Positions 1 to 64,000 of a DNA stretch of 64,000 bases are shown here, piece after piece (the stretch's first letter is position 1; each line of letters starts with the position of its first letter). A model generated the notes under the pieces. The model was not told the DNA's origin and did no database searches. It saw only the letters and a program-made list of their open reading frames with translations. This stretch comes from Acidimicrobiaceae bacterium (GTDB taxonomy: Bacteria; Actinomycetota; Acidimicrobiia; Acidimicrobiales; RAAP-2), in assembly GCA_003132205.1 (NCBI GenBank), contig PKWY01000033.1, forward strand, positions 90,373 to 154,372, in the 5' to 3' direction. Both the position numbers and the translations under genes were made by a program.

Positions 1-512
1 GCTACGCGAAAGAACCGGGACATTTCAGAGTGGCCAAGGGTTGAGGCAACATCAAGAAGACCTTGATCAATGGATGCGAAGGCCGCTCTCGCGGCGAGAA
101 TCAAGAACGGGGCCGAGCAGAATGTCATGGCAATGCAAATCCCGTAGACCGAATTCGTCAACTGTCGGTCGAAGAGTCTTCCTAGAGAACTGTAGGGACC
201 AACCAGGTACACCACAATGATGCCGCCCATCACCGGTGGAAGCGCCAGGGGGAGCGTTATGGCTATCTCGACCAATCGGGCAAGCCTGCTGGTGGAGCGA
301 GCGAGTACGTAGGCCAGAGGCGTGCCAAAGACGCAAATCACGACGAGTGAGACTGAGGCGCAAGAAATAGAAATCCAGAGCGAGGAGAAGAGTCCTGCGA
401 CATGGAACCCTCGCTCTCGAGCACTCACAAAGCGAATGACAAACAGCGCAATGGGTAGACCCAAATAGAGGACCAGTAATGCACCCAGCCACCTGAGTGG
501 ATTTTTTGTCAT
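1..512 (-). CDS. modB: Molybdate/tungstate ABC transporter permease, truncated by the window edge
   Basis: Not in the ORF track because it has no stop inside the window. Manual translation from ATG at 512 gives MTKNPLRWLGALLVLYLGLPIALFV...GTPLAYVLAR...LPLALPPVMGGII...APFLILAARAAFASIDQGLLDVASTLG, a ModB-type permease with an EAA-like loop, directly downstream of the binding-protein gene. Confidence 0.88.
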   Translation of the reverse strand, partial: MTKNPLRWLGALLVLYLGLPIALFVIRFVSARERGFHVAGLFSSLWISISCASVSLVVICVFGTPLAYVLARSTSRLARLVEIAITLPLALPPVMGGIIVVYLVGPYSSLGRLFDRQLTNSVYGICIAMTFCSAPFLILAARAAFASIDQGLLDVASTLGHSEMSRFFRV

Positions 513-524
513 TGGATCTTTCTC

Positions 525-1388
525 TTACGAAGCTCGAACAACCTTGAATGGTGAAACCGGGACAATGCCCTGCTTGATCAAGATTGCTTGGCCCTGCTTG
601 GCGAGCATCCACTTCACGAACGCTGCTGCCGGAGCCGGGTCTGGTGCACCCTTCAAAGTGGCAACGGTGTACTTTCCATTGAGGTTCTTCGTTCCCGTCA
701 GTGGCGCGTAGGGCAGATTCGCCGCATCAGCAGAGATCGCGTACATGAAACCAGCGTCCAATTGACCGGACTGAATGAGACCAGGGATTGCGTCCTCGGT
801 GTAGACGTTGCCCGTTGAAGCTGCAATTGTGAGCAGGTTGGGGATGTTGTAGGCGTACCCGATTCCATCAAGTGCGTCGACGTCAAGTACTCCACCCGGG
901 TCAACCGTTGGATCAGTGCGTCCAAGTTCGAATCCAGAGGATCGGACGACGTTGTACCAGGGACGCTTCTTCAGTGCGGAAGCAAACGATGACCGTGGGT
1001 TGTAGGCAAGCACGTCAGGTGAACTGCCAAACAACGTGTAGCTGCTGATCCAGTTGCCGTTGGCTGCTCCCTCAATTGAAGTGTCCGCAGCAGTCGAGGC
1101 ACTGATGAAGACGTCACCCTGCAAGGTCTTGGCCACAATGCCACTGGCGATGGCCGATGAACCCTCAGAGGTGTCTTGAATGGTGTAGCCGGTGTCCTTC
1201 TTGAACGCTGCCTCAAGCAGTGTCATGACGTTGGAGAAGGAACCGCACGAAAGGACTTCAACCGTTCCGGTGTGCTTGGTCGTTGCGCCCGCTGGCGAAG
1301 AGCTGGAAACAGCTCCCGTGGCCAACAGAACTACCACCGAGCTTGTCAAGGCAAGCCGATGCAACTGCTGTTTGAGTGTTGTTTTCAT
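525..1388 (-). CDS. modA: Molybdate/tungstate ABC substrate-binding protein (ModA/WtpA family)
   Basis: Signal peptide; GSF...EGSS...DVFISAS and LGRTDP..DPGG motifs; adjacent to modB and a Moco biosynthesis gene. Confidence 0.85.
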   Translation of the reverse strand: MKTTLKQQLHRLALTSSVVVLLATGAVSSSSPAGATTKHTGTVEVLSCGSFSNVMTLLEAAFKKDTGYTIQDTSEGSSAIASGIVAKTLQGDVFISASTAADTSIEGAANGNWISSYTLFGSSPDVLAYNPRSSFASALKKRPWYNVVRSSGFELGRTDPTVDPGGVLDVDALDGIGYAYNIPNLLTIAASTGNVYTEDAIPGLIQSGQLDAGFMYAISADAANLPYAPLTGTKNLNGKYTVATLKGAPDPAPAAAFVKWMLAKQGQAILIKQGIVPVSPFKVVRAS

Positions 1389-1704
1389 CTTCCCCGGTAA
1401 CTGGCAAATACTGTCACTTCAACGAATCAAACTAGCATATACGAGGTTTGTCGGTAGTTTTCATGGCAAACAAGGAGAACGAAAACGACCCCGAATTGAA
1501 CAGGGTTCCATTTGAGATCTTCACGGGAATTCGATCATCTCGCAATCGCGCACCAAAGCGACGGAGGTTGGTCAGCGACTGCTGCCAACCAGACGTTCCT
1601 CAGATCACCTCTCCACCAAACCCGGCGCCAACCAACTCGAAGAATCGAGCTGGCAACACCCAGCGACGGAAGAACGTTCTCCGACATCGCTGGCCTCACG
1701 AGAC

Positions 1705-2211
1705 TTACGACGAGTGCGCGGTTCTGTCAGCGCTATCTGATGGGTGAGGGCTCGCTTCTCCGCAGAGCAGTTCCAAGGCGTGCGGGAGGATGTCGAGCAC
1801 GGCCTCGAGACTCTCGAGCGCCCCCACGGGCGATCCTGGCGTATTGAGAACCAGACTCTGCCCAGCGGTTCCGGCCCGGGCTCTCGACAAGCGCCCTAGC
1901 GGGCTGACCGATCGCATGGCCTCGCCCAGTCCGGGCGCCTCCCGATCGAGCACCAGCAACGTCGCCTCTGGAGTCAGGTCGCGTGGCGAAAACCCGGTTC
2001 CCCCGGTCGTGACGATCAAGCCAGCGAAGTCAAGGGCCAGTTCCTCCAGAGCGCGCGAGACCGATTCGATGCCGTCGGGCACCACGCGCCGATCGACAAT
2101 CCGGTACCCAGCCTCTTCGAGACGCGACGCGAGCACTGACCCGCCCTCGTCCTCACGTCGTCCGGCATCGACCGAGTCCGAGACCGTGAGGATCTTGGCA
2201 GCGAGAACCAT
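1705..2211 (-). CDS. moaB: MogA/MoaB family molybdopterin adenylyltransferase
   Basis: LTVSD...ED..G, TTGGTGFSPRDLTPEAT, APGLGEAMR, LSRARAG and NTPGSP motifs. Confidence 0.92.
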   Translation of the reverse strand: MVLAAKILTVSDSVDAGRREDEGGSVLASRLEEAGYRIVDRRVVPDGIESVSRALEELALDFAGLIVTTGGTGFSPRDLTPEATLLVLDREAPGLGEAMRSVSPLGRLSRARAGTAGQSLVLNTPGSPVGALESLEAVLDILPHALELLCGEASPHPSDSADRTAHSS

Positions 2212-2277
2212 TCCCTGAGCGTAGGTGATTGAAGTCCCTCGTGCGACTCCCCCGACGTTGCGTCGGGTGCGACCGGG

Positions 2278-4818
2278 TCAGCGTTCGCGATGCATCAGAC
2301 CATCCGCGTCCAACGGCAACGACCGCAGACGTCGTGCGCAGATGTCAAAGATGGCGTTGGCGATGGCCGGTGCGACGGCGATCATGGGGGTCTCGCCTGC
2401 TCCGGCCGACGCCAGGTCGGGACGGTCGAGGAGAACCACCTCAATCGGGGGGACGTCGTGGAATCTCGGAACGCGGTAATCGGAGAAGGATCCGTTCGTG
2501 ATCACTCCGTCGCTGAAGCGGATTACCTCGAACAGCGCTCCGCCCAGGGCCATGACGGTGGCACCTTCGATCTGGTTGATCACCGTGTCGGGATTGACGA
2601 CGGCCCCGCATTCGTACGCCGTGACCAGCCGAACGACCCGCAGGCCCCCTTCGACGTCGCCGACCTCGGCCACGGTGGCCACCCGCCCGCCCTTCTCGAG
2701 GCCGCAGGCGATGCCCTGGCCCGCGCCAGCTCGCCCGCTCACCCAGCCGAAACGTTCGGCTGCCGCGCGCAGGACCGTGACGAGCCGTTCGTCGTCGAGG
2801 TTGGCCACGCGAAACTCGACCGGGTCCCAGCCGAGCTGATGCGCGAGTTCGTCCATCTGGGATTCGCGCGCGAAGTTGTTGGCGTTGGCCGCGAGGGCCC
2901 GGTACGACGCCTGGGAGAGCGGGCTCGCGGCAGGCTGATAGTCGATCCGCTGGTTCGCCACCCGGTAGGGGCTTGCGATTGCTGCCGGGCCCGAATTGAT
3001 ATTGGTGAACGTCCAGGCGGTAAGTTCGCCGCTCGCCGTGGCCGCACTCGCCACGTCGATGATCGCCGCCGGGCGCAGCGTGCCCGCAGTGAACTCCTCG
3101 TGACGCGACCACATGACCTTGACCGGCCCGCCGACCTCTCGAGCCATGATGGCCGCCTCGGTGGCGACACCGGCCCCGTGTTTGCCGCCGAAGCCGCCAC
3201 CGGTGGGCGGCACAATCACCCGAACGTGCTGCTCGTCGAGATCGAGCGCCGCCGCGACCTGGACACGCGTCGGGAACGGCGTCTGGGTCCCGACCCAAAT
3301 CGTCAGCCGGCCGTCGTCGTCCCAGACGGCCAGCGCGCCTCGGGTTTCGAGAGGCGCGGGCGCGATGTAGGCGGTGGTGTACGTGGCCTGACCCCGCACC
3401 GCAGACCTAGCCAGGGTCTCATCAGGGTTGCCTTGCTCAACATGGACCGACCGGCTCCAGCCGTCGGTTTCGGACGACAGATGAGAGCGCAGGAACTCTT
3501 CGAGGCCGTCATTCGACGGAGCATCTGGCACGTCCCACTCTGGACGAAGACTAGCCAGCGCCAGGCGCGCAGAAACTGGGTCGGCGGCTACGACGCCGGT
3601 CACCCTGCGCGTGCGTACCACGACCGCGTCGCCGCGATCCTCGAGGGCGGTGACGTCGAGCTCGCGAAGGGTCGCGCCCAATACGGGGGGACGCAGCACC
3701 ACTCCGTAGCGCAAGCCGGGAAGGGTGAGGTCCGAGACGAACTGGCGCGCTCCGGTCACGATGTCGAGCATTCCATCGGGCACGTGAGGCTCTCCGGCCA
3801 CGCGCCACTCGGTACCCGCCATGACGACCGGTTCGCCAGTAACGATCTCGACCCGTCGCGATCCGGCGTTCACGGGCAAGAGGGTGCGCGCATGAGCCGC
3901 CACCTGGGCCAGGGCGTGGCCGGCGTCGGGCATTGACCGGCTGCCGAAGGTGCCCATGTCGTAGGGGCAGAGATCGGTATCGCCCATCGCCAAGCGGACT
4001 TTCGACAGGGGAACGTGCAGCTCCTCTGCGACCAAGAGACGCAGCGCCGTGCAGTTGTCCTGGCCCACGTCAACCTTGCCGGTGAACGCAGTCACCGTGG
4101 CGTCGTCGCCGACGTGGAGCCAGGCGCCTGCTCCGGTCGTCCAGCTGCCGGGCGCGAGGGGCGGTGCCGGGAGTACCACTACCAGCCCGTCGCCAAGCAC
4201 CTCGAACCAGTCGCGGTCCTCAGGTTCGGTCATGTCCCAGGGGCGCGAGGGGCGCCGCTGGGGAGTCCGTGGATCTCCAAACTCCCAGCGGTCCGCCGCT
4301 CGAGTGGCATCCATTGCGGTGGCGCCGGACTGCTCGCTCAGCTCAACCGCCCGATGCACCGCCCGGCGGATTCGCGGATAAGTGCCGCAGCGACAGAGGT
4401 TGCCCTCCAGAGCATCGTCAATGGCGACGTCATCCGGATTCGACTCACGAGCCAAGAGCGCCACCACCGACAAGACCATGCCGGGCGTGCAGTAGCCGCA
4501 CTGGGCAGCGCCGACCTCCACGAACGCTTGTTGAACATGGTGTAGTTTGCCGGCGTTCGCGACCGCCTCGATGGTCATGATGTTGCGGCCCGCCAAGTCG
4601 GCGACTTGACGCCGACAAGCATGTTCGGGTTCACCGTCAACAAGCACCGTGCACGATCCGCACGCCCCCTCCCCGCAGCCCGGCTTCGCGCCCGTCAAGC
4701 CCAACTCGCCGCGCAACGCCGACAGTAACGACGCCGGCGATTGCACAGACCGAGCGCTGCCGTTGACCGTCAACGTCACATTTCGCGCGTCGCCGTGCGC
4801 CTCGTCGTCTCTGTCCAT
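2278..4818 (-). CDS. Xanthine-oxidase-family molybdoenzyme: fused (2Fe-2S)x2 small subunit and IorB-type molybdopterin subunit (846 aa)
   Basis: N-terminal GCGEGACGSC...C and QCGYC...NLCRC clusters continue in frame into GKVDVGQ, GTFGSRS, GGGFGGK, AYECG..VNP...QIEG and GAGE motifs of the Mo-binding subunit. Confidence 0.92.
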   Translation of the reverse strand: MDRDDEAHGDARNVTLTVNGSARSVQSPASLLSALRGELGLTGAKPGCGEGACGSCTVLVDGEPEHACRRQVADLAGRNIMTIEAVANAGKLHHVQQAFVEVGAAQCGYCTPGMVLSVVALLARESNPDDVAIDDALEGNLCRCGTYPRIRRAVHRAVELSEQSGATAMDATRAADRWEFGDPRTPQRRPSRPWDMTEPEDRDWFEVLGDGLVVVLPAPPLAPGSWTTGAGAWLHVGDDATVTAFTGKVDVGQDNCTALRLLVAEELHVPLSKVRLAMGDTDLCPYDMGTFGSRSMPDAGHALAQVAAHARTLLPVNAGSRRVEIVTGEPVVMAGTEWRVAGEPHVPDGMLDIVTGARQFVSDLTLPGLRYGVVLRPPVLGATLRELDVTALEDRGDAVVVRTRRVTGVVAADPVSARLALASLRPEWDVPDAPSNDGLEEFLRSHLSSETDGWSRSVHVEQGNPDETLARSAVRGQATYTTAYIAPAPLETRGALAVWDDDGRLTIWVGTQTPFPTRVQVAAALDLDEQHVRVIVPPTGGGFGGKHGAGVATEAAIMAREVGGPVKVMWSRHEEFTAGTLRPAAIIDVASAATASGELTAWTFTNINSGPAAIASPYRVANQRIDYQPAASPLSQASYRALAANANNFARESQMDELAHQLGWDPVEFRVANLDDERLVTVLRAAAERFGWVSGRAGAGQGIACGLEKGGRVATVAEVGDVEGGLRVVRLVTAYECGAVVNPDTVINQIEGATVMALGGALFEVIRFSDGVITNGSFSDYRVPRFHDVPPIEVVLLDRPDLASAGAGETPMIAVAPAIANAIFDICARRLRSLPLDADGLMHRER

Positions 4819-5095
4819 GGTCGGATGCTAACCCCGCCAGTCGACGAGACCCATGGTGAATCGTTCCGGATTCTGCGTCGACGCTCTTCATCTGCCCCCA
4901 TCTTGGGGTTCAGTTCCTCTCCACTGACGCTCCGTCAGCCACTACCTCCAACGTAGGAAGACTGCTTTTGAGAGCCACTGGATCTGTTCGAACTTCTGAA
5001 TCATCGGACATGGCTTGTCGTTCCCTTTTAGGTATTCGATTGGGAACTCGAACTGCAGCCTCAACCTCTTCTCGACTCGGCCTCTGCTCCAAAAG

Positions 5096-5125
5096 TTAGT
5101 TGCTTCTTACGTAAGGCATGGCTAA
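5096..5125. promoter_or_regulatory. Putative ArsR operator (TTAG-N6-CTTACGTAAG-N6-CTAA)
   Basis: Perfect 10-bp palindrome at 5106-5115 with symmetric TTAG/CTAA flanks at the start of the ArsR gene. Confidence 0.55.
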
Positions 5126-5453
5126 CATCATGCGCGTGGACACGATGCTGAAGACCCTTGGCGAGCCGAGACGGTGCGAGATCATCCGCCTCGTCTGGTC
5201 CAAGGAGCTGCCCGCAACCGAAATTGCGAGCCACTTTCCCGACGTCACCCGTTCGGCGATCTCGCAGCATCTTGGCGTCCTTCGCCGCACGGGACTCGTG
5301 AACGAGCGCCGCGACGGAACGCGCCGACTCTATTCAGTGAACCAGAGTGAGATAGCAAAACTCAGGGCGTTTATCGATTCGTTTTGGACCAACAATCTCG
5401 AGAAGCTTCGCGATCTCGCAGAGTCGCATGAACAACTGAAAGGTCATGAATGA
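5118..5453 (+). CDS. ArsR/SmtB family transcriptional regulator (true start may be 5130)
   Basis: LGEPRRCEII...EIASHF...SAISQHLGVLRRTGLV..RRDGTRRLY winged HTH. Confidence 0.92.
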   Translation: MANIMRVDTMLKTLGEPRRCEIIRLVWSKELPATEIASHFPDVTRSAISQHLGVLRRTGLVNERRDGTRRLYSVNQSEIAKLRAFIDSFWTNNLEKLRDLAESHEQLKGHE

Positions 5454-5890
5454 GCACCGAAGTCGTCAAAGAGTTAACGATCAAAGCGTCACCCGCAACA
5501 ATCTTTCCCTACCTCGTTGACCCTGAGAAGCTCGTGCAGTGGATGGGGACTGAAGTCTCCGTGAATCCGGTTCCAGGCGGTGAGTTCCGGGTTCTTTGCG
5601 GAGGCATCAATCCGAGCGCTGGAGAGTTCGTGGAGATCATTCCCAACCAGAAGGTCGTCTTCACCTTCGGATGGGACCTTCCCGGTCATCCGATTCCCGC
5701 CGGTTCAACAGAAGTTGAAATCACGCTGACCCCTGAGGGCGAACACACCCTGCTGCGCCTGATCCACCGCGGACTGGCCGACGACGCAATCAGCGACCAT
5801 TTGAATGGATGGAACTACTACCTTGGTCGACTCGAAAAGGTCATCGACGGTGTTGACCCCGGACCAGACAGCGCGGACCTGGGCCAATGA
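5450..5890 (+). CDS. SRPBCC/AHSA1 domain protein
   Basis: I.ASPATIFPYLVDPEKLVQW...PGGEF...KVVFTFGW...TLLRLIH...GWNYYL; ATGA overlap with the ArsR gene. Confidence 0.9.
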   Translation: MSTEVVKELTIKASPATIFPYLVDPEKLVQWMGTEVSVNPVPGGEFRVLCGGINPSAGEFVEIIPNQKVVFTFGWDLPGHPIPAGSTEVEITLTPEGEHTLLRLIHRGLADDAISDHLNGWNYYLGRLEKVIDGVDPGPDSADLGQ

Positions 5891-5921
5891 CCATCCATGA
5901 GTTAAGTGAAAGAGGCCTGGC

Positions 5922-6548
5922 ATGAAGTCTCAGGAGACTTGGAAGTACATCCATTCGGAGCGAGTCCAGATGGCCGACACCTTGGATTCGCTTTCTGCGG
6001 AGCAATGGGGTGCCGCATCATGGTGCGAGGGCTGGACGGTCCATGAGACCGTCGGGCACATCGTGGCTGCTGCCGAGCAGACTCCTCTCAATTTCTACAA
6101 GGAGTTGATCTCGGCGGGAATCAAATTCAACGTCTTCACCGAACGTGGTGCCGCGCGCCTTGCGAGAGTTAGCCCCGACGAGTTGATTCGCCGTCTTCGA
6201 GCAAGAACTACAACGACCAACCACCCTCCGGCCCCGGTAATGGCGATGCTTGGCGAAATTGTGGTGCACGGTGACGACATCCGTCGGCCCCTTGGGCTCG
6301 TGCATCGATCACCAGAGGTTGCCCTCGTCGCAGTCGCCGACAGTTGGAAGAACTCGAACCTCCTCATCGGATCGAAGCGGAGAATCTCGGGGCTGCGGCT
6401 CCGCGCCACCGATGTCGCCTGGGTTCACGGTGACGGTCCAGAAGTGTCAGGACCATTGCAGTCGCTCGTGCTCGCCATGACGGGACGCAAGGGATCTCAT
6501 CAAGACCTCTCGGGCGAAGGTCTTTCGATTCTCGCGAGTCGCATCTGA
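5922..6548 (+). CDS. Maleylpyruvate-isomerase-like (MDMPI/DinB superfamily) metal-dependent protein
   Basis: W...SWCEGWTVHETVGH and EIVVHGDDIRRPLG motifs. Confidence 0.85.
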   Translation: MKSQETWKYIHSERVQMADTLDSLSAEQWGAASWCEGWTVHETVGHIVAAAEQTPLNFYKELISAGIKFNVFTERGAARLARVSPDELIRRLRARTTTTNHPPAPVMAMLGEIVVHGDDIRRPLGLVHRSPEVALVAVADSWKNSNLLIGSKRRISGLRLRATDVAWVHGDGPEVSGPLQSLVLAMTGRKGSHQDLSGEGLSILASRI

Positions 6549-6671
6549 ACCCGCCTTCGAGCTCAAGACCAGGGCGTCTCAAGCGTTTGCGCGACGATAG
6601 CCGTCTTGACTCTTGGGACTAGGAGTTCATGCACATGCATGTCGTTCGCGACGACTTTGGTTTGAACAACC

Positions 6672-7535
6672 TCAAATTTCAGGCTGCGTCAACAGTCGTG
6701 GCACCAGCGCCTGTGCACGAGTGTGAGCGGCAATCTCGCACATCGTGGCTACCCACACCCCAGGCGCCCCCACTGCTTCTTCCATGATCTGTGACAATGC
6801 GGCCGCCCGAGACGGACGACCGGACAAGAATGGATGAGCGGTCAGCACAAAACAACCGCCTTCGGTGGTCGTGGCTTGCAACTCCAGCGACCACATTTCT
6901 CGAGTCTTCGCGGGACTCTCGATCAAGCCACTGCCGAACAGGTCCGGCACGTAGCAGTACTGCTCCCAATCATCGAGAGCCCAGTGAATCGGAATCTCCA
7001 CGATGCTATCGACGCCGTTGCCGGTGGCGAGCTCATAGGGATTGTCGGCGTCCATAAGGCTTGAGTCGTAGAGGAAGCCCCGCTCATGGAGCAGGGCGGC
7101 GGAGCGATAGTTCAACTCCCACATCGGTGCGCGATAACCAACCGGCGTGATCCCCGCGACCTCTTGGAGCGCGGCGATGCCTCGCTCGAGATACTCGATC
7201 TCCGAGGCCTCGTCGGCTTCGCCAAGAGGTTCGTGAAGATAGCCGTGGTGAGCGATCTCGTGGGCCGCCGACGCGATAGCTCGTACGGTGTCCGGGTAAC
7301 GATGCGCCGTGTAGCCCGGAACGAAGAAGGTCGCCTTGATCCCGTGCTGTTCGAGCAAACGCAAAAGGCGAGGAACACCCGTCAAGGGTCCGTAGGACTG
7401 ATGCGACATCACGCTCATCCGTGATGCGGCCTGAGGGGCGAACGACAAGACAGCGGATTCGGCGTCAAGATCAAAGCAGAACGAGGCCGCCGCTGTCTTG
7501 CCGTGCGGCCACGTGGTGCAAAAGGAATCCGTCAT
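6672..7535 (-). CDS. Polysaccharide deacetylase (CE4/PuuE-like) family hydrolase
   Basis: FDLDAE, YGP..GVPRLL, TFFVPG, HEIAHHGYLHE, GYRAP and YDSS motifs; no signal peptide. Confidence 0.88.
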   Translation of the reverse strand: MTDSFCTTWPHGKTAAASFCFDLDAESAVLSFAPQAASRMSVMSHQSYGPLTGVPRLLRLLEQHGIKATFFVPGYTAHRYPDTVRAIASAAHEIAHHGYLHEPLGEADEASEIEYLERGIAALQEVAGITPVGYRAPMWELNYRSAALLHERGFLYDSSLMDADNPYELATGNGVDSIVEIPIHWALDDWEQYCYVPDLFGSGLIESPAKTREMWSLELQATTTEGGCFVLTAHPFLSGRPSRAAALSQIMEEAVGAPGVWVATMCEIAAHTRAQALVPRLLTQPEI

Positions 7536-8488
7536 CGCCTGCGGGCTGCTTCAAAAAGCGCCACGAACTCATAGGCCAGATTCGCCGCAGCAATCCCGGT
7601 GATCTCAGCGTGATCATAGGCAGGAGACACCTCGACAACGTCGGCACCGACAATATTGGCGCCGACAAACCCACGCACCATCGCCACCAGCTCACGGCTG
7701 GTCAGCCCCGCAGATTCGGGCGTTCCGGTGCCCGGAGCAAACGCGGGGTCCAGCACGTCGATATCAATCGACAGGTACGTCGGCAGATCCCCCACCTGGT
7801 CTCGAAGCCGCTCGATGATTGCGGGCACGCCGACCCGGTCAACCTCCAGGCAGTTGATCATCTGAAAACCCATCTCGGCATCCTCGGTCAGATCACTCGT
7901 CCCGTAGAGCGAGCCGCGAATCCCAACGTGAGCGCTCTGGCCGGGGACGAACAAGCCCTCTTCGGCAGCCCTGCGAAAGGGAGTCCCGTGGGTGAAGGGA
8001 GCGCCGAAGTAGGTGGGCCAGGTGTCCAGGTGGGCGTCGAAGTGCACCAGCGCGACTGGTCCGTGCACCTTGTTCATGGCACGAAGAATCGGAAGCGCGA
8101 TGGTGTGATCACCGCCCAACGTAACGAGACCTTGACGCTCCCCCATCAGCGCCAGCGCCCCCGCCTCGATCTGGTCGATAGCCTCGACAAGATCGAACGG
8201 ATTACAGGCGATGTCGCCCGCATCGACCACTTGTTGGAACCGGAATGGTTCGATGTCGACTGACGGGTTATAGGGCCGCAGCAGCCGTGATGACTGGCGG
8301 ATGTGAGACGGGCCGAAGCGAGCCCCGGGCCGGTAGGTCACCCCGGAGTCGAAGGGGACGCCAACCACGGCAACGTCATAGCGTTCAACGTCTTCGCGCC
8401 GCGGCAGACGGGCAAAGGTCGTGAGTCCGGCGTAGCGAGGGACTTCAAGACCATTCGTCTGACCGATAATTTCCCGTGAATCGCTCAT
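7532..8488 (-). CDS. speB: Agmatinase-family ureohydrolase
   Basis: GVPFD, RPGARFGP, GGDHTI, HFDAHLD, HGTPF and SIDIDVLDP Mn-binding motifs. The exact guanidino substrate is not established. Confidence 0.85.
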   Translation of the reverse strand: MSDSREIIGQTNGLEVPRYAGLTTFARLPRREDVERYDVAVVGVPFDSGVTYRPGARFGPSHIRQSSRLLRPYNPSVDIEPFRFQQVVDAGDIACNPFDLVEAIDQIEAGALALMGERQGLVTLGGDHTIALPILRAMNKVHGPVALVHFDAHLDTWPTYFGAPFTHGTPFRRAAEEGLFVPGQSAHVGIRGSLYGTSDLTEDAEMGFQMINCLEVDRVGVPAIIERLRDQVGDLPTYLSIDIDVLDPAFAPGTGTPESAGLTSRELVAMVRGFVGANIVGADVVEVSPAYDHAEITGIAAANLAYEFVALFEAARRR

Positions 8489-9255
8489 ACTCGGCCCCGC
8501 ACCTCTCCGCCGTTCACCTGCAAGATCGTTCCCACCATGGCCCCCATCCGCCGATCCGCCAAGAACGCGACCCCGGCCGCGATCTCGTCGGGCTGAGCCA
8601 CGCGGCCCGCTGGAATGTTCTCGGCATAGACCGCTTCGATTTCGGACACGCTGACCCCGGCGGCCCCGGCGTCGATCTCAAGCTGTGGCGTCGAGGTCAC
8701 ACCAGGAGCGATGCCGTTAACGATAATCCCTTCGGGTGCCAACTCACGGCCCAAGGTCTTGATGAGTGCCACAAGTCCCGCCTTGGAAGCGGCGTACGCC
8801 GTGGCATTGGGCCACCCGATCACACCCCAGTAGGAGGACACAATGACAATGCGACCCGTTCCCAGAGCGCGCATCGATGGCAGCACCCCTTGGACCAGGT
8901 GGAACGCGCCGGTCAGGTTGGTGTCGACGACCTTCCACCAGTCATCGATCGGGTGTTCGGTGAATGGAGCCATTGTCATGTAGGCCGCATTGCAGATCAA
9001 GGTTCCGATCGGGCCCGAGGTCTCGACCAAGGAAGAAACCATCCGATTGACCTGCGCCCGGTCCGAGACATCAGCAGGGGCGACAACGCCACCCACCTCC
9101 TTGACCATGGCGTCCATCGCTGGACTCGCAACTCGGTCGTTGATGGCGAGCTTGGCGCCAGCCAGGGCGAAACGGCGCGCGATGGCGGCGCCGATGCCCT
9201 GCGTGGCCCCCGTAATCAAAGTTGTCGAGTCAGTATCGAGCACGGCACCGTTCAT
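8485..9255 (-). CDS. SDR family oxidoreductase
   Basis: TGATQGIG, NAA, YAASK. Confidence 0.92.
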   Translation of the reverse strand: MNGAVLDTDSTTLITGATQGIGAAIARRFALAGAKLAINDRVASPAMDAMVKEVGGVVAPADVSDRAQVNRMVSSLVETSGPIGTLICNAAYMTMAPFTEHPIDDWWKVVDTNLTGAFHLVQGVLPSMRALGTGRIVIVSSYWGVIGWPNATAYAASKAGLVALIKTLGRELAPEGIIVNGIAPGVTSTPQLEIDAGAAGVSVSEIEAVYAENIPAGRVAQPDEIAAGVAFLADRRMGAMVGTILQVNGGEVRGRV

Positions 9256-9959
9256 CAGATCACCGCCCCACTATTGACTGAGATCACTTCGCCGACCATG
9301 AAGCTTCCGTCGTCGACCAGGAACTGAACCGCCGTGGCGACCTCATCGGGACTGGCGAGTCGGCGAGCGGGCAACGTATCCAGGTACTCGCGCTGACGCC
9401 ACGGGGAATCAGGCGCCAGCAGCGCCGTGTCGCATGGTCCGGGCGCCACCGAGTTCACTCGGATGCCCTTCGGCGCAACCTCGACCGCCAGACTGCGAAC
9501 GAACCCGATGATGGCGCCTTTCGCTGCGGCGTAGTGAGCATCAGTATCACCCCCGCCGATCGCCAACTCCGAGGAGACGGCCACAATGGTTCCCTGATTA
9601 CGCTCGAGCATGCCGGGCAATGTGGCCCGCACGACGTTGGTGAGACCCCCCAAGTGCACTCGCAACATTCGAGTCCACTGGGCTTCGGTGATCTCGGAAA
9701 ACGGGATCATTTCGTAGTAGCCAGCGACGCTGACCACCGTGTCGATGGGGCCAAGCTCGTCGGTGGCTCGAGCGACGGCATCGTTGACTGCACCGACATC
9801 GGTGACATCACCGATGCACGACAGGTCTGTGTCGGACTCGACTAAGTCAAACCCGGCGACCCGATAACCCGAAGAGCGAAGCGACGCGGCCACACTTGCG
9901 CCTATGCCACTGGCCGCTCCGGTGACAATCGCGACCCGCCTTGACGTAGGTGACGTCAT
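9255..9959 (-). CDS. SDR family oxidoreductase
   Basis: TGAASGIG, YAAAK, RVNSVAPG. Confidence 0.92.
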   Translation of the reverse strand: MTSPTSRRVAIVTGAASGIGASVAASLRSSGYRVAGFDLVESDTDLSCIGDVTDVGAVNDAVARATDELGPIDTVVSVAGYYEMIPFSEITEAQWTRMLRVHLGGLTNVVRATLPGMLERNQGTIVAVSSELAIGGGDTDAHYAAAKGAIIGFVRSLAVEVAPKGIRVNSVAPGPCDTALLAPDSPWRQREYLDTLPARRLASPDEVATAVQFLVDDGSFMVGEVISVNSGAVI

Positions 9960-11458
9960 GCCCTCGTCGATTCGAAGCCCTCGATACCTTCAAGTTCACC
10001 CTGGCGCACGTGCACACCACCATCACGGAAGATCCAGAGGTGCAGGACCACGCCCAGCACCCCAAGGCCTGCCACCATGATGATCACGCTCCACGCCAAG
10101 AATCCTGTCCCGTAGAGTTCGGCTCGCGGCCACAGGATGTTGATGACCTCGAACGCGACCCAGACCGAGGCCGCGTAGGCAACGAGCGGGCCCCACTTGC
10201 CGAGCGTCCACGGTCCCGCTTCCCACTTGCCCCGCGCGCGAACCCACGCCACGCCAAAGACCGGCAACGCGTACGCGATGAAGAAGCCGGCGCTGGTGAA
10301 GTTGATGAGCATGCCGTAGACCTTGGGAGAGTTGATGAACGGAAGTGCCGCAGCGATGACGCCAGTGAAGATGACCGCGTTGTACGGAAGCTTCTCGTGC
10401 TTGGTCAATTTGATCAAGAAACTGTGCGCCGGAAGCACCCGGTCACGAGCCTGCGCCCACATGCAACGCGTCACCGCAGCCTGGACCGCCATGAAACTGG
10501 CCAGGAACCCAATGAGGAACAGGAACTGGAATCCCCGCGCCGTGCCGGCGCCGAGATGCGCCCGCAAGGTGGTGCCGATTGGGTCGAGTACTTGACCGGA
10601 CATCACCGCGCCGATGTTGGGAACGGCCATTATGAGGCACAGACTCGTGTAGAGAACGACGATGCCCACGGTGAGCAGCGAGAAGAAGATTGCCTTCGGT
10701 ACGGCCCGTCCGGGCTCTTCCACTTCCTCGGCAACCGACCCAGCCGACTCAAATCCCAGGAACGACCAACCGGCAACTGCCATGGCCGCCAGGAACGGAC
10801 CGGCCAAATAGGCGCTCCCATGAAGGGCACCGGCGCTGTGGACGATCGCGCTGATGGGGTTCACGCGGTAGCTGATCAACAAGATGGTTGCAAGGACCAC
10901 CGAACTGAGGACTTCAGCCGCGATGCTGAAGTAGAAGAAGTACTTGAGGACCTTTCGACCGGCGACATTGACGCCGGAACTGAAGATCACAAGACAAACC
11001 GCGACGAGGGCTTGCGTGTCGTGCGACGCAGCGTTCACGCCTAGGACGCCGAGCAAGAAGCCTGCGCCTCCGTAGGTCAAGGTGGCCAGGGCAATGGTCA
11101 GGCCCCAGATATATGCCCACGCCGTGAACCACCCATAACGAGGGCCCACTAGCTGGCGGGACCACTGGTATACCGAACCGGCCAACGGAAAGCGCGAAGC
11201 AACGTCGCCAAATACCGCAGCGATCAGCAACTGCCCCACGAGCACGATTGGCATCGCCAACCAGAATCCCGCCCCGCAAATGGCAACGATGATGCCGAAG
11301 ACGGTGTAAATCGAGACAATCGGCGAAATGTCCGAGAACGCCAAGGCGAACACCGAGGGAAGCGTGAACCCCCGCTTCAGTGTCAACTTATTGTCGATTA
11401 GGTCTTCGGCGATCTCCTCCGCCGTCTCAACCCCGTGAACTCTTGGACTATCCGCCAT
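9956..11458 (-). CDS. APC family amino-acid/polyamine permease (start corrected to ATG 11458)
   Basis: About 12 hydrophobic segments; FALAFSDISP, FP.AGSVYQW and GFESAGSVAEE motifs; GAGGGG RBS before 11458. Confidence 0.92.
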   Translation of the reverse strand: MADSPRVHGVETAEEIAEDLIDNKLTLKRGFTLPSVFALAFSDISPIVSIYTVFGIIVAICGAGFWLAMPIVLVGQLLIAAVFGDVASRFPLAGSVYQWSRQLVGPRYGWFTAWAYIWGLTIALATLTYGGAGFLLGVLGVNAASHDTQALVAVCLVIFSSGVNVAGRKVLKYFFYFSIAAEVLSSVVLATILLISYRVNPISAIVHSAGALHGSAYLAGPFLAAMAVAGWSFLGFESAGSVAEEVEEPGRAVPKAIFFSLLTVGIVVLYTSLCLIMAVPNIGAVMSGQVLDPIGTTLRAHLGAGTARGFQFLFLIGFLASFMAVQAAVTRCMWAQARDRVLPAHSFLIKLTKHEKLPYNAVIFTGVIAAALPFINSPKVYGMLINFTSAGFFIAYALPVFGVAWVRARGKWEAGPWTLGKWGPLVAYAASVWVAFEVINILWPRAELYGTGFLAWSVIIMVAGLGVLGVVLHLWIFRDGGVHVRQGELEGIEGFESTRA

Positions 11459-11551
11459 GACAAGATCCCCCTCATCGAAATGAACTTGGCGAAAGTGTAC
11501 GAACACCAACGCGCCCTGTACAGTGACTAATTGATACAAATTGAAAGGTTG

Positions 11552-11571
11552 ATTTAGACAAATGTCTAAAT
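11552..11571. promoter_or_regulatory. Perfect inverted repeat ATTTAGACA-AA-TGTCTAAAT in the divergent permease/PucR promoter
   Basis: 9-bp arms with a 2-bp spacer in the 131-bp gap between the divergent starts. Confidence 0.6.
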
Positions 11572-11589
11572 TCGCCCGTCTGGGGGAAC

Positions 11590-13170
11590 ATGGCAATCAC
11601 GGTCAGGGAACTCACGGAGCTTCCGCACTTGCGCATGGAGGTGGTCGCGGGGTCGTCCGGGCTCGATCATCTGGTGACGTGGGCGCACTCTTCCGATCTC
11701 GACCGGCCCTGGGCATGGCTCTCGGGTGGAGAACTCCTAATGAAGAACGGACGGACGCTCCCGCGCAATGCTGACGAGCAGGTTGACTTCATCGAGGGTC
11801 TCGTCTCAGCGCACACCAGTGCGCTGGTGATTGGATCGGATCCAGAATCGCCGCCCATTAGCGAACGCGCGCTGCGACGAGCCGACGATTTGGGCATGCC
11901 GGTACTCGGGGTCCCCTATTCGATGAGCTTCATCGTGCTGAGTCGTACCGTTGCCGACGCTCTGCTCAACGAGGAGGCCTCTCGAGCTACCCGTACCGAG
12001 AAGATTTACGACACCATCCATGCAGCAGTTGCCGGTGACGATCCGGGCGTGTTCGTGCGGCGGCTCAAAGCAGAACTGTCGTGCGAGTTGTACATCGTTG
12101 ACTCCGAAACGCTCAATCCCATCCTCGACGGTACGCCGTCACCGCCCGACGGGCTGTGCGACAGACTTCGCGAGGAGATTGCGGCTCGAGATGGGGTCGT
12201 TCCGGGGACGCTGCGCTTCGCCGGACAGAGTAAGGGCGAGGTCGTCGTCGTCGAAGTCCCCTACGAAGAGCCCACTTTCCTCATAGCCTTCTATCCCAAC
12301 AAGCCACCGCTCGATCTCGTACTGCTCCAACATGCAGCGACCGCGGTTGCCGTTGAAGTTGCCCATGCTTCGCTTCGCGCCGATTACCAACGTCAACTCG
12401 GCACTGACCTGCTGTCACAACTTCTCGAAGGACGTCTCGACTCGCAAACCGGGGCGGCCCAACTTCACCAGCGCGAAATTTCGCCCACCATGGCAAGCCT
12501 CCTCGCAATCGATGGAGCCGACGCCACCGAGGAACGTCGTCTCCACATCGGCCTTCGACGTCGCGGCATCGCTCATCTGCTCCTGCGTCGAGAAAGGGTG
12601 CTCTTCCTCCTGCTGGAAGAGGAGCCGGGCGACATCGAACGCCACGCACTCTCGCCAGCGGTGAAGTCGTTGCTCGACCGCCTCAGCCGCAATCGGACGA
12701 TAGGAATCAGCAACCCGCTGGTCGATTCCTCGCGAGCACCGGCCGCTGCGCGCGAGGCACTCTGGGCGTTGGCCGGCGCTTCTGCGGATTCCCCGATCAT
12801 GACGTACGAAGAGGCTTCACCACTCCCCGCGCTCCAGAGTCAGGAAGAAGCACAAGCTCTCGTTAGCCGCGTGCTCGGCTCCCTGATCGAGTACGACGCG
12901 GCCAACGGCAGCGACCTCGTCCATTCACTCTCCGTATTCTTGGAAACCCGCCGGTCGTGGCAGAGGTGTGCCGAAGTGCTCAATGTTCATCGCCAAACCG
13001 TCATCTACCGCATGCGACGCATCGAGCAACTCACCGAACGAAAATTGTCCGAGACCTCCGACCTCGCAATCCTCTGGTTGGCGCTGTCGGCCTACGCCAT
13101 CTTGCGCATCGACGAAACAGGATTGCTCCGCCGCCCGCTTGGTGCTGGCGAATATTCTGCCACCGACTAG
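11590..13170 (+). CDS. PucR/CdaR family transcriptional regulator
   Basis: N-terminal PucR ligand domain (VTWAHSSD...WLSGGELL) and C-terminal HTH (L.VHRQTVIYRMRRIEQL). Confidence 0.93.
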   Translation: MAITVRELTELPHLRMEVVAGSSGLDHLVTWAHSSDLDRPWAWLSGGELLMKNGRTLPRNADEQVDFIEGLVSAHTSALVIGSDPESPPISERALRRADDLGMPVLGVPYSMSFIVLSRTVADALLNEEASRATRTEKIYDTIHAAVAGDDPGVFVRRLKAELSCELYIVDSETLNPILDGTPSPPDGLCDRLREEIAARDGVVPGTLRFAGQSKGEVVVVEVPYEEPTFLIAFYPNKPPLDLVLLQHAATAVAVEVAHASLRADYQRQLGTDLLSQLLEGRLDSQTGAAQLHQREISPTMASLLAIDGADATEERRLHIGLRRRGIAHLLLRRERVLFLLLEEEPGDIERHALSPAVKSLLDRLSRNRTIGISNPLVDSSRAPAAAREALWALAGASADSPIMTYEEASPLPALQSQEEAQALVSRVLGSLIEYDAANGSDLVHSLSVFLETRRSWQRCAEVLNVHRQTVIYRMRRIEQLTERKLSETSDLAILWLALSAYAILRIDETGLLRRPLGAGEYSATD

Positions 13171-13330
13171 TCATAGCCTTACGTGCGGTGTAGAACCGCG
13201 CGCCATCAGGTCCGTAGACGTGCAGGTCGCCGAAGACTGGACGGTTCCAACCCCCGAGGGGGTAGTGGACGCCGGCCCTTGGCGTCGCTCCAGCGGGTGA
13301 TGCGATTCACGAGTGGCCCGTTGGCTCAGT

Positions 13331-14641
13331 TCACTGTCCCTGAACGGTTCGATCGGCGTCGTGCAACGATTGGGTGAGCACGTCAATAGCGGTGTCCGCC
13401 TCTCCCATCGTGACGCTCATGGGCGGGGCGATACGCAACACGTTGTTGTAGAGGCCGCCCTTGCCAATCAATAGCCCGCCGCGTCGGCATGCCTCGAGCA
13501 CCAACTGGGCGGCCTGCGGGTTCGGAGTGAACGTCCCGGGATCGACCAGTTCAACCCCGATCATCAGGCCTTTCCCTCGTATCTCTGCGACCACTCCAAG
13601 TTCGCCGCAGCTGGCCTGGAGTTGACCTCGAAGATGATTACCCACCTTCAAGGCGTTGGCCTGAAGGTCATGCGAGAGGATGTAGTCGAGGTTGGCCAGC
13701 GCTCCGGCGCTCGAGAGCGGGTTCCCTCCGAAGGTTGAAATCGAACTTGCCCGCACGGAATCGATTAAATCGGCCCGCCCTACCACGCCACCAATGGCGA
13801 GTCCGTTGCCCAGGCCCTTGGCGAAGGTCAGGAGGTCGGGTCGGATGTCGTGGGCCTGGAAGCCCCAGAAGTGCTCCCCGGTCCGACCCCAGCCGGTCTG
13901 GACCTCGTCGGAGATGAAGAGGATGCCGTACTCGTCGAGCACCTTCTTCATCGCTGCGAAGAACCCGTCGGGCGGCACCACGAATCCCCCGACTCCCTGG
14001 ATAGGTTCGGCGATCATGCAGGCCACATCACCCGACGTGGTGGTCTCGATGACGTCGCGCAGATCCCGAACGCACGCCTTGGTGAACTCCTCATCCGAGA
14101 GATGACCGAAGGGACTGCGCAGCCGGTTCCCACTTTGCACGAAGCTCACACTGAGCGGGCTCAAGCTGGACGGCGACCACGAACGGTTGCCGGTCACCGA
14201 CATCGCGGTGAGTGAGCGACCGTGGTAGCTGTTGCGTAGTGCGAGCACCTGATTCGATTCGCGTGCGGAGCACGAGAGCATGAGGGCGGTCTCCACCGCT
14301 TCGGTTCCCGAACTGACAAAGAACACCTTCGCGTCTGGAATGGTTGACAGCTCGGCGATGCGTTCAGCCAGTTCGATCATTGGTCTGATGAGATACAGGG
14401 TCGACGTATGCAACATCTTCCCGGCCTGCTCCCGGATGGCATCGACGACTTCGGGCACGTTGTAGCCGGTGCTAGTCGTGAGGATTCCGCCGAAGAAGTC
14501 GAGGTAGCTCGCTCCTTGCCCGTCGCGAACGTGGCGACCCTCGCCACTGACCAGTTCAAGCGGTTCGTCGTAGTACAACGAGAGCCAGCTCGGCATTACC
14601 TTACGATGTCGGCTCAGGAGCTCGGAGTGTGATGATGCCAT
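13331..14641 (-). CDS. Class-III PLP aminotransferase (AGXT2/GabT-like)
   Basis: YLDFFGG, SYHGRS, EPIQGVGG, DEVQTGWGRTG and AKGLGNG (PLP Lys) motifs. Confidence 0.92.
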   Translation of the reverse strand: MASSHSELLSRHRKVMPSWLSLYYDEPLELVSGEGRHVRDGQGASYLDFFGGILTTSTGYNVPEVVDAIREQAGKMLHTSTLYLIRPMIELAERIAELSTIPDAKVFFVSSGTEAVETALMLSCSARESNQVLALRNSYHGRSLTAMSVTGNRSWSPSSLSPLSVSFVQSGNRLRSPFGHLSDEEFTKACVRDLRDVIETTTSGDVACMIAEPIQGVGGFVVPPDGFFAAMKKVLDEYGILFISDEVQTGWGRTGEHFWGFQAHDIRPDLLTFAKGLGNGLAIGGVVGRADLIDSVRASSISTFGGNPLSSAGALANLDYILSHDLQANALKVGNHLRGQLQASCGELGVVAEIRGKGLMIGVELVDPGTFTPNPQAAQLVLEACRRGGLLIGKGGLYNNVLRIAPPMSVTMGEADTAIDVLTQSLHDADRTVQGQ

Positions 14642-14840
14642 ATTGATCTTCCCTTTCTAGGCAGTTGATGCAGACGGGCCGAGCGCAGCCGCAGCGCCCG
14701 CGAGACGTCTCGGCGCCCGTTCGTGAACCGGAGAGTTCCCTCGATCCATCGAAACGCATTCGCACGACCACCCTCCACGTCACACTCACTGCGCACGGCC
14801 AAGGCGCCCCTCTACGTCAGGACAGGTTGCGGCTTCCCCT

Positions 14841-16211
14841 CTACTCTCCCTCGTAATAGCGATCGGCGACGTCAAGTGCGTCGTCGAGGATGTCCAGACC
14901 CTTTTCAACATCCTCCACCGAAGTCGTGCAGGGCGGCACGACGTGAGTCCGGTTGAAATGCACGAATGGCCAGAGGCCGGATTCCTTGCACGATGACGCG
15001 AACTCCTGCATTGGAAGGGCCTCGGGGCCGGTGGCGTTGAACGGAACCAGCGGCTCTCGGGTTTCGCGATTGCGGACCAGCTCGATAGCCCAGAACACTC
15101 CGAGTCCCCTCACCTCACCAACGGAAGGGTGCTTGAGAGCGAGCCTTTCCAAACCCGGCCCGATGGTTTCGTCGCCCAGTGAGCGGGCGTGCTCGACAAT
15201 GCCCTCCTCCTTGAAGATGTTGATGGAGGCCACGGCCGAAGCACACGCCAGCGGATGACCGGAGTAGGTCAGTCCACCTGGAAAGACCCTCTTCGAAAAC
15301 GTGGAGGCGATGTCGTCGCAGATTATGACGCCGCCCAGTGGCACGTAACCCGAGTTCACCCCCTTGGCGAAGGTGATCAAGTCGGGTCGCACGCCCCATC
15401 GGTTGATGGCGAACCACTCACCGCAACGACCAAAACCAGCCATCACCTCGTCGGCGATCATCACGATGCCGAACTCGTCGCAGATCTCACGCACACCCTG
15501 CAGGTAGCCATCCGGTGGAACCAGAATCCCGTTGGTTCCAACGACCGTCTCCAAGAGAATCGCGGCGACGGACTTCGGCCCTTCGACCATGATGAGGTCG
15601 CGCAGATGCTGCAGGGACCGGACGGACTCCTCCTCTTCGCTCTGTGAGTAGAAAGCCGAGCGATAGAGATACGGTCCCCAGTAGTGGATGACTCCGGGTA
15701 TCGCCGGTTCCGACGGCCACCGTCGCGGGTCTCCCGTCAACGAGATAGCGCCGGCGGTCGCACCGTGATAGCTGCGATACGCCGCGAATACCTTGTTGCG
15801 ACCCGTGTGAAGGCGGGCCATGCGAACCGCATTCTCGATGGCTTCGGCGCCGCCGTTGGTGAAGAAGACCTTCTCCAGGCCCGGCGGCGCGACTTCGGCG
15901 ATCAAGCGGGCCGCCTCGCTACGGGCGTCGTTGGCGAACGAGGGCTGAATGGTGCAGAGTCGACCCGCCTGTTCCGCGATGGCCGCAACGAGCTTGGGGT
16001 GCTGGTAGCCGATGTTCACGTTCACCAGTTGGGACGAGAAGTCGAGGTAACTCTTCCCGGCGTAGTCGGTGAAGTAGGAGCCCTGCGCCGACGCGATGGG
16101 GAGCGGATCGATCAGATCCTGGGCCGACCACGAATGGAACACGTGGGCCCGATCGTCACCGCGGACGGTCTCTTCGTCGTGCGAAGCGAAACCTGGCACT
16201 GTTTGCGTCAT
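14841..16211 (-). CDS. Class-III PLP aminotransferase (omega-amino acid:pyruvate type; start corrected to 16211)
   Basis: HVFHSWSAQ, YLDFSSQLVN, SYHGAT, DEVMAGFGRCG, AKGVNSGY and GLTYSGHP motifs; GGAG RBS. Confidence 0.92.
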   Translation of the reverse strand: MTQTVPGFASHDEETVRGDDRAHVFHSWSAQDLIDPLPIASAQGSYFTDYAGKSYLDFSSQLVNVNIGYQHPKLVAAIAEQAGRLCTIQPSFANDARSEAARLIAEVAPPGLEKVFFTNGGAEAIENAVRMARLHTGRNKVFAAYRSYHGATAGAISLTGDPRRWPSEPAIPGVIHYWGPYLYRSAFYSQSEEEESVRSLQHLRDLIMVEGPKSVAAILLETVVGTNGILVPPDGYLQGVREICDEFGIVMIADEVMAGFGRCGEWFAINRWGVRPDLITFAKGVNSGYVPLGGVIICDDIASTFSKRVFPGGLTYSGHPLACASAVASINIFKEEGIVEHARSLGDETIGPGLERLALKHPSVGEVRGLGVFWAIELVRNRETREPLVPFNATGPEALPMQEFASSCKESGLWPFVHFNRTHVVPPCTTSVEDVEKGLDILDDALDVADRYYEGE

Positions 16212-16239
16212 ATCAATTCTCCGATCAAATCTTGAACTA

Positions 16240-17730
16240 CTAGCGGGTGCGGGGAAAACCGAGGTCAATCGTCGAGGTTGCCGGATCGGGCCAGCGCGAC
16301 GTCACGACTTTTCCACGACTGAAGAAGGCGACCCCTTCGGGTCCATACATGTGATTGTCACCGAAGAGCGAGGCCTTCCAGCCGCCAAAGGAGTAGTAGG
16401 CGACGGGCACCGGGATGGGCACATTGATCCCCACCATGCCCACCTCAACCGCCTGCTCAAACTTGCGCGCCGCCCCCCCATCGCGGGTGAAGATCGCCGT
16501 TCCGTTGGCGAAGGGATTCGAATTCACGAGTTCGATCGCTTCGTCGAAGGTGTCACGTCGAACCACCGAGAGGACCGGGCCGAAGATTTCATCTTGATAC
16601 ACCGTCATTCCGGGCTCAACCCTGTCGAGCAGCGTGGCGCCCAGAAAGAAGCCGACGTCCGGGAATTTCGCATCACGACCGTCGACGACGACTTCAGCAC
16701 CCTCGCGAGAACCGGCGTCAATGTACCCGGCTACCCGGTCACGGTGCTGTTCGGTGATGAGCGGGCCCATCTCGCTCAAGGGATCGATGCCCGGTCCAGT
16801 GGTCAGATGCGGGAGACGGCTCGCGATCGCCTCAACGAGTGCGTCACCGATGCCGCCCACCGCGACGACCACCGAGACCGCCATGCATCGTTCGCCGGCG
16901 GCGCCGTAGCCGGCCGAGACCGCGGCGTCCGCTGCCATCTCCACGTCGGCATCGGGCAGGACCAGCATGTGATTCTTGGCGCCGCCCAAAGCCTGCACGC
17001 GCTTGCCTCGCGCCGTGCCCGCCTCGTAGATGTACTTCGCGACCGGCGTGGAACCAACGAAACTGAGCGCCGCCACGTCCTCATGGTCTATCAATGCGTC
17101 CACCGCGGTCTTGTCACCTTGAAGCACCGAGAAGATACCGTCGGGAAGTCCAGCTTCCTTCCACAACTCGGCGAGGAAGAGAGACGCCGAGGGATCCTTC
17201 TCGCTGGGCTTGAGGACGAAGGCGTTGCCGCACGCGATCGCGGTACCGCACATCCAGAGCGGAACCATGACGGGAAAGTTGAAGGGGGTGATCCCGGCCA
17301 CCACCCCGAGTGGATGGCGGGTGGAATACACGTCCACGCCACGCGAGGCTTGGGCGGAATGGCCACCCTTCAAGAGCTGGGGAACTGACGTGGCGAACTC
17401 GATGTTCTCGAGTCCCCGAGCGATCTCCCCAGCGGCATCACTCAACACCTTGCCGTGCTCTCTCGTCACTATTTGAGCGAGGTCATCGCTCCGGTTATGG
17501 AGCAGTTCACGAAAGGCGAACAGCACGCTCGCCCGCTGCGAGAGGGAACTCTCCTTCCAGGAATCCGCCGCCGCTCGGGCGCTCGCAATCAACGTGTTGA
17601 CTTCAGACGCCGCGGCCAAGTCAACATCGGCGATGTGCTCACCGGTTGCAGGATTGAACACTGGCGATGTGGCACCAGAAATCCCTTGAACGTGTTGCCC
17701 GTTAATCCAGTGTGAGATTCGATAGGTCAT
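16240..17730 (-). CDS. mmsA: CoA-acylating methylmalonate/malonate-semialdehyde dehydrogenase
   Basis: ITPFNFPVM, KPSEKDP, FVGSTPVA, GGAKNH, AGERCMA and EIFGPV motifs. Confidence 0.93.
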   Translation of the reverse strand: MTYRISHWINGQHVQGISGATSPVFNPATGEHIADVDLAAASEVNTLIASARAAADSWKESSLSQRASVLFAFRELLHNRSDDLAQIVTREHGKVLSDAAGEIARGLENIEFATSVPQLLKGGHSAQASRGVDVYSTRHPLGVVAGITPFNFPVMVPLWMCGTAIACGNAFVLKPSEKDPSASLFLAELWKEAGLPDGIFSVLQGDKTAVDALIDHEDVAALSFVGSTPVAKYIYEAGTARGKRVQALGGAKNHMLVLPDADVEMAADAAVSAGYGAAGERCMAVSVVVAVGGIGDALVEAIASRLPHLTTGPGIDPLSEMGPLITEQHRDRVAGYIDAGSREGAEVVVDGRDAKFPDVGFFLGATLLDRVEPGMTVYQDEIFGPVLSVVRRDTFDEAIELVNSNPFANGTAIFTRDGGAARKFEQAVEVGMVGINVPIPVPVAYYSFGGWKASLFGDNHMYGPEGVAFFSRGKVVTSRWPDPATSTIDLGFPRTR

Positions 17731-17736
17731 GCCGCA

Positions 17737-17787
17737 ACATTACGTACCAATACTTGACCAGTCAAGTCACTTATTGTATTGTTACAA
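17737..17787. promoter_or_regulatory. Back-to-back sigma70-type promoters sharing a palindromic -35 region (ACTTGACCAGTCAAGT, 17752-17767)
   Basis: + strand TTGACC-17-TATTGT ending 6 nt before ATG 17789; - strand TTGACT-18-TAATGT ending 6 nt before ATG 17730; extra IR TTGTA-N4-TACAA at 17774-17787. Confidence 0.65.
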
Positions 17788-17788
17788 A

Positions 17789-19132
17789 ATGATCAATGCA
17801 GTCGAAGTCATCGGAGCGCAGCTCAAGGCTCGAACGGGTCGCGCCCTCGCCGAAGCCGTGAGCGGCGCGATCGGCAGTGGCCTTCTCGAACCCGACACCA
17901 AGTTGCCGCCGATTCGAACTGTCGCCGCGTCGCTCGAGATGTCGCCGAGCACGGTGAGCACTGCGTGGAACCTGCTGCTTCGAGCGGGTGTCATCAGGAC
18001 AGACGGGCGAAGAGGGACGACAGTCTCAAGTCCCGCCAACCCCGGTCCGACCCGCTATCGACGAGCTCTTCAACATCAGAGTTCGACGGGCCTCGACCTG
18101 TCGTCGGGGATTCCCGACGCGGCACTGCTTCCGGACCTCAGCGCCGCTCTTCGCAACCTGCGCCCGTCGTGGCAACAGAACTACCTGGACGATCCGATGT
18201 TGCCGGAGCTGAAGGACGTTCTACTATCGGACTGGCCCTATCAGCCGGATCGACTCACGATCGTTGACGGCGCGATGGACGCCATCGATCAGGTGGCCAG
18301 CCATTTGATACGAATTGGCGACGCCGTCATTGTCGAGCACCCGACGTTCCCTCCGTTTCTTGATCTCCTGGACGCCCTCGGTGCGCGCACCGTCGGTGTC
18401 GATGTTGATGACGAGGGGATCCTTCCCGAGCAACTCGAGGCGGCCCTGGCGTCGGGAGCAAAGACCCTCTTGCTGCAACCCCGCAGTCACAATCCGACCG
18501 GCGTGTCCATGAGCACGCGTCGCGCGAAGGCCCTCTCGGCCGTGCTCTCGGCCTGGTCGGGCTGGATCATCGAAGACGACTCGGCGGGATCAATCTCTCT
18601 AAGGCCGCCAATCAGCTTGGGTCAGTGGCTTCCCGATCGCGCCGTGCATATTCGAAGCTTCTCAAAATCGCATGGCCCTGATCTGCGTTTGGCGGCAGTA
18701 AGTGGACCGGCCAACCTCATGGACGCAATCATCGAGCGACGAATGCTTGGCCAGGGTTGGACCAGTCGGCTTCTACAGTCACTCTTGCTCGATCTGTTGA
18801 AGCGACCAGAGACCATCGCCCAAGTCTCGCGCGCCAAGACTATCTATGCCGAGCGTCGTGCGAGCGTCGTAGCCGAACTCAACCGACTACACGTCACTAC
18901 GATTGGAGCCGATGGCTTGAATATTTGGTTGCCAGTGGAACACGAGACTGCCGCAATGTTGTCCTTGGCGAGCAGAGGTGTGGCAGTTGCCGCCGGAGGT
19001 CCGTTTGCGACCAAGGTCGATGACGCGGACCATCTGCGGGTCTCGGTGTCGTCGGTAAACCGGGATTTCGAAGAACTGGCGACGAATCTTCGCGATGCCT
19101 CGTTGGCAGCACCGACCTGGGGGCCGCGGTAG
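17789..19132 (+). CDS. MocR/GabR family regulator (GntR HTH plus PLP aminotransferase domain; start corrected to 17789)
   Basis: LPPIRTVAASL..SPSTVSTAW..L HTH followed by EHPTFP, HNPTG, EDD and SFSK. Confidence 0.92.
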   Translation: MINAVEVIGAQLKARTGRALAEAVSGAIGSGLLEPDTKLPPIRTVAASLEMSPSTVSTAWNLLLRAGVIRTDGRRGTTVSSPANPGPTRYRRALQHQSSTGLDLSSGIPDAALLPDLSAALRNLRPSWQQNYLDDPMLPELKDVLLSDWPYQPDRLTIVDGAMDAIDQVASHLIRIGDAVIVEHPTFPPFLDLLDALGARTVGVDVDDEGILPEQLEAALASGAKTLLLQPRSHNPTGVSMSTRRAKALSAVLSAWSGWIIEDDSAGSISLRPPISLGQWLPDRAVHIRSFSKSHGPDLRLAAVSGPANLMDAIIERRMLGQGWTSRLLQSLLLDLLKRPETIAQVSRAKTIYAERRASVVAELNRLHVTTIGADGLNIWLPVEHETAAMLSLASRGVAVAAGGPFATKVDDADHLRVSVSSVNRDFEELATNLRDASLAAPTWGPR

Positions 19133-19240
19133 GTCACCTAGCGAAACGAGAAAGTGCTTCGCCGTGGTCTCTACGGCAAGGCACCTTCCAAGTTCGATGA
19201 GCCGGTAGTCCGGGGCGACGCCCCGGACTACCGGCTACGC

Positions 19241-20815
19241 CTAGCTCTGCTCAACGCGATGTTGAGAAATCTTGCGGTCCGGACGTACGATGACCTCGTA
19301 CAGTGCTCCGATTATCACGATGATCGCCATGACGAGCAGGGTGATCCATCCGTAGTTGAAGAGCGCGCGACCACTCGCCAGAGAGCTCGGCCAACAGATG
19401 TTTACGAACATCACCAGCAGGTACGTCATGCCAGTGACCGTGACGGGCATGCCCCACTTGCCGAGTGTGAAGGACCCGCTCGGCTTCCAGCCGCGCTGGC
19501 GGGCGATGAATGATCCAAGCACCGTGAGGAAGAACGAGAGGTAGATCCCCGACACCCCGAACGACACCAGCGCGTACAGGGCGTTGACGTTGGCCGGGTA
19601 GTAGAACCAGAGGATGTGGACGGGCTTGGTCGGGTTGACCAGAACTAGCAGCATGAAGAGGAACGGAACAATGACTCCAATCAGGACCGCGTTCGCCGGC
19701 GTCTTGAACTTCGGCGACACCTTCTTCACCCAGTTACTCGCGGGAAGTGCGCCGTCACGAGCTAACGCGTAGGCGACGCGCGCGCCCGCTCCCTGAACCG
19801 CCGTGCCGCAACTGAAGAAGGCAATGACGACCATGACGAGGAAGAAGTCCGTGATGTAACTCGGCAGTTGCCCGAGGACCACCGGAATGCCTCCCGAGAC
19901 TACGCCCGCGATGCCGGCCTTCGGCGTAGCGAGCAGCAAACCCATCACCAAGACGAAGGAAGCGATCCCACCGTAGAGAATGGCGCTCCGCATTGCCCGT
20001 GGCACCTCTCGGTGCGCGTCAATGGTCTCTTCTGAAATGTCACCGGCTGACTCGAAGCCGTAGAAGATGTACGCATTGGCAAGAACGGCAACGAGAGCGG
20101 CTCCCACCCACCAGTTGCCCGCCAAGTTGACGCCGAACCCGTTTTGGGAGGCGACTTGCACGTGCTGGCTGGTGAACAGGAAACCAAATCCCTGATGGAA
20201 TCCGTGAATCGCGAGGGCCAGGAAGACGCCGAAGGTGCCGATCGTTTCGACGTAGACACCGAGATTGGCGACTCGACCCATGATCTTCGCGCCCACCCCG
20301 TTCAGAATCCCGGAGAGGATGAAGAACAGTCCGACAATTACGAAGATGGTGAGGTGGTTGGACGGGTTGAGATGGGTCTTGAACCAGAGGTTGATCAGAT
20401 CCACGATGTACAGCACCGCGCCCGAGTCAACCGAGGCGACGGTGGCCAGTAGCGCAAACCCGTAGATCCAGCCCACGTACCAGCCGTAGCGCGGTCCGAC
20501 GTTGTACTTGCCGTACTGGTAGAGCGCGCCCGAGAGCGGGTACTCGCTCGCCAGTTCCCCAAAGACAAGAGCCACCAGCGTCATGAAAGCAACGACGATG
20601 GGAATCGTCCAGATGTAGCGTGGTCCTCCGGTGCCGAGTCCCAGCGTGTACAGCGAGTAGATCCCGACCATTGGGCTCAGGTAACTGAAGGCCACCGAGA
20701 AGTTGTCGAAGAATGACAGCACTCTCTTCAGTTCTTCACGGTAACCAAGCGCAATCATTCGTGCGTCTTCGCCGTGGCTAGCGTCGCTCACGTCGCTAAC
20801 TTCGTTGTTAGTCAT
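19241..20815 (-). CDS. APC family amino-acid permease (start corrected to 20815)
   Basis: GYREELKR.LS.F.NF..AFS, YPLSGALYQY and GFESAGDISEE motifs; multiple TM segments. Confidence 0.92.
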   Translation of the reverse strand: MTNNEVSDVSDASHGEDARMIALGYREELKRVLSFFDNFSVAFSYLSPMVGIYSLYTLGLGTGGPRYIWTIPIVVAFMTLVALVFGELASEYPLSGALYQYGKYNVGPRYGWYVGWIYGFALLATVASVDSGAVLYIVDLINLWFKTHLNPSNHLTIFVIVGLFFILSGILNGVGAKIMGRVANLGVYVETIGTFGVFLALAIHGFHQGFGFLFTSQHVQVASQNGFGVNLAGNWWVGAALVAVLANAYIFYGFESAGDISEETIDAHREVPRAMRSAILYGGIASFVLVMGLLLATPKAGIAGVVSGGIPVVLGQLPSYITDFFLVMVVIAFFSCGTAVQGAGARVAYALARDGALPASNWVKKVSPKFKTPANAVLIGVIVPFLFMLLVLVNPTKPVHILWFYYPANVNALYALVSFGVSGIYLSFFLTVLGSFIARQRGWKPSGSFTLGKWGMPVTVTGMTYLLVMFVNICWPSSLASGRALFNYGWITLLVMAIIVIIGALYEVIVRPDRKISQHRVEQS

Positions 20816-21117
20816 ATTTCCCCCTGGTGCGGACTTCCAATGAAGGCCTTTGTAAGGAATATACAAGTTGATGAGCGATCTTGTGGGAATGTACTATGGC
20901 GAAAACCGGAGTCGCCGAACTGTGAGCGGCCCTCAACGAACCCGGGCACGAGAGCATGGTGGGCCTGCGGTGGCACAATTCGAACCTCTCAACAGGATCC
21001 CGCGTCGCTTGGTTGGGTTGTCGTGACGTCATGGTGCAGTCCGCAACCGGCAGGCGAGCGTCCTTGCGTCATCCAATTTCGCAAAGTCGGCCGCGCTCCT
21101 CGGCCGGCCGCACCAAC

Positions 21118-21462
21118 TCAGCGCCAGTGGGGATAGGTGACGTAAAAGAACTTCCCGTACGAGTCGCTCTCCCACAGCACCACGAGCCCCTCGGCCTGGG
21201 GTATGTAGACGACGTCCCCGGGCAGGAAGCTGACCTTCTCGTCACCCTCGGTGAGCGTTATCTCGCCCTCGATCATGTAGCACACCGCGCAGTCGTTGTC
21301 GTATTCGAAATCGACCGGCGCGGACTTCCAGATCTCGGCTACTCCGGACGAAACTGGAGCGCCCTGGGCCTGGGACACGAGATCGACGAGATGGAACTTC
21401 CCTTCTCCCACGTCAAGCGGCTCGGGCTTGATGTCGTTGGCCCTGTTGAGAAATATCAGCAT
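21118..21462 (-). CDS. EutQ-like small cupin
   Basis: SSGVAEIW...DFEYDND...YMIEGEI...PGDVVYIP; no His metal ligands. Confidence 0.75.
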   Translation of the reverse strand: MLIFLNRANDIKPEPLDVGEGKFHLVDLVSQAQGAPVSSGVAEIWKSAPVDFEYDNDCAVCYMIEGEITLTEGDEKVSFLPGDVVYIPQAEGLVVLWESDSYGKFFYVTYPHWR

Positions 21463-21599
21463 GTGCAGCTCCTCATCCTCTTGTCACCTTGAACGCAGAC
21501 CGTCAGCACGCATACGCTCGAAAGGACGCTTACCTGGCCTTCTCTCGGATGGTAGCACCGGGCTACGTGCACTCCTCGGCGACGAGCAAGTCACCCCTC

Positions 21600-22435
21600 G
21601 GCCAGCGCCAGTTGGCGACCGGCACGATTCGAAAGAATGACCGCGTCGGCCGCCGTGCGCGACAGTCTCACGGGCATCATCGGCATCAAGGACCCCCTCC
21701 AACGCGATCTTGCCACTCCACATTGAGCGCAACCACGCCAGATCTTCCCACGTGACACTTGAGTCAAACTGCCCAGCAACCCATTCTTGAGAGTCTTGGG
21801 GGACCTTCCCTGAGGGACCGCGCTTTCGAGGTTTCCGAATGTCAGGGACTTCCCACCCACGGCAACTTGCCGGAGTCATTTGGGATGGCTTGCAACATCC
21901 AACTTTCGGCAGTACGGATTCAGATGCGAGATTCCTCCGTTGAGTCCGTTACGGGCATCACGAAGTCGCCGACGCAACCGCCAAGTCAACGATCAACGCC
22001 AGGGTCGTGCATCCGGCGGCTTGGGCTCTGACAATGAGATTCTCCGCGAAACTACGATCCTTCACTATTTGGAATTGGAACCAAAAGGGTCTGAAGACTT
22101 TGCGAGTAACTTCTTCAATACTGCAAATGGAAAGCGTTCACTCACAGAAGCTGACGCCGACCCGTTCCGCCTGATCTTGAGAGTGACCGGGCAAGCATGC
22201 CAGCAAATCCGACGGGGGGCAAGGGAATTGATTGCGTCTTTCCGAGCGCTGAGGTTTGAAGATTCCGATGAAATACATCACGAAGCACTCTTTGGTGATG
22301 TTTGATTCGGCGCAGGTTATCTTCGTTCGCCTTCAAAGAGTTCTCGGCAAATGCGCCACCGTCGATGTAGTCGAACAGTTGACGAGGAGGTCCCTTGCGA
22401 GCCAGTTCTCGGCAGTCTTCAGTTGTTGCCCGAAC
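21600..22435 (-). pseudogene. lldD: FMN-dependent L-lactate dehydrogenase (alpha-hydroxy acid oxidase) pseudogene
   Basis: Fragments across shifting frames: EDCRELARK..PRQLFDYIDGGAFAE / QRVLRDV / PVGFAGMLAR / CSIEEV...PFWFQ...DRSFAENLIVRAQAAGCTTL / RDARNG / TFGNL / FDSSVTWEDLAWLR..W.GKIALEG / DAVILSNRAGRQL. At least 4 frameshifts, one in-frame TGA and a missing C-terminus. Confidence 0.88.
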
Positions 22436-22664
22436 GAGTCCAAGAGGGTGATCACCGCGAAGTGGTGAAATGGTTACTCCCTATCATGCGCGATACCATC
22501 AAAGCCACAATCGTGCCGGCCTTTAGCCGCATAGAGCGTATTTCATCACCGATCGTCCAGGCTCTGATGGGGAGAGCATCAGAGCCTGGACAGTCGGGAC
22601 TTGGTGCCCCCAAGCCTATTTCGCCATACGACCTTGAGCCACGCGGCCTCACTCGACCTTCTCC

Positions 22665-24008
22665 TTAGAGGCCTCTAGACGCGCGGGTATTGATGTGGGA
22701 CTGAGAATCCCTCGCAGTGTTTAGGGTTCCGTCAACCGTCCAGTAGCGCTTGCCGGCGACCAGGAGTTCTTCGGCGGGGAATTTGGTAATGACCTCACAA
22801 CCGGTTGCGGTGACAACCATCTCTTCCTCAATCCTCGCCGCGCCCCAGCCGTCCTTCGCCGGCCAGTAAGTCTCTAGGGCGAAGACCATTCCCTCCTCGA
22901 TCACTTCTGGGTGATCGAAGGACACGAGCCGCGAAAAGATTGGCTTCTCCCAAATGGATAGACCTACACCGTGGCCGTACTGCAACGCGAAGGCCGCCAT
23001 TTCGTCTGGGAATCCAAACTCTTCGGCCTTGGGCCACACCGACACTATGTCGGCCGTCGTGACACCCGGCTTCACGAGGTCAATTGCATTGTCCATGAAT
23101 TCACGACACCTCGTATAAGCGTCCCGCTGAGCAACACTCGCACTTCCTACGGCAAACGTTCGGTAGTAGCAGGTTCGATATCCATTGAAAGAATGAAGAA
23201 TGTCAAAGAAGGCCGGGTCACCGGGACGAAGTATTCGGTCAGTAAAAACGTGGGGGTGCGGGGAGCAGCGCTCGCCCGAAATGGCGTTGACGCCTTCCAC
23301 GTGCTCGCTGCCAAGATCGTAGAGGACCTTGGATACCAGTCCGACACACTCATTCTCCCTGACGCCCGGACGCAAGAAACCGTATAGCTCGTCGTACGCG
23401 GCATCGACCATCGACGCCGCCGTCGCGAGCAATGAGATCTCGTCCACCGTCTTGATTCTTCGAGCCTCCAAGAAGACCTGTTGGCCATCGACCACATCGA
23501 TGCCAAGATCCTTAAGCGCCATAAGAACGGGTATTTCAACGACATCGACGCCGAGCGGCTCGTTCGCGAGTCCATATTTGTCTAATTCCCGCTTGATTGC
23601 CTTTGCAACATCCTCGGCGATGCCAGCATCAGGAGAGAACGCACCTCGAAGCGTCGAGATGCCAGCCCTTGAACCGTGTTCTGGCTCAACTCCTTCACGA
23701 GCACCGGAACCGTGATCCAGCCAAGGGTTATAGAGAACATGATGCTTCGCAGCCGAGCCGAAATCCCAGACGACCGGCTTGCCGCCTCTTGGCAACAAGG
23801 CAAACCTGATGAGCTTGTCAATGGCCCACGTTCCGATGTGCGTTGACGTCATGTAACGAATGTTGTTGAAGTCAAAAGTCAGAAGTGACCCAAGATTGCT
23901 TTGGTCGAGCTTCGTATTGAGCCGAGCCAGCCGCTCTTGCCTCAATCTGTCAAAGTCGACGCGTTGTTCCCAGTCAACGGTGTTGATTCCGAATGTCTTT
24001 ACCGCCAT
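22665..24008 (-). CDS. M24 (pita-bread fold) peptidase-like hydrolase (start corrected to 24008)
   Basis: Creatinase-like N domain; FDIL..FNGYRTCYYRT, GHGVG, ALET and RIEE motifs; GGAGG RBS. Confidence 0.88.
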   Translation of the reverse strand: MAVKTFGINTVDWEQRVDFDRLRQERLARLNTKLDQSNLGSLLTFDFNNIRYMTSTHIGTWAIDKLIRFALLPRGGKPVVWDFGSAAKHHVLYNPWLDHGSGAREGVEPEHGSRAGISTLRGAFSPDAGIAEDVAKAIKRELDKYGLANEPLGVDVVEIPVLMALKDLGIDVVDGQQVFLEARRIKTVDEISLLATAASMVDAAYDELYGFLRPGVRENECVGLVSKVLYDLGSEHVEGVNAISGERCSPHPHVFTDRILRPGDPAFFDILHSFNGYRTCYYRTFAVGSASVAQRDAYTRCREFMDNAIDLVKPGVTTADIVSVWPKAEEFGFPDEMAAFALQYGHGVGLSIWEKPIFSRLVSFDHPEVIEEGMVFALETYWPAKDGWGAARIEEEMVVTATGCEVITKFPAEELLVAGKRYWTVDGTLNTARDSQSHINTRASRGL

Positions 24009-24093
24009 AATTGCCTCCAGTTTGGAATTTCTTGCTGTGTCGTGCCTCGATGTGTTTCTTGATAAGCAAATGTCTTGCTCTTCGCGCGATTCT

Positions 24094-24873
24094 TCAATGA
24101 ACCTGCTGTCCCCCACTGACGTTCAACGACTCGCCCGTAATGTTTGAACCGGCGTCGGAAGCGAAGAACAGGCAGGCGAATCCCATGTCCTCAGGACTCT
24201 GGGGCCGACCAAGCGGAATTCCACTCACGAAAGCCTGCCAACCATTCTCCCCATCGAGGTCGTTGAGGATTCCGTTGGCAGAGTCATCCCAGAGCGGCGT
24301 GCGTACAACGCCGGGACAGACCGCGTTGACGGTCACGTTGTACGGTGCGGTTTCGAAAGCCAGTGATTGAGTCATCCCGACAACACCGAACTTCGTCGCA
24401 CAGTAGTGTGCGAGCCGAGGAAGTCCTTGCTTGCCAGCCATCGAAGAGATATTGATGATTCTTCCGGACTTTCTGTTGATCATGCCCGGAAGAATTCGCT
24501 GGGTAGTGAGCAATACCCCCTTTAGATTGACGTTCATCATGCTGTCCCAATCGTGATCATCGATATCGAGGAAGTCTCGAACAGTCGAGATGCCCGCGTT
24601 GTTAACCAGGATGTCGATCGAGCCGACCGTTCTTTCAATCTCGCTCGCGGCTGTGTCAATTTCGGTTCTTGACGTGACGTCGAGACGTACTCCAGTTGCG
24701 TTCTGTCCGGCATCGTTCAATTGTGCGGCGAAGTTTTTCGCCGCTTCAAAGTCGAGGTCCCCTATCACTACGTGGGCGCCTTCTCGCGCGAAGACCTGAG
24801 CCACTCCCGCACCGATACCAGAGGCTCCTCCGGTGATCAGCGCCACTCTTCCTTCTAATTGGCCGTTGCCCAT
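24094..24873 (-). CDS. SDR family oxidoreductase (start corrected to 24873)
   Basis: TGGASGIG, NNAG, YCATK. Confidence 0.92.
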   Translation of the reverse strand: MGNGQLEGRVALITGGASGIGAGVAQVFAREGAHVVIGDLDFEAAKNFAAQLNDAGQNATGVRLDVTSRTEIDTAASEIERTVGSIDILVNNAGISTVRDFLDIDDHDWDSMMNVNLKGVLLTTQRILPGMINRKSGRIINISSMAGKQGLPRLAHYCATKFGVVGMTQSLAFETAPYNVTVNAVCPGVVRTPLWDDSANGILNDLDGENGWQAFVSGIPLGRPQSPEDMGFACLFFASDAGSNITGESLNVSGGQQVH

Positions 24874-24901
24874 ATTCTTCCTACTTTCTGTTGGAATCCG
24901 C

Positions 24902-25912
24902 TCAAACTGCATGACTCGTCGAGACCGCTGGAAGGACCTCTTTCGCAATGAGCTCGAGAGATTTGGTGCTGACGTCAAGTGGCATTCCAGGTGGACGCGC
25001 CCAAAAGATCAACTCTTCGAATCCAAACTCCCTTTCCGCCGAAAGGATTGATTCGATTATTTCGTCAGGGGTCCCGACGAAATAGTGCGACGTGGACAGT
25101 TCACGGTAGTCAGTTACGACATCACCATGTGTGTCGACGTCATCCGCGTCGGCGAACCACTTTCTATAACCGTTGAATTGGTACAACAAGGATTCGCCGG
25201 CCAGTTCCCATGCTTCCTCTTTTGATGAAGCGGCGAAGATAACTCGGTTCGTCGCGAGTCGAGGCCTCCCGGGACCGTGGAAGTTTTCCTTGTACGCGTC
25301 GTAAATGTCCTTACCCGCGCCGGAGTCCGGCATGAATCCGCATCCGTATTTGGCCGCTCGCAACGAGGCGAACTTGGAATTCCCCCCGATCCAAAGTGGC
25401 GGACCACCTTCGCTGTAGGGCGTTGGGGCAACGATGACATTATTGAAGTCAAAGTGCTCCGAGTGATATGAGAACCTTTCACCCTTCCAGGCCAACTTCA
25501 AGAGTTCAATCGTCTCGTCGGTACGACGTCCACGCTCGGACTTTGGAACTCCCATAACTTCGAACTCTTCGGGTCGATAGCCTGGAGCAATCCCCAGTTC
25601 GAGCCTTCCCCGAGAGAGTTGGTCGACGAACGCCATGTCTTCGGCTAGCCGCAGTGGATGATGGAGCGGCGCGAGAAGGACTGCAGTACCCAATTTGACC
25701 GAGGAGGTCCGATCGGCGAGTACCGCGAGCATCGGCGCCAATGACGGTAAGTAACCTTCTTCGAGGAAGTGATGCTCTGAAACCCAAATGGAATCGAACC
25801 CGATCTGCTCAGCCAGCACCGCCTGATCAAGGAGTCCTTCGTAAAGATCCGGCCACGGCAACTTCGCCTCCGGAGGATTTCGAAAGTCGTACCAGACGCC
25901 CATTTTGGTCAT
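24902..25912 (-). CDS. LLM-class (luciferase-like) flavin-dependent oxidoreductase
   Basis: AEQIGFDSIWVSEHH, LAEDMAFVDQLSRGRLELG and PPLWIGG motifs. Confidence 0.92.
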   Translation of the reverse strand: MTKMGVWYDFRNPPEAKLPWPDLYEGLLDQAVLAEQIGFDSIWVSEHHFLEEGYLPSLAPMLAVLADRTSSVKLGTAVLLAPLHHPLRLAEDMAFVDQLSRGRLELGIAPGYRPEEFEVMGVPKSERGRRTDETIELLKLAWKGERFSYHSEHFDFNNVIVAPTPYSEGGPPLWIGGNSKFASLRAAKYGCGFMPDSGAGKDIYDAYKENFHGPGRPRLATNRVIFAASSKEEAWELAGESLLYQFNGYRKWFADADDVDTHGDVVTDYRELSTSHYFVGTPDEIIESILSAEREFGFEELIFWARPPGMPLDVSTKSLELIAKEVLPAVSTSHAV

Positions 25913-26985
25913 TTCGCCACCTCAATCAGTACTTTGACATCACCGCTACCGCGACGAATGAGACTCTCAAATCCCTTATCGACTACATCACCCAGGGCAA
26001 TAACCGATGACACCACACGGTCAACGGGCCAACGACCCGTTGCCACCAGTTCAATAACTCGGGGGAAGTCGAACACCGGGTAGCACCAAGTGCCCGAAAG
26101 GGTCAGGTCCTTTACCGCGAGCATCTCGGCAGAAATCGACGCGGGCACCACATGAAGGGCAGTCTGGACAATCTGACCTCCGGGCTTTACGGCATCAATG
26201 CAAGCCTGCAGCGCAGCTTCTTTACCCGCACACTCAACCGCGAGGTCAACGCCTAAACCATTGGTGTGGAGTTTGACTACAGCCGCGAGGTCTTCGGTGA
26301 CCGGATTAACTGGAATAATCTCACCGAGGCCTTCGCCGAGTTTTGCTGCACGTTCCAAGCGAACGGGGTCTGACTCTGAGACAATTACGCGACGCGCACC
26401 CCCCGCAAGGGCGTACATCGCTGCGAGTGACCCAATGGGGCCGGCCCCTGTAATAAGCACAGACTGTCCGGGTTGGAGGTGGCCACGATCAACCCCATAC
26501 GCGGCGACTGCAGCCGGCTCAATTAGCGCCGCTTGAAGCGGTGTCACTTCTTTCGGAACTGGAATGATCTGCGAGGCCTTCACAATCGCCAATTCCGCTA
26601 GTCCGCCCCACGCCGCAGAGAGACCTGTGCAGGCCATAGTACGGCATAGATGATTAGCGCCTCGAGCGCACTGGTCACACTCGCCGCAGTAGATAAGGGG
26701 CATTACCGTGCAGAGATCACCTTGCTTGACTGACGTAACTCCCGCACCCACTTCAACGACGTAAGCCGAGAACTCGTGTCCGAGAATCTGTGGGGCTTTG
26801 GAACCGTTCAGAGGGTGTGGCTCAACGGGGATGACAATCGGGCCATCGGTGTACTCGTGAAGGTCAGTGCCGCAAATTCCACAGAACTGGGGACGTACAA
26901 GTACTTCACCAGCTCCGGGATTTGGCGGTTGGGCCACCTCATCAACGGTGATGGATCCTCGGTTATGAAAAACTGCTGCACGCAT
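25909..26985 (-). CDS. Zn-dependent MDR dehydrogenase (butanediol/sorbitol dehydrogenase-like)
   Basis: CGICGTDLH, GHEF, CxxCxxC...C structural Zn site, GAGPIG. Confidence 0.92.
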   Translation of the reverse strand: MRAAVFHNRGSITVDEVAQPPNPGAGEVLVRPQFCGICGTDLHEYTDGPIVIPVEPHPLNGSKAPQILGHEFSAYVVEVGAGVTSVKQGDLCTVMPLIYCGECDQCARGANHLCRTMACTGLSAAWGGLAELAIVKASQIIPVPKEVTPLQAALIEPAAVAAYGVDRGHLQPGQSVLITGAGPIGSLAAMYALAGGARRVIVSESDPVRLERAAKLGEGLGEIIPVNPVTEDLAAVVKLHTNGLGVDLAVECAGKEAALQACIDAVKPGGQIVQTALHVVPASISAEMLAVKDLTLSGTWCYPVFDFPRVIELVATGRWPVDRVVSSVIALGDVVDKGFESLIRRGSGDVKVLIEVAK

Positions 26986-27030
26986 TGATGCTCCTTGCTA
27001 AAAAGGGGGGAAGTTCGTTCTAAGCCAGAG

Positions 27031-27543
27031 TTACTTGTTCGGTGGACGGTTCGCGAGGTAGTTCGCAATTCCTGCATCGACGTCGGCCTTAGGGCGCCGG
27101 TATTTGTACTCCACTAGTTCGAGGGGATAGCCGTCGGGGTCAGCAAAATACACCCAACGCCAGCCCGCCAGCACTCCTTCGTCAACAACATTGATATCCG
27201 AGTAGAACTCAACTCCCTTGGATTCAAGCAGGGACTTGGCTGCGACAATGTCGTCAACTTCGAATGCAATATGTGACGCACCAATGTTGTTGGAAAGAAG
27301 TGCTTCCTCGGTGTCGGACTCTGGAGCCTTGTATTCGAGAAGCTCCATGTAGGTATCACCAAGCTTCAGGCACACCTGGCGCAGGATTGCTCCTGGTACG
27401 CCAACGGCTGGCCCGAGACCGGCGTGATCAAACCAAGGACTTGGTTCGGTACCAATTTCGAGGCCAAGAAGATCCCTATAGAAGTAAATCGATTTGTCAA
27501 GATCCTTGACGGTGAGTCCAACATGACTTTGTGCCTTAAACAT
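27031..27543 (-). CDS. VOC/glyoxalase family protein
   Basis: HVGLTV.DL.KSI.FY, ELLEY, HIAFEVDD and DPDG..LELVE (metal ligands H/E/H/E). Confidence 0.9.
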   Translation of the reverse strand: MFKAQSHVGLTVKDLDKSIYFYRDLLGLEIGTEPSPWFDHAGLGPAVGVPGAILRQVCLKLGDTYMELLEYKAPESDTEEALLSNNIGASHIAFEVDDIVAAKSLLESKGVEFYSDINVVDEGVLAGWRWVYFADPDGYPLELVEYKYRRPKADVDAGIANYLANRPPNK

Positions 27544-27576
27544 CTTGCCCTTTCTGATTGTGTCGTTTCAATTCAC

Positions 27577-28605
27577 TCATCGCAGTAGATCAACCACAAT
27601 CTTTCCTTTCGCTCTTCGTTCAACGAGCGGAACGATCCCCTTCTCCATCAATTCATCAAGAGAAATAACTCGGTCGAGAGCCAGCGCAGCGACATTCGAT
27701 GACGACAGGATTTCTAGAGCCTCTGGAATGTCCTCGGCACATACGTGAGCCAGGGTTCCGTGCAGGTCAATTTCGCGGAGAGTGAACTGGAGCAAATTGA
27801 CTTCGCTAATGCCAGTGTGAAGACCAAGAATCAATACGTCACCACCACGGCGAACCATGTCGAGAGCCTGCTGTGGGCTCCCCTTCACACCTGTCGCTTC
27901 GATGATTGAGTGTGCACCCAAGCCGCCGGTTATTTCGAGGACACGTGCAGTGGCATCTTCCTTGCGGGCGTTGATGACGTGAGTGGCTCCGAGTTCTGCT
28001 GCGCCTTTGAGCCGCTCTTCGTCAATGTCAATGGCAATAACTGGACTCGCCCCGCGAGCAACCGCACCGGCGATCAAGAATCCCCCAATTCCCCCAACGC
28101 CAATGATGGCGGCACTGGCACCGCTTCGAACTCTTGCTCGACGTAGCCCATGCAGCGCCACAGCAAAGGGTTGAACTAACGCCGCGGAAACATCATCGAC
28201 ATTGTCGGGAACTTTGCGGCAGATTGATGCGGGACTCACCACGTAATCCGCAAGCCCTCCATTTGCATGAAGACCTAGCGTGTAGTACTTGTCACACAGG
28301 TTCGTGCGCCCCTCTTGGCACCATTCGCACGAGCCGCAAGAAACGCCCGAGCCACTTACGACGCGTTCGCCCACGTTAAGTCCAGTTACCTGCGAGCCAA
28401 CTTCTTCAATTACGCCCACAAACTCGTGACCGAGAATGACCGGTGGCACTGCGAGTACTGGGCCGTGATCCCACTCTGAAGAATCTGAACCGCAAATCGC
28501 TGCTTTCGAGACAGCGATGAGGACGTCAAATGGCCCCACCGAGTCGGGTTTTGGCGCATCCTCGATGCGGATGTCACCGGGACCGTAGTAGATGGCGGCC
28601 TTCAA
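27577..28605 (-). CDS. Zn-dependent MDR dehydrogenase
   Basis: ICGSD, GHEFVG, CGSCEWC..NLC, GVGGIG. Confidence 0.92.
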   Translation of the reverse strand: MKAAIYYGPGDIRIEDAPKPDSVGPFDVLIAVSKAAICGSDSSEWDHGPVLAVPPVILGHEFVGVIEEVGSQVTGLNVGERVVSGSGVSCGSCEWCQEGRTNLCDKYYTLGLHANGGLADYVVSPASICRKVPDNVDDVSAALVQPFAVALHGLRRARVRSGASAAIIGVGGIGGFLIAGAVARGASPVIAIDIDEERLKGAAELGATHVINARKEDATARVLEITGGLGAHSIIEATGVKGSPQQALDMVRRGGDVLILGLHTGISEVNLLQFTLREIDLHGTLAHVCAEDIPEALEILSSSNVAALALDRVISLDELMEKGIVPLVERRAKGKIVVDLLR

Positions 28606-29582
28606 CTTCCCAGCTCCACGTGAACCTTCGTCGTCTTTCCGCCGGCGCGTGAAAGAGCGAACGCCTCAGCGCAGTCACTGTGAGCGAAGTGGTCAGAGAC
28701 AATCGGAGAAGGATCGACCACTCCGGAGCTAAGGAATCGAATGGTCTGAGGCCAAACGTTCATCGAACCAATGATGCCCTTCACCTCTAGAGACTTCGCC
28801 TGGATAAGGCCCATGGGGGCTTGAGCGGTGCCGCCAACATTGATGCCGACGAAGACGAGACGAGCGCTGTGGCCCGCGAGTTCAATCGCGTTAGCCATCG
28901 CTTTGGGGTGGCCGGCCGATTCAAGCACCACATCAAACATGTCGCCATCAGTTAGCTGAGCGGCCTTCTTCTGGTCGGCTGGCGACTCCGGATCAAGGAC
29001 GTACTCAATGCCAAGCTCCAGTGCCTTCTGACGACGGAACTCCTGAGGCTCGAACAGCGCAACCTTGGCACCGCGTCCTTTGGCAGCAAGTGCAGCCATC
29101 AACCCAATGGGGCCTCCTCCGAGCACCGCAACCCGGTCAGCCGGATCAACGCGGGCAACGAATGTTGCGTTGTATGCAACGCTGAAGGGCTCAACGAGCG
29201 CACCCATGGTCCAACTCATGGAATCAGGGAATTTGTGAAGCCACTCTGCTTTTACAATGAAATACTCAGCCATTGCTCCAGAGATGGTGAAACCAAAGTG
29301 GTCTTTGCCGCCTGCGTTCACCACGCACTCACCCACTACGCGGTCATCGGCACTGAACCCAGTTACGTCACTGCCGACTTCAGTTACCTCTCCCGCCCAC
29401 TCATGGCCGGGAATAATTGGGTAACTGAAGGGCAAGATGTAGCGGCCTTCAAGGAGTTCGATATCCGAGTGACAGATGCCCACCGCCTTTGACTTAACTA
29501 GCACCTCGTCAGGCCCAATGGAAGGGACATCCGCATCCATGAACTTGATCGATTCTCTATCCGTGAAGACCGTGGCTTTCAT
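28602..29582 (-). CDS. Zn-dependent MDR dehydrogenase lacking the structural-Zn lobe
   Basis: GICHSD, GHEW and GGGPIG present; the Cys4 lobe is reduced to GECVVNAGGKDHFG. Confidence 0.88.
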   Translation of the reverse strand: MKATVFTDRESIKFMDADVPSIGPDEVLVKSKAVGICHSDIELLEGRYILPFSYPIIPGHEWAGEVTEVGSDVTGFSADDRVVGECVVNAGGKDHFGFTISGAMAEYFIVKAEWLHKFPDSMSWTMGALVEPFSVAYNATFVARVDPADRVAVLGGGPIGLMAALAAKGRGAKVALFEPQEFRRQKALELGIEYVLDPESPADQKKAAQLTDGDMFDVVLESAGHPKAMANAIELAGHSARLVFVGINVGGTAQAPMGLIQAKSLEVKGIIGSMNVWPQTIRFLSSGVVDPSPIVSDHFAHSDCAEAFALSRAGGKTTKVHVELGS

Positions 29583-29618
29583 TTCTCTTTCCTTTGAAGA
29601 AGGTGTTGGGACTGACTA

Positions 29619-32171
29619 CTAGGCATTGGCGAACTCCTCAACTCTTGATTCCGTTACCTTGGGGTTCGCACGACGATTTCGGGCGTAGGTGTAAATTCCC
29701 ACCGCGAAGAAGATCAAGAATCCCTGGGACCAGTATTGATAGGCCTGGGATAGGTTCAAGAACACCGTAATGTTGAGAAGCTCTTCGAGAAGTAGTGATC
29801 CAATAAAGACACCAATGAACGATCCCCGCCCGCCGAAGACGCTGGTACCGCCAAGCACGACCGCGGTAACGCCGGCCAACGTGAAGTTGACACCCTGGGT
29901 TGCATCACCAACGCCAATCGAAGCCATCAGCATGATGCCTCCGAGTGCCGAGAAAAGGCTGCAAATCATGTAGGCGCGGATAATTGTGAGATTTGGATTG
30001 ATACCAAGTCGGAAAGCGGCTTCCGGATCGGAGCCGACGGCCCGCAAGCGGCGGCCCCATTTACGTCGACGCAGACCATAGTCAAGCATCACCGCGCCCA
30101 CGACGCAGATCATGAACGCGTACGGGATATTCAGTACGCCCTCCTGAACATCATTAATGATGGTGTATGAAACGTAGCCCGCTTGGAATGGCCGGATAGC
30201 GAGCGAAACTCCCTGCAAACCAATATAGGTAACAAGTGTCGCCGCAACTGGAGTAAACACCTTGCTTTGAACCAAAAGGCCATTGACAATTCCAACAACA
30301 GCGGCAACGACCGCCATGACGACAAAGCCAAGTATCACCTCACCAATATTCTTGGTAGAGGTTTCGTACACCGACCCTATTACCGCGGTAAGACCCACCA
30401 TTGGACCAGCGGACAGGTCAATTCCACCAGTCATGATCACAAATGTCTCGCCGAAAGCGACGAAGCAGAGTCCGGCGATGAGCAAGAGGAGCCCGTTGAG
30501 ATTAAAGGCCGACAAGAACCTAGGACTGTGAATTGCTGTAACTACTGTGACCAATACAGTGAGTATTGCGAGCACGGCCGGAGCACCATAGTCGCTACGG
30601 CCAAATCTCTTGAATCGATGACTGGATTGATTTGATCTGGACTTCCGCTCGTTGCTGCTCTCCTGGCGGCGCCTCGTCGCTGTAACAATCGACTGCGTTA
30701 TGTTGTGGCTGATGACATCGTCTCCGCTGAGTTCAGCGACCTTCTCCCCGGACGACAAAGTAATAACTCGGTCGCAGAGGCCGCTTAATTCACGGTTGTC
30801 GGAGGAAACGATGACGACGGCCACACCCTTCTCCGCAATCGAACGAAGGATTTTGTAGATTTCTGCACGGGCACCGACATCGACGCCCTGCGTTGGCTCG
30901 TCAGCGAGAAGCACTTTCATGTCCTGGCTCAGCAAACTACGCATGAATAGGACTTTTTGCTGGTTTCCGCCAGAAAGGGAAAGGACGTTCGAGTCAATGG
31001 AATTCGTTTTAAGAGCGAGGGATTGCGCTCGTTCGCGCACAGCCACGGATTCCACGCTGGAACGCACTACCCCGAATTTTGAAAACATCTTCAAGTTTGA
31101 AACAACCGTGTTTTCGCGTACCGACAACGACGTCATGAGTCCTTCATGCAATCGGTCGGCCGATAAGTAAACGATGCCTTCTCGCAAGGCGTCGGATGAA
31201 TGACGAAGCTTCTTGACCTCCCCATTAACGACTATGTCGCCCGCCGCGCGGTTGAGGCCACCCAACGCCCGAAGTAGTTGGGACTGACCATTGCCAATGA
31301 TGCCAGCGATTCCAAGAATTTCGCCGGCGGGTACTTCCAGGTTAACGTTGAAGAAACCGTCTCCAGTGAGGCCCCTAGTTACGAGTGCGGGAGCGAGAGT
31401 CGCGCCCGCATGTTTTCCCGGAAACTCCGAAGCGAGGGCGCGTCCCACAATCAGACCAAGGATTTGCTGATCGGTCGTATCCGTAACGGCAAAAGTCCCG
31501 CGGCCTTCACCGTCGCGCAGAATAGTTACCGTGTCACAAATCTGTCGAACCTCAGTGAGTCGGTGGGTGATGTAAATGATTGAGACCCCCGAGGTCGCCA
31601 GTTGGCGAACCCGTGAAAACAGCATCTCGGTTTCCCGAGCGCCAAGCGCCGCTGTTGGTTCGTCGAGGATGAGAATCTTTGGCTGAGCCATCAAGGCTTT
31701 TGCGATTTCCAAGAGCTGCTGCTCAACAACGTTCAAATCACTTACTCGAGCGCTTGAAGAGACGTCCAGGCCCACATTTGAAAGTTGTTGAGCAACAAAC
31801 TTCTTGGTAGCACTATCCAATTTGCTCACCTTTGAAGGCAAGCCCATTGCAAGGTTTTCGAAGACGGTGAGATCAGGCGCGAGCGCCGGGTGTTGATACA
31901 CAATTGAGATGCCCAATTCCTGGGTCTTAAGGGGATTGAGGTCTTCGGCCTTCACGCCGAAGACCTCAATCGTGCCTCTGTCGGGTTGGAGAGACCCTGC
32001 GGTCACTCCCATCAGAGTCGACTTTCCCGCACCATTTTCTCCAAGAAGAGCGTGAATCTCCCCCTGTTTCACCTCGAGCGAGACATCCTTGAGGGCTGCC
32101 ACGCCATCGAAGTGCTTCCATACGTTGGAGATCTTCAGTGCAATGGGGTTCGACTGCTGAGTACCGGACAT
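29619..32171 (-). CDS. Sugar-type (CUT2) ABC transporter: double ATPase fused to a permease (850 aa)
   Basis: GENGAGKS, LILDEPT, LSGGNQQKV and LADEPTQGVD, then a RbsC-like TM domain (GGIDLSAG, AVVLGGTS). Confidence 0.92.
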   Translation of the reverse strand: MSGTQQSNPIALKISNVWKHFDGVAALKDVSLEVKQGEIHALLGENGAGKSTLMGVTAGSLQPDRGTIEVFGVKAEDLNPLKTQELGISIVYQHPALAPDLTVFENLAMGLPSKVSKLDSATKKFVAQQLSNVGLDVSSSARVSDLNVVEQQLLEIAKALMAQPKILILDEPTAALGARETEMLFSRVRQLATSGVSIIYITHRLTEVRQICDTVTILRDGEGRGTFAVTDTTDQQILGLIVGRALASEFPGKHAGATLAPALVTRGLTGDGFFNVNLEVPAGEILGIAGIIGNGQSQLLRALGGLNRAAGDIVVNGEVKKLRHSSDALREGIVYLSADRLHEGLMTSLSVRENTVVSNLKMFSKFGVVRSSVESVAVRERAQSLALKTNSIDSNVLSLSGGNQQKVLFMRSLLSQDMKVLLADEPTQGVDVGARAEIYKILRSIAEKGVAVVIVSSDNRELSGLCDRVITLSSGEKVAELSGDDVISHNITQSIVTATRRRQESSNERKSRSNQSSHRFKRFGRSDYGAPAVLAILTVLVTVVTAIHSPRFLSAFNLNGLLLLIAGLCFVAFGETFVIMTGGIDLSAGPMVGLTAVIGSVYETSTKNIGEVILGFVVMAVVAAVVGIVNGLLVQSKVFTPVAATLVTYIGLQGVSLAIRPFQAGYVSYTIINDVQEGVLNIPYAFMICVVGAVMLDYGLRRRKWGRRLRAVGSDPEAAFRLGINPNLTIIRAYMICSLFSALGGIMLMASIGVGDATQGVNFTLAGVTAVVLGGTSVFGGRGSFIGVFIGSLLLEELLNITVFLNLSQAYQYWSQGFLIFFAVGIYTYARNRRANPKVTESRVEEFANA

Positions 32172-32222
32172 CTAACTATCTATCTTTCTTTCTTGACTAC
32201 TGCTGACTGTTACAACGTGGCC

Positions 32223-33362
32223 TTACTTGCGCTGTGGGACCTTGCCTGCAAGGGCAGCCTTCTGCTGTGCATTTGTCAGACCGCTCGAGTTGATAGCGGT
32301 AGCTGGCAGCGATGATTGGCAGTTCGGCGCAACTTCACCACCACTTGGGTGAACCGAGTTCTCATAAGTTTCCTGAGGAACGTTGGTAGTAGGCACTTTG
32401 CCACCGGTTGCCTTCGCAACTGCATAGCGAATTGCGTACTCAACCATCCAATTCTGTGATGAAACTGTCATCAACTGGAAGCTGGGGTCAGATGCAGAGT
32501 CAGCCTTGAACGCGCAAGCGACGTTGTTGCCGTCTTCAGTAGCGATCACCGGAATCTGCTGACCGGCCTTCGCCCACTCTGGGAATGCACCCGCAAGTGC
32601 TGAACCGTAGTCACTGACAACGGCCTTGATGGCGTTCGAACCCGTGTTCTGCGAGAGCAGTCCATCAATGACCGTCACGGTTGTTGCCGGGTCCCAGTTG
32701 GTCACGTTAAATGGTGAAGTACCTACCAACTTGATATTGGGGTAGCTCTTAAACACACTGTTGAGTCCCTGAAGCTCTTGCAAACCCTGCGAGTTTCCTG
32801 GAGGACCTGAAAGGAACGCAACGTTTCCGCCAGCCGTGCCGAGTTGAGCGGCAACGAACTTTCCCCAATCGACACCAGCCGATACGAAGTTCGTACCGAT
32901 GTAAGCAGTGTAGTTAACGTGCGCTTTTCCACCAGGGCTGACGCGGTAAGGAACAACAATTGTTCCAGCCTTGTAGGCCTTGGTGAGCACCGGAAGCATC
33001 GCGGCTCCCGCGTCCGGGAAGTCAACGATTGCATTGATGCCCTGTGAAACAAGCCCGTTTATGTCGCTGATCGCCTTCTGGGTGCTTCCCTGACCATTCG
33101 TGTACACGAACTTCGAAACGCTCTTGCAGCTAAGAGCCGTCAATGCGCCCGAATAACGCGTGATCTCGCGCCAGGTGTTGTTACCGAAACCATCAGCAAG
33201 AGCAACGGATGCGTGCTTTGGTCCGCACCAGCTACCAGGTGAAGTTGCGGCACCTGACGGTGTGCCCGAGAGGGTCAGTGGCGCAATCAGAGCTACAACC
33301 ATCGCTGTAGTCCCAATGATGCCCACCTTCCTCGACCTAGAAATCATCTTGTTAATATTCAT
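32223..33362 (-). CDS. Periplasmic-binding-protein type I (sugar-type) ABC substrate-binding protein
   Basis: Signal peptide; DGFGNNTW, ISDINGLVSQGINAIV; located in the ABC operon. Confidence 0.88.
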   Translation of the reverse strand: MNINKMISRSRKVGIIGTTAMVVALIAPLTLSGTPSGAATSPGSWCGPKHASVALADGFGNNTWREITRYSGALTALSCKSVSKFVYTNGQGSTQKAISDINGLVSQGINAIVDFPDAGAAMLPVLTKAYKAGTIVVPYRVSPGGKAHVNYTAYIGTNFVSAGVDWGKFVAAQLGTAGGNVAFLSGPPGNSQGLQELQGLNSVFKSYPNIKLVGTSPFNVTNWDPATTVTVIDGLLSQNTGSNAIKAVVSDYGSALAGAFPEWAKAGQQIPVIATEDGNNVACAFKADSASDPSFQLMTVSSQNWMVEYAIRYAVAKATGGKVPTTNVPQETYENSVHPSGGEVAPNCQSSLPATAINSSGLTNAQQKAALAGKVPQRK

Positions 33363-33507
33363 TTCCCCCCTTATAGGTTTTTGGTGTTACTTCATTTACA
33401 GCAACTTCTCCCACTGCAGTAGCGATGGTCGAAGAAATTCGCTTAATAGAAAAAGTTGGCAATGCCTCCTTTGTCTTCACTAAACGATCTGGTGTGCTTC
33501 AATGCGA

Positions 33508-34533
33508 TCATGTTGAGGAACCCGTACTAACGGGGTTCGAAACCAACGATGGATTGTGACCTCGCGTCGTCCTTGGGCGCTTGAAGAACTTGGACAACCC
33601 GCCCGACGAACGCAATCCGTAAACGCTGATCCCAATGGCAAGCGCGACTGCTTGAACAATGTCTTGAACCGCCGCAGTCGCACCAGTGGCGAGCACAAAC
33701 CCTTGGAGTTGGATGAGAAAGGCAGCTCCGAATGCAGTGGCGACCGGACTACCCGCTCCACCAAGCAAAGCGGTGCCGCCAAGCACGACAGCCGCCACCG
33801 ATAAGAGCAAGTATGTATCACCCTGGAAGACGTCAGGCTGTTGGATGATTCCCGCGAGCATTACACCTGCGAGCGTGTACAGCATTGCCGAACCCACGTA
33901 GGCCATGTATCGGTAACGATTCGTGCGCAGACCAGCTGCGAGGCCGGCTCGCTCGCTCGCACCGCTCGCTTCAAACCTTCGTCCAACGATTGTCTTCTTC
34001 ATTACCAACTCGACTGCAACAATCACGATGACCCCAAGCACGAAGGGCATTTGAAGTCCGAACACGTGGTCATTCATGAAATTGAAAAGGTGTGTCGTGG
34101 TTTGGGTTGGCGTTCCGTGACAAATTGCAACGTTTATGCCGTACAGAACAGCATTCATTCCGAGGGTCTGAACAATTGGCATGATGCCAACTCGTGTAAC
34201 CATGAATCCGTTCACGAATCCGGCAACAATGGCGACGCCAAAGGCTAGGAAGATTGAAGGGATCAACAGTGAATTGTTTCCGTTTGGCATGTGCGAGACA
34301 ATGATCGCTGAAAGCGAGATGAATCCCGGTGCCGACAGGTCAATACCGCGCTGCTGAATAATTAGTTGCTGACCAACACCAACGACCATCAGGACGCCGA
34401 CAAAAGGCCAGAAGGCAGCGAGCGCGGCGCGTCCTAGACTCGATGGTTCAACCAGCGCCGAAGCAATGACGAGCAGCAGAAAAGCAATTGCAATACCGCT
34501 TGATTTTGACCAGCGGCTGAATTGATCTCTCAT
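33508..34533 (-). CDS. Sugar-type ABC transporter permease
   Basis: GIDLSAPG, G.VNG.MV and AAVVLGGT.L.GG.GS motifs. Confidence 0.92.
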   Translation of the reverse strand: MRDQFSRWSKSSGIAIAFLLLVIASALVEPSSLGRAALAAFWPFVGVLMVVGVGQQLIIQQRGIDLSAPGFISLSAIIVSHMPNGNNSLLIPSIFLAFGVAIVAGFVNGFMVTRVGIMPIVQTLGMNAVLYGINVAICHGTPTQTTTHLFNFMNDHVFGLQMPFVLGVIVIVAVELVMKKTIVGRRFEASGASERAGLAAGLRTNRYRYMAYVGSAMLYTLAGVMLAGIIQQPDVFQGDTYLLLSVAAVVLGGTALLGGAGSPVATAFGAAFLIQLQGFVLATGATAAVQDIVQAVALAIGISVYGLRSSGGLSKFFKRPRTTRGHNPSLVSNPVSTGSST

Positions 34534-34610
34534 TTACGACCCCCTCCCCCGAGAAGACATTTCGATTCTTTGGCACAGCAAGCAATGAACTACTTCCGAA
34601 CTCTCATGAA

Positions 34611-35042
34611 CTAGTGAGAGTGATCGTCACCACCCACCGTTGGGTAGCGCATTTCATAGCCGGCAGTAGCTTTGGACGAGGCGCCTGCCCAACCCCAGAT
34701 CATCTCTGCTTCTTCTGTCGCCGATGTGTTCCTAAAACCGTGCCAGGCACCCTTCTTATGAAACGCAACGTCACCTGCCTTGACAGGTATTTCATTGTCA
34801 CCATCCAGAACGATTCCCTCGCCTCTGGTGATGTACGCAAACTCCTCGGCGTTCTCGTGGCGGTGCCACTGGTGCTCGGAATGACCCGGAGCGAAGCGAG
34901 CTCGACCAAATACAAGGTGTTCCGAACCGCCATTGAATGCGTCAATCACGAACTGCACGGTCATACCAACCCAGCCTTGATCTGGACCGAGATCCGGTTG
35001 TGCCGGCACTTCGTCAATATTCACCTTGTACGTCTCGCCCAT
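34611..35042 (-). CDS. Metal-binding cupin
   Basis: HQWHRHENAEE motif 1 and G.WHGFRN motif 2. Confidence 0.9.
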   Translation of the reverse strand: MGETYKVNIDEVPAQPDLGPDQGWVGMTVQFVIDAFNGGSEHLVFGRARFAPGHSEHQWHRHENAEEFAYITRGEGIVLDGDNEIPVKAGDVAFHKKGAWHGFRNTSATEEAEMIWGWAGASSKATAGYEMRYPTVGGDDHSH

Positions 35043-35299
35043 GAGAACCCCCGTTTCTTGGTCAGGCTAACCACATCATTGGGTAGCATATTACACACAG
35101 AACGGACGTCTTGTTCAATAATGCTTGAAAATCTTGAGCGCTAGCGAACAACATATTTCGTCTGAAAGTTACTGGGTAGTATGAGTTATCTTGGCTTTCT
35201 GAATGATCTATCTCTCCTTAACGAATTTGGAGAGGGACAGAAACATACACATCGGGCGCACACCAAGACTTAGAGTTGAATGAGACAGGAGGCATTGAT

Positions 35300-36019
35300 A
35301 TGACGACAGAGATTGGTGCCCTTCTACGGCGGGCCAGACTCAAGCAATCGATGAGTCTCCGAAGCCTCGCCTCTGCAATTGGTGTATCAGCGAGTCTTAT
35401 TTCACAGGTAGAAACGGGAAAGACTCAACCGTCAGTTTCAACTCTTTACTCCTTGAGCAATTATCTGGGCTTGTCCATGGATGATCTCCTGGGGAATAGT
35501 CCTTCGGAAATAACCTCATTGAAGCGATCCGCTGCGGCCATGCAAGGACCACACGGGACAGTCCTCCCCGCAGTGCAGTACGCCGCTGACAATCCAAGCA
35601 TTGAAATGGACAACGGCGTTCGCTGGGAGCGACTGGCCGTTGGCGAAGGTGGTCCCGCTGAACCCTTGCTCGTGACTTACGCACCTGGCGCGTCGAGTTC
35701 GATTGAGGGGAAACTCATGCGTCATAGCGGTTTTGAATACGCCTATATTCTCGAGGGCGAGCTAACACTTCAACTGGAATTTGATACTTACGTTCTCTCA
35801 GCCGGCGATTCGCTGCAATTCGACTCTGTACGGCCGCATATGTACACCAATCACGGCACGGTGGCAGCACGAGGAGTCTGGCACGTGGTGGGCCGTCGCC
35901 AGCAAAACCAAGAAATGCCGACGGCGCCAGAGAATCCCAACTCGAGAGTCAAGAAAGGCGGTACGGATTTGAATACCGCTGTTGATGTGCTTGACGCTCT
36001 GGACCGGTTCATTTCTTGA
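35300..36019 (+). CDS. XRE-family HTH plus cupin transcriptional regulator (start corrected to 35300)
   Basis: SLRSLA..IGVSASLISQVETGKTQPSVSTL HTH; H.GFEYAYILEG...FDS.RPH cupin; AGGAGG RBS; divergent from the cupin/ABC operon. Confidence 0.93.
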   Translation: MTTEIGALLRRARLKQSMSLRSLASAIGVSASLISQVETGKTQPSVSTLYSLSNYLGLSMDDLLGNSPSEITSLKRSAAAMQGPHGTVLPAVQYAADNPSIEMDNGVRWERLAVGEGGPAEPLLVTYAPGASSSIEGKLMRHSGFEYAYILEGELTLQLEFDTYVLSAGDSLQFDSVRPHMYTNHGTVAARGVWHVVGRRQQNQEMPTAPENPNSRVKKGGTDLNTAVDVLDALDRFIS

Positions 36020-36166
36020 GTTTGACCTACTGCGACCCTCGAATCTCCTTCGACTCGACACGCTCAGTTTCTTAGCATTTGTCGGGTACGATACAAGTTC
36101 AACTAGTTGCAGCGATCAACTTCAACTTGACTTACATCGCGCCTTCAGTCACCTGACTAGCGATCT

Positions 36167-36400
36167 CTAACTACCGCGGGGCCGGTCAATCCGGTGGCTC
36201 ACTATCCAAATGGTGACACCGGTTACACCCGCTGCTATGAGTCCACCTAGAGATCCATGAATGCCGGAAATGTCAACAAGGATGATTGCGATCACGCCCG
36301 CTGCCAACCCGGCCAGCACACCCCACTTAAGGCCTCTCGTCATCATCCTCCTAGGACTACTCGACGAATGATAGGGCCTGTCGTGATTGCGCCTTGAAGA
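36167..36400 (-). CDS. Small hypothetical membrane protein (two TM segments; start uncertain)
   Basis: GLKWGVLAGLAAGVIAIILV...GGLIAAGVTGVTIWIV hydrophobic hairpin with a basic C-terminus. Confidence 0.5.
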   Translation of the reverse strand, partial: SSRRNHDRPYHSSSSPRRMMTRGLKWGVLAGLAAGVIAIILVDISGIHGSLGGLIAAGVTGVTIWIVSHRIDRPRGS

Positions 36401-36678
36401 CATCAGGAAGTTGTTGCTTGACAGTTCACCCGAACGTGCCAGAGTTGCCGCGTCGAGTTCGCGCATCTGCATGCAGCACCATGGTCGTTTCAGCAGCGCT
36501 ATGACTCATAGCGACGATGCCACTGCCTCGAGGTGCACCGTCCGAGTTTCGAGGTGATCGACGCACTTCTTATCGAGATTGCTACACCGTTGTCAACCAC
36601 CCCAAACACCCGCCGGGCTCTGGCGCAGGGCTCGGCCGACTCCACCACTTGCTTGCGCTATCTTCGACCTCAACTCGG

Positions 36679-37197
36679 CTAGCCGGAAAGGGCGGTCGGC
36701 GTCAAAAGGTCTTCCACGAAAGCCGTGGACGGGCCGAGCTCGGACCAACGACTCGTCACACGAATCGTGGCCAACGCGCAGGTGGGGAATCCGGCACGCA
36801 CTGCATCCAGGCGGGCCGGATCGCCATCGCTGACCAGTTCAATTAGCAGGTCCTGTACGCCGGGGTTGTGGCCGATGAGCAGCACTGACTGCACCTCGTC
36901 GGGCAGCGCACGGAGCCGCGCAAGCAACTCGGTGCCGCTCGCGCCATAGAGCCCCTCTTCGATTTGCACCTCGACCGAGTTACCGAGAAGCTTGGCGATC
37001 GGCTGATACGTCTGTACGGCGCGAGTCGCCGGGGAACAAAGAACAAGTTCCGGCAGCGGGAGCGTCCGCGCCAGCCGTCGGGCCATACGCCGGGCTGCCT
37101 TCTCCCCTCTGGGGGCGAGTGGCCGCTCGAAATCGGGCACGCTGGAATCCTTCCAACTCGATTTAGCGTGGCGCATGACGTACAGGGATCTTTTCAT
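36679..37197 (-). CDS. sixA: SixA-like histidine phosphatase (start corrected to 37197)
   Basis: RHAKS, D.ERPL..RG, CSPATRA.QT and LLIGHNPG motifs. Confidence 0.9.
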   Translation of the reverse strand: MKRSLYVMRHAKSSWKDSSVPDFERPLAPRGEKAARRMARRLARTLPLPELVLCSPATRAVQTYQPIAKLLGNSVEVQIEEGLYGASGTELLARLRALPDEVQSVLLIGHNPGVQDLLIELVSDGDPARLDAVRAGFPTCALATIRVTSRWSELGPSTAFVEDLLTPTALSG

Positions 37198-37563
37198 CTG
37201 CCGATTGCACCCGTCCAGTTGTCCATGGTTTCCCCGGTCTTCCTGCCGAATCACGAAACTGAAGGAAATTGCGAACATTCACCCGGGCCTTCACGTTCGC
37301 CTGTCCACAGTGGCCGGCACGTGAATGCCAGGCAGAACTCACCGTAGCAGCGCTGCGGGCGTTGGCTCTTTGCGCACTTTCCATCGTCGAGCTTCCCGCA
37401 CTGCGTTTGTCGGGGAGGGGAAGCTTTGGGTCGAGTCAATCACGGAGCGCCCGCGCTGGCTACGCTCGTGACCTTCGCCCCTACCTGGCCGCTCGCGGGA
37501 CGCACAGAATAGCTCCATGGGAAGCAGAGATCGCGGCGCAGGGCGAGTGGGAGGTGTCCGGCG

Positions 37564-38907
37564 GTGCCCGGAGCGCTTCTGACCGACCTCTACGAGCTCA
37601 GGATGGCGGCGAGCTACCTGCGCCACGGCATGGATGCGCCCGCCACGTTCAGCCTCTTTGTCCGCAACCTGCCGCCGAGTCGCGGCTTTCTCGTCGCCGC
37701 CGGTGCGGAGAGCTGTTGTGAGTGGCTGGAGCAGTTCAGTTTCGAGGACGGAGACCTCACGTACCTCGCTACTCTCGGCTTCGATGACGCGACACTCGCG
37801 TCGTTCTCCGAGCTCCACTTCACCGGGGACGTCGTTGCCGTTCCCGAGGGTCGGATCGTCTTCGCCAACGAGCCGATCCTCGAGGTCACCGCCCCCATCG
37901 CCGAGGCGCAGCTCGTCGAGACCTACCTGCTCAACAAGGTCAGCCTGCAGTCGATGCTCGCCACGAAGGCAGCCCGCTGCCGCCTGGCCGCAGCGGGCAA
38001 GATCGACCTCGTCGAGTTCGGGTTCCGTCGGACCCAGGGCGTCGAGACGGGAATCGCCGTGGCACGCCTTTCGGCGATGGTGGGGTTCTCCGCGACGAGC
38101 AACGTCGAGGCCGCCCGACGCTACGGACTCACCGCAACCGGGACCATGGCGCACTCCTATATCGAGGCCTTCGAGCATGAAGTCGACGCCTTCTCGACCT
38201 TCGCGAGCGACTTTCCCGATCAGACGACATTCCTGGTCGACACCTACGACACCCTCGCCGGCGTCGCCCGCGCGATCGAGGTCATCGAAAGCCGCGGCCT
38301 TGCGCAGCACTCCGGCATCCGTCTCGACAGCGGTGACCTCGCGCAACTCGCCGTCGCTGCCCGAAGCCTCCTCGACGCAGCGGGCCTATTCGACGTCCGC
38401 ATCTTCGTCTCTGGGGGACTCGACGAGTACGACCTCGCGCGTTTCGTCGCCGCTGGCGCCCCGATCAACGCGGCGGGCCTCGGGACCCGTCTCGGCGTCT
38501 CGGCGGATGCCCCGTACCTCGACTCCGCCTACAAGCTCGTCGCCTACGACGGCCGCCCGGTAGCCAAGCTCTCGGAGGCAAAGGCCACCCTTCCCGGCCC
38601 GAAGCAGGTCTTCCGTGGTGCTGAACTCCGAGATGCGATCGGCTGTCGGGACGAGGCGGCCCCGGCCGGCACGGTCGGTCTGCTCGAGGAGATGATGCGG
38701 TCCGGTCGGCGGCTCGGGAGTCCGGACTCGCTATCCGCCGCGCGCGGACGCTTCGAGGCCGACCTGCGCGAGCTGCCAGACGCCGCCCGCGACCTCACCC
38801 ATCCGGTCACGCCGGTCTGCGAAATCACGGCAAGGCTATCGCGGCTCACCGAGCAGGTCCGAGCCGCAGCCCGCCAACGGGCGGGCCTCGAAGTTGGCTC
38901 ACCATAG
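37564..38907 (+). CDS. pncB: Nicotinate phosphoribosyltransferase
   Basis: LLTDLYEL.M, EFGFRR.QG, GTMAHSYI, LVDTYDT, GIRLDSGD, SGGLDE and YKLV motifs. Confidence 0.95.
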   Translation: MPGALLTDLYELRMAASYLRHGMDAPATFSLFVRNLPPSRGFLVAAGAESCCEWLEQFSFEDGDLTYLATLGFDDATLASFSELHFTGDVVAVPEGRIVFANEPILEVTAPIAEAQLVETYLLNKVSLQSMLATKAARCRLAAAGKIDLVEFGFRRTQGVETGIAVARLSAMVGFSATSNVEAARRYGLTATGTMAHSYIEAFEHEVDAFSTFASDFPDQTTFLVDTYDTLAGVARAIEVIESRGLAQHSGIRLDSGDLAQLAVAARSLLDAAGLFDVRIFVSGGLDEYDLARFVAAGAPINAAGLGTRLGVSADAPYLDSAYKLVAYDGRPVAKLSEAKATLPGPKQVFRGAELRDAIGCRDEAAPAGTVGLLEEMMRSGRRLGSPDSLSAARGRFEADLRELPDAARDLTHPVTPVCEITARLSRLTEQVRAAARQRAGLEVGSP

Positions 38908-39030
38908 CGGTGGTCGAGAACGTCGTCGGCGATCGTCAGTTTCCAGTGCTGCCGACGCGAGCGTGCGCATTCGCACGCTGTCTTTGAGTTGAGGTGAATC
39001 CCGGCGGATCTCGTTGCCCTTGCTCGCTTT

Positions 39031-39053
39031 CATCTCGGACAATCTCCGAGATG
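39031..39053. repeat. Perfect inverted repeat CATCTCGGA-CAATC-TCCGAGATG between pncB and pncA
   Basis: 9-bp stem, 5-nt loop; no U-tract, so function is unclear. Confidence 0.5.
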
Positions 39054-39158
39054 GGGCGGTACAGTTCATCAGATGACGACCAAGGTCTCTGAATCCGCGC
39101 AAAACGTCACCACGGCGCTCGTGCTGCGCGAAGACTTCCAGGCACGAGTTTGTAACCC

Positions 39159-39728
39159 ATGAAGACTGCTCTCATCGTGGTCGATGTGCAGAACGACTTC
39201 GCCGACCCGTCCGGATCGCTCTACGTGCCGGGTGGTGAAGGTATCGCAACGAAGTTGGCCGCCGCCCTGGATCACAAGGGCCCACCCGGTGATGCCGATC
39301 TCGTCGTCGCCACCAAGGACTGGCATGGTGACCATCCCGGCGATCACTTCAAAGTGTGGCCAGTCCACTGCGTTGCCTCAACGTGGGGAGCTCAGTTTCA
39401 TCCGGCAATCGACGCCGTAGCCGGTGCTGGCCAGGTCTTCTACAAGGGTGCGCTGGGCGCGGCCTATTCGGGCTTTGAGGGCACCAACCCCAACCACGAA
39501 TCCCTCGACGCCTACCTGAAGTCAATGGACGTCACCGATGTGACAGTCGTCGGTCTCGCTACGGATTACTGCGTGAAAGCCACTGCACTCGACGCCGTTC
39601 GCCTCGGCTACAACGCCACCCTGGACTTGGACTTCTGCGCAGGAGTGGCGCCAGAAACGACCGAGGCGGCAATCGCGGAGATGCAAGCTAGCGGAGTGAG
39701 CATCAAACGCCCCAACATCCACCCTTAG
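39159..39728 (+). CDS. pncA: Nicotinamidase/pyrazinamidase
   Basis: VDVQNDF, DWH..HF..WPVHC and GLATDYCV motifs. Confidence 0.93.
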   Translation: MKTALIVVDVQNDFADPSGSLYVPGGEGIATKLAAALDHKGPPGDADLVVATKDWHGDHPGDHFKVWPVHCVASTWGAQFHPAIDAVAGAGQVFYKGALGAAYSGFEGTNPNHESLDAYLKSMDVTDVTVVGLATDYCVKATALDAVRLGYNATLDLDFCAGVAPETTEAAIAEMQASGVSIKRPNIHP

Positions 39729-39811
39729 GCCCGTTCAACGGTCGAACGGCATCTTCCAGATGAGGGGTTGGAACGCTGAAGGGTCCTTGTCCACGCAATA
39801 CCCGCGGCGAT

Positions 39812-40825
39812 TCACTCCGCAGCTTTGGCGAGAGCCTCAACGTATATCGCAGCCAACCGATCCCACGCAGCATTTGCGGGTTCATCAATTTCTTGTCGGC
39901 GGTGGTCACTGTCAAACCAGTCCACGGTCTGGCGGATACCGTCGGCAAACGGCATAACGGCGTTGAACCCCGGCACCAGCCCACGCAGTTTCGAATTATC
40001 GAACACCGACGAGTGAGCCTTATCGCCCCACAAGGTACCCAGCTGCTCGGGATCAGCAGCGATAACTCCGTCAGAAGGAACATGCAGCAAGTCCGGCTCG
40101 ACGCCCGCGGCCTCGCCTACCAAGCGATAGATCTGGTTCCAGGTCAACGCTTCGTCAGACGTGATATGGAAAGCCTCGCCAATCGCCTCCGCCCTACCAA
40201 AAAGCGGGATGAGCCCTCGCGCGAAGTCACTGCTGTGCGTGATGGTCCAGATACTGGTTCCGTCGCCCGGCACCAGTATCTTGGCGCCCCGGCGCATTCG
40301 CTCGATGATGGTGAAGGGCTTTGCCCAGCTTCCAATGCAGACCGGTATCTGTGAAAGGCCGTAGGTCAGCGAAGGGCGGATAATCGTCACCGGAAGACCG
40401 GTCGTCTGATGGGCCCGAACCAAGGCGTCTTCGCAGGCGATCTTGTCCCGGGAATACTGCCAGAAGGGGTTCTTCAGAGGGGTCGACTCGGTGATGAGCC
40501 AGTGCGCCGGAGGTTTCTCATAGGCCGAAGCCGAACTGATGAAGACGTACTGGCCCGCATCTGAATACAGACGAACATCCAGCGCGACTTGAGCTGGAAC
40601 GTAGGCGGTGAATTGAACCACGACGTCAAAATGCCGATTACCCAGTGCTTCACGGACTTGCAACTCGTCCGATGCATCGGCGATCAGCGTACGGTCAGCC
40701 CTCACCTGGCTCGGCAGTCTCGAAAGACCCCGGTTAAGCGTCGAGACTTCGTGACCCGCTTCGAGGGCAGCGGCCACGCAGGCGCTGCTGATGATTCCGG
40801 TGCCGCCAATGAACAAGACCTCCAT
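39812..40825 (-). CDS. NAD-dependent epimerase/dehydratase (extended SDR)
   Basis: GGTGIIS, FISSASAY, YSRDK, IIRPS.TYG. Confidence 0.88.
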   Translation of the reverse strand: MEVLFIGGTGIISSACVAAALEAGHEVSTLNRGLSRLPSQVRADRTLIADASDELQVREALGNRHFDVVVQFTAYVPAQVALDVRLYSDAGQYVFISSASAYEKPPAHWLITESTPLKNPFWQYSRDKIACEDALVRAHQTTGLPVTIIRPSLTYGLSQIPVCIGSWAKPFTIIERMRRGAKILVPGDGTSIWTITHSSDFARGLIPLFGRAEAIGEAFHITSDEALTWNQIYRLVGEAAGVEPDLLHVPSDGVIAADPEQLGTLWGDKAHSSVFDNSKLRGLVPGFNAVMPFADGIRQTVDWFDSDHRRQEIDEPANAAWDRLAAIYVEALAKAAE

Positions 40826-41153
40826 CGAAATACTCCTCCGTCAGTGACATCACATTAAGGCAATGACGCTCGTCAGAAACGCGAGGTCCAGCAAGTGGAA
40901 TTGTGAATTCTCCAGAGATCGGAATGTCAAATCGTCTCTGGAGTCAAGACCAAGAGAAGAGCCGCTGCAACGTTTCGGCGGCTGCGTGAAGCCGCAGTCC
41001 CGTAGTCCCGAGGTGCGCGGATCAAGACCCGTCGACCAACTGGATTCTGACCGAAGGCCCCGCGTCAAGCCACCGCAATCAACGCTGGCGCGTCAAGAAG
41101 CTGACCGCAACGTATTTCACCCTTCCCGTCGAATTGACGCAAGGGTGCAAGAA

Positions 41154-42203
41154 TCACTTCTCGGATTCCGAAATCGACAACGTGGTAAGTCGTCGGCGAT
41201 GAATCAGCATCTGGGCTCTGTCGATCAATACGGCGAACAAGAGAAGCACTCCGGTGATGATGAGTTGCCAGTACGTCGCCGTAATCCCGATGAGATTCAG
41301 CCCCTTATCAATCGTGAAGAAGAAGATTATTGCGATTGCTGTTCCAAAGGGCCCACCCGACCCTCCGACGAGCGCCGTTCCACCGAGCAGCACCGCCGCG
41401 GCCACAGTGAGCTCGTCGCCACCAAGGGCCGTTGGATCCACCGAGTTTGAATTGAATCCGATGAGCAATACCGAAGCAATGCCAGCGCACAGCCCCGAGA
41501 TCGCGTAGACGGCGACGGTCACACGCTCTACCGCGATTCCCGATAGGCGCGCCGCGTGTGAGTTCCCTCCCACCGCGTAGATGTCCCGACCAAAATACGT
41601 CTTGTGGAGCACGAGACTGAGAACCACCAGTACGGCCAACATCAAGAGTGAGATGTACGTGAAGGGTCCGAGTTGAGCGTAGAAGAACGATCCAAAGGTC
41701 GTCGTCGTCAGTACGAGGGTGCTGTCATTCAAGATAAGACGCGCCAACCCCTCGTAGGCCACCAGCCCGGCGAGCGTGACGATGAAGGCGTTGAGACGAA
41801 GTCGCGCGATAAGCAACCCATTGACGGTTCCCACCACGAGGCCCACGACCAGGCAGGCGAAAATCCCGACCACGACTCCGAAGTGAACCGTCATCTCACC
41901 ACCACAGACCGCCGCGAGGACCGCCGTCGAGGAGACCGAGAGATCGATGCCCCCCGAGATAATGGTGAGCGTCATGCCCATGCCCAGCAGGAAGTCAATC
42001 GAGGCACTGCTCAGGATGCTGTTGACGTTGGTCTCATCTAGAAAACCCGAAAATTTGACGCGGAAAGTTACGACAGCCGCGACAAAAACCACCAGGACCG
42101 CTGCGAACTTGGGCACCTTTCGCAGATGCCCCCAACGGTCCGCCGGGCTCAGCACCGTGTCCCTCGCTCCACTTTCCACCACTTCATGTTCCGTTATTGT
42201 CAT
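41154..42203 (-). CDS. Sugar-type ABC transporter permease (RbsC-like)
   Basis: GGIDLSVS, G.VNGLLIA, YAVGGN..AARLSGI and AAVLLGGT motifs. Confidence 0.92.
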   Translation of the reverse strand: MTITEHEVVESGARDTVLSPADRWGHLRKVPKFAAVLVVFVAAVVTFRVKFSGFLDETNVNSILSSASIDFLLGMGMTLTIISGGIDLSVSSTAVLAAVCGGEMTVHFGVVVGIFACLVVGLVVGTVNGLLIARLRLNAFIVTLAGLVAYEGLARLILNDSTLVLTTTTFGSFFYAQLGPFTYISLLMLAVLVVLSLVLHKTYFGRDIYAVGGNSHAARLSGIAVERVTVAVYAISGLCAGIASVLLIGFNSNSVDPTALGGDELTVAAAVLLGGTALVGGSGGPFGTAIAIIFFFTIDKGLNLIGITATYWQLIITGVLLLFAVLIDRAQMLIHRRRLTTLSISESEK

Positions 42204-43771
42204 GACTTCCTTTCAGAAATTGCGACCGACATAATCTGCTCCTCGGTGGCGCCTCGATCAAAGACCCCCACAATCCGTCCCGCCCTCATCACCGCTATCC
42301 GGTCGCAAAGTCGCAGCAACTCCGGCAGTTCGGATGAGGCGACGATGATGGACATTCCCTCGTCGGCGCACGCCTCAAGAATTGAGTAGATCTCTGCTTT
42401 CGCCGCCACGTCGATTCCACGCGTCGGCTCATCCAAAAGCAGTACGCGAGGCCTTCGCCTCAGCCATTTCGCGAGAATCACCTTCTGCTGCTGTCCACCA
42501 GAAAGCGACGACATCGGGGCATGCAGTGGCGTTCGGGGCAGACCCAGCCGCGCCATCCAGGCGAGGGCCTCTTCACTCTCGCGTCGGCGTGAACGCCAGA
42601 ACTTCAGGCCCCGCTTGGTCATGAACATGTTCTCGAGCACCGTCATTCCGATGACCGCCCCCTTCTCGCGGCGACTGTCGGGGACAAGGGCGAGCCCAGC
42701 TCGCATCGCCTCTCGAGGCGATGGCGCTTGCAGTGCGACGTCCGCCATTTCGATCACGCCGCTTGACTGCGGATTGAAACCAAAGATGGATTCGAGAAGT
42801 TCGGTCCGCCCCGCGCCCATGAGGCCCGCCATGCCCAGAATCTCACCCCGGTGAACCTCGAGCGATGCCCCCTTGACGAAGCCATCCTTGGTGAAGACGT
42901 TGGTGATGCGAAGGGCCGACTTCTGATGGCTCTCATCGTTCAAGGAGATCGAACGAGGATGAATCTTCGCGAGTTCACGTCCGACCATGCGACTCACCAT
43001 CCACTCCTCATCAATTCCTTTCGCCGCGCTGGTCTCAATATGAACACCGTCGCGCAAGATAGTGATGGTGTGGGCGAGTTCCAGAATCTCGGCGGTTCGG
43101 TGAGAAGTGAAGGCCACCGCCAAGCCCTCGCTGGCGAGTTGCTGTACCAGCTTGATCAGCGTTCGCACGTCATCGGATTCGAGTGACGCCGTTGGCTCGT
43201 CAAGTAAGAGCAGTCGCGGGCGAAACGACAACACCCTCGCGATCTCGACCAGCTGCTGCTGGCTTACCGAGAGGTCACGCACCGGCAGGGAGACATTGAC
43301 ATCAAGACCCACGTAGTCGAGTGCCCGGATCGCCCGGCTCACCAGGTCCGGCCAGCGCAAGACTCCATTTCGAGATGCAACGCGCGAACCGAGCAGGACG
43401 TTCTCAGCGACACTCAACTCGGGAATCAGACTCAACTCCTGGCTCACTATCGCAACACCGCGCATTCGGGCGTGACGAACAGAGACGTGGTGCTCGGCGA
43501 TGCCATCAATCAGGATCTCGCCGCTGTCAGGCCTCAGCATCCCGCTGAGACAGTTGAAGAATGTCGACTTGCCAGATCCATTTTCGCCAACTAGAGCGTG
43601 AATCTCTCCAGCCCTGAACGAGACCGAGACGTCGTTAAGCGCCGTCACCGGACCGAAGAACTTGGAAATGCTCCTCGCCTCGACGATGAGCGGGCCATGC
43701 TCCGCTTCTCCGAGCATGCTCGGTGACACCTGCTCGGTGACCCCACGACTTCCCACTAAATGACCCCCCAT
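42200..43771 (-). CDS. Sugar-type ABC transporter ATP-binding protein (RbsA-like; start may be a few codons downstream)
   Basis: GENGSGKS, LDEPT, LSGGQQQKV, DEPTRGID. Confidence 0.93.
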   Translation of the reverse strand: MGGHLVGSRGVTEQVSPSMLGEAEHGPLIVEARSISKFFGPVTALNDVSVSFRAGEIHALVGENGSGKSTFFNCLSGMLRPDSGEILIDGIAEHHVSVRHARMRGVAIVSQELSLIPELSVAENVLLGSRVASRNGVLRWPDLVSRAIRALDYVGLDVNVSLPVRDLSVSQQQLVEIARVLSFRPRLLLLDEPTASLESDDVRTLIKLVQQLASEGLAVAFTSHRTAEILELAHTITILRDGVHIETSAAKGIDEEWMVSRMVGRELAKIHPRSISLNDESHQKSALRITNVFTKDGFVKGASLEVHRGEILGMAGLMGAGRTELLESIFGFNPQSSGVIEMADVALQAPSPREAMRAGLALVPDSRREKGAVIGMTVLENMFMTKRGLKFWRSRRRESEEALAWMARLGLPRTPLHAPMSSLSGGQQQKVILAKWLRRRPRVLLLDEPTRGIDVAAKAEIYSILEACADEGMSIIVASSELPELLRLCDRIAVMRAGRIVGVFDRGATEEQIMSVAISERKS

Positions 43772-44066
43772 GACATCGAACTACTACGACCCAGCGACCT
43801 TGCGCGAGACCGAAATCAATTCCGCGAACGCTTGAGTCGCGACGGCCCCACTCGTTCGATCGCCACAGAACTTCATAAGAGGACCTGCCGACGCTCCGCG
43901 ATTACCTGGATTAGTCGCAACACTGGGACCAATGCTCCGCTGGAATACCGTGCGCGCGGTTGGCCCCAAGAGCCCCATCTCCTGGTCCAACACCGCACAT
44001 GGAACCGGCCACGAAACGAGAATTGATCCGCCGCACAGGCTTTCGTACCACCAAAATCATCGCCTT

Positions 44067-44095
44067 AGTCTAAAGTGTATAAAGTTCTGTGTCAA
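44067..44095 (-). promoter_or_regulatory. Sigma70-type promoter TTGACA-17-TAGACT with an operator-like motif in the spacer
   Basis: - strand TTGACA at 44095-44090 and TAGACT at 44072-44067; the spacer contains AACTTTATACACTT. Confidence 0.7.
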
Positions 44096-44254
44096 GTTTA
44101 GTCCACACTCTGGCCGCTGCGTTTCAATGGCATGAATTCAGGTTTTCGGCGCCAGCGCCCTTAAGGTTCAGGTCGCCCGGTTTTCTCGAACTTCGCCGAT
44201 GGATCCCAGCCGTTCGAGGAGTCCCCTGCAGCCGGATGGGGGTCAAAGCGGTGC

Positions 44255-45007
44255 TTATGAGCCTGCCAAGAGCGCTCCGGCGCGCGGGACCACCGTTTCA
44301 AGGCCGAGCACTTTGAGCGTCTTCCACACCGTCGCGACAGAAGCGGAGAGAACAGGTATGTCAAATTGGTCCTGAACGATCTGGATCGCTGGTAGCGACG
44401 GCATCTGCACGCACGCGCTCAACACCAAGGCATCCACGCCTTTGGTGTCAATCTTGTGGGCGAGCTCGGTGAGATTGGCGGGATCGAGTCGGCCAACGGC
44501 GAGATTGTCGGCGACACCGAGACTTATCGTGTCGTGCACTTCAATGCCCTCAGTACGGATGTAGTCGCATACCATCTCAGTCAAGGCCGGCACATATGGG
44601 GTGATAACCGAGATCTTCTTCGCGCCAAGATGGTGCAAGGCCTCAACGAGGGCTCCGGCCGACGAGATGACGGGGACATTAAGGTTCGCCGAAGCCTTCG
44701 CTGCGGCGCGGAGTTTTTCCTCCGACTTGCGGTGGTAGCCCTGTCCCTGAGCCATGATGGCAATCAGACACGCGTAGGCCATCACATCCACATCGGCATC
44801 GGCCAGTTCTACCGCGCATCGTTCGGAATCGCAGTCCATCGCCCGTAATTCCTCCGGCGTGACGTGCTTCATCCGCATTCGACTGGAATGGAACGTAAAG
44901 CGCTCCGGACGGGTCGTCTCTCGCAGGTGAAGCATGGCGGGAATCTCCGTCTCCATTGTCGTATTGGAGCTCGGCACGATCAGGCCAACGCGTATGGCGG
45001 TCATCAA
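44255..45007 (-). CDS. maiA: Maleate cis-trans isomerase (Asp/Glu racemase family)
   Basis: GLIVPSSNTTMETEIP, FHSSRMRM, YACL.AIMA and LSACVQMPSL (two catalytic Cys). Confidence 0.93.
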   Translation of the reverse strand: MMTAIRVGLIVPSSNTTMETEIPAMLHLRETTRPERFTFHSSRMRMKHVTPEELRAMDCDSERCAVELADADVDVMAYACLIAIMAQGQGYHRKSEEKLRAAAKASANLNVPVISSAGALVEALHHLGAKKISVITPYVPALTEMVCDYIRTEGIEVHDTISLGVADNLAVGRLDPANLTELAHKIDTKGVDALVLSACVQMPSLPAIQIVQDQFDIPVLSASVATVWKTLKVLGLETVVPRAGALLAGS

Positions 45008-45023
45008 GGGTCTCCCAAGGGTC

Positions 45024-45854
45024 TCACCCGCCAGTGAAGGCGGGCTCGTAAAGCAGGTTGTAGGTAGCCAGCGCCGGCATGGACGCGGTGTCGCTGCGTT
45101 CCCACCGCAGCACGGCGGGACGAGGAATGCGACCCTGTGCGTCGCTCTCGAGATTGATCCCGATGCCGCGAAGCGTCAATAGCAGCGGGTCAAAACAGTG
45201 GTCCGGATTGAGATCAAGTATCAGCCCCAGCGCCGCGTCAATGAGGTGGAATTCAAGCACCTGATGCACCAATGCGCCATCACGTTGGCGAATCGCGTTG
45301 AGGAGCAGTTTGTCCGCGTAAAGAAAATCTTCGGGAACGCGGGGGCGCGAGAGGTACGCCCGTTGGTGGCGGTAGATCTTCGCGTGCAACGAGTGCGTCA
45401 GCTCTGCAATGGCGCTTGGGTAGTGATCCAACGCGACATCATGAAAACGCCTGTGCGCCTCTTGAAACTCACGGGTTCGATCGGTGTAGCGACTCATCGC
45501 ATCGAGAGCTTCGAGCATCTGAGCAATGTCCTGGTCGGTGATCCGGTCAAGCAGGGCCGTCAGCGTCGGGGGCTCCACCAGGAGTCGAAGCGCGTAAAAC
45601 TGCTCGGTGTCGCTGTTATTCAACGAGGAGACGTGCATGCCACGGTTCGCGCTGATGTTCAGCAGTCCGTCGCGTTCCAACCTTTGAAAAGCCTCACGTA
45701 GCGGCGTCCGACTCACCTGCAGCTCTCTCGCCAGATGCTCTTGTGATAACCGCTGTCCGGGCGCGAAGGATCCGTCGATGATGCGTTCACGCAGCACCAG
45801 ATAGATCTCGTCGACCATGGTGCCTGAGCGACTGCGGCGAACTTCTTCGGTCAC
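45024..45854 (-). CDS. GntR (FadR/FCD) family regulator with a C-terminal extension
   Basis: GQRLSQEHLARELQVSRTPLREAF..LE HTH plus FCD domain. Confidence 0.92.
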   Translation of the reverse strand: MTEEVRRSRSGTMVDEIYLVLRERIIDGSFAPGQRLSQEHLARELQVSRTPLREAFQRLERDGLLNISANRGMHVSSLNNSDTEQFYALRLLVEPPTLTALLDRITDQDIAQMLEALDAMSRYTDRTREFQEAHRRFHDVALDHYPSAIAELTHSLHAKIYRHQRAYLSRPRVPEDFLYADKLLLNAIRQRDGALVHQVLEFHLIDAALGLILDLNPDHCFDPLLLTLRGIGINLESDAQGRIPRPAVLRWERSDTASMPALATYNLLYEPAFTGG

Positions 45855-46132
45855 GAAGGCTCCTCGTACGAACCAAGGTTTCGGGCAAAGAGTTCGTTGA
45901 ATTTTTCCGGCGTGAGGGTCGAAATAACTTCGAGTTGCATCGCGTCCAGCAGAACGCGGTGCCCGAACTTCGGCGTGGCGAGCTCGAGCCTCTCGCCGTT
46001 GCGGGTGATCACCTTTCGAACCTTCACTCCGGTGAACTCATTCGCGATTCCAAAACTCCCCTCTTCTCCGATGATGCCGTCATCGGCCTCGTCGGAGAAG
46101 CCCTGCTCGTCCCCGCTGATCGTGTTACTCAC
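45851..46132 (-). CDS. Conserved small hypothetical protein of actinobacterial dioxygenase clusters (93 aa, GTG start)
   Basis: ANEF..V.VRKV.TRNG.RLE...P..G..V.LDA..LE pattern; GGAGG RBS; overlaps both neighbouring genes. Confidence 0.72.
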   Translation of the reverse strand: MSNTISGDEQGFSDEADDGIIGEEGSFGIANEFTGVKVRKVITRNGERLELATPKFGHRVLLDAMQLEVISTLTPEKFNELFARNLGSYEEPS

Positions 46133-47018
46133 TTTTCTCGACCTCCCAGTCATTGGCGACCGCATAGTCTGTGACAACGGCACCGTACGCATCGGGACGC
46201 ACACCACGCAGCACCGGCAGCTGCTCACGAACTCGGTCAATGGTATCGATATTAAGTTCGACCACCTGGTACGCCTCCAGAGCCTCGCCCAGGTCCACCA
46301 CTACCTCGCCCCACGGGCCGATGACACTCGCGTGCCCGTACGTGGGAAAGGCGTCGTCTTCGGCCCCGCCGATGGTGGCCGACGCAACGATATACACCGC
46401 ATTCTCGATAGCTCGGGCGCGTAGCAGTACCTCCCAATGCGCGCGTCCGGACGTTCGGGTGAACGCCGCGGGAACAAGAATGACTTCCGCGCCGGCCAAC
46501 GCGAGGCGTCGATACAGTTCGGGAAAGCGCACGTCGTAACAAATCGTGACTCCCACGCGCGTCCCGGCAATATCAAGCACAACGGGCCCCCCACCTGCTT
46601 GCTCAACCGACGACGCCTCGAACGACTGCCCGTCGATTCGGGCATCGAACAGGTGAATCTTGTCGTAGCCACCGACCAGGCGGCCCGTCGGATCGAAGAT
46701 CAGCGCTCGGTTTCGGGGCCGTTCATCCTCGTCGACAATGAACTTCGCTCCACCCAGCACCACGGTTACCCGATTCTCTGCGGCGGCCTTGGACAAACGG
46801 GTCAACGCGGGACTGTCGATCCGGAATGCTTCGGCTCTCATCTCGGTGTTGCTGCCGAGCATGAGGCAATTCTCGGGCAAGAGAACGAGCTCGGCGCCCT
46901 CGGCCGCCGCGCGAGCGACAAGGCGACACGCTGTCTCGACGTTGCGTTCGATGTCCCGAGTCGCGTGGAACTGTGTCAGTCCCACGCGAAGGACACGCTT
47001 GGGCTCCGGATGCTTCAT
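46125..47018 (-). CDS. Nitrilase-superfamily carbon-nitrogen hydrolase (Nit1/Nit2 omega-amidase-like; start corrected to 47018)
   Basis: Glu-Lys-Cys triad LLPEN / YDKIHLFD / ICYDVRFPE; ATGA overlap with the upstream dioxygenase gene. Confidence 0.92.
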   Translation of the reverse strand: MKHPEPKRVLRVGLTQFHATRDIERNVETACRLVARAAAEGAELVLLPENCLMLGSNTEMRAEAFRIDSPALTRLSKAAAENRVTVVLGGAKFIVDEDERPRNRALIFDPTGRLVGGYDKIHLFDARIDGQSFEASSVEQAGGGPVVLDIAGTRVGVTICYDVRFPELYRRLALAGAEVILVPAAFTRTSGRAHWEVLLRARAIENAVYIVASATIGGAEDDAFPTYGHASVIGPWGEVVVDLGEALEAYQVVELNIDTIDRVREQLPVLRGVRPDAYGAVVTDYAVANDWEVEKSE

Positions 47019-48130
47019 ACCGGCAGCTGCGCAGTCTGGTCGATTCGCAGGTTCACGACAGTCCAACCGCCGCCCGATGCCACCATTGGCTCGTAGGCGT
47101 AAACATCGGCGCACGCCCCCGGGCCCACCAGACCGAGCATGATTATCCAGTTCAGGAATTCGTACTGGCCATGGCTCAGCAGTGCGAAGGGTTCCAGTTT
47201 CGCCAAATCCAACCCGTGTCCGACCTGCAGCAGTTCCAGAATGTGCGTGTCAAACTCAATGTCGACCTTGCCGAAGACGCCTGGATCCAACCAGTGCGAT
47301 AGGCCGCCGGTCGCGAGGACCCCGACCCGTTGATTCGAAGCCTCGACCACCGATCGCAGTTGCTCGCCGAACGCCCGGGCGTTCCATGGGGAGAAGCTTC
47401 GCGCCGGCTGGGTGATGATGGGGATGACGGGCACATTCACGTCGGACAGGAGTTGGCGCAGCGGCACGATGAGCCCGTGATCCAGTTGGACCTCGGGGGC
47501 GTCTTCCACCTCGAGGCCGGCGTCGCGAACCGCTTGAACAATGGACGACGCCAACCCTGGGGAGCCCTCAACCGTCAGATTCAGATCCGGTCGGCCGAAA
47601 AATGCCATCGAGCCCGTATGGCTTGCCCCCGTTCCCACGACGAATGCTCCCGTCTTGAAGCTTTGGAAGTGGCAGTCCGCGGTAACGAGCAACACATCGG
47701 GCGCGGCGGCGCGAAGCGCCTCGGCCAGCTTCTGATAACCCTGGGTGAGTCGACCAACCGAGTCGGCGGGATCGATTTCGGGCCGGGCCAGGAGATCGGG
47801 CACGTGAGAGCACCCACCGGCGAAGACGAGATTCGCCGGAACTTCTGATTGTTCGATCTCGAGTGAGCTCACGTGGAAACCACCGGCGCTGCCCGAATCG
47901 GCAAGGTCCCCTCGGAACCACCTGCTGACCAAAATAGTGATGCCGTCATTGACCCCAGCACTTCGCAGTCGGTCGCGGTCTCCTGCGGCAATAACCAGCG
48001 CCCACTCCGGATCGAGCCCGAGTTCCTCGCCAACGGCAATTGGATCAACTTGAAACTGCTTCAGTACATCGGGGCGCCGGCCAAGTTCCAGGATGGCGTT
48101 TTCGAGTCTCGACAGCAAGTCCGCCGTCAT
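47015..48130 (-). CDS. Class III (LigAB-type) extradiol dioxygenase with an N-terminal LigA-like domain
   Basis: SHVP, DCH, DHG and GGLSHW LigB motifs, preceded by an ~80-aa F..DP......GL...GD...L...G segment. Confidence 0.8.
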   Translation of the reverse strand: MTADLLSRLENAILELGRRPDVLKQFQVDPIAVGEELGLDPEWALVIAAGDRDRLRSAGVNDGITILVSRWFRGDLADSGSAGGFHVSSLEIEQSEVPANLVFAGGCSHVPDLLARPEIDPADSVGRLTQGYQKLAEALRAAAPDVLLVTADCHFQSFKTGAFVVGTGASHTGSMAFFGRPDLNLTVEGSPGLASSIVQAVRDAGLEVEDAPEVQLDHGLIVPLRQLLSDVNVPVIPIITQPARSFSPWNARAFGEQLRSVVEASNQRVGVLATGGLSHWLDPGVFGKVDIEFDTHILELLQVGHGLDLAKLEPFALLSHGQYEFLNWIIMLGLVGPGACADVYAYEPMVASGGGWTVVNLRIDQTAQLPV

Positions 48131-49137
48131 GCAGTCACCAACTTTCCGGTATCAACGACGATGTGGCCGTCGATCTGGACTGTGCAGTCCCTCATCGGCA
48201 CGTCCAAGTGGGCGGGCGTATCGCGGTTCGCGAAACGGTTGCTGCCCGTTGACCACATGAAGCTTCCCGGAGCGGAACGCAGCTCCTGCCCGTAGAGCGT
48301 CCGCGCGTCGTAGACATCGAATGCCGCCCAGCTCGCAATCGGGTGAAGGCCCCATCCCATGTGCGAGATCGCCCACACTTCTGGATCGTTCCATGACTCA
48401 AAGTAATCGCGCAGGAGGAAGGCATCAGCCCCGCCCTTGACGTCGACGATGAACCCGTCCTCAACGGTGAAGACGACTTCGTCGCGGACATAGCGCTGCC
48501 ACGGGATGAGCGCGTCGCCGGGCTGGAGCACAATGGTTCCTTGCGTCGTGCGATCATTTGGGAAGCACGCGACGAATCCACTGGGCCAGTGATCCCAGCG
48601 GCCGGGCTCATCAACATAACCCCACTGGTGCGTGATCGGAAGGCTCTCTCCGGCGATATCCGCGCTGAGATCGGTGCCTACCGGACTGGTCACCCGCAGG
48701 GTTGTCCCGGCCTTCAATAGTTGGCCACCGGCCAATACGCTCTGGCGTAGTTCGTCATTTCCCATGAGTCGATCAAGGACGTTGGCCGGTTCGGCGACGA
48801 AAAGCATCCGCTTCCCATTGCCGGTGATTCTGGTGCGCACCGTGGAATGGATCAGGCCGCCCACGGTGACGTCGATCACCATGTCGCACTCCGCGGCGCC
48901 GGCGAGTAGCGCCGCAATCCCCCGATCGTCGGATTGGTGGGGCGGCAGCATGGGATGCGAGAGGCTGGGGGCGGTCAGTATGATCACACCGGCACCGATT
49001 TCTTGGGCCGCCGAGACCGCCGCGTCCACGTAATTCCCCTTCTGCCCCTGTTCGCTGATGACCGCGACGGTCTCGTCAGCGGTCAGCTTGCACAGTCGAT
49101 ACTGCTTGATGAAGAGTTGGTGCAGGCTACTGGTCAT
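48127..49137 (-). CDS. nicX: 2,5-dihydroxypyridine 5,6-dioxygenase family protein
   Basis: GRWDHWPSG, SHMGWG and HLDVP (His/His/Asp Fe ligands) motifs characteristic of NicX. Confidence 0.85.
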   Translation of the reverse strand: MTSSLHQLFIKQYRLCKLTADETVAVISEQGQKGNYVDAAVSAAQEIGAGVIILTAPSLSHPMLPPHQSDDRGIAALLAGAAECDMVIDVTVGGLIHSTVRTRITGNGKRMLFVAEPANVLDRLMGNDELRQSVLAGGQLLKAGTTLRVTSPVGTDLSADIAGESLPITHQWGYVDEPGRWDHWPSGFVACFPNDRTTQGTIVLQPGDALIPWQRYVRDEVVFTVEDGFIVDVKGGADAFLLRDYFESWNDPEVWAISHMGWGLHPIASWAAFDVYDARTLYGQELRSAPGSFMWSTGSNRFANRDTPAHLDVPMRDCTVQIDGHIVVDTGKLVTA

Positions 49138-49155
49138 TGTTCGTGTTCCTTTAAG

Positions 49156-49935
49156 TTAAAGAGTGGATCGGACGGCGCCGCCGTCAATATTGATGGCGGT
49201 ACCGGTTGAGAATGATGAGACGGGCGAGGCGAGGAAGGCCACGGTGTCGGCAATCTCCGACGCTTCGGCCCATCGACCAAGCGGAATGTCACGGACCGTT
49301 GCCGCACGTTCCTCATCCTCCGTCGTCGCGTGCTGTACCGACTTGGCCCGCATGATGTCGCGCATTCGGTCGGTGCCGGTCGCGCCCGGCATCACCTGAT
49401 TCACCCGCACCCCGAACGGGGCCAGTTCGAGGGCCAGTTGTTTTGCCAGCGCCGAAACTCCAGAGCGCATTGTCGCCGACAGCACGCCGCCAACTGCGGG
49501 CTGCTTTACCCAGGTGGAAGTCAGAAAGACGATGCTCCCCGATCCCTGCAGGCACATCTGCTGCGCGGCGCGGCGCGACAGTTGTACCGCCGGACGAAGC
49601 AGGGCGGCATACGCCGCTTCCCAGTCCTCGTCAGTCGTTTCGAGTGCGGGCAATATGCGCGGCCCCGGCGTGTTGCTCACGAGGATATCCAACCGGCCAT
49701 GCTCGGCGATGACCCGCTCGACGAGAACAGTGCCCGAACGGTCAAGGGTCAGGTCAGCTGCCTGCTTGGTGACGCCGCTGCCAATTCTTTCGATGGCGTC
49801 GTCAAGGGACGGACCCTCGCGCGAACTGATGACCACCTTCGCGCCTTCGCGAGCGAAGCGTTCCGCAACCGCGAAACCGATTCCCTTGCTCGCCGCGGTG
49901 ACGAGCACCACCTTGTCATCCAGACGCAGGTCCAC
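49156..49935 (-). CDS. SDR family oxidoreductase (GTG start at 49935)
   Basis: TAASKGIG, SNTPGP, LSATMR (atypical, no YxxxK), RVNQVMPG. Confidence 0.88.
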   Translation of the reverse strand: MDLRLDDKVVLVTAASKGIGFAVAERFAREGAKVVISSREGPSLDDAIERIGSGVTKQAADLTLDRSGTVLVERVIAEHGRLDILVSNTPGPRILPALETTDEDWEAAYAALLRPAVQLSRRAAQQMCLQGSGSIVFLTSTWVKQPAVGGVLSATMRSGVSALAKQLALELAPFGVRVNQVMPGATGTDRMRDIMRAKSVQHATTEDEERAATVRDIPLGRWAEASEIADTVAFLASPVSSFSTGTAINIDGGAVRSTL

Positions 49936-49936
49936 G

Positions 49937-50131
49937 TCAGCCCTCGATCCCGATGGCGTTTTCGGCACAGCCCGCGGCGGCATTGCGGGCGGAGTCCTCG
50001 TCACCGGCCGCAACGACGCCGCCATTCAACAGTTGGGCGAAGCCAAACTCGTCAATAACGAAGAGCGATGGGCAGATGTCCGCGCACGCTCCGTAGCCCG
50101 AACACTTGATCGGGTCTAGAAAGACTTTCAT
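49937..50131 (-). CDS. Single-cluster ferredoxin, probably [3Fe-4S]
   Basis: CSGYGAC..CP...C pattern (second Cys position is Tyr); 64 aa; AAGGAG RBS. Confidence 0.88.
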   Translation of the reverse strand: MKVFLDPIKCSGYGACADICPSLFVIDEFGFAQLLNGGVVAAGDEDSARNAAAGCAENAIGIEG

Positions 50132-50141
50132 TACTTCTCCT

Positions 50142-51359
50142 TTAGTTGACGGCAATCGGTTGCGTTGCCCGATCCGATGTGATTATTCTTGAGAAAGTGC
50201 CGGCGAGATTCGCCGCACCGTCGAGAAACGCGCATGCGCCGCGCCCCTGTAGCGCGGTTCCCCAACGAGCCAAGTTCGCCAGGGCATCGGGCTCAGCGCT
50301 GCCTTGACTGAACAGTTCGAGTGTGTCGGCGATGGCCGCGGTTCCCTTCACGCAGACTCCGCACTGCTGAGCGGACTCTTCGACGTACCAGCGGGCCAAC
50401 CGAGCGACCACATCTTCTATCCGCTCGTCGCAGCCGAGCACGGTCACGGCCCCGCAGCCGATGCCCGAGCCCGCAGCGCGCATGGCGTCATAGCACCACG
50501 TCGCCTCGAGCAGCGACGCATCGGCCACTCCCATGAACCACCCACCGGCGAGCACGCCACCTATCCCATTGCTCAATCCTCCGGCGCAGTCCTCGATCAG
50601 ATGTCCCAGCGTGAGTCCGTAGGGCACTTCGTAGACTCCAGGGCGCCGACAGGATCCGCCCAGGGTGACCAGCATTGTTCCGGGTGAGGCACTCGTCCCA
50701 AGTTCGCGGTACGTATCTGCACCGTTCCGCCCGATCCATGCGGCTTGGACCAGGGTCTCGACATTGGAGACGAGAGTCGGTCGTCCGTCGACGCCGGACT
50801 CGAAGGGGCGTGGCGGCTTGGACAGCGGCAGCGCGAGGCCACCGTTGATGGAGCGGCACACCGCGGTCTCCTCACCAGCGACGTACCGGTGTTCAACCAC
50901 GTGAATCTCGACAGCGACGCTGCCCGGTCTTGGCGGCAGCTCCTCCAGAGCCCGTTGCACCGACGACACAGTCTCTGGATGCGAAAGATAGATCACGGCC
51001 CGATCCGCACCGACGACGGCCGCCGCCAGTAGAAGACCGTCAATCACCGCGTGCGGACGGTTGGTCAGCAGCCACCGATCCTTGAAAGACGACGGCTCAC
51101 CCTCCTCGCCGTTGGCCACGACAACACGAGGGGCGCCACCATCACGGACTGCACGCCACTTGCGGTGCGCCGGAAAACCCGATCCACCCCGCCCGCGCAG
51201 TCCCGCCTGTTCGAGTTGGTCGATCAGTCCGCCGGTGACGACCGGCGCGTAGGTTCCGGCCGCGATCTCCTCTTGCAAGCTCAGCGGGCGCGAGCCGGAC
51301 TCGCCGATCACGAACCGGGGCGTCAGGCCCGGGTAGACGTCGGCAAAATGCTCTGTCAT
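50142..51359 (-). CDS. Stand-alone NuoF/Nqo1-like FMN/NADH-binding protein
   Basis: GLRGRGGSGFP..KW, NGEEGEP..FKD, YVAGEETA, NVETL and ESAQQCGVC...GACAF; no other nuo genes nearby. Confidence 0.88.
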   Translation of the reverse strand: MTEHFADVYPGLTPRFVIGESGSRPLSLQEEIAAGTYAPVVTGGLIDQLEQAGLRGRGGSGFPAHRKWRAVRDGGAPRVVVANGEEGEPSSFKDRWLLTNRPHAVIDGLLLAAAVVGADRAVIYLSHPETVSSVQRALEELPPRPGSVAVEIHVVEHRYVAGEETAVCRSINGGLALPLSKPPRPFESGVDGRPTLVSNVETLVQAAWIGRNGADTYRELGTSASPGTMLVTLGGSCRRPGVYEVPYGLTLGHLIEDCAGGLSNGIGGVLAGGWFMGVADASLLEATWCYDAMRAAGSGIGCGAVTVLGCDERIEDVVARLARWYVEESAQQCGVCVKGTAAIADTLELFSQGSAEPDALANLARWGTALQGRGACAFLDGAANLAGTFSRIITSDRATQPIAVN

Positions 51360-52021
51360 GCGCGCGCCTCAACTTCGGCGCTCGCCTCGTCAAACAATGC
51401 CAGGGCTCGGTCGAAGGTGACCACGTCGGCATACTTCGCATTCATGTCGAAGAGATTTGCCTCGTGGGGACCCTGGTGCCGGTCACCGACGCATGATTCG
51501 GGCACCAACGTCGGATAGCCAGCAGTACAGGCGTCGACCACGGTCGCGCGGATGCAGCCAGACGTCGTCGCCCCGGTGATCACGAGAGTGTCGACACGCA
51601 GGGTGGCCAGCAGGCTGGCGAGTCCCGTGCCGGCGAAAGCCGAGGCGGCCCGCTTCACGATCAGTGGCTCCGAGTCCAGACGCCCCAGGCGCGGATCAAT
51701 CGCCACCGCCGGGCTGCCTTCGCTCATGCACCGAAGCCCCGGCATCTTCGCGAGCCAGACGTGACCCTCAAGAGCGTCAGCCGCGAAGGCGATGGTCGTG
51801 AAGATGACCGGATGACCACTGGCGCGGGCTCGCCTCACCAACTCGGCCGTTCGTTCGACCACGTTATCGAGATCGCAGCCCGGTGCCCAGGCATCATCGG
51901 TGAATCCCACCGCCAGGTCAACCACGAGCAGCGCGGGCCGGTGTCCGACGCTAAGTCGGCCACCAATGCCTTTGCTGACGTAGCCTTCGCGCGCATCGTT
52001 GAACCAGGCGGGACTGCTCAC
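51356..52021 (-). CDS. nicF: Isochorismatase-family amidohydrolase, maleamate amidohydrolase-like
   Basis: PALLVVD, K.AASAF.GT, GATTSGCIRAT.VDA and HEANLFDM.AKY; clustered with nicX and maiA. Confidence 0.8.
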   Translation of the reverse strand: MSSPAWFNDAREGYVSKGIGGRLSVGHRPALLVVDLAVGFTDDAWAPGCDLDNVVERTAELVRRARASGHPVIFTTIAFAADALEGHVWLAKMPGLRCMSEGSPAVAIDPRLGRLDSEPLIVKRAASAFAGTGLASLLATLRVDTLVITGATTSGCIRATVVDACTAGYPTLVPESCVGDRHQGPHEANLFDMNAKYADVVTFDRALALFDEASAEVEARA

Positions 52022-52827
52022 GGTGTCCGCCTCGCGGGAGCGATGCCGCGAACGAGCAAACCCGAATCAACGGGAATCACGGTGCCGGTCATTGCAGCTG
52101 ACCCTTCCGCTGAACCGAGCAGCGCGTAGACCGCGCCGTAGTCGCTCAACTCCGGGATGCTGCCGAGAGGGAGGGCATCTTCGGTGCCCGGTAGCACCGC
52201 ATCTTTGGGCGTCTGGCCGAGCGAAGTAAGACCGGCCATCACCGTTGCGGCCACGCCGGGCGCCACCGCATTGATCCGAATATCGGGAGCGAGTTCGTAG
52301 GCGAGTTGACGCACGACGCCCACGACCGCATGCTTGGCCGCGGTATAGAGCACGCCGCCGCCGCCCGGTTGGAACGAAGCGAACGAGGCGGTGAGCACAA
52401 TTCGACCACGTGATGCTCGAAGGTGGGGCAGCGCCGCCTTGATGCCGAGCAGTGTCGAGCCGACGTTGACGCGGAAACTCTCATCGATGGCTGCTTCGAG
52501 CTGCGCTGGATCGATCTCGGCGAGCGAGACGGCTTGGTCGTAGATACCCACGCAGGACACCAACACGTCAAGTGAACCGAATTCGGAAATCACCCGCTCA
52601 ACGAGCCGCTGGTTGGCCGTCCACGTGGACACGTCCGAGCACACCCCTACCAGCTGACCCCCGGCAATGAAATCCGGAAACTCCTGGCTCAAGGCATCGA
52701 CTCGCTCGTTCGACCGATCCGCCGCGACAACGCGAGCTCCCTCTTCGAGGTATCGCCGCACCACCGCCTTGCCGATGCCGCCCGCTCCTCCGAGGACCAA
52801 GCAGGACTGCTCTTTCAACACACCCAT
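52018..52827 (-). CDS. cis-dihydrodiol dehydrogenase (BphB/HcaB-like SDR)
   Basis: GGAGGIG, YTAAKHAVVG.VRQLAYELAP.IR.NAVAPG; directly downstream of the Rieske alpha subunit. Confidence 0.88.
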   Translation of the reverse strand: MGVLKEQSCLVLGGAGGIGKAVVRRYLEEGARVVAADRSNERVDALSQEFPDFIAGGQLVGVCSDVSTWTANQRLVERVISEFGSLDVLVSCVGIYDQAVSLAEIDPAQLEAAIDESFRVNVGSTLLGIKAALPHLRASRGRIVLTASFASFQPGGGGVLYTAAKHAVVGVVRQLAYELAPDIRINAVAPGVAATVMAGLTSLGQTPKDAVLPGTEDALPLGSIPELSDYGAVYALLGSAEGSAAMTGTVIPVDSGLLVRGIAPARRTP

Positions 52828-52837
52828 GACGATCCCG

Positions 52838-54223
52838 TCAATCCTCGTCGAACGTGAGCGCGGGCCACTGACCTGGTTCGGCCTTCATCATGCCAAGGTA
52901 GAACTTGAACAGGTTCCGTTGAACACCCTCCTCGTAGCGAGTCCAAAATGCCTTTCCCGGCCCGGCCCAATCATCTACAGGATGACCAATTCCGATGCCC
53001 GGCATCCCCATTTGATAGTTGAGTTTGAAGTCCAGAACCTCAGCGGCGGTTGAACGCCCGGTTCTAGCAACGGTGATCCATGGTTCGGTGTCGTCCATCT
53101 CGAAAGAGCCGCCCATCGAGAAGGTTCCCAGTCCCGCCCGGTAGCTGCGTTGCTTTTCCTCTTCGGTCATGTTCTTGTAGGCGCAGAACCAGTTCCAGAT
53201 CTCGACCTTTCCTTCGCTGACGGGCTGCCACGTGCGTATCGTCAACACCGCGGTCGGCGGAAAGTTGGCGCCATCTTCGGTCATTGGCAATGCGAGGATG
53301 GAGAAGTTCGGAAAGACGTTTCCGACGAACACGCGCGAACGTCGCGCCACATTGAGCTGATCCTCGCTAATCCTTTCACTGGTGAACGTCTCGGCAACTC
53401 GCTCGGGGTAGCCGAAGAACTTCGGCCCGGGTTCATCGTCGTTCGGGGCCATCGAGAAGGACAACGAGTGTCCCGGTGATGCTTGGATGTGGTATCCCAT
53501 CATGTTGTCCTGGAATGACACCGGGAACGCGCCAATCTCCCACACTGACTTGTGCAGCGTTCCCAGGTGGTAGTCATCACCCGAAAAGTTGTCAGCCCCG
53601 GACTTCCAGTTCGCATCAATAACAAACCGCTGAGGTGCCCCGAGCACCTCGACGCCGTGCTCGTTGAGACCGAAGACCAGGTCCAGATACCAGCCCATGC
53701 CGCCGAGGTAGTCATCGAGCGACGGGGCCGTCGGGTCCAGCGTCGCGAAGATCAGACCGTGCTTGCTCCCCACCTTCGCGGCGCCGGCGAGTCCGTTACT
53801 GGACTTGTCCATGCCGCCAAAGGCGTTCTTCCACAGCGGCGCGCCGATTAGGTTGCCCTTCGTGTCGTAGGTCCAGCCGTGGTACGGACAGCGAAAGTGC
53901 GACGTATTGCCCGAGTCAGCGCGACAGATCTGGACGCCACGGTGTCGACACGCGTCAAAGAGAACGTTGATTTCACCCTGTTCGTCACGTACGACGACGA
54001 AGTTGTCCTCGCCGACCTTTCGCAGGACGTAGTCGCCCTTGGCCGGAATCTCGGATTCGTGCGCCAAGAAGACCCAGCAGCGTCCGAAGACGTTGCGCTT
54101 TTCGCGTTCGTAGATTTCCTTGCTGCCGTAGAGCGACGCCGGCAGCTCACCGACGGGTAGGCCGGCTTCGAGTTGGTCCAGAATTCGCTCTGAGTTGTCA
54201 GTACGGTTGGTAAAGTTCGTCAT
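52838..54223 (-). CDS. Rieske ring-hydroxylating dioxygenase alpha subunit
   Basis: CRHRG...CPYHGW Rieske site; NWK...NF.GDDYH...LH mononuclear Fe site; DDTEPW. Confidence 0.95.
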   Translation of the reverse strand: MTNFTNRTDNSERILDQLEAGLPVGELPASLYGSKEIYEREKRNVFGRCWVFLAHESEIPAKGDYVLRKVGEDNFVVVRDEQGEINVLFDACRHRGVQICRADSGNTSHFRCPYHGWTYDTKGNLIGAPLWKNAFGGMDKSSNGLAGAAKVGSKHGLIFATLDPTAPSLDDYLGGMGWYLDLVFGLNEHGVEVLGAPQRFVIDANWKSGADNFSGDDYHLGTLHKSVWEIGAFPVSFQDNMMGYHIQASPGHSLSFSMAPNDDEPGPKFFGYPERVAETFTSERISEDQLNVARRSRVFVGNVFPNFSILALPMTEDGANFPPTAVLTIRTWQPVSEGKVEIWNWFCAYKNMTEEEKQRSYRAGLGTFSMGGSFEMDDTEPWITVARTGRSTAAEVLDFKLNYQMGMPGIGIGHPVDDWAGPGKAFWTRYEEGVQRNLFKFYLGMMKAEPGQWPALTFDED

Positions 54224-54237
54224 TGTCAGCCTCGCTA

Positions 54238-54753
54238 TTAGAAGAAGATTGAGAGATTGTGCGTTCCGATGGCCGTCATATCCAGAAGAATCCTGCGCTC
54301 GAGCAGTCTTAGGACCCCATCCTCTCTGCGCAGGACGTCATGACGTTCGCCCGACAGTAGCTGTGGCACGACGTTGTCTTGTCGCGTGCGGTAGATGAGC
54401 AGGTTGCTGCGAACCGAAACTGTCCCGTCGTCGTTGGCCACGGGTCGCACGTTGGTGACGAAGTGGCGTATTCGAGATGGCGGATCCTCCGCCCACGCGT
54501 ACGCGCTTTCGTTGCGAGCGACTCGGGAGTTCAAGGAGCCGTAACGTTCATCGAGATGAAACGTTCCTTCAACCCACCCAGCCCCGCGGGCGCGCTCAAC
54601 GGTCTGGCGTAGGGGAAGTTGGTAGACAATGTCGCGACTGACCATGTCCTCCAGCCAGGTGCGTTCCAGACCGTCGTCCAGAAGTTCCGCTTCGCGAAAC
54701 AACCATTCTTTGATCTCCGCTCGAAGATTGACGACCGACTCTTGTGTACTCAT
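54238..54753 (-). CDS. Ring-hydroxylating dioxygenase beta subunit
   Basis: LFREAELLD...W, WAEDPPSRIRHFVTNV, SN.LIYR.R and R.D.LR motifs. Confidence 0.95.
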   Translation of the reverse strand: MSTQESVVNLRAEIKEWLFREAELLDDGLERTWLEDMVSRDIVYQLPLRQTVERARGAGWVEGTFHLDERYGSLNSRVARNESAYAWAEDPPSRIRHFVTNVRPVANDDGTVSVRSNLLIYRTRQDNVVPQLLSGERHDVLRREDGVLRLLERRILLDMTAIGTHNLSIFF

Positions 54754-54817
54754 GTACCCCCCCTATCCTCAAGTAAGAAACAAATTTGAATGCTCATGTC
54801 ACCGACATACTAAACAG

Positions 54818-54833
54818 AAATGAATACAGTTTT
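54818..54833. promoter_or_regulatory. Operator-like motif AAATGAATACAGTTTT upstream of the dioxygenase operon
   Basis: Shares TGAATACAG with 56066-56084; quasi-palindromic. Confidence 0.55.
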
Positions 54834-54962
54834 GGCAACGAGGACCTTGGCGAAGTTCCGACTTCGACCACTCGAACCTTGCGTCCAGTAGCTTCCGGCC
54901 CCGGGGTTCACCGAGCTGCCCGACTTTTCGCGCCGGGTGCGCTCGGTGAACCCCGTTTACTT

Positions 54963-55988
54963 CTACAAGTGGCTCTTCTCGGTCGCGGTCAGTTTGCCAA
55001 AGTTCTTCGCGTTGTACTGGGCGAACGGACCAATGATGGTGGTCTTGGCCGAGGACTCGTTGTTGATGGCGTCCCATGAGAGCGTGCCCAGATTGGTGCC
55101 GGCCGCGCTGTAGGCACTGAAGTCCCAACTGGCGCTTATCTCACCGCTCTTGATCGCAGCGACACCAGGAACGTCAAGTTCCGAGCCGAGGATGATTACT
55201 TTGCCCTTTCGTCCAGCAGCTTTCACGGCCGACGCGGCGCCAATGGCGGACGGATCGTTGTAGCAAATGAAACCTGCCAACTTTGGATAACGAGCAAGCG
55301 CGGCTGAGGCCGGGGCGACAGCGCCCGCAATATTATCGGTGGGGTTATTCACACGCTCGACAACTTTGATCGTGGGGAACTGTTTGGCCACCTGCATTGT
55401 CAGCGCATAGTCCTGATCCAACGCCGCCACTGGCTGGCCGTAGCCAATGTACGCAACTTGGCCCTTGCCCCCTCGGAGATGCGCCTTCAGATACAGGAAA
55501 CGCTGTTTGATAAATGCCTTGTTCGCGTGGGCATCCAGGTACTGACCGGTGAAGGGAGCTGACGGCGCAGTGCCACTCGCTGTCGTTGCCACCGCGTCAT
55601 AACCAATGACTGGGATACCAGCGCTCGCAGCCTGCGTCAAGACAGTGGTGTCAGTTTGTGAATCCAGGGGCCAAATGATTATTGCGCTGACCTTCTCAGT
55701 AATGAAGGTCTGGATGTTCGAAATCTCGGTTGTCGTACTGTAATCAGCCTGCAGCGTCACAACCTTGCAACCTTGCTTGGCCAAGTACGCCGAGGCGCCA
55801 GCTTCCGAATTGGCCAGATAGGTGTTGCCCGCAGTCGGATCAGAGAAACCCACCGTACAACTCGTGGCCGCTTTCGGCGTCGACGAGGCAGCTGAGATAG
55901 ATGCCCAACCAGCGCACGATATAAGCATTAAAGCTCCAGCGGCGAGCACTTTGATTGCTCCTGGAGTACGGACGGTTACACGATTCAT
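54963..55988 (-). CDS. Sugar-type ABC substrate-binding protein (start probably 55988)
   Basis: Signal peptide with possible LISC lipobox; I.TFIT..VSAIIIWP, ND..AIGA..A; PBP type I pattern. Confidence 0.88.
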   Translation of the reverse strand: MNRVTVRTPGAIKVLAAGALMLISCAGWASISAASSTPKAATSCTVGFSDPTAGNTYLANSEAGASAYLAKQGCKVVTLQADYSTTTEISNIQTFITEKVSAIIIWPLDSQTDTTVLTQAASAGIPVIGYDAVATTASGTAPSAPFTGQYLDAHANKAFIKQRFLYLKAHLRGGKGQVAYIGYGQPVAALDQDYALTMQVAKQFPTIKVVERVNNPTDNIAGAVAPASAALARYPKLAGFICYNDPSAIGAASAVKAAGRKGKVIILGSELDVPGVAAIKSGEISASWDFSAYSAAGTNLGTLSWDAINNESSAKTTIIGPFAQYNAKNFGKLTATEKSHL

Positions 55989-56065
55989 GCCAATCCTTTC
56001 GTCAGCCACTACGCAGCGACTGTTTATGGTGAAAACAGATTTCTACTATCTACTATTTAGAACAC

Positions 56066-56108
56066 AAAACTGAATACAGAAGTTAGTGGTCAAGGGGCAA
56101 GTTGTCAA
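56066..56108 (-). promoter_or_regulatory. Putative promoter TTGACA-17-TAACTT followed by operator-like CTGTATTCAG
   Basis: - strand TTGACA at 56108-56103, TAACTT at 56085-56080, CTGTATTCAG at 56079-56070. Confidence 0.55.
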
Positions 56109-56841
56109 GTCTCCAGAGCCCTTTAATTGCAACGATTTACAGAAGTTTTGCCCGACGTCGCGCCTTGGAAGCACTGGTCTTCCCCGAATCTGGACTCAGA
56201 TCTTGGCGCCCTCTCGCCAACTATTGACGTTGGGGCTCGTCAAAATTCACCGACTTTCCTCTTTTGGTTTCCTGTCAGCAACCTTCCGATTTCCTCGAAG
56301 CTTCCCGGCCATTCCCAGCTCTTTCGTCGATGTCTTCTCGAAGGAGCGCTAGCGGCATGTAGTTCTCGACGTCTACGCCTCACTGATTCTCAGATTCAAC
56401 TCCCCCCATTGGCTTCCCATTAGTCGATACTGTCGACGGGGGAAACCTGACATTTCGATGGCCAATTCGATAGCCACGAGATCAGTTCTGACAGAACATC
56501 ATGAAATGGTGAAGGACGGTCTACCACCTCTGACCAGTGAATTTGAAATGGGGCATCCATCTGACTGCCACCGCGAGTTTCTGATCAGGAAGTTGGCGAA
56601 GCGAAAGTTCGGTAAGTGGCGGTGACGTGGATACGCCTCAATTTGAACATTGAGCGATGCCGGGAATTCCTCTTGGAAGTGCCTCCCAAGGTGCCGAGAT
56701 CGAGGTCCCAGTCGGCTTCCAGTCCGAAGTGGCGCCAGTCCTCAAGGGCGCCTTTAACGATGGCCGGCAAGTGCACCAGAGCTCACGATGCTGCTTTTTT
56801 GGCTGAAGGGACCGTGTACGAATCCCTTTCGAGGACGTCAG

Positions 56842-58719
56842 CTACCTCTGGTTGTACTTCACCCGACGCGACTGGCCATTTGCCAGGGTGATGGTGAACG
56901 TGAAGACACCATTTGGTGATCCGGGCTTCACCGTGACCCTCAAGGAAAGCAACGTGCCGCTATCGCGCGTGACCAATGCGGTCGTACCGCGATGGCTGGC
57001 CACGGACGGTCGACCGTAAAAGCCAGCGCCGACGACGGTCAGCGTCGCCGACCTCCCGGCGACGGCGTAACCAACGACGTGAATCGGACCAGGGGCAGCG
57101 AAGGAAGGGGGCGGAGCAGGGTTGGTCACTTCCAGCCTGTAGGTGAACGTCCCTGCATCACCGTGCGCGTCACTCGTGTTGCCCCTCGCGACGTACGTAC
57201 CAAACGCCAACGTGGCGCCCGGCGTGACGAGGCCACTGGCGGAGACCGCGAGGTTCGCGGTACCCGACGTTTGCGCGAACGTGACTGCCCCGTCGTTGTG
57301 GCTCACACTGAGCTGGTCGGTGAAGGCGGACAGCGCCGTTGTCACCACTGAGTTCGAGGTCGGCGCATTCTGGGTGATCGCGCCAACGACCAGAGCGAAC
57401 GCGAACGTCCCGATGTCGCCGTTGGGGTCGCTCGTCGTGCCCGACGCCGTGTAGGCGCCAACCGCGAGCGCACCGCTCGTGGTGACAAGACCGGTTGAAT
57501 TGACGGTTAGCGCCGGGGCGCCCGTTGTCTGAACGTAGGCGACCGCGCCATTGTTGCCGCTCACCACCAACTGGTCGGTGAACGTCGATGAATTCGGCGC
57601 CTTCACCGAACTCGAAACCGGCGAAGCCTGATTAATCGTGCCCACCGTCAAAGTGAAGACGAACGTCCCGATGTTGCCGTTGGTGTCCGAGGTTGTGCCC
57701 GTCGCGGTGTAGGAACCAGCCGCGAGGGTACCGCTCGTCGCGACAAGACCGGTTGAATTGACCGTCAGCGCCGGGGCGCCCGTTGTCTGGACGTAGGTGA
57801 CCGCGCCGTCGTTCCCGCTCACCACCAACTGGTCGGTGAACGTCGATGATCCAGCCGCCGTCACCGATGCAGCGGCAGGTGTGCTCAGCAGGCCGCAGAC
57901 GTAATCGCCGTCGAGCCCGTTCGAGGGGTATTGAATCATGGCCACTCGCCCGCCGGTGAATGACGGCGACGTGCAAGCGACTTGCGCCGACGACAACGTC
58001 GCGTATCCGGGCACCCACACCGGCACCGCCGGAAACGTGGAGTCCGTTCCTCCCGTGATCGTGTGCCACTGCGACGGCGTCGAATACGTCCCGATCGAGG
58101 TCACGCCGATGTTCGACAACGAGGCGATCGATCCCTCCAACATCTGCTGGTCGTTCGCTTTCGACGACGCCGTTTGTCCGTAGCCCGGCTCCAGGGTCTC
58201 CCACGTGTTGCCAGTTTCTACGTCGAGCCACCAGTGCGCGACCCTCGCCGAGGACGCCGCTGACAATGAACCGTCCGCCGTCTCGGCGTTCACGGCGTTA
58301 CTGAACGAGATTCGTGCCGTGTTCCATCCGAAGTCGTAGGAACACGCGGGCGAGTTCGCTCCGTGACAGATCCGAGGGCTCTGTTGATTGGTGGGCCAGT
58401 TCGACGAATACGACGGTCCGGGGTTCCCGGTGTTCATGTAGAACGCCGGCGCGCCACTCACCGTGGTCTCGGCCCAACGAAGCTCGCCTGACAAGCAGGG
58501 GTTCGCCGAGAACGGGTGACCGTCATTGACGCCCACGATGCCAAAACCTGTCGAGGTCGGCAGGGAAGCACCGCACTGCGGATAACTGACGTCATAACCA
58601 GTCAACGCAGACACCGCTGGCCCGGCACCGGCGGCGAAAGCAGTCGAGCCGAGAAGCCCCGACGCGATCAAGACGGCGGCGAACAAGCCCTTGGTTAGTT
58701 GATTGAACACGTCCTTCAA
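56842..58719 (-). CDS. Secreted modular protein: GH25/DUF1906-like N domain, three Ig/cadherin-like repeats and a beta-rich C domain
   Basis: Signal peptide (AFA cleavage site); GYDVSYPQC...WWLDVE...GTYST..W...PVW; three 86-aa repeats. Confidence 0.8.
   Translation of the reverse strand: MKDVFNQLTKGLFAAVLIASGLLGSTAFAAGAGPAVSALTGYDVSYPQCGASLPTSTGFGIVGVNDGHPFSANPCLSGELRWAETTVSGAPAFYMNTGNPGPSYSSNWPTNQQSPRICHGANSPACSYDFGWNTARISFSNAVNAETADGSLSAASSARVAHWWLDVETGNTWETLEPGYGQTASSKANDQQMLEGSIASLSNIGVTSIGTYSTPSQWHTITGGTDSTFPAVPVWVPGYATLSSAQVACTSPSFTGGRVAMIQYPSNGLDGDYVCGLLSTPAAASVTAAGSSTFTDQLVVSGNDGAVTYVQTTGAPALTVNSTGLVATSGTLAAGSYTATGTTSDTNGNIGTFVFTLTVGTINQASPVSSSVKAPNSSTFTDQLVVSGNNGAVAYVQTTGAPALTVNSTGLVTTSGALAVGAYTASGTTSDPNGDIGTFAFALVVGAITQNAPTSNSVVTTALSAFTDQLSVSHNDGAVTFAQTSGTANLAVSASGLVTPGATLAFGTYVARGNTSDAHGDAGTFTYRLEVTNPAPPPSFAAPGPIHVVGYAVAGRSATLTVVGAGFYGRPSVASHRGTTALVTRDSGTLLSLRVTVKPGSPNGVFTFTITLANGQSRRVKYNQR
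57124..57885 (-). repeat. Three in-frame 258-bp tandem repeats
   Basis: CTGGTCGGTGAA recurs at 57313, 57571 and 57829 (spacing exactly 258 bp); units 1 and 2 are near-identical at the DNA level over long stretches. Confidence 0.93.
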
Positions 58720-59095
58720 CCCTAGGTCGGTTGCCTCACTCCGTGAAAGGGCGTAAGACTTAGAATCTCCTTAGAGAGGGGATTCACCAACGCGGTGCCG
58801 GCGTCGCAACGCGCTTATTCACCAGGCAGAGTTCTCCGGCTCAAACCTTCACGCAATCGTAAGATGGCGCCCTCGTAACGGCGAAGGCTCGCAGTTCTGC
58901 AACGATCCACTACGTTTGCCTTCACGACGAGTTGAGGGCGCGGCGCTACGAGACCGAAATCACCCAGTAATCGTCCACTCGCATCGAACCCATTTTCATA
59001 GGGCGTGGTTAAGGTGACAACAGAGGTTCGTCCAACACCAGATTCACATGCTGCGTGGGTTGAACGTGCCCGATCGTTACGAAAAAGGTGGTTAC

Positions 59096-61186
59096 GTGAC
59101 GCCAGAATCGAAACACACTTCAGATCCATCGGAGAACAAAGTCGGCGGACGGTCCGCTGGACCCCAGCCCTTCATCGCTTCACGCCTCGGAGAAGCTGGA
59201 TGGCTGGGTCCGCCAAGTCAGGACGCTCTTGCGACGATCTTTCCTCCCATTGCCGACTACGCGTTTCTCTCGGATTGCGAGAACAGCTGTCTGGTCGCAC
59301 CCACGGGCGCCATTGAATGGCTCTGCCTTCCCAAGCCGCACGACCCCAGTATCTTTGGCACCATTCTCGACCGTGCCGCCGGCTCGTTCCGATTGGCGCC
59401 CGTCGACAGCGCCGTCCCCGCTCACCGCCAGTACGTGCCGGGAACGATGGTGCTCGCCACCACCTGGCAGACCCGCAGCGGCTGGTTGGTGGTGACCGAC
59501 TTCTTGGCGGTAAGTCCCTGGTACCGCACGGGCGACCGATCCGATCTCCATCGACGAACCCCCGGCGACTTCGACGCCCGACACATACTCGTGCGGTCGG
59601 CTGTGTGCCTACACGGCACTGTCGACATTCTGCTCAACTGCGAGCCATCTTTCGACTACGGCCGCTCCGACGCCCAGTGGGAGTACACGGGTCCCGCGTA
59701 CGACCAAGTCGCGACGACCAACACGGACTTCGACCGCCTGACCCTGACCGGGGACATGAGGTTCGGCATCGAAGGCCGTTCCGTTCGTGCGCGCCACCGA
59801 CTGACTGAAGGCGAGTCGTCGTTCGTCGTGTTGAGTTGGACCGACGAAGCTCCCCCGTCGACCCGCGCCCAAGTTGACACGTACCGGGCCGAGACAAGTC
59901 GCTTCTGGCGGGACTGGATCGACGGCGGCAAGTTCCCCGACCATCCGTGGCGGGAGCTCCTCCAACGCAGCGCCCTGACTTTGAAGGGGCTCACCTACGC
60001 GCCCACCGGGGCGATGCTCGCGGCACCCACCGCCTCCCTGCCGGAACAACCCGGAGGACAGCGCAACTGGGACTACCGGTACACGTGGATTCGCGATGCG
60101 GCATTCACCCTTCGCGCGCTGCACGTCCTCGGGTTCGACACCGAGGCGGATGATTTCCTGGCCTTTCTCGGCGACGTGCTCGAACCAAAGGGTCGCAGCA
60201 TCGGAGGAACCGCGCAGTCGAGGGCAAACCTCCAAGTGCTCTACCCCGTTGACGGCGCGACCGCCCTCTTCGAGACCGAACTCGAGCACCTCACCGGCTA
60301 CGTCGGAAGCCGACCCGTGCGAATCGGGAACGCCGCCTACAACCAGACCCAGTTCGACATACTGGGAGCGATCGTCGACTGCGTCTTCGAGCACACGCGA
60401 TCACGGGATTCTCTCAGCGAGCGCTCGTGGCGCATCGTCGTTCAGGCCGTTGAGACGACGCTGCAATGTTGGGGCGGAACCGATCGGGGCATCTGGGAAG
60501 TGCGCGGTGAGCCCAAGCACTTCACGTTCTCAAAAGTCATGTGCTGGGTCGCCGCCGATCGCGGCGCGCGCCTCGCGGCGCTGCGGGGTGAGAAGGAGCG
60601 GGCGGATCTCTGGTGGAGCGCCGCCCAGGAGATCCACGCCGATATCTGCGACAACGCTCTCAGCGAGAAGGGCTATTTCGCCCAGTCGTACGGATCGGAT
60701 GAGCTTGACGCGTCGCTCCTGTTGCTGCCGATGCTCGGCTTCTTGCCAGCCGAAGACGAGCGAATTCGAGCGACCGTCCTGGCCATTGCGAGCGAGCTGA
60801 GCGATGGTGCCTTCGTCTACCGCTACCGTACCGATGCAACCGACGATGGACTGGGCGGTCAACCCGAGGGAAGCTTTACCGCGTGCTCCTTCTGGCTCGT
60901 TTCGGCGTTGGTCGAAATTGGTGAGCTCGAACGAGCACGAACCCAATGCGAGAAACTCATCGGCGCCGCGAGCGCGCTGGGGCTCTACGGCGAAGAGATC
61001 GATCCGACGACCGCTCGACACCTCGGCAACTTCCCCCAGGCGCTGACGCACCTGGCGCTCATCAATGCGGTGCTGCACGTGATCGAGGCGGAGCAGCGAA
61101 CGACCGGAGCGCCGCGCGGGCCCGCCGGCTCACCCAGCTGGTGGAGCTCTACGGGCAAGGACGTTCGTCCGAACACGATCCCCTAG
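59096..61186 (+). CDS. Glycoside hydrolase family 15 (trehalase/glucoamylase-like; start probably GTG 59096)
   Basis: IADYAFLSD, RNWDYRYTWIRDA, Q.DI.G, GIWEVRG, EGSF..CSFW and LGNFPQA.TH motifs. Confidence 0.93.
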   Translation: MTPESKHTSDPSENKVGGRSAGPQPFIASRLGEAGWLGPPSQDALATIFPPIADYAFLSDCENSCLVAPTGAIEWLCLPKPHDPSIFGTILDRAAGSFRLAPVDSAVPAHRQYVPGTMVLATTWQTRSGWLVVTDFLAVSPWYRTGDRSDLHRRTPGDFDARHILVRSAVCLHGTVDILLNCEPSFDYGRSDAQWEYTGPAYDQVATTNTDFDRLTLTGDMRFGIEGRSVRARHRLTEGESSFVVLSWTDEAPPSTRAQVDTYRAETSRFWRDWIDGGKFPDHPWRELLQRSALTLKGLTYAPTGAMLAAPTASLPEQPGGQRNWDYRYTWIRDAAFTLRALHVLGFDTEADDFLAFLGDVLEPKGRSIGGTAQSRANLQVLYPVDGATALFETELEHLTGYVGSRPVRIGNAAYNQTQFDILGAIVDCVFEHTRSRDSLSERSWRIVVQAVETTLQCWGGTDRGIWEVRGEPKHFTFSKVMCWVAADRGARLAALRGEKERADLWWSAAQEIHADICDNALSEKGYFAQSYGSDELDASLLLLPMLGFLPAEDERIRATVLAIASELSDGAFVYRYRTDATDDGLGGQPEGSFTACSFWLVSALVEIGELERARTQCEKLIGAASALGLYGEEIDPTTARHLGNFPQALTHLALINAVLHVIEAEQRTTGAPRGPAGSPSWWSSTGKDVRPNTIP

Positions 61187-61412
61187 AGCGAATCATGGAG
61201 GACGCTCCGATGGCCTTCTAAGGAGAATCGCCTACTTCGCGTCGAGGTCCGAGAGTTCGGTTGTGAGAGACACCGGAACGTCCTCGTTTCTCCGCAATTG
61301 CGTGACCTTGGCTGAGTTCGCAACGACGAGGTTAGGCTCGACTCCAAGTATGACCATGTTGGAACAAACCAGTAGTCCTGTTGAACCGACCTCGTCAGAA
61401 GGTCGGATATCA

Positions 61413-62810
61413 ATGTCCGACCCAAGTAGGGCTGATTTCGTCGTCGTCGCAAACCGCCTTCCGGTCCAGCATTCGATGTCCCAGGGCAACGAGGAGTGGC
61501 GGCCCAGTCCCGGAGGCCTGGTCTCGGCGTTGACGTCGGTCCTGCAGAGTCGCAACGGACTTTGGATCGGCTGGCTCGGTGTGTCCGAGCACGGAGAGCC
61601 GCCCGCCACCTACGAAGGAATACCGCTCAAGGCGGTCAGCATCAGTCGTGGGGAGTACGACGACTACTATCTCGGATTCTCGAACGCCACCTTGTGGCCG
61701 TTGTATCACGACGCCATTCGCGCCCCGACGTTTCACCGCCACTGGTGGCATACCTACGAGGACATCAACATGCGCTTCGCGACGGCGGCAGCCGAGGCGG
61801 TCGCTCCGGGGGGGACGGTGTGGATTCACGACTACCAGCTCCAGCTCGTGCCCAACATGCTCCGCCAGCTCCGGCCGGACGTTCGAATTGGTTTCTTTCT
61901 CCATATCCCCTTTCCCCCCAGCGAACTCTTCATGCAGCTGCCCTGGCGACGCGAAATCCTGGCCGGTCTGCTCGGCGCCGACCTGATCGGCTTTCAGGTT
62001 CCCCACGTCGCTTCGAACTTCTCTCGCATAGCGCGCCGCCTGGTCGGCGCAACGGGAACCGACTCGATACTCAACTTCGAGGGTCGCACCATTCGCGTCG
62101 GGGCTTTTCCCATCACGGTGGACAGCGCGCAGATCATCGCGCTGGCGTCGGATCCGGGGATTCGCGAGCGGGCGCTCGAAATCAGGCGGGATCTGGGCAA
62201 CCCCGAGGTTGTGCTCCTTGGGGTGGACCGCCTCGATTACACCAAGGGCATTCAGCAGCGAATCAATGCCCTCACCGAGCTCTACGCCGACGGCTCGCTC
62301 AGCGGCGGGAAACACGTCGTGGTCCAAGTCGCCGTTCCCAGCCGCGAATCCGACGCACATTACGACCTCGAACGCCATAACCTCGAGCAGGTCGTCAGCG
62401 AGATGAACGGAGATCACGGTCTCGTCGGCAGCCCCGTGATCCATTACCTTCATCAGAACCTCCCTTTCGACGAGCTGCTGGCGCTCTACCTGGCGGCCGA
62501 CATCATGCTCGTGACTCCCTTCCGAGACGGAATGAACCTGGTGGCCAAGGAGTACGTCGCGTGTCGGACCGACCTGACCGGGAAACTGGTGCTGAGCGAG
62601 TTCGCCGGGGCCGCCGCTGAGCTGCGTGGCGCGTTCATGGTGAACCCGCACGATCTCGAAGGGATCAAGGAGGCAATCAGGCTCGCGTTGAAGGCCGGAC
62701 CCAAAGAGGCCAAGGCTCGGATGTCGCGCATGCGTCGAAAGACCTTACGCCGAGACGTCTACGACTGGGCCCAGTCGTTCTTGGCTGCGTTGCAACAAGG
62801 CACCGCCTGA
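61413..62810 (+). CDS. otsA: Trehalose-6-phosphate synthase (start probably 61413)
   Basis: VVANRLP, SPGGLV, WPLYH, WIHDYQL, FFLHIPFP, GVDRLDYTKG, RDGMNLVAKEY and LSEFAGAA motifs. Confidence 0.95.
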   Translation: MSDPSRADFVVVANRLPVQHSMSQGNEEWRPSPGGLVSALTSVLQSRNGLWIGWLGVSEHGEPPATYEGIPLKAVSISRGEYDDYYLGFSNATLWPLYHDAIRAPTFHRHWWHTYEDINMRFATAAAEAVAPGGTVWIHDYQLQLVPNMLRQLRPDVRIGFFLHIPFPPSELFMQLPWRREILAGLLGADLIGFQVPHVASNFSRIARRLVGATGTDSILNFEGRTIRVGAFPITVDSAQIIALASDPGIRERALEIRRDLGNPEVVLLGVDRLDYTKGIQQRINALTELYADGSLSGGKHVVVQVAVPSRESDAHYDLERHNLEQVVSEMNGDHGLVGSPVIHYLHQNLPFDELLALYLAADIMLVTPFRDGMNLVAKEYVACRTDLTGKLVLSEFAGAAAELRGAFMVNPHDLEGIKEAIRLALKAGPKEAKARMSRMRRKTLRRDVYDWAQSFLAALQQGTA

Positions 62811-62926
62811 GCGGCAGCTGCCGTCATCGGTGCAGCAGAGTTGCTGGGCCAGAAACGACCTCGGAGAGATTCTCGGAACCGGGGGAGAGAAGCGAACACT
62901 CGACGACGAACTCGACCCCGACCGCC

Positions 62927-63727
62927 CTAGAGTTCGTCGATCAGATCAGCGATCGAGCCGACGACTCTCGACGGCCGGTACGGGAATCGATCGGCGTCAC
63001 CTTCACCGTTGACGCCTGACAGGACCAGAATCGTCTCGAGTCCCGCGTCGATTCCGGCCAGCATGTCGGTCTCCATGCGATCACCGATCATCACGGTCGT
63101 AGTGGAGTGCGCCTCGAGCACGTTCAACGCTTCGCGGATCATCATTGAGTTGGGCTTGCCCACGTAGTAGGGGGTGACGCCGGTCGCGCGCTCGATCATC
63201 GCCGCCATTGCTCCGCACCCCGGAAGCGATCCCTCCGGCGACGGGCCGGTTGGCTCCGGATTGGTGGCCACGAAATGGCTCCCGCCTTCGATGAGCCTGA
63301 TCGCGGTGGTGAAGTCATCGAAGGAGTAGTTCTGAGTCTCACCGAGAACCACGTAGTCGGGACTCTGGGAGTCTTCGCGGTAGCCAACATCACCCAGAGC
63401 CATGTGAAGGCTGGTCTCGCCGATGACGAACGCCGTTCCGTGAGGTCGCTGGGTGTGGAGGAATTGGGCGGTGGCGAGGGCCGAGGTCCATATCTGCTTC
63501 TCAGTGACTTCGAGGCCCATCGACGAAAGCTGCTCGCAGATCTCGCGAGGCGTGAACAGGGAGTTGTTCGTGAGGATCAGGAACGTTCGACCCGTTGATC
63601 GAAGTCGCTCCAGGAACCGGTCTGCCCCCTCGATCATCGAACCATCGACGATGAGTACGCCGTCCATATCGCAGAGCCAGCTCTGAACCCGGTTACCGTA
63701 AGTCACCTGAACATTATGGACACACAA
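62927..63727 (-). CDS. nagD: HAD-IIA family phosphatase (NagD-like)
   Basis: DMDGV, LTNNS, ATNP, GKP and GDRMETD motifs. Confidence 0.88.
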   Translation of the reverse strand: MCVHNVQVTYGNRVQSWLCDMDGVLIVDGSMIEGADRFLERLRSTGRTFLILTNNSLFTPREICEQLSSMGLEVTEKQIWTSALATAQFLHTQRPHGTAFVIGETSLHMALGDVGYREDSQSPDYVVLGETQNYSFDDFTTAIRLIEGGSHFVATNPEPTGPSPEGSLPGCGAMAAMIERATGVTPYYVGKPNSMMIREALNVLEAHSTTTVMIGDRMETDMLAGIDAGLETILVLSGVNGEGDADRFPYRPSRVVGSIADLIDEL

Positions 63728-63806
63728 TCCGCCTCGCCTGCACTTCTGCAGTGTCTCTACGAGATAACGGGCGATTCAACGCTGAGCCGACGGAAGTCCC
63801 ATTTCC

Positions 63807-63989
63807 TTGAATGAGATGCTTTTCGTGGGTGATGCCATCTTCGATGAGGGAAACGATTACGCGGTTCAAGAGGGCGGCGTTGACTCGATATCCGTTCGAG
63901 GCTCCGAAGAAGCAGTCCAGATGACCAAGGATGTTCTCGCCTGGCTGGTCAACGGCTCCTCCGAAATCGTGACCAGAGAGGTATTTTGA
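63807..63989 (+). pseudogene. C-terminal remnant of a HAD-IIB family hydrolase
   Basis: MLFVGDAIF..GNDY...GV.SI.V.G matches the HAD-IIB C-terminal motif; there is no room upstream for the N-terminal DxDxT part. Confidence 0.6.
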
Positions 63990-64000
63990 AAGGTCTTCTC

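Follow-up and report, generated by a model that had tools for sequence, protein, structure and literature searches.

What does an operon degrade that pairs a sugar-type importer with a series of oxidoreductases, and encodes no kinase? The window, a stretch of 64,000 nt from a contig of an uncultured Acidimicrobiaceae bacterium, contains such a locus. Eleven intact genes lie in the same orientation on the minus strand between 22665 and 35042, divergent from the gene for an XRE-cupin regulator. They are transcribed in the order small cupin, permease, binding protein, fused ATPase–permease, MDR_A, MDR_B, VOC protein, MDR_C, luciferase-like oxidoreductase (LLM), SDR and M24 enzyme (Table 1). An earlier note on this DNA had located the block and its regulator at the same coordinates and had seen the co-orientation, but counted only ten genes. 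It also described many couplings by ATGA overlaps, whereas 4-nt overlaps occur at only two of the ten junctions (MDR_A/MDR_B and MDR_C/LLM) and the remaining junctions have gaps of 28–145 nt. The eleven-gene block is a genuine operon, as the arrangement is far beyond chance and the same order recurs in relatives. It contains no kinase, aldolase or flavin reductase gene, in agreement with the earlier note, and a dehydratase gene was likewise not found in the operon. The long open reading frame starts of the SDR (24978) and the M24 enzyme (24116) are artefacts; the orthologs have 259 and 447 aa. Apart from the LLM, which marginally exceeds the threshold of the F420-type model TIGR03619, the operon proteins meet no curated family cut-off. 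Every catalytic role in the operon is therefore assigned by analogy.

Table 1 Features of the operon and its surroundings, with positions in the window
Feature	Position	Strand	Remarks
XRE-HTH + cupin transcriptional regulator	35276/35300-36019	+	HTH_3 54 bits, Cupin_2 51 bits (Pfam)
Divergent control region, AT-rich (putative, function inferred)	35043..35299	.	
Small single-domain cupin, 143 aa	34611-35042	-	Operon gene 1; Cupin_2 63.8 bits; intact HxH...E...H metal motif
ABC permease 1 (BPD_transp_2, CUT2 type)	33508-34533	-	Pfam 91 bits
Secreted substrate-binding protein (Peripla_BP_4), very divergent	32223-33362	-	Pfam 99 bits
Tandem-domain ABC ATPase fused to permease 2	29619-32171	-	One 850-aa ORF; ABC_tran x2 + BPD_transp_2
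MDR_A, Zn-dependent medium-chain dehydrogenase	28602-29582	-	ADH_N + ADH_zinc_N
MDR_B, Zn-dependent, polyol-dehydrogenase type, NAD type	27577-28605	-	PDB sorbitol dehydrogenase 1pl6, 172 bits
VOC protein (glyoxalase I / methylmalonyl-CoA epimerase-like)	27031-27543	-	Glyoxalase 54 bits; H/E/H/E metal residues
MDR_C, Zn-dependent, NAD type	25909-26985	-	Closest to (R,R)-butanediol dehydrogenase, PDB 6ie0, 202 bits
Luciferase-like oxidoreductase (LLM), probably F420-dependent	24902-25912	-	Bac_luciferase 209 bits; 4-nt overlap with MDR_C
Classical SDR, 259 aa, NAD type	24094-24873	-	adh_short 223 bits; YxxxK catalytic motif; start from 259-aa orthologs
M24 pita-bread enzyme, 447 aa	22665-24008	-	Peptidase_M24 131 bits
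FMN-dependent alpha-hydroxy-acid dehydrogenase remnant, decayed, frameshifted	~21650-22423	-	Just downstream of M24

The importer is of the CUT2 type, which bears out the earlier description of a sugar-type importer in an operon without a kinase. Like RbsABC, AraFGH, XylFGH, AlsABC and LsrABCD (TC 3.A.1.2), it combines a binding protein of the Peripla_BP_4 family with a two-domain tandem ATPase and two permeases of the BPD_transp_2 family. Unlike in those systems, the ATPase (residues 1 to ~500) and one permease (residues 560–823) form a single polypeptide, and all equivalog cut-offs are missed: permease 1 scores 97 bits against its best curated model, LsrC (cut-off 388), the fusion protein 413 bits against AraG (cut-off 689), and the extremely divergent binding protein only 45 bits against its best curated model, the allose-binding protein (cut-off 335). 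The same fusion, with a length of 843–874 aa, is present in loci L020, L025, L027–L036, L065 and L102, and it is rare, occurring in 2–3 of 401 genomes of the phylum. CUT2 binding proteins are able to bind non-sugars, and the binding protein here is too divergent (55 bits to the best solved structure) for its ligand to be inferred.

In motifs read from the translations, β2 of the Rossmann fold ends with an acidic residue in all four NAD(P) enzymes of the operon, the three MDRs and the SDR, which by an established rule indicates NAD preference. MDR_A, in which this residue is E, does not have the structural-zinc Cys lobe; it matches the Tdh and IolM models with 175 and 174 bits, both below cut-off, and Tdh in the PDB (2dfv) with 139 bits. 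MDR_C scores 196 bits against IolM (cut-off 450), and its orthologs, 53–86% identical, are found in all cluster variants. The VOC protein remains below the cut-offs of all curated models, with a best PDB match of 36.8 bits, and was not found in L106 or in the Amycolatopsis genome region. The small cupin belongs to no curated family and weakly matches TM1287 (44.6 bits) and DddK (33–35 bits) in the PDB; its orthologs head the operon in L025, L102 and L106.

The LLM is probably F420-dependent, judging from its sequence. It scores 168.6 bits against TIGR03619, just over the cut-off of 166.9, compared to 146 bits against the FMN-type model TIGR04027 (cut-off 413). The earlier note had suggested F420 dependence and proposed to look for F420 biosynthesis genes; the genome has CofD and FbiC, both over cut-off, which together with the TIGR03619 score lends the suggestion modest support. 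CofD is also present in genomes with a PRISE-type reductase in place of the LLM. JGI annotates homologs as “probable F420-dependent oxidoreductase” and NCBI as “flavin-dependent”; among solved structures, the nearest relative (116 bits) bears the deposited name alkanal monooxygenase alpha chain. Alternatively, the LLM could be FMN-dependent, in which case it would act as a monooxygenase and depend on a reductase from another locus.

The same gene order is found in six metagenome or MAG contigs, including L020, L021, L025, L102 and L103, and is partially matched in L024, L026, L104, L106 and L107. Rearranged orthologous sets in Amnibacterium kyonggiense, Curtobacterium ammoniigenes, Microbacteriaceae MAGs and four Amycolatopsis genomes all retain the three MDRs, the fused importer, the M24 enzyme and the XRE-cupin regulator. 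Relatives of the operon thus exist in cultured bacteria, which makes the pathway open to testing. The cluster is rare and patchy in its distribution. The operon is horizontally mobile: G+C dips to 0.52–0.56 across it, compared to 0.60–0.64 in the flanks, its chromosomal site differs from that in its closest relatives, and the M24 tree places its copy apart from same-genus copies.

Related clusters have a modular, exchangeable build, to which the earlier note did not refer. It shows in comparison with “type I” orphan clusters of soil Actinomycetota, which comprise an XRE-cupin regulator, a bicupin, an SDR, deaminase-type amidohydrolases, a CUT2 importer, an M24 enzyme and E1 alpha/beta. Common to both kinds of cluster are the regulator family (with identities of up to 73%), the M24 enzyme (up to 92%), the M24-linked E1 alpha/beta family and a CUT2 importer, in G411 even with the same type of ATPase–permease fusion. 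The upper enzyme set, in contrast, is fully exchanged: three MDRs, the VOC protein, the LLM, the 259-aa SDR and the small cupin here, versus amidohydrolases, bicupin, a 234-aa SDR and an HIBADH-type reductase there.

The earlier note also missed a recurrent terminal enzyme of the related operons, a TPP-dependent E1 alpha/beta pair of the acetoin/pyruvate dehydrogenase type. It is encoded directly downstream of M24 in L102/L103 and directly downstream of the LLM in L104 and L106; in L104 the stop of one gene overlaps the start of the next. The pair of the sister operons scores 337 bits against TIGR03182 and 353 bits against PRK09212, and the Microbacteriaceae locus has a fused E1ab with E2, ALDH and HIBADH. 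E1 was not found in cis in the lineage of the window (the window, L020 and L025), and E2 and E3 were not found in the operon. The only such E1 alpha/beta pair of the genome is on contig C7, adjoining an M24 paralog; it is 69–72% identical to the L102 pair and falls into a single M24-linked E1 family, within which likeness is 64–72%. We infer that the C7 pair serves the operon in trans. The set recalls acetoin/2,3-butanediol catabolism (butanediol dehydrogenase with AcoA/AcoB/AcoC/AcoL), in that the MDR closest to (R,R)-butanediol dehydrogenase is predicted to make an alpha-hydroxyketone, a PDH-E1-type pair follows in sister operons, and an aldehyde dehydrogenase and E2 are present in Microbacteriaceae. 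It differs from that system in its sugar-type binding-protein importer, three different MDRs, VOC protein, cupin, LLM and M24 enzyme, in the absence of E2/E3 in cis in most cases, in an E1 alpha below the PDH cut-off, and in the lack of E1ab from the window operon.

The regulator scores 68 bits against PuuR (cut-off 211) and is 61–73% identical to the regulators of sister clusters with both cassette types. Its reading frame opens at TTG 35276, but translation probably starts at ATG 35300, which is preceded by AGGAGG at a distance of 7 nt. The divergent control region contains a candidate operator with arms TTGTTC...GAACAA (~35111–35151), a direct repeat TGGGTAG(C/T)AT at 35080 and 35173, and a 14-nt sequence, GTTCAATAATGCTT, that is also found in the equivalent region of L025; no promoter consensus in this region scores above shuffles.

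Taken together, our preferred reading, to which we give about an even chance, is that of a mobile catabolic operon by which a sugar-like polyhydroxylated compound, either a polyol, a deoxy-polyol or a cyclitol derivative, is imported and degraded without phosphorylation, with E1 splitting an alpha-hydroxyketone. The earlier view of a catabolic operon under the divergent XRE-cupin regulator is supported, and through this regulator the operon would be repressed or induced. Flux would run in the degradative direction, with the steps presumably in the following order. After uptake by the divergent CUT2 importer with its ATPase-fused permease, the three NAD-dependent, polyol-dehydrogenase-type MDRs would oxidise or epimerise secondary alcohols to give an alpha-hydroxyketone or diketone, with help from the small cupin, the SDR and the metal VOC protein, the last of these as a keto–enol isomerase or epimerase. 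One more redox step by the LLM would precede the split of the chain or ring next to the carbonyl by E1 alpha/beta, which in this genome could be supplied only in trans. SDR–M24 would act as a side module, its Cys-ligand M24 enzyme contributing a hydrolysis or elimination, not a peptidase reaction, that is shared by many clusters with different gene sets.

An alternative along the lines of the earlier note is a nitrogen-bearing polyol (an aminocyclitol, iminosugar, glycosylamine, mycosporine-like or guanidino-cyclitol compound), in which M24 would make the key C–N cleavage before the dehydrogenases process the carbon skeleton. We regard this as rather unlikely. Among non-peptidase M24 enzymes, creatinase and the ectoine hydrolase DoeA cleave amidine C–N bonds and the DMSP lyase DddP eliminates a charged leaving group. 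The operon protein belongs to a large family (>8000 homologs) and resembles them in its pita-bread catalytic domain, its creatinase/DddP-type N-terminal domain and its small-molecule catabolic context; of the solved relatives, only DddP matches over the full length, at 74 bits. It scores 112 bits against the DddP model (cut-off 600) and 46–55 bits against the DoeA models (cut-offs 575–613). In contrast to these enzymes, the second metal-binding Asp is replaced by Cys, and the ligand set D269, C280, H346, E379 and E394 (D-C-H-E-E) is invariant in 59 of 59 homologs. The partners of the family also differ, being E1ab, HIBADH-type reductase, ALDH, bicupin and deaminase-type amidohydrolase. The latter occur in 25 of the 59 loci and, with flavin amine oxidase and RidA elsewhere, favour C–N chemistry, as does the EboE-type TIM barrel of the Amycolatopsis version, whose family is known from a cyclitol-related operon. 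However, neither SDR nor M24 is encoded in the L104 and L106 loci, which retain the importer, the cupin, the MDRs, the LLM and E1ab, while L102 and L107 have both; SDR–M24 is thus an optional pair in this operon family. In sister genomes a 92% identical M24 enzyme stands behind a quite different, unrelated upstream cassette (deaminase-type amidohydrolase, bicupin), and therefore M24 does not track the substrate of this operon. The operon has no aminotransferase, deaminase, ammonia- or urea-handling gene. Where the earlier note inferred a modified polyol, cyclitol, aminosugar or glycosylated N-compound, the three NAD-type, polyol-dehydrogenase-type MDRs fit the polyol and cyclitol part; apart from M24, nothing in the operon is nitrogen-specific. 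C–N cleavage by M24 as the core of the pathway is not borne out; the enzyme may or may not have such an activity.

The same exchangeability might mean that regulator and M24 form a two-gene unit of older date into which the redox cassette was inserted, leaving M24, and perhaps the SDR, functionally unlinked to the importer and MDRs. In near-identical chromosomal settings, regulator and M24 flank only a bicupin–SDR pair (L022), an amidohydrolase–ABC cassette (L011–L013) or the present cassette (L020, L025); minimal XRE–M24 pairs exist, for example in L063 and on Rhodococcus opacus pR1CP1, and M24 is preceded by an 85-nt gap. We consider this history improbable, since M24 stays with the three MDRs and the fused importer across distant families of actinobacteria and at least four gene orders, lies between importer and MDR_B in Microbacteriaceae, and is present in 12 of 12 loci with an MDR_C ortholog of at least 53% identity, on contigs long enough to judge; no terminator-like site was found in the SDR–M24 gap. 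That the operon is an ordinary one for using a known sugar alcohol or isomer of inositol, with the kinase, aldolase or dehydratase steps elsewhere in the genome, appears very improbable. Such pathways usually begin with a CUT2 importer and MDRs of the polyol-dehydrogenase type, and the top sub-threshold models are IolM, Tdh and sorbitol dehydrogenase. Myo-inositol catabolism (IolG/IolE/IolD/IolB/IolC/IolJ/IolA in Bacillus, IolG/IolM/IolN/IolO in Thermotoga) also has a CUT2-type importer, and IolM is an MDR whose model is the best or second-best match for all three MDRs. The likeness is otherwise one of chemical logic only: cyclitol dehydrogenation, opening of the ring by hydrolysis or with TPP, and the use of a semialdehyde dehydrogenase and of IolB, an isomerase with a cupin fold. 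Against this stand IolM scores of only 174–196 bits, the lack from the operon of Gfo/Idh/MocA proteins and of homologs of IolG, IolE, IolD, IolB, IolC and IolJ, and a binding protein without a close characterised relative. The recurrent E1ab, LLM or PRISE, VOC and M24 proteins belong to no known route for polyols or inositol, and rarity and patchiness of the cluster do not fit an ordinary pathway. That the operon matches no described pathway, as the earlier note stated, agrees with curated equivalogs all far below cut-off and with the absence of IolN from the genome.

The ATPase–permease fusion, the G+C dip and a decayed FMN-dehydrogenase gene had escaped the earlier note. A 131-aa fragment of this gene matches Pfam FMN_dh, and tblastn with an intact, cluster-linked FMN_dh recovers the remnant in two frames, covering residues 41–257 at 26–32% identity. 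An intact FMN_dh gene flanks the related cluster in Microbacteriaceae.

The 22665-36019 region of the window contains eleven intact co-oriented genes on the minus strand and one divergent regulator on the plus strand, with gene assignments based on Pfam and NCBIfam profiles (see table). The distances between successive genes from the cupin to M24 are 77, 145, 51, 36, -4, 33, 45, -4, 28 and 85 nt; the operon is therefore compact, with 4-nt overlaps at two junctions only. The earlier note, which counted ten genes with many ATGA overlaps, was slightly off on both points. It had also listed a kinase, an aldolase and a flavin reductase as lacking from the operon, which is borne out, and a dehydratase is absent too. 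The block has a G+C content of 0.52-0.56, compared to 0.60-0.64 on either flank. Just beyond the 3' end of M24, an FMN-dependent alpha-hydroxy-acid dehydrogenase gene is left as a frameshifted remnant (about 21650-22423, minus strand). Intact homologs of this gene flank the corresponding cluster in Microbacteriaceae and are found upstream of M24 in two other compared loci, L067 and L092.

Genes of the operon in transcription order, and the divergent regulator
Gene	Coordinates	Strand	Description
cupin	34611-35042	-	143-aa Cupin_2 protein; first in transcription order
permease 1	33508-34533	-	BPD_transp_2
binding protein	32223-33362	-	Peripla_BP_4
ATPase::permease	29619-32171	-	single 850-aa ORF, tandem ABC ATPase and second permease
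MDR_A	28602-29582	-	Zn-dependent MDR dehydrogenase
MDR_B	27577-28605	-	Zn-dependent MDR dehydrogenase
VOC	27031-27543	-	glyoxalase-type protein
MDR_C	25909-26985	-	Zn-dependent MDR dehydrogenase
LLM	24902-25912	-	luciferase-like oxidoreductase
SDR	24094-24873	-	classical short-chain dehydrogenase
M24	22665-24008	-	pita-bread protein; last gene of the operon
regulator	35276/35300-36019	+	HTH_3 and Cupin_2

The three medium-chain dehydrogenases all have the ADH_N and ADH_zinc_N domains (Pfam) of polyol-dehydrogenase-type Zn-dependent MDRs, and their translations contain the GxCxSD and GHE motifs with the Cys/His/Glu ligands of the catalytic zinc. None reaches the cut-off of the L-threonine 3-dehydrogenase (Tdh), IolM, L-idonate 5-dehydrogenase or galactitol-1-P dehydrogenase models, for which the best scores are 174-196 bits compared to cut-offs of 380-550 (Tdh 175-184 and IolM 174-196 bits, cut-offs 380-450). 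The nearest solved relative is (R,R)-butanediol dehydrogenase for MDR_C (202 bits), sorbitol dehydrogenase for MDR_B (172 bits) and threonine dehydrogenase for MDR_A (139 bits). In the translations of all three MDRs and of the SDR, beta-2 ends in an acidic residue, which under an established rule points to NAD preference and the oxidative direction for these four enzymes. The VOC protein has a Glyoxalase domain (54 bits, Pfam) and scores 48 bits with the MMCE model (cut-off 115) and 44 bits with GloA (cut-off 120).

The LLM marginally passes TIGR03619 (F420-dependent, Rv2161c type) with 168.6 bits against a cut-off of 166.9, the only curated model passed in the operon; all equivalog models lie far below their cut-offs. 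It is also matched by the FMN-type model TIGR04027, with 146 bits and a cut-off of 413. From these profiles the LLM is probably F420-dependent. The check for F420 biosynthesis genes that the earlier note had proposed was positive: CofD scores 308 bits (cut-off 257) and the CofH half of a 756-aa FbiC ORF 468 bits (cut-off 374), so F420 is available to the host.

The binding protein (Peripla_BP_4, 99 bits), the two permease domains (BPD_transp_2, 91 and 92 bits) and the ATPase (ABC_tran, 168 bits in two stretches) together make up a CUT2 ABC importer (TC 3.A.1.2). No equivalog cut-off for an importer of defined specificity (ribose, arabinose, xylose, allose, AI-2 or galactofuranose) is reached, the best scores being 413 bits for AraG, 97 for LsrC and 45 for the allose binding protein, compared to cut-offs of 689, 388 and 335, and solved relatives of the binding protein score at most 55 bits. 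The ATPase-permease fusion is uncommon: 2-3 of the 401 sampled genomes of the phylum encode a clear homolog. The fusion is retained in Acidimicrobiia, Microbacteriaceae, Amycolatopsis and the compared genome G411, and the two parts are separate again in locus L106 (267 and 599 aa). In G411, locus L065 (G411:C1:674700-694600) is a hybrid in which the window-type fused importer stands with two deaminase-type amidohydrolases, M24, a 234-aa SDR, a second VOC and a fused TPP-dependent E1 alpha/beta pair (E1ab). The type of importer thus varies independently of the enzyme cassette. A candidate fusion of BPD_transp_2 with Amidohydro_1 at L095:6643-9093 (816-aa frame) comes from a rough six-frame call in a high-G+C locus, where neighbors can read as one frame.

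The gene order of the operon is kept in two JGI metagenome contigs (L020, L021), in an Acidimicrobiaceae MAG (L025) with regulator and cupin included, in two fragments (L024, L026), and in a more distant lineage (L102, L103), whose proteins are 53-81% identical. Scanning 185,579 species genomes with MDR_C revealed rearranged versions. In Microbacteriaceae (Amnibacterium kyonggiense DSM 24782, Curtobacterium ammoniigenes NBRC 101786 and MAGs) the order is FMN-dependent dehydrogenase, then permease-binding protein-ATPase::permease-M24-MDR_B-MDR_C-MDR_A, then a PRISE-type reductase and VOC, followed by an XRE-cupin regulator and by an ALDH, a second VOC, fused E1ab, E2 and an HIBADH-type reductase. 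Four Amycolatopsis genomes have an XRE-cupin regulator and an EboE-type TIM barrel, then MDR_C-permease-binding protein-ATPase::permease-PRISE, a further XRE-cupin gene, and SDR-M24-MDR_A-MDR_B. All three lineages share M24, the XRE-cupin regulator, the three orthologous MDRs and the fused importer, and VOC, cupin, LLM, SDR, PRISE, the TIM barrel and the FMN-dependent dehydrogenase are lineage-specific. The cluster types quoted here are based on tblastn; the rough gene caller mislabelled a few loci (e.g. L027, L034) in the neighborhood table and the tree. The TIM-barrel protein of Amycolatopsis sp. CA-161197 (L034:8506-9708, 400 aa) scores 392 bits with the EboE model (cut-off 250), a family otherwise from the cyclitol-related eboA-F operon.

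The window operon itself contains no E1_dh and no Transket_pyr/Transketolase_C gene. In L102 and L103 the E1 alpha and E1 beta genes come immediately after M24, and E1ab also occurs in cis in the Microbacteriaceae locus. In L104 (a Streptosporangiaceae MAG) and L106 (a 5.3-Mb assembly) it is the LLM that is followed directly by E1 alpha/beta, and SDR and M24 are absent from these two loci; a further locus, L107, has LLM-SDR-M24 without E1. From these arrangements, E1ab recurs as the terminal enzyme, and SDR and M24 behave like an optional module of two genes. The E1 subunits belong to the pyruvate/acetoin-dehydrogenase type (TIGR03182, 337 bits compared to 394; PRK09212, 353 compared to 321), and the M24-linked E1 alpha proteins are 64-72% alike. 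The host genome has a single member of this E1 family, on another contig (C7:13893-15814) directly 3' of an M24 paralog, and this pair is 69-72% identical to that of L102. The locus (C7:13893-17080) is a second, differently equipped M24-E1 cluster, in which the paralog, 53-56% identical, precedes E1 alpha and E1 beta, with a LIV-type ABC importer, an alpha/beta hydrolase and E2 nearby. A third M24 paralog (C50:6362-7612) has a rhodanese and an arginase-family gene next to it, with arsenic-resistance genes alongside; its alignment extends past the stop codon, and its C-terminus may be truncated.

The M24 protein matches PF00557 over residues 194-401 with 131 bits (cut-off 23). Canonical M24 metallopeptidases (MetAP, prolidase, aminopeptidase P) bind metal through Asp, Asp, His, Glu and Glu. 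Here the corresponding positions D269, C280, H346, E379 and E394 are the same in all 59 members compared, so that Cys replaces the second Asp throughout. The only full-length solved relatives are DddP proteins, and the DddP equivalog NF043017 aligns over the full length with 112 bits compared to a cut-off of 600. The DoeA models TIGR02993 and NF038259 match the C-terminal domain only (46 and 55 bits, cut-offs 613 and 575). The family is very large and strongly conserved, with more than 8000 clustered sequences; 54 of the 401 genomes sampled in the phylum have a member, and the window protein is 80% identical to Streptomyces proteins. Neighbors in a survey of 59 loci include CUT2 ATPase (27), HIBADH-type reductase (26), deaminase-type amidohydrolase (25), E1 alpha (23), 234-aa SDR (23), XRE-cupin (22), ALDH (16) and bicupin (15). 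Plasmid copies are found in Paenarthrobacter, Rhodococcus opacus 1CP, Phaeobacter/Tritonibacter and haloarchaea; in Phaeobacter/Tritonibacter they are accompanied by an SSADH-like ALDH and the full set of E1, E2 and E3. On the plasmid of Paenarthrobacter sp. R1 (L100; CP127116, 107863-112083) an XRE-RidA-M24-HIBADH-type-SDR-LpdA module adjoins sulfonamide-degradation genes (sulR/sadC flavin reductase and acyl-CoA-dehydrogenase-type monooxygenases). We take this proximity to the sad genes as coincidence; the published account of the plasmids draws no link.

Among the closest M24 relatives (90-92% identity), one regulator and M24 at one chromosomal site enclose three different gene sets: bicupin-SDR only (L022), an amidohydrolase-ABC cassette (L011-L013), and the present cassette (L020, L025). 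In a quick tree the window M24 falls in a 99%-supported clade containing both cassette types, apart from a second clade made up of the M24s from five genomes of the same genus, which all carry the other cassette. The neighbors that the unit has in relatives (DUF4232, sulfite/nitrite reductase, uroporphyrin methylase) lie here on another contig (C48), away from the operon. Taken with the lower G+C content, the gene remnant at the operon end and the tree, this placement shows that regulator, cassette and M24 move together as one unit. No homolog of the amidohydrolases or bicupin of the type I clusters (orphan Actinomycetota clusters with XRE-cupin, CUT2 importer, M24 and E1ab) was found in the host genome.

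The best-supported reading of the operon, in which all catalytic roles are assigned by analogy, is that of an oxidative pathway that degrades an imported polyhydroxylated compound without phosphorylating it. The NAD-dependent MDRs and SDR would convert the substrate to an alpha-hydroxyketone or diketone, VOC and cupin may isomerize or epimerize this product, the LLM, probably with F420, would carry out one more redox step, and an acetoin-dehydrogenase-type E1 would cleave adjacent to the carbonyl. The Microbacteriaceae and Amycolatopsis versions have a PRISE-type reductase and no LLM ortholog, and we conjecture that it performs the LLM step, the one basis for this being their mutually exclusive occurrence. 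CofD is present in 4 of 4 genomes examined for complementarity of F420 and PRISE, a distribution that speaks neither for nor against the use of F420 by the LLM. The earlier note had the M24 protein cleave a C-N bond. M24 may do so, but the reaction would not be central: at their loci the sister operons L104 and L106 do without SDR-M24, and the operon has no other nitrogen-specific gene.

Described pathways resemble this scheme in logic rather than in parts. Butanediol/acetoin catabolism follows a similar chemical logic and inositol catabolism a similar outline, but both use other components, and none of the 12 proteins reaches the cut-off of an Iol model (IolG, IolE, IolD, IolB, IolC, IolJ, IolM/IolN/IolO). 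IolN was rejected as an analogue of the hydrolase, as NF041098 is without a match in the genome and the family is unrelated to M24. DMSP lyase was likewise rejected as the primary reading: the matches of the cupin to DddK (33-35 bits) and of M24 to DddP (74-112 bits) are both weak, no protein passes a curated Ddd model, and the habitat and sugar-type importer are unsuitable. The view that the operon fits no described pathway has therefore stood, with AraG (413/689), the allose binding protein (45/335), DddP (112/600) and PuuR (68/211) all below cut-off, and the full-text literature searched yielded no function for this M24 family or gene cluster. We tentatively suggest that the operon and the M24-linked E1ab may form an undescribed non-phosphorylative polyol or cyclitol route with TPP-dependent cleavage, in which the Cys-ligand M24 would catalyze a new non-peptidase reaction and M24 with E1ab would be a widespread lower module taking exchangeable upper cassettes and importers.

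On this view the putative module would occur in about 13% of the Actinomycetota genomes sampled, with plasmid-borne copies in Roseobacter and haloarchaea. The M24 family is tied to a dedicated TPP-dependent E1, and assigning a reaction to either would annotate thousands of genes. Substrate, enzymes and regulator of the pathway are directly testable in cultured carriers, namely the Amnibacterium and Curtobacterium strains DSM 24782 and NBRC 101786 and Amycolatopsis spp. Modular pathway evolution is illustrated by the regulator/M24 pair, which in close relatives encloses at least three alternative cassettes at a shared chromosomal site. For uncultured freshwater and soil Acidimicrobiia, the operon points to a carbon source that present metabolic models leave out, and F420 may serve in catabolism.

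The regulator has an N-terminal HTH_3 and a C-terminal Cupin_2 domain (Pfam) and scores 68 bits with the PuuR equivalog model (cut-off 211). Promoter and terminator scans gave no signal exceeding shuffles, and the operator search in the control region defined nothing except a 14-nt stretch common to L025. The XRE-cupin operator of Acidimicrobiia, TGTGTAGTGTSACT, was rejected, being at chance level here (5 matches, 4.75 expected). The regulator ORF begins with TTG at 35276; the ATG at 35300 is the likelier start (239 aa), with AGGAGG 7 nt upstream. In the divergent control region a direct repeat, TGGGTAG(C/T)AT, occurs at 35080-35089 and 35173-35182, 93 nt apart, and both copies resemble TAnnnT -10-like elements on the plus strand.

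What the first reader, a model, noticed from the sequence alone, without database searches (positions are those of the whole stretch)
41154..56009. Hybrid Rieske-dioxygenase / extradiol / maleamate cluster: candidate undescribed N-heterocycle degradation pathway
Seen in sequence: one co-oriented, largely stop/start-overlapping run of ABC SBP, Rieske beta and alpha subunits, cis-dihydrodiol dehydrogenase, NicF-like amidase, NuoF-like protein, ferredoxin, atypical SDR, NicX, LigAB-type dioxygenase, Nit-family amidase, small conserved ORF, GntR, maleate isomerase, and ABC ATPase/permease. Established: NicX/NicD/NicF/maleate isomerase form the maleamate route from 2,5-dihydroxypyridine (Pseudomonas nic, Alcaligenes pic), and alpha/beta RHO + dihydrodiol dehydrogenase + extradiol dioxygenase is the classic route for carbocyclic aromatics. 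The Rhodococcus hpo 2-hydroxypyridine route uses a Rieske dioxygenase, a dehydrogenase and an omega-amidase. Inference: two different ring-cleavage dioxygenases in one operon suggest a bicyclic or aryl-pyridine substrate (quinolinone, isoquinolinone or phenylpyridine-like), with the benzenoid ring opened first and the pyridine ring routed via 2,5-DHP. The alternative is a branched hydroxypyridine pathway. I do not recognise this gene combination from a characterised pathway.
Basis: partly seen in the sequence, partly recalled or inferred. Interest (0 to 1): 0.88.

Follow-up and report, generated by a model that had tools for sequence, protein, structure and literature searches.

The report
Probable quinolinone-to-fumarate catabolic operon
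This is a real, tightly packed operon, conserved in dozens of soil and sludge bacteria, that most likely breaks a benzo-fused pyridone (2-quinolinone type) down to fumarate, 2-oxoglutarate and ammonia. It supplies candidate genes for a quinoline degradation route known only from its chemistry.

Summary
Thirteen genes from Rieske beta to maleate isomerase (54753 to 44255) are packed with overlaps or gaps of at most 18 nt.

The same core, in the same order, recurs in 36 of 50 fully flanked related loci. These span Amycolatopsis, Nocardia, Streptomyces, Gordonia, Rhodococcus, Janibacter, Alcaligenaceae and Sphingomonas. The core is Rieske alpha/beta, dihydrodiol dehydrogenase, NicF-like amidase, NuoF-like protein, ferredoxin, atypical SDR, NicX, LigB-type dioxygenase, Nit amidase, GntR and maleate isomerase.

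Of 72,556 plasmids, only one carries close copies. It is an IS-flanked island in Rhodococcus pyridinivorans YF3, a quinoline degrader, where the cluster sits beside a Qor-like molybdenum hydroxylase.

Best reading, about 45%:
- The Rieske oxygenase and dehydrogenase make 5,6-dihydroxy-2-quinolinone.
- LigAB opens the benzene ring.
- The NicX-clade enzyme opens the resulting 6-substituted 2,5-dihydroxypyridine.
- The Nit1-like amidase releases maleamate.
- NicF-like amidase and maleate isomerase finish the route to fumarate.

No paper I could reach assigns genes to this route. The substrate is not proven, and monocyclic pyridone routes remain rivals. I rate it a new variant of a known kind, of moderate to high interest.

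The parts
54963..56009 (-). CUT2-type periplasmic solute-binding protein. The likely start is ATG 55988.
   Evidence: Peripla_BP_4 at 2.9e-34. Only weak ribose-binding-protein matches in PDB. Found only in the Acidimicrobiia versions.
54902..54955 (-). Perfect 15-bp inverted repeat just after the SBP stop codon. It looks like a terminator and separates the SBP gene from the main operon.
   Evidence: Inverted repeat I9; sequence read.
54238..54753 (-). Rieske oxygenase beta subunit
   Evidence: Ring_hydroxyl_B at 5.7e-33. Present in 47 of 50 related loci.
52838..54223 (-). Rieske oxygenase alpha subunit, the proposed 2-quinolinone 5,6-dioxygenase
   Evidence: Rieske plus Ring_hydroxyl_A domains. 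The CXH-X17-CXXH motif and the GDDYH..H / EMDD iron motifs can be read. Best PDB match is NarAa naphthalene dioxygenase at 9.6e-118, then phthalate 3,4-dioxygenase at 2.2e-95. 72% identical to the copy on the YF3 plasmid.
52018..52827 (-). cis-dihydrodiol dehydrogenase, a classical SDR
   Evidence: PRK06200 at 7e-82, HcaB at 1e-72, BphB_TodD at 2.5e-66. The Ser-Tyr-Lys catalytic residues are present.
51356..52021 (-). Isochorismatase-family amidase, NicF/Ami-like (maleamate amidohydrolase)
   Evidence: Isochorismatase at 1.2e-33. PDB matches 4l07/4l08 at 4e-48 and 3ot4/3uao at 1e-44.
50142..51359 (-). NuoF-like FMN/Fe-S flavoprotein, the proposed NADH:ferredoxin reductase of the oxygenase
   Evidence: Complex1_51K at 2.9e-36 and NADH_4Fe-4S at 6.9e-14. 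Conserved in 42 of 50 loci, always between the amidase and the ferredoxin. The operon has no GR- or FNR-type reductase.
49937..50131 (-). Small single-cluster ferredoxin (3Fe/4Fe type), 64 aa from ATG 50131
   Evidence: Fer4_15 at 2.6e-10. A strong RBS (AAAGGAG) lies before position 50131.
49156..49935 (-). Atypical SDR ('SDR2'). It keeps the NAD(P)-binding motif but lacks the catalytic Tyr and Lys. Proposed to act on the oxo-enoate side chain of the LigAB product.
   Evidence: adh_short_C2 at 3e-42. The Tyr-to-Ser and Lys-to-Arg changes are conserved in at least 90% of orthologues. Lost together with LigAB in L038 and L069.
48127..49137 (-). NicX-family Fe(II) ring-cleavage dioxygenase of the Q177 clade
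   Evidence: PDB 7cn3 at 2.4e-70. PF26233 NicX is recorded on the orthologue. H105, H189, H265, R293, S302, H318 and D320 are kept. E177Q is invariant in the clade, whereas canonical NicX has E.
47015..48130 (-). LigB-type extradiol dioxygenase with a fused N-terminal domain of about 95 aa
   Evidence: LigB at 1.1e-33. The iron ligands and catalytic His align with LigB 1b4u_B. Its start overlaps the NicX stop.
46125..47018 (-). Nit1/Nit2-like carbon-nitrogen hydrolase. Proposed to hydrolyse the N-acyl maleamate, taking the place of NicD.
   Evidence: CN_hydrolase at 5e-54. Deaminated-glutathione amidase models at 1.6e-51 and 1.3e-48. PDB matches NitFhit at 2.4e-43 and Nit2 at 7e-42. Travels with NicX, MaiA and the amidase in Bosea locus L066, which lacks the oxygenase and LigAB.
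45851..46132 (-). Small conserved protein of unknown function (about 93 aa)
   Evidence: No Pfam or NCBIfam hit. Conserved with 18 invariant columns across 20 orthologues. The model has pLDDT 65 and no fold match with E below 1.
45024..45854 (-). GntR/FCD transcriptional regulator
   Evidence: GntR at 5e-18 and FCD at 2e-12. Present in 47 of 50 loci.
44255..45007 (-). Maleate cis-trans isomerase
   Evidence: PDB 4fq7 at 2.3e-87 and 2xec at 1.6e-59.
44067..44095 (-). Promoter-like site in the 480-bp gap before the ABC ATPase gene
   Evidence: TTGACA-17-TAGACT, 10 of 12 matches. This is a consensus match only.
42200..43771 (-). ABC transporter ATPase with two nucleotide-binding domains
   Evidence: ABC_tran at 1.3e-56, two stretches. 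Synteny is kept in L001 and L073 only.
41154..42203 (-). ABC transporter permease
   Evidence: BPD_transp_2 at 4.9e-33.

Best explanation
The operon encodes aerobic catabolism of a benzo-fused 2-pyridone, most likely 2-quinolinone (2-hydroxyquinoline), by the '5,6-dihydroxy-2(1H)-quinolinone' route.

Proposed steps:
1. The Rieske alpha/beta oxygenase makes the cis-5,6-dihydrodiol. It is fed by the small ferredoxin and the NuoF-like flavoprotein.
2. The classical SDR re-aromatises this to 5,6-dihydroxy-2-quinolinone.
3. The LigB-type dioxygenase cleaves the benzene ring next to the ring fusion. The product is 5-hydroxy-6-(3-carboxy-3-oxopropenyl)-2-pyridone, which is a 2,5-dihydroxypyridine carrying a C4 keto-acid side chain on C6.
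4. The atypical SDR modifies that side chain, probably by reduction. In many other genomes an enoate-reductase-type OYE may do this.
5. The NicX-clade dioxygenase opens the pyridone between C5 and C6. The product is an N-acyl maleamate, namely N-(2-oxoglutaryl)- or N-(2-oxoglutaconyl)-maleamate.
6. The Nit1-like amidase splits it into 2-oxoglutarate (or 2-oxoglutaconate) and maleamate.
7. The NicF-like amidase releases ammonia and maleate.
8. Maleate isomerase gives fumarate.

The GntR/FCD protein regulates the operon. In this Acidimicrobiia genome a CUT2-type ABC system is the likely importer.

Shown here: the enzyme families, the conserved catalytic residues, the gene order, its conservation, and the link to a quinoline degrader. 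Inferred: the substrate, the regiochemistry, and every individual step.
For: 1. Family assignments with strong scores: NicX 2.4e-70, Ami/NicF 4e-48 and 1e-44, maleate isomerase 2.3e-87, NarAa-type Rieske alpha 9.6e-118, LigB with its iron ligands intact.

2. Conservation. The eight-gene core occurs together in 36 of 50 fully flanked loci, in fixed order, across Actinomycetota, Alcaligenaceae and Sphingomonas. NicX and LigAB overlap by 4 nt. LigAB is present in 46 of 50 loci.

3. Modularity.
- Amidase, SDR2, NicX, LigAB, Nit and MaiA persist without the Rieske genes in L024 and L047, where an FAD phenol-hydroxylase-like gene is nearby.
- LigAB and SDR2 are lost together in L038 and L069.
- NicX, Nit, MaiA and the amidase alone form a module in Bosea L066.

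4. Link to quinoline.
- Of 72,556 plasmids, only R. pyridinivorans YF3 plasmid NZ_CP040721.1 has NicX or Rieske alpha above 60% identity (70.5% and 72.4%).
- There the cluster lies in an IS-flanked island, directly beside an XDH-family Mo hydroxylase with XdhC, CoxG and moaADE.
- These are the only Rieske gene and the only XDH Mo gene on that plasmid.
- YF3 turns quinoline into 2-hydroxyquinoline without O2 and needs O2 to go further (PMC7193041).

5. Orthologous Mo hydroxylases (60-75% identity) flank the cluster in about 12 other genomes. Their best solved relative is quinoline 2-oxidoreductase 1t3q_B at 2.6e-133.

6. The Nit enzyme is closest to Nit1, the deaminated glutathione amidase. From my own knowledge of that family, Nit1 hydrolyses an N-substituted 2-oxoglutaramate, which is the bond type predicted here.

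7. Carbon balance: C9 gives C4 (fumarate) plus C5 (2-oxoglutarate). Every conserved gene has a role, and no needed enzyme is missing.

8. The 5,6-dihydroxy-2(1H)-quinolinone route is a recognised quinoline pathway (PMC9029321).
Against: - No experiment ties any of these genes to quinolinone. The YF3 link is guilt by association, and that strain's chromosome was not examined.
- This genome has no Qor-like hydroxylase next to the operon. The only XDH-type large subunit is 33% identical and about 55 kb away.
- A sugar-type ABC importer here, and NCS1-type permeases in about 21 other loci, suggest a small polar lactam. That fits a monocyclic pyridone at least as well.
- The cluster is common in ordinary soil actinomycetes and occurs in a peat-bog MAG, where quinoline itself is not an obvious nutrient.
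- No NicX-family enzyme is known to accept a C6-substituted substrate.
- From memory, older work on 3-methylquinoline reported a trihydroxypyridine after ring fission, which my scheme does not produce.
- In Bosea the same Nit type sits with NicX without LigAB. Nit may therefore simply be an N-formylmaleamate deformylase.
Confidence: 0.45

Rival explanations
1. The substrate is a monocyclic pyridone or pyridine carboxylate, such as 2-hydroxypyridine, 6-hydroxynicotinate or 6-hydroxypicolinate. The Rieske oxygenase and dehydrogenase would make a trihydroxypyridine, as HpoBCDF and HpoE do in Rhodococcus PY11. The NicX-clade enzyme would cleave it towards maleamate. LigAB and SDR2 would serve a side branch or a second, related substrate.
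For: - NCS1-type permeases and a polar-solute ABC system suggest a small polar lactam.
- NAPRTase and a PncA-like isochorismatase lie 2-4 kb from the operon in this window.
- L038 keeps the oxygenase, dehydrogenase, NicX and Nit without LigAB or SDR2.
- Rieske oxygenases do act on pyridones: PicB in the pic cluster, and HpoBCDF from my own knowledge of the literature.
- The Nit amidase is also a member of the hpo route.
Against: - LigAB has intact catalytic residues, is present in 46 of 50 loci and is translationally coupled to NicX, yet it has no role in this scheme.
- No HpoH-type cyclase or PicC-type decarboxylase is among the operon's proteins.
- The L038/L069 lineage shows decay: the Rieske alpha and NicX genes are split in L069.
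- The nearest solved Rieske relatives act on naphthalene and phthalate.
- The only plasmid copy comes from a reactor fed with quinoline.
Confidence: 0.22
2. The substrate is another bicyclic or amino-aromatic N-compound, for example a substituted quinolinone, a quinoline carboxylate or another benzo-fused lactam. Its ring-fission product is, or cyclises to, a 2,5-dihydroxypyridine-type ring. The enzyme logic is the same but the entry compound differs.
For: - The evidence for two sequential ring cleavages is the same as for the best explanation.
- Variable accessory genes suggest several related entry substrates. These are a BaiCD/FadH-like OYE in about 31 loci, extra SDRs, a VOC protein, an FAD monooxygenase and a flavin reductase.
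- The polar importers fit a carboxylated compound.
Against: - Ending at maleamate, maleate and fumarate requires an unsubstituted C3-C4 in the pyridone ring. Only a 5,6-attack on a 2-quinolinone skeleton gives the para-dihydroxy pattern. This excludes kynurenate, quinaldate and isoquinolinone on chemical grounds (my inference).
- There is no direct evidence for any specific alternative.
Confidence: 0.22
3. The cluster is a chance mosaic. A carbocyclic aromatic module (Rieske oxygenase, dehydrogenase, extradiol dioxygenase) merely lies beside an independent 2,5-DHP/maleamate module, and the two share no substrate.
For: - Each half resembles a known independent pathway type.
- The maleamate genes occur alone in Bosea L066.
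Against: - The genes of the two 'halves' are interleaved. The amidase sits between the dehydrogenase and NuoF, and NicX sits between SDR2 and LigAB.
- They overlap translationally and keep this order in 36 of 50 loci across phyla.
- There is no meta-pathway hydrolase, hydratase or aldolase to finish a carbocyclic route.
Confidence: 0.04

Closest known systems
5,6-Dihydroxy-2(1H)-quinolinone pathway of quinoline degradation. Biochemically described in Comamonas testosteroni 63 and Rhodococcus sp. B1, and named as one of the two common routes in PMC9029321.
   Same: - Predicted order of reactions: 2-quinolinone, then 5,6-dihydrodiol, then 5,6-diol, then meta-cleavage to a 5-hydroxy-6-substituted 2-pyridone.
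- Dependence on O2 after the first Mo-hydroxylase step, as seen in strain YF3.
   Different: - In the literature I could reach, that pathway has no assigned genes, and its steps after ring fission are undefined.
- The steps proposed here (NicX cleavage, Nit amidase, maleamate branch) are new inferences and are not part of the published scheme.
Maleamate (lower nicotinate/picolinate/nicotine) pathway: NicX-NicD-NicF-NicE of Pseudomonas putida KT2440, PicD-G of Alcaligenes faecalis JQ135, and Hpo-Nfo-Ami-Iso of P. putida S16
   Same: - A NicX-family dioxygenase with all four iron ligands.
- A NicF/Ami-type isochorismatase-family amidase.
- A maleate isomerase.
   Different: - There is no NicD/Nfo alpha/beta-hydrolase deformylase; a Nit1-like amidase sits in its place.
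- NicX is only about 40% identical to the canonical enzymes and carries E177Q, L104I and two loop deletions.
- The feeder enzymes are a Rieske dioxygenase plus an extradiol dioxygenase, not NicC/PicBC/HspB.
hpo cluster for 2-hydroxypyridine in Rhodococcus rhodochrous PY11 (HpoBCDF, HpoE, HpoH, HpoI)
   Same: A multicomponent dioxygenase, a dehydrogenase and a nitrilase-superfamily amidase acting on a pyridone, in an actinobacterium.
   Different: - No HpoH-type cyclase is present.
- NicX, LigAB, a NicF-like amidase and maleate isomerase are present.
- The hpo route ends in 2-oxoglutarate only. This one must also pass through maleamate.
- The hpo sequences could not be compared directly, because the paper and its sequences are not held.
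Actinobacterial three-component Rieske oxygenases with a [3Fe-4S]-type ferredoxin (NarA, NidAB/PhdCD, PhtAaAbAcAd)
   Same: - Alpha/beta hydroxylase about 41-45% identical to NarAa and PhtAa.
- A small Fer4_15 ferredoxin.
   Different: The reductase is not of the glutathione-reductase type. A NuoF-like FMN/Fe-S protein is conserved in its place in 42 of 50 loci.
Naphthalene upper pathway (NahA-NahB-NahC)
   Same: The logic of dioxygenation, dehydrogenation and extradiol cleavage of one ring of a bicyclic compound, leaving a hydroxy-aryl ring with an oxo-enoate side chain.
   Different: - There is no isomerase, hydratase-aldolase or aldehyde dehydrogenase to trim the side chain.
- Instead, the second ring appears to be opened directly by NicX.

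Membership tests
Maleamate pathway (nic/pic/nicotine lower pathway) | NicX-type Fe(II) dioxygenase with ligands His265, Ser302, His318 and Asp320, and substrate residues His105, Glu177 and His189 | tested here: inconclusive
   The four ligands, H105, H189 and R293 are conserved. Glu177 is replaced by Gln throughout the clade, whereas a canonical nic-cluster NicX keeps Glu.
Maleamate pathway (nic/pic/nicotine lower pathway) | NicD/Nfo alpha/beta-hydrolase N-formylmaleamate deformylase | tested here: not met
   No protein of the operon has an alpha/beta-hydrolase domain. A CN_hydrolase (Nit) is present instead.
Maleamate pathway (nic/pic/nicotine lower pathway) | NicF/Ami isochorismatase-family maleamate amidohydrolase | tested here: met
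   PDB 4l07/4l08 at 4e-48 and 3ot4/3uao at 1e-44. This is by homology only. N-carbamoylsarcosine amidase scores slightly higher.
Maleamate pathway (nic/pic/nicotine lower pathway) | Maleate cis-trans isomerase | tested here: met
   PDB 4fq7 at 2.3e-87 and 2xec at 1.6e-59.
Maleamate pathway (nic/pic/nicotine lower pathway) | Activity on free 2,5-dihydroxypyridine | not testable with these tools
   This needs an enzyme assay.
Rieske non-haem iron ring-hydroxylating oxygenase, three-component | Alpha subunit with the CXH-X17-CXXH Rieske motif and a 2-His-1-carboxylate iron site, plus a beta subunit | tested here: met
   The motifs CRH...CPYH, GDDYHLGTLH and EMDD can be read in the translation. 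Pfam Rieske, Ring_hydroxyl_A and Ring_hydroxyl_B hits.
Rieske non-haem iron ring-hydroxylating oxygenase, three-component | Dedicated GR-type or FNR-type NAD(P)H reductase | tested here: not met
   None is in the operon. The only flavoprotein is NuoF-like (Complex1_51K plus NADH_4Fe-4S).
LigAB / class III extradiol dioxygenases | LigB fold with His, His and Glu iron ligands and a catalytic His | tested here: met
   The alignment to 1b4u_B keeps SH(V/I)P, (C/D)H, DHG, GG(L/M)SH and the Glu of the E-x-x-x-W motif.
LigAB / class III extradiol dioxygenases | Separate LigA small subunit | tested here: not met
   The protein is a single 371-aa chain. Its N-terminal ~95 residues gave no Pfam LigA hit.
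hpo 2-hydroxypyridine cluster (Rhodococcus PY11) | HpoH cyclase-family enzyme that opens the trihydroxypyridine ring | tested here: not met
   No cyclase-family domain occurs among the operon's proteins.
hpo 2-hydroxypyridine cluster (Rhodococcus PY11) | Orthology of the dioxygenase to HpoBC | not tested
   The Hpo sequences and the paper are not held.
pic picolinate cluster (A. faecalis JQ135) | PicC 3,6-dihydroxypicolinate decarboxylase and PicA Mo dehydrogenase in the cluster | tested here: not met
   No amidohydrolase_2-type decarboxylase and no Mo hydroxylase are in the operon. A Mo hydroxylase is adjacent in about 12 related loci only.
5,6-dihydroxy-2(1H)-quinolinone pathway | [quoted passage not shown] | tested here: met
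   Orthologous cluster on R. pyridinivorans YF3 plasmid NZ_CP040721.1. Physiology reported in PMC7193041. This is an association, not proof.
5,6-dihydroxy-2(1H)-quinolinone pathway | Enzymatic 5,6-dioxygenation of 2-quinolinone and meta-cleavage of the 5,6-diol | not testable with these tools
   This needs expression and LC-MS.

The most novel reading that the evidence does not exclude
The conserved cluster is the complete, so far unassigned genetic basis of the 5,6-dihydroxy-2(1H)-quinolinone pathway. It contains three enzymological novelties:
- A second NicX clade (Q177) that cleaves a C6-substituted 2,5-dihydroxypyridine to N-(2-oxoglutaryl)maleamate.
- A Nit1-like amidase that splits this imide into 2-oxoglutarate and maleamate, replacing NicD.
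- A complex-I NuoF paralogue recruited as the NADH:ferredoxin reductase of a Rieske oxygenase.
Probability: 0.3. Interest if true: 0.75.

Novelty: new variant of a known kind. Interest (0 to 1): 0.62.

Why it matters
Quinoline and related N-heterocycles are major coking-wastewater and coal-tar pollutants.

Of the aerobic quinoline routes, only the 8-hydroxycoumarin branch has well-known genes. The 5,6-dihydroxyquinolinone branch has stayed a list of metabolites for about 30 years, with an orphan EC entry for its first dioxygenase (the time span and the EC entry are from my own knowledge).

If this cluster is that branch, it would give:
- A testable gene set present in culturable type strains.
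- A marker for bioreactor metagenomes.
- Three enzymes with unusual roles: a NicX clade with a new substrate, a Nit1-type amidase in catabolism, and a NuoF-type oxygenase reductase.

Even if the substrate proves different, the cluster is a widespread, unannotated N-heterocycle pathway in soil actinomycetes.

Tried and rejected
- Literature. None found a paper describing this gene combination. The hpo paper is not held.
- Database names for Rieske alpha relatives are all generic.
- Three encoding-contig look-ups failed because the tblastn ends did not give the exact protein.
- A first ORF clustering was spoiled by antisense ORFs in high-GC DNA. I repeated it with a GC3-based choice.
- Small conserved ORF. 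The AlphaFold model has mean pLDDT 65. Foldseek against PDB found nothing with E below 1. Its function remains unknown.
- SBP against PDB gave only weak ribose-binding-type matches and no ligand clue.
Co-transcription and expression could therefore not be tested.
- Substrates rejected on chemical grounds (my inference):
  - Kynurenate, quinaldate and isoquinolinone do not give a para-dihydroxypyridine or maleamate.
  - Pyridoxine and trigonelline routes use different enzyme sets.
  - A naphthalene-like trimming of the side chain to 3,6-dihydroxypicolinate needs a hydratase-aldolase, an aldehyde dehydrogenase and a decarboxylase, all of which are absent.
- The urease genes after the cluster in L038, L041 and L069 come from one lineage only. 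I did not treat them as a substrate clue.

Full report
**Observation**

The region 41154-56009 holds sixteen co-oriented minus-strand genes.
- CUT2-type solute-binding protein.
- Rieske beta and alpha subunits. The best solved relative of alpha is the Rhodococcus naphthalene dioxygenase NarAa at 9.6e-118, then phthalate 3,4-dioxygenase at 2.2e-95.
- A cis-dihydrodiol-dehydrogenase-type SDR.
- An isochorismatase-family amidase whose solved relatives include the maleamate amidases Ami (4l07) and NicF (3uao).
- A NuoF-like flavoprotein.
- A small Fer4_15 ferredoxin.
- A second SDR.
- A NicX homologue (7cn3, 2.4e-70).
- A LigB-type dioxygenase.
- A nitrilase-superfamily amidase.
- A small ORF with no family.
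- A GntR/FCD regulator.
- A maleate isomerase (4fq7, 2.3e-87).
- An ABC ATPase and permease.

With ortholog-consistent start codons, the thirteen genes from Rieske beta to maleate isomerase overlap or are separated by at most 18 nt. The SBP gene ends in a perfect 15-bp hairpin. The ABC ATPase and permease follow a 480-bp gap that holds a promoter-like site. The transporter genes are therefore separate transcription units.

**Conservation**

A scan of one genome per prokaryotic species found 73 loci encoding a close NicX relative at 62-95% identity.
- Of the 50 loci with full 10-kb flanks, 36 carry Rieske alpha, NicX, LigAB, Nit, SDR2, maleate isomerase, the amidase and the NuoF-like gene together.
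- The order is nearly invariant: beta, alpha, (dehydrogenase), amidase, NuoF, ferredoxin, SDR2, NicX, LigAB, Nit, small ORF, GntR, isomerase.
- Hosts are Amycolatopsis, Pseudonocardia, Streptomyces, Nocardia, Gordonia, Rhodococcus, Janibacter, Actinomadura, several Alcaligenaceae, Sphingomonas and uncultured lineages.
- The ABC transporter is found only in the Acidimicrobiia copies.
- Within the window's own genus, only 2 of 37 species genomes have this NicX. The operon is therefore an accessory trait there.

**Modules**

The variants show how the parts belong together.
- Bosea L066 has only NicX, Nit, isomerase and amidase. Nit therefore belongs to the maleamate module, in the place where canonical clusters have the alpha/beta-hydrolase NicD. 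The Pantoea nic cluster shows the canonical arrangement.
- Gordonia L024 and Janibacter L047 keep amidase, SDR2, NicX, LigAB, Nit, GntR and isomerase without the Rieske genes. An FAD phenol-hydroxylase-like gene lies nearby.
- L038 and L069 lack LigAB and SDR2 together, while their close relative L041 has both. L069 is visibly decaying.

The picture is a chain: [Rieske system plus dehydrogenase], then [LigAB plus SDR2], then [NicX plus Nit], then [amidase plus isomerase]. Accessory genes seen in many loci are:
- a BaiCD/FadH-like enoate reductase in about 31 loci;
- extra SDRs;
- a distant NCS1 permease in about 21 loci;
- a two-domain VOC protein;
- an XDH-family Mo hydroxylase with CoxG in about 12 loci.

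**Active sites**

- The Rieske alpha subunit has the Rieske and mononuclear-iron motifs.
- LigAB keeps the LigB iron ligands and catalytic His.
- The NicX homologue keeps His265, Ser302, His318, Asp320, His105, His189 and Arg293.
- Every member of the NicX clade, including the YF3 protein, has Gln in place of Glu177. The structure paper describes Glu177 as contacting the substrate's O and ring N. The clade also has Ile for Leu104 and deletions around Cys76 and Glu308. A canonical nic-cluster NicX keeps all of the P. putida residues.
- SDR2 keeps the dinucleotide motif but has Ser and Arg where the catalytic Tyr and Lys should be. This is conserved in at least 90% of orthologues.
- Nit is closest to the Nit1/Nit2 branch: deaminated-glutathione amidase models at 1.6e-51, NitFhit at 2.4e-43 and Nit2 at 7e-42.

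**Link to quinoline**

- Among 72,556 plasmids, only one holds a NicX or a Rieske alpha of this clade (70.5% and 72.4% identity). All others are below 45%.
- That plasmid is NZ_CP040721.1 of Rhodococcus pyridinivorans YF3, isolated from a quinoline-degrading denitrifying bioreactor.
- The whole cluster lies there in an island bounded by IS elements. It sits directly beside an XDH-family Mo hydroxylase with XdhC, a CoxG-like protein and moaA/D/E.
- The window's proteins are 47-72% identical to those of YF3.
- The island holds the only Rieske gene and the only XDH-type Mo gene of that plasmid.
- The published physiology fits. YF3 converts quinoline to 2-hydroxyquinoline without oxygen, as a Mo hydroxylase would, and needs oxygen for everything after that. 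No genes were named (PMC7193041; preprint).
- The Mo large subunit next to the cluster in Amycolatopsis is 60% identical to the YF3 one. Its best solved relative is quinoline 2-oxidoreductase at 2.6e-133.
- A 2022 paper lists the '5,6-dihydroxy-2(1H)-quinolinone pathway' as one of the two common aerobic quinoline routes and gives no genes (PMC9029321).

**Mechanism proposed** (the steps are inference)

1. The Rieske system dihydroxylates 2-quinolinone at C5-C6.
2. The dehydrogenase re-aromatises the product.
3. LigAB cleaves between C5 and C4a. This gives 5-hydroxy-6-(3-carboxy-3-oxopropenyl)-2-pyridone, the metabolite reported from Rhodococcus B1 and Comamonas 63 (from my own knowledge of the older literature). 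This compound is a 2,5-dihydroxypyridine with a C4 keto-acid on C6.
4. The operon has no hydratase-aldolase, hydrolase or decarboxylase to trim that chain. The simplest continuation is that the Q177 NicX clade cleaves C5-C6 directly and gives an imide, N-(2-oxoglutaconyl)maleamate.
5. If SDR2, or the OYE in other genomes, first reduces the double bond, the imide is N-(2-oxoglutaryl)maleamate. From my own knowledge of the family, that is the bond type hydrolysed by Nit1 in deaminated glutathione.
6. Nit would then give 2-oxoglutarate plus maleamate. The NicF-like amidase gives maleate and ammonia, and the isomerase gives fumarate.

Nine carbons go to four plus five. Every conserved gene has a task, and no necessary enzyme is missing.

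**Weaknesses**

- Nothing here is an assay.
- The association with YF3 is circumstantial, and its chromosome was not seen.
- This genome has no Qor-like gene next to the operon, so it would have to take up the quinolinone itself.
- The polar-solute importers would suit a monocyclic pyridone equally well.
- NAPRTase and a PncA-like gene lie just beyond the transporter.
- Older work on 3-methylquinoline reported a trihydroxypyridine after ring fission (from memory), which my scheme does not explain.
- I therefore keep a monocyclic pyridone route and 'another bicyclic lactam' as serious rivals, at about 0.22 each.
- The chance-mosaic idea is nearly excluded by the interleaved, conserved order.

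**Novelty**

All the enzyme families are known, and the overall chemistry of the route was sketched decades ago. New would be:
- the gene assignment;
- the Q177 NicX clade acting on a substituted ring;
- Nit replacing NicD;
- the NuoF-type reductase.

I could search only open-access papers and preprints. A description in a subscription journal cannot be excluded.

Noticed in passing
window 37564-38907 (+) and 39159-39728 (+): A nicotinate phosphoribosyltransferase (NAPRTase_N at 8e-31) and a second isochorismatase-family protein that looks like PncA lie 2-4 kb beyond the ABC permease. They may be ordinary NAD salvage genes, or a hint that pyridine compounds are handled in this neighbourhood.
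   Followed up: partly
window 50142-51359 (-): The NuoF-like protein has only three of the four N3-cluster cysteines: ESAQQCGVC...GAC in place of the usual ESCGxCxPC...C. It is the only candidate NAD(P)H-oxidising partner of the Rieske oxygenase and is conserved in 42 of 50 related loci.
   Followed up: partly
window 49156-49935 (-): SDR2 keeps the TAASxGIG dinucleotide motif but has Ser and Arg at the catalytic Tyr and Lys positions, and NTPGP in place of NNAG. This holds in at least 90% of orthologues. It may not be an ordinary dehydrogenase.
   Followed up: partly
window 45851-46132 (-): The small protein (about 93 aa) has 18 invariant positions (NEF.G...KV.T..GERL...P...LD.M.LE) and no family. 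Its four-strand, two-helix model has no significant fold match.
   Followed up: yes
window 54813-54821, 56081-56089 and about 44067-44095 (-): The word CTGTATTCA lies upstream of both the SBP gene and the Rieske beta gene. A looser version, CTTTATACA, lies in the promoter-like region before the ABC ATPase. This may be a shared GntR operator. I did not test it statistically.
   Followed up: partly
window 56842-58719 (-): A 625-aa ORF directly upstream of the SBP gene has no significant Pfam match.
   Followed up: no
L038, L041 and L069 (uncultured 'delta proteobacterium'/Binatia-like MAGs), about 12.8-19 kb: In this lineage the cluster is followed by an amidase-signature amidase and a full urease operon (ureABC-EFGD), and preceded by a luciferase-like oxidoreductase. 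The isochorismatase amidase, the NuoF-like gene, the ferredoxin and the isomerase are absent nearby.
   Followed up: partly
L010, L022, L032, L047 and about 17 other loci: A 12-TM protein that matches no Pfam model is distantly NCS1-like (TIGR00800 at 2e-15). It accompanies the cluster in about 21 loci. Some copies end in a Cys-rich tail that looks like a zinc ribbon.
   Followed up: partly
L077/L078 (R. pyridinivorans YF3 plasmid NZ_CP040721.1, 52-100 kb): The island is bracketed by many IS3, IS5, IS110, IS481 and IS701 copies. It lies next to a phenol/catechol meta-cleavage module: a two-component phenol hydroxylase, a VOC dioxygenase, an aldolase and an acetaldehyde dehydrogenase. Together these look like a coking-wastewater catabolic plasmid.
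   Followed up: partly
CP095396.1 (Natribaculum longum plasmid): A haloarchaeal plasmid carries both a NicX homologue and a Rieske alpha homologue (each about 40% identical to the window's proteins), roughly 27 kb apart.
   Followed up: no

Follow-up and report, generated by a model that had tools for sequence, protein, structure and literature searches.

Ring-hydroxylating oxygenases (RHOs) have been sorted into five classes, in which the reductases are only of the GR, FNR_C, and FNR_N types (Kweon et al. 2008; PMC2358900). Type V is exemplified by PhdABCD of Nocardioides KP7 and by PhtAaAbAcAd and NidAB of Mycobacterium vanbaalenii, and such phthalate dioxygenases, together with the NidA-type PAH dioxygenases of Rhodococcus, are included in the class that depends on [3Fe-4S] ferredoxins (PMC2358900). 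The Rieske dioxygenase operon that we describe here lies in the window, i.e., the whole stretch of 64,000 nucleotides that was analyzed (C20:90373-154372, from an Acidimicrobiaceae bacterium; Table 1). It resembles type V in having an alpha/beta oxygenase with Rieske and catalytic domains and a Cx5CxnC ferredoxin of the [3Fe-4S] type. The solved structures nearest to its alpha subunit are those of Rhodococcus naphthalene dioxygenase (2B1X, E 1e-117) and phthalate 3,4-dioxygenase (9JP5), the latter being of a kind found in type V. However, whereas the type V reductase is an FAD-containing GR-type protein, this slot in the window is taken by a NuoF-fold protein predicted to carry FMN and an Fe-S cluster.

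A NuoF-like homologue of M. marinum, Mmar_4729, is given beside the ferredoxin Fdx6 (Mmar_4730) with no function attached (Child et al. 2018, PMC6237146, supplement). The subfamily pairing is the same as in the window and recurs in the loci that we designate group B, but Mmar_4729/Fdx6 belongs to another catabolic setting and has no alpha/beta RHO, and its ferredoxin is longer (97-103 aa), with Phe in place of Tyr. Fdx3 is the only M. marinum ferredoxin with a co-located reductase, and FdR1 (Mmar_2931; 466 aa) is the partner of this CXXYXXC ferredoxin (PMC6237146). We considered FdR1 as a possible NuoF-like precedent; its 466 aa differ from the ~400-433 aa of the NuoF-like family. FdR1 is presumably of the FprA/AdR type. 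HpoBCDF of Rhodococcus rhodochrous PY11 is reportedly a four-component 2-hydroxypyridine dioxygenase. As described, it is like the window cluster in that an actinobacterial alpha/beta RHO acts on a pyridine ring and is followed by an SDR and a nitrilase-family amidase; it differs in that ring opening is assigned to the cyclase-family protein HpoH, the pathway as described having neither NicX nor LigB. Our literature search for NuoF-like proteins with Rieske or ring-hydroxylating oxygenases, P450, or 3Fe-4S returned no paper giving this reductase role, with HpoBCDF judged by description. The NuoF-like reductase is outside every published RHO class found; if the HpoBCDF reductase were NuoF-like, the window would add one more member to a system already known and would not represent a new variant.

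Table 1 Features of the Rieske dioxygenase operon and the associated importer, in window coordinates.
Feature	Position	Strand	Length	Basis and remarks
Permease of associated ABC importer	41154-42203			Pfam
ATPase of associated ABC importer	42200-43771			Pfam
Amdase / Asp-Glu-racemase family protein (maleate isomerase-like)	44255..45007	(-)		Pfam
GntR/FCD regulator	45024..45854	(-)		Pfam
Nitrilase-superfamily amidase (Nit/omega-amidase-like)	46125..47114	(-)		Pfam CN_hydrolase; NCBIfam matches below cut-off
LigB-type extradiol dioxygenase	47015..48130	(-)		Pfam LigB
NicX-like protein, candidate 2,5-dihydroxypyridine dioxygenase family	48127..49137	(-)		Syntenic homologues with PF26233 NicX
Second SDR	49156..49935	(-)		Pfam; GTG start 1 nt past ferredoxin stop
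Mini-ferredoxin, single cluster, predicted [3Fe-4S] type	49937..50131	(-)	64 aa	Pfam Fer4_15 and Fer4_13
Stand-alone NuoF-like flavoprotein	50142..51359	(-)	405 aa	Pfam, Nqo1 alignment, AF2/Foldseek, family conservation
Isochorismatase-family hydrolase, NicF-like amidase candidate	51356..52021	(-)		Pfam Isochorismatase
SDR, cis-dihydrodiol-dehydrogenase-like (HcaB/BphB-like)	52018..52827	(-)		Pfam adh_short; NCBIfam PRK06200, BphB_TodD below cut-off
Rieske dioxygenase alpha subunit, proposed terminal acceptor	52838..54223	(-)	461 aa	Pfam Rieske (PF00355), Ring_hydroxyl_A (PF00848)
Rieske dioxygenase beta subunit	54238..54753	(-)	171 aa	Pfam Ring_hydroxyl_B (PF00866)
Peripla_BP_4 solute-binding protein of associated ABC importer	54963..56009	(-)		Pfam

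The 405-aa protein is a diverged stand-alone NuoF homologue outside complex I. Three domains make it up, one for FMN/NADH, one that is ubiquitin-like (SLBB), and a helical Fe-S domain at the C terminus; the Pfam scores are 125 bits for Complex1_51K (PF01512), 51.9 bits for NADH_4Fe-4S, and 23.8 bits for SLBB, the last lying slightly under the cut-off. Against the NCBIfam model nuoF_fam (TIGR01959), it scores 236 bits and does not reach the cut-off of 558. Complex I 51-kDa/NuoF chains superpose on the AF2 model (pLDDT 92.5) with a TM of ~0.9 in Foldseek. The three-domain fold, the FMN/NADH motifs, and the position of the Fe-S cluster are shared with NuoF/Nqo1/NDUFV1 and their relatives HoxF, FdsB, HydB, and NfnB; in the phmmer alignment with T. 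thermophilus Nqo1 (2FUG), the motifs GRGGSGFP, NGEEGEP, GEET, and NVET line up. In contrast to the complex I subunit, which has the four-Cys motif ESCGxCxPC...C, the window subfamily has Ala or Ser at the first Cys. The N3 region of the window protein reads WYVEESAQQCGVCVKG...GRGACAFLDG, and in the same alignment Ala330 pairs with Nqo1 Cys353, while Cys333, Cys336, and Cys376 pair with Cys356, Cys359, and Cys400, so that only the first N3 cysteine is missing. Both the translation and the Nqo1 alignment thus agree with the original prediction, which had read the motif as ESAQQCGVC...GAC with its first Cys lost; the gene positions likewise agree with its description of a stand-alone NuoF-like ORF directly upstream of a CxxYxxC..C ferredoxin, which begins 10 nt downstream. 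The setting is a further difference from complex I: by Pfam, the operon lacks nuo genes, it encodes neither a NuoE-like nor a NuoG-like partner, and the mini-ferredoxin gene lies downstream instead. To our knowledge, every characterized NuoF-type protein acts with a NuoE-like partner, a point against the proposed reductase role.

Loss of the first N3 cysteine is a trait of the whole subfamily and no private mutation of the window protein. Of 121 homologues, 114 have Ala and 7 have Ser at this site, the remaining three cysteines are invariant, and GRGG(A/S)GFP, NGEEGEP, GEET, and NVET are (near-)invariant. The proteins at 80 genome loci likewise have Ala or Ser here and keep the other three cysteines. 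In the tree, the first-Cys-less clade stands apart, with support of 100/99, from the genome's FdsB-like paralogue and its canonical NuoF, which carries ESCGQCTPC and is encoded on contig C5; the group A clade, which contains the window protein, has support of 100/98. The window pair fits a module defined by ES[AST]xQCGxC...GAC plus a downstream CxxXxxC mini-ferredoxin, as does Mmar_4729/Fdx6. An additional cysteine, Cys302, is invariant in the RHO-linked group A (29/29), and its conservation suggests that it might be a stand-in cluster ligand in this clade. As a general fourth ligand, Cys302 was ruled out: 7 of the 51 proteins in group B carry Asn or Ala in its place and the C55 paralogue carries Ala, and it is therefore no general requirement.

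The mini-ferredoxin (MKVFLDPIKCSGYGACADICP...GCAENAI) has the motif C10-x2-Y-x2-C16...C54 (Cx5CxnC, with Tyr replacing the missing Cys) and a DEFGF box, and this three-Cys motif classes it as a [3Fe-4S]-type protein. A [3Fe-4S] cluster has been found in isolated CXXYXXC ferredoxins (PMC6237146). The nearest solved structure is that of a ferredoxin from R. palustris (4ID8), with a further match to the CYP143-fused ferredoxin of M. tuberculosis (8AMQ). Of two candidate start codons, ATG 50131, which has the ribosome-binding site AGGAG 6 nt before it, is more likely than TTG 50155. In 79 of the 80 genome loci, a gene for a Cxx(Y/F/H)xxC...C mini-ferredoxin lies directly 3' of the NuoF-like gene, and it is common for the stop of one and the start of the other to overlap as ATGA; by this arrangement they form a fixed pair, with translation predicted to be frequently coupled.

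As judged by comparative genomics, we consider it probable that electrons would pass from NADH through the FMN/Fe-S flavoprotein and the [3Fe-4S]-type ferredoxin to the Rieske center, and the NuoF-like/ferredoxin pair is most likely the electron supply of the operon's dioxygenase. In this scheme, the NuoF-like protein would bind FMN and oxidize NAD(P)H, and its C-terminal Fe-S cluster would relay single electrons; because three conserved cysteines hold this cluster, it may be [3Fe-4S], or [4Fe-4S] with an unusual fourth ligand. Electrons would next reach the 64-aa ferredoxin, which would then reduce the Rieske center of the co-operonic alpha/beta dioxygenase. The pair would therefore stand in for the GR-type reductase of the classical type V systems. 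The cofactors, the direction in which electrons flow, and the specificity for partners are given here as we infer them.

As had been claimed for this operon, neither a GR-type nor an FNR-type reductase is encoded in it: its genes carry no Pyr_redox_2 or NAD_binding_1 domain, the window gives no match to either, and all such matches in the genome lie outside the window. Two of these outlying proteins, at C49 and C10, are orphan GR-type ferredoxin reductases (Pyr_redox_2 plus Reductase_C), and since neither adjoins an oxygenase, they could supply ferredoxins in trans. RHO electron-transfer genes are frequently unlinked and common to several oxygenases (PMC2358900). These observations favor an alternative that we regard as unlikely, in which the ferredoxin feeds the Rieske dioxygenase as proposed, an unlinked GR-type reductase reduces it, and the NuoF-like protein works with this ferredoxin in some other capacity, e.g., as a ferredoxin:NAD+ oxidoreductase, as a redox balancer, or for a different client enzyme. 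A locus with the ferredoxin alone, placed between two SDR genes and without the NuoF-like gene (L134), points the same way. The near-constant adjacency of the two genes and their frequent translational coupling argue against it, as does the absence from the cluster of any other enzyme with an obvious need for a low-potential one-electron donor. The syntenic loci weigh on the same side: within +/-10 kb, a GR-type reductase occurs at one of 29 (L027) and an FNR-type reductase at one (L014), leaving 27/29 with no other NAD(P)H-dependent donor nearby. At 80 metagenome loci, GR-type and FNR-type reductases are both absent.

The syntenic loci come from 29 species of Actinomycetota and Pseudomonadota, in which the gene order beta, alpha, (SDR), isochorismatase, NuoF-like, ferredoxin, SDR, NicX, LigB, and CN-hydrolase is kept. 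Among the carriers are members of Acidimicrobiia, Streptomyces, Amycolatopsis, Actinomadura, Mycobacterium, Rhodococcus, Gordonia, Janibacter, Sphingomonas, Alcaligenaceae, and Paraburkholderia; Amycolatopsis orientalis DSM 43388, Streptomyces hyderabadensis JCM 17657, and Rhodococcus koreensis are carriers that can be cultivated. Locus genes were identified by tblastn, called genes, and Pfam, greedy ORF calling yielding spurious antisense ORFs at high GC. The window NicX-like protein itself has no match in the Pfam copy searched. At locus L117, an ABC transporter of the same type as the importer in Table 1 sits within the operon. Genome hits to the NuoF-like protein number roughly 570 or more. 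It is carried by 3 of 41 genomes of a Rhodococcus-type genus, and among 400 genomes of the phylum no further orthologue was found, the sole other match (46% identity) being to a different RHO; at this rarity of the cluster, co-occurrence statistics over these 400 genomes are not workable. The adjacency of NuoF-like, ferredoxin, and RHO genes with hardly any GR-type reductase, for which the original prediction had suggested a genome survey, extends well beyond the window.

Among the orthologous clusters in metagenomes, the pair is present in 12 loci and both genes are absent from 9; L096 and L097 are orthologous clusters with neither gene, and L134 retains only the ferredoxin. Against the proposed chain stands that at least nine orthologous clusters work with neither gene, so that the pair is dispensable where there is another supply. 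Two unrelated RHOs (45-47% identity), in L146 and L139, come with the same pair: in L146, the beta, alpha, NuoF-like, and ferredoxin genes are contiguous, and in L139, the pair shares an operon with the unrelated RHO. This presence/absence pattern, together with the two unrelated RHO operons, accords with replaceable electron-transfer components and not with a pathway step, in support of the proposed electron chain. In the Mycobacterium clade, the NuoF-like gene lies near genes for a small Rieske protein and for P450/ferredoxin.

The same loci bear on a reading that we consider highly unlikely, namely that the pair re-reduces the Fe(III) of the LigB-type and NicX-type ring-cleavage dioxygenases, in the manner of XylT, rather than feeding the RHO. 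XylT-type ferredoxins re-reduce oxidized Fe(III) in catechol 2,3-dioxygenases, and two extradiol-type Fe(II) enzymes are encoded immediately downstream in the same operon; that sister clusters do without the pair is also in keeping with a repair function. In L146, however, the pair directly follows RHO beta and alpha, and tblastn with the window LigB and NicX finds no relative in the locus; L139 likewise has no LigB match, any NicX match there being below threshold, and both genes are absent from the Mycobacterium clade. The reactivating ferredoxins that we know of are, moreover, plant-type [2Fe-2S] proteins with no dedicated reductase.

The isochorismatase and maleate-isomerase-like genes co-vary with the pair among the orthologous clusters. 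On this pattern, the association of the pair with the cluster could partly reflect lineage rather than function. The isochorismatase-like, NuoF-like, and ferredoxin genes are mostly gained and lost together, and in the window the isochorismatase-like stop overlaps the NuoF-like start (ATGA), as would be expected if the three products catalyzed a redox step of their own in the pathway, e.g., a reductive or hydrolytic-redox conversion of an N-heterocyclic intermediate, instead of supplying the RHO. We judge this highly unlikely: the isochorismatase is missing from L102, where the pair is present, whereas L096 keeps the isochorismatase but not the pair; L139, L146, and the whole Mycobacterium clade have the pair and no isochorismatase at all, and the co-variation of the maleate-isomerase-like gene instead suggests 'complete' and 'minimal' cluster lineages. 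Our preferred reading, in which the NuoF-like protein reduces the ferredoxin and the ferredoxin the Rieske center, was proposed from the outset as a new RHO architecture, and it gains support from the pairing, the synteny, the missing classical reductases, and the operons of L146 and L139.

On a broader reading, to which we give about an even chance, first-Cys-less NuoF-like proteins and DE(W/F)G(Y/F) mini-ferredoxins, both of the three-Cys kind, would form a widespread, unrecognized class of NAD(P)H:ferredoxin oxidoreductase serving several kinds of oxygenase. This class may extend over Actinomycetota and some Pseudomonadota, with probable [3Fe-4S] clusters in both partners, and its clients may comprise alpha/beta Rieske dioxygenases of three independent lineages and the mycobacterial small-Rieske/P450 clusters.

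Matching redox partners limit the use of Rieske oxygenases and P450s in biocatalysis and pathway reconstruction, and for many actinobacterial oxygenases the reductase has not been identified. If the proposed chain is correct and a NuoF-fold FMN/Fe-S protein is the dedicated reductase of the abundant three-Cys mini-ferredoxins, it would constitute a sixth electron-transfer class for Rieske oxygenases and would provide three- or four-gene cassettes ready for trial. Hundreds of genes annotated as 'NADH-ubiquinone oxidoreductase-F Fe-S binding region domain-containing protein', including the mycobacterial Fdx6 neighbor, would acquire a role. The NADH-input module of complex I would then operate here in the absence of NuoE and NuoG, its N3 cluster being altered, which would bear on the evolution of this module.

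The window holds one close-packed catabolic operon on the minus strand, extending from ~56.0 kb to ~41.2 kb, with short or overlapping junctions between its genes (see table). The stand-alone NuoF-like gene, a homologue of the NADH-binding subunit of complex I, shares an ATGA with the preceding isochorismatase gene and is separated by a 10-nt gap containing AGGAG from the mini-ferredoxin gene, which in turn lies 1 nt from the second SDR gene (SDR2). As the original prediction held, the operon lacks a GR-type or FNR-type reductase, the classical reductase classes of Rieske ring-hydroxylating dioxygenases (RHOs), since no Pyr_redox_2 or NAD_binding_1 protein was found within the window. The NicX-like ORF gave no match in Pfam or NCBIfam scans, whose model set may not include PF26233 (NicX), the family listed for its syntenic homologues. 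Upstream of the operon, a 625-aa ORF gave no Pfam hit. The NicX-, NicF- and maleate-isomerase-like genes, together with the nitrilase-family amidase and the LigB-type dioxygenase, point to an N-heteroaromatic pathway substrate; at locus L097, a xanthine-dehydrogenase-type molybdenum hydroxylase is encoded divergently to the cluster.

Features of the operon and of the compared loci, with coordinates where available
Feature	Sequence	Coordinates	Strand	Placement
625-aa ORF	window	56842-58719	-	upstream of operon
Peripla_BP_4 solute-binding protein	window		-	first in operon order
Rieske dioxygenase beta	window	54753-54238	-	
Rieske dioxygenase alpha	window	54223-52838	-	
cis-diol-dehydrogenase-like SDR	window		-	after alpha
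Isochorismatase-family hydrolase	window		-	between first SDR and NuoF-like
NuoF-like	window	51359-50142	-	
Mini-ferredoxin	window	50131-49937	-	
SDR2	window		-	after mini-ferredoxin
NicX-like protein	window	48127-49137	-	after SDR2
LigB-type extradiol dioxygenase	window		-	after NicX-like
Nitrilase-family amidase	window		-	after LigB-type dioxygenase
GntR regulator	window		-	after amidase
Maleate-isomerase-like protein	window		-	after GntR regulator
ABC ATPase + permease	window		-	last in operon order
Second pair, same genome	C55 (locus L095)	~76850-78460 (~8880-10460)		
Orphan GR-type reductase	C49	~28200-29450		
Orphan GR-type reductase	C10	~59900-61400		
Pair with unrelated RHO	L146	9510-13150		
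Pair with unrelated RHO	L139	3466-11394		
Mycobacterial pair	L093	5913-19195		
Dioxygenase/importer insertion	L117	12311-16952		between two SDR genes

The 405-aa NuoF-like protein carries Complex1_51K, SLBB and NADH_4Fe-4S domains, and its confident AF2 model (pLDDT 92.5) matches complex I 51-kDa and Bfu-type NuoF-like subunits over the full length (TM 0.85-0.90), bearing out its original assignment. The proposed loss of the first cysteine of the N3 Fe-S cluster motif was likewise confirmed: the sequence reads ESAQQCGVC...GRGAC, and in the alignment Ala330 occupies the place of Cys353 of T. thermophilus Nqo1, while the remaining three ligands are conserved. Of 121 homologues (51-91% identity), 114 have Ala and 7 have Ser here, the other three cysteines and the FMN/NADH motifs being invariant, and the same residue pattern recurs in 80 loci from species-representative genomes; on these alignments, the loss is evidently a family trait and no accident. 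The extra cysteine Cys302, invariant in the RHO-linked proteins (group A), is missing from 7/51 proteins of a large Mycobacterium clade (group B) and from the third paralogue, on contig C55, and is therefore ruled out as a universal substitute ligand. In the maximum-likelihood tree, the NuoF-like proteins form a clade (100/99) to which neither the canonical NuoF on contig C5 (motif ESCGQCTPC) nor the FdsB-like paralogue of the same genome belongs, and group A is monophyletic (100/98). The protein is a member of the NuoF superfamily but departs from NuoF proper in three defining features: it lacks the four-Cys N3 motif, is not encoded among nuo genes and scores below the equivalog cut-off.

The ferredoxin, which has the CxxYxxC motif originally noted (MKVFLDPIKCSGYGAC...GCAENAI), has R. 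palustris ferredoxin 4ID8 as its nearest solved relative; its structure matches also include 8AMQ, a fusion of an M. tuberculosis ferredoxin to CYP143. Several mycobacterial CXX?XXC ferredoxins have been purified, and all those examined were isolated as [3Fe-4S] proteins (Child et al. 2018; PMC6237146). Its gene directly follows the NuoF-like gene in 79/80 loci, frequently with an ATGA stop/start overlap, and the motif at paired loci is CxxYxxC in group A, while group B has Phe in place of this Tyr or, in occasional cases, His or again Tyr. The whole cluster is found in the same gene order in 29/80 loci (group A), spanning Acidimicrobiia, Streptomyces, Amycolatopsis, Actinomadura, Thermomonospora, Pseudonocardia, Mycobacterium, Rhodococcus, Gordonia, Janibacter and Geodermatophilus, as well as Sphingomonas, two Alcaligenaceae and, via contig look-up, Paraburkholderia. 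When 10 kb around these 29 loci were probed with the GR-type and FNR-type proteins of the window's genome, each class turned up at a single locus, the GR-type in Sphingomonas echinoides (L027) and the FNR-type in L014. The main rival explanation has an unlinked GR-type enzyme reducing the ferredoxin in trans, and the genome does encode two orphan GR-type ferredoxin reductases (Pyr_redox_2 plus Reductase_C; contigs C49 and C10). Their neighbours are housekeeping genes (exonuclease VII, metallo-beta-lactamase fold, FGGY kinase), with neither an oxygenase nor a ferredoxin gene observed beside them. However, the near-absolute pairing of the NuoF-like and ferredoxin genes, in an operon where nothing else obviously needs a low-potential one-electron donor, speaks against reduction in trans. 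Comparative genomics supports the central proposal, and the NuoF-like protein probably serves this Rieske system as its NAD(P)H-oxidising reductase.

Our reverse survey started from the RHO alpha subunit and covered 80 metagenome loci, counting orthologous clusters with sufficiently long flanks. The NuoF-like/ferredoxin pair is present in 12 such clusters and both genes are absent in 9, while one (L134) has the ferredoxin alone, located between the two SDR genes; contig look-ups added two more pair-less variants (L096, L097). At none of these orthologous clusters does a classical reductase take the place of the pair. Given this pattern, the pair behaves as a removable cassette, as expected of electron-transfer components and unlike an enzyme for a unique pathway step; RHO electron-transfer components are frequently unlinked and common to several oxygenases (PMC2358900). 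At most loci, presence or absence of the pair is matched by that of the isochorismatase and maleate-isomerase-like genes, the exceptions being L102, which has the pair without the isochorismatase, and L096, which has the isochorismatase without the pair. We read this as 'self-contained' versus 'minimal' versions of the RHO/NicX/LigB cluster, the former containing all four genes (L098-L104, L106, L107, L113, L116, L122) and the latter without them (pair-less or 'minimal' loci: L096, L097, L105, L109-L111, L117, L118, L120, L123, L152). An OYE/Pyr_redox_2 fusion protein stands at the cluster end in L096 and L008. The 'minimal' L117 has an insertion between its two SDR genes that encodes a dioxygenase of the VOC/glyoxalase type and a Peripla_BP_4 ABC importer like that of the window, suggesting that transporters of this sugar-type family take up the pathway substrate.

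The pair also accompanies two unrelated RHOs (alpha subunits 45-47% identical to the window's). In L146, beta, alpha, NuoF-like and ferredoxin are four contiguous genes, the textbook layout of a four-component dioxygenase; in L139, beta and alpha are followed by a gene of no assigned family, an aldehyde dehydrogenase, NuoF-like, ferredoxin and an SDR. Two other explanations, that the pair repairs Fe(II) ring-cleavage enzymes or that it and the isochorismatase make up a three-protein unit, lose weight because the pair occurs at loci without ring-cleavage genes and at loci without isochorismatase. Group B pairs adjoin two Amidohydro_2 proteins, a 137-aa Rieske protein and hydrolases, with P450/ferredoxin genes nearby; in L093 (Mycobacterium terramassiliense) and 50 similar loci, the Amidohydro_2 and Rieske genes and a hydrolase lie on one side of the pair, and the other side holds a DUF35/thiolase-like fusion, two HIBADH-like genes and two P450-ferredoxin pairs. 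Group B has its M. marinum counterpart in the Mmar_4724-4730 locus, and the longer stretch seen in L093 corresponds to Mmar_4724-4737 (Fdx6 locus), for whose NuoF-like gene no role is assigned in the literature surveyed. In a Solirubrobacterales relative, the pair adjoins a small Rieske protein and a weak DUF455 match. The second pair of the window's genome, on contig C55, comprises a NuoF-like protein devoid of both the first cysteine (ESARQCGPC...GRGAC) and Cys302, followed by a mini-ferredoxin (CDGFGHC...DEWGY...GCP); upstream of this pair are an ApbE flavin-transferase gene and a two-component system, surroundings unlike the Rieske cluster.

Kweon et al. class RHO systems by their electron-transfer components, with reductases of GR-type, FNR_C-type or FNR_N-type (PMC2358900). 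The window's oxygenase and ferredoxin fit their type V ([3Fe-4S] ferredoxin plus GR-type reductase; PMC2358900), whereas its reductase candidate, from the NuoF superfamily, does not. The literature searched, whose coverage leaves outside a possible precedent in HpoBCDF of Rhodococcus rhodochrous PY11, contained nothing on a NuoF-type protein as the reductase of a Rieske oxygenase or P450. The NuoF-like protein and its ferredoxin may exemplify a wider reductase/ferredoxin module, as yet undescribed.
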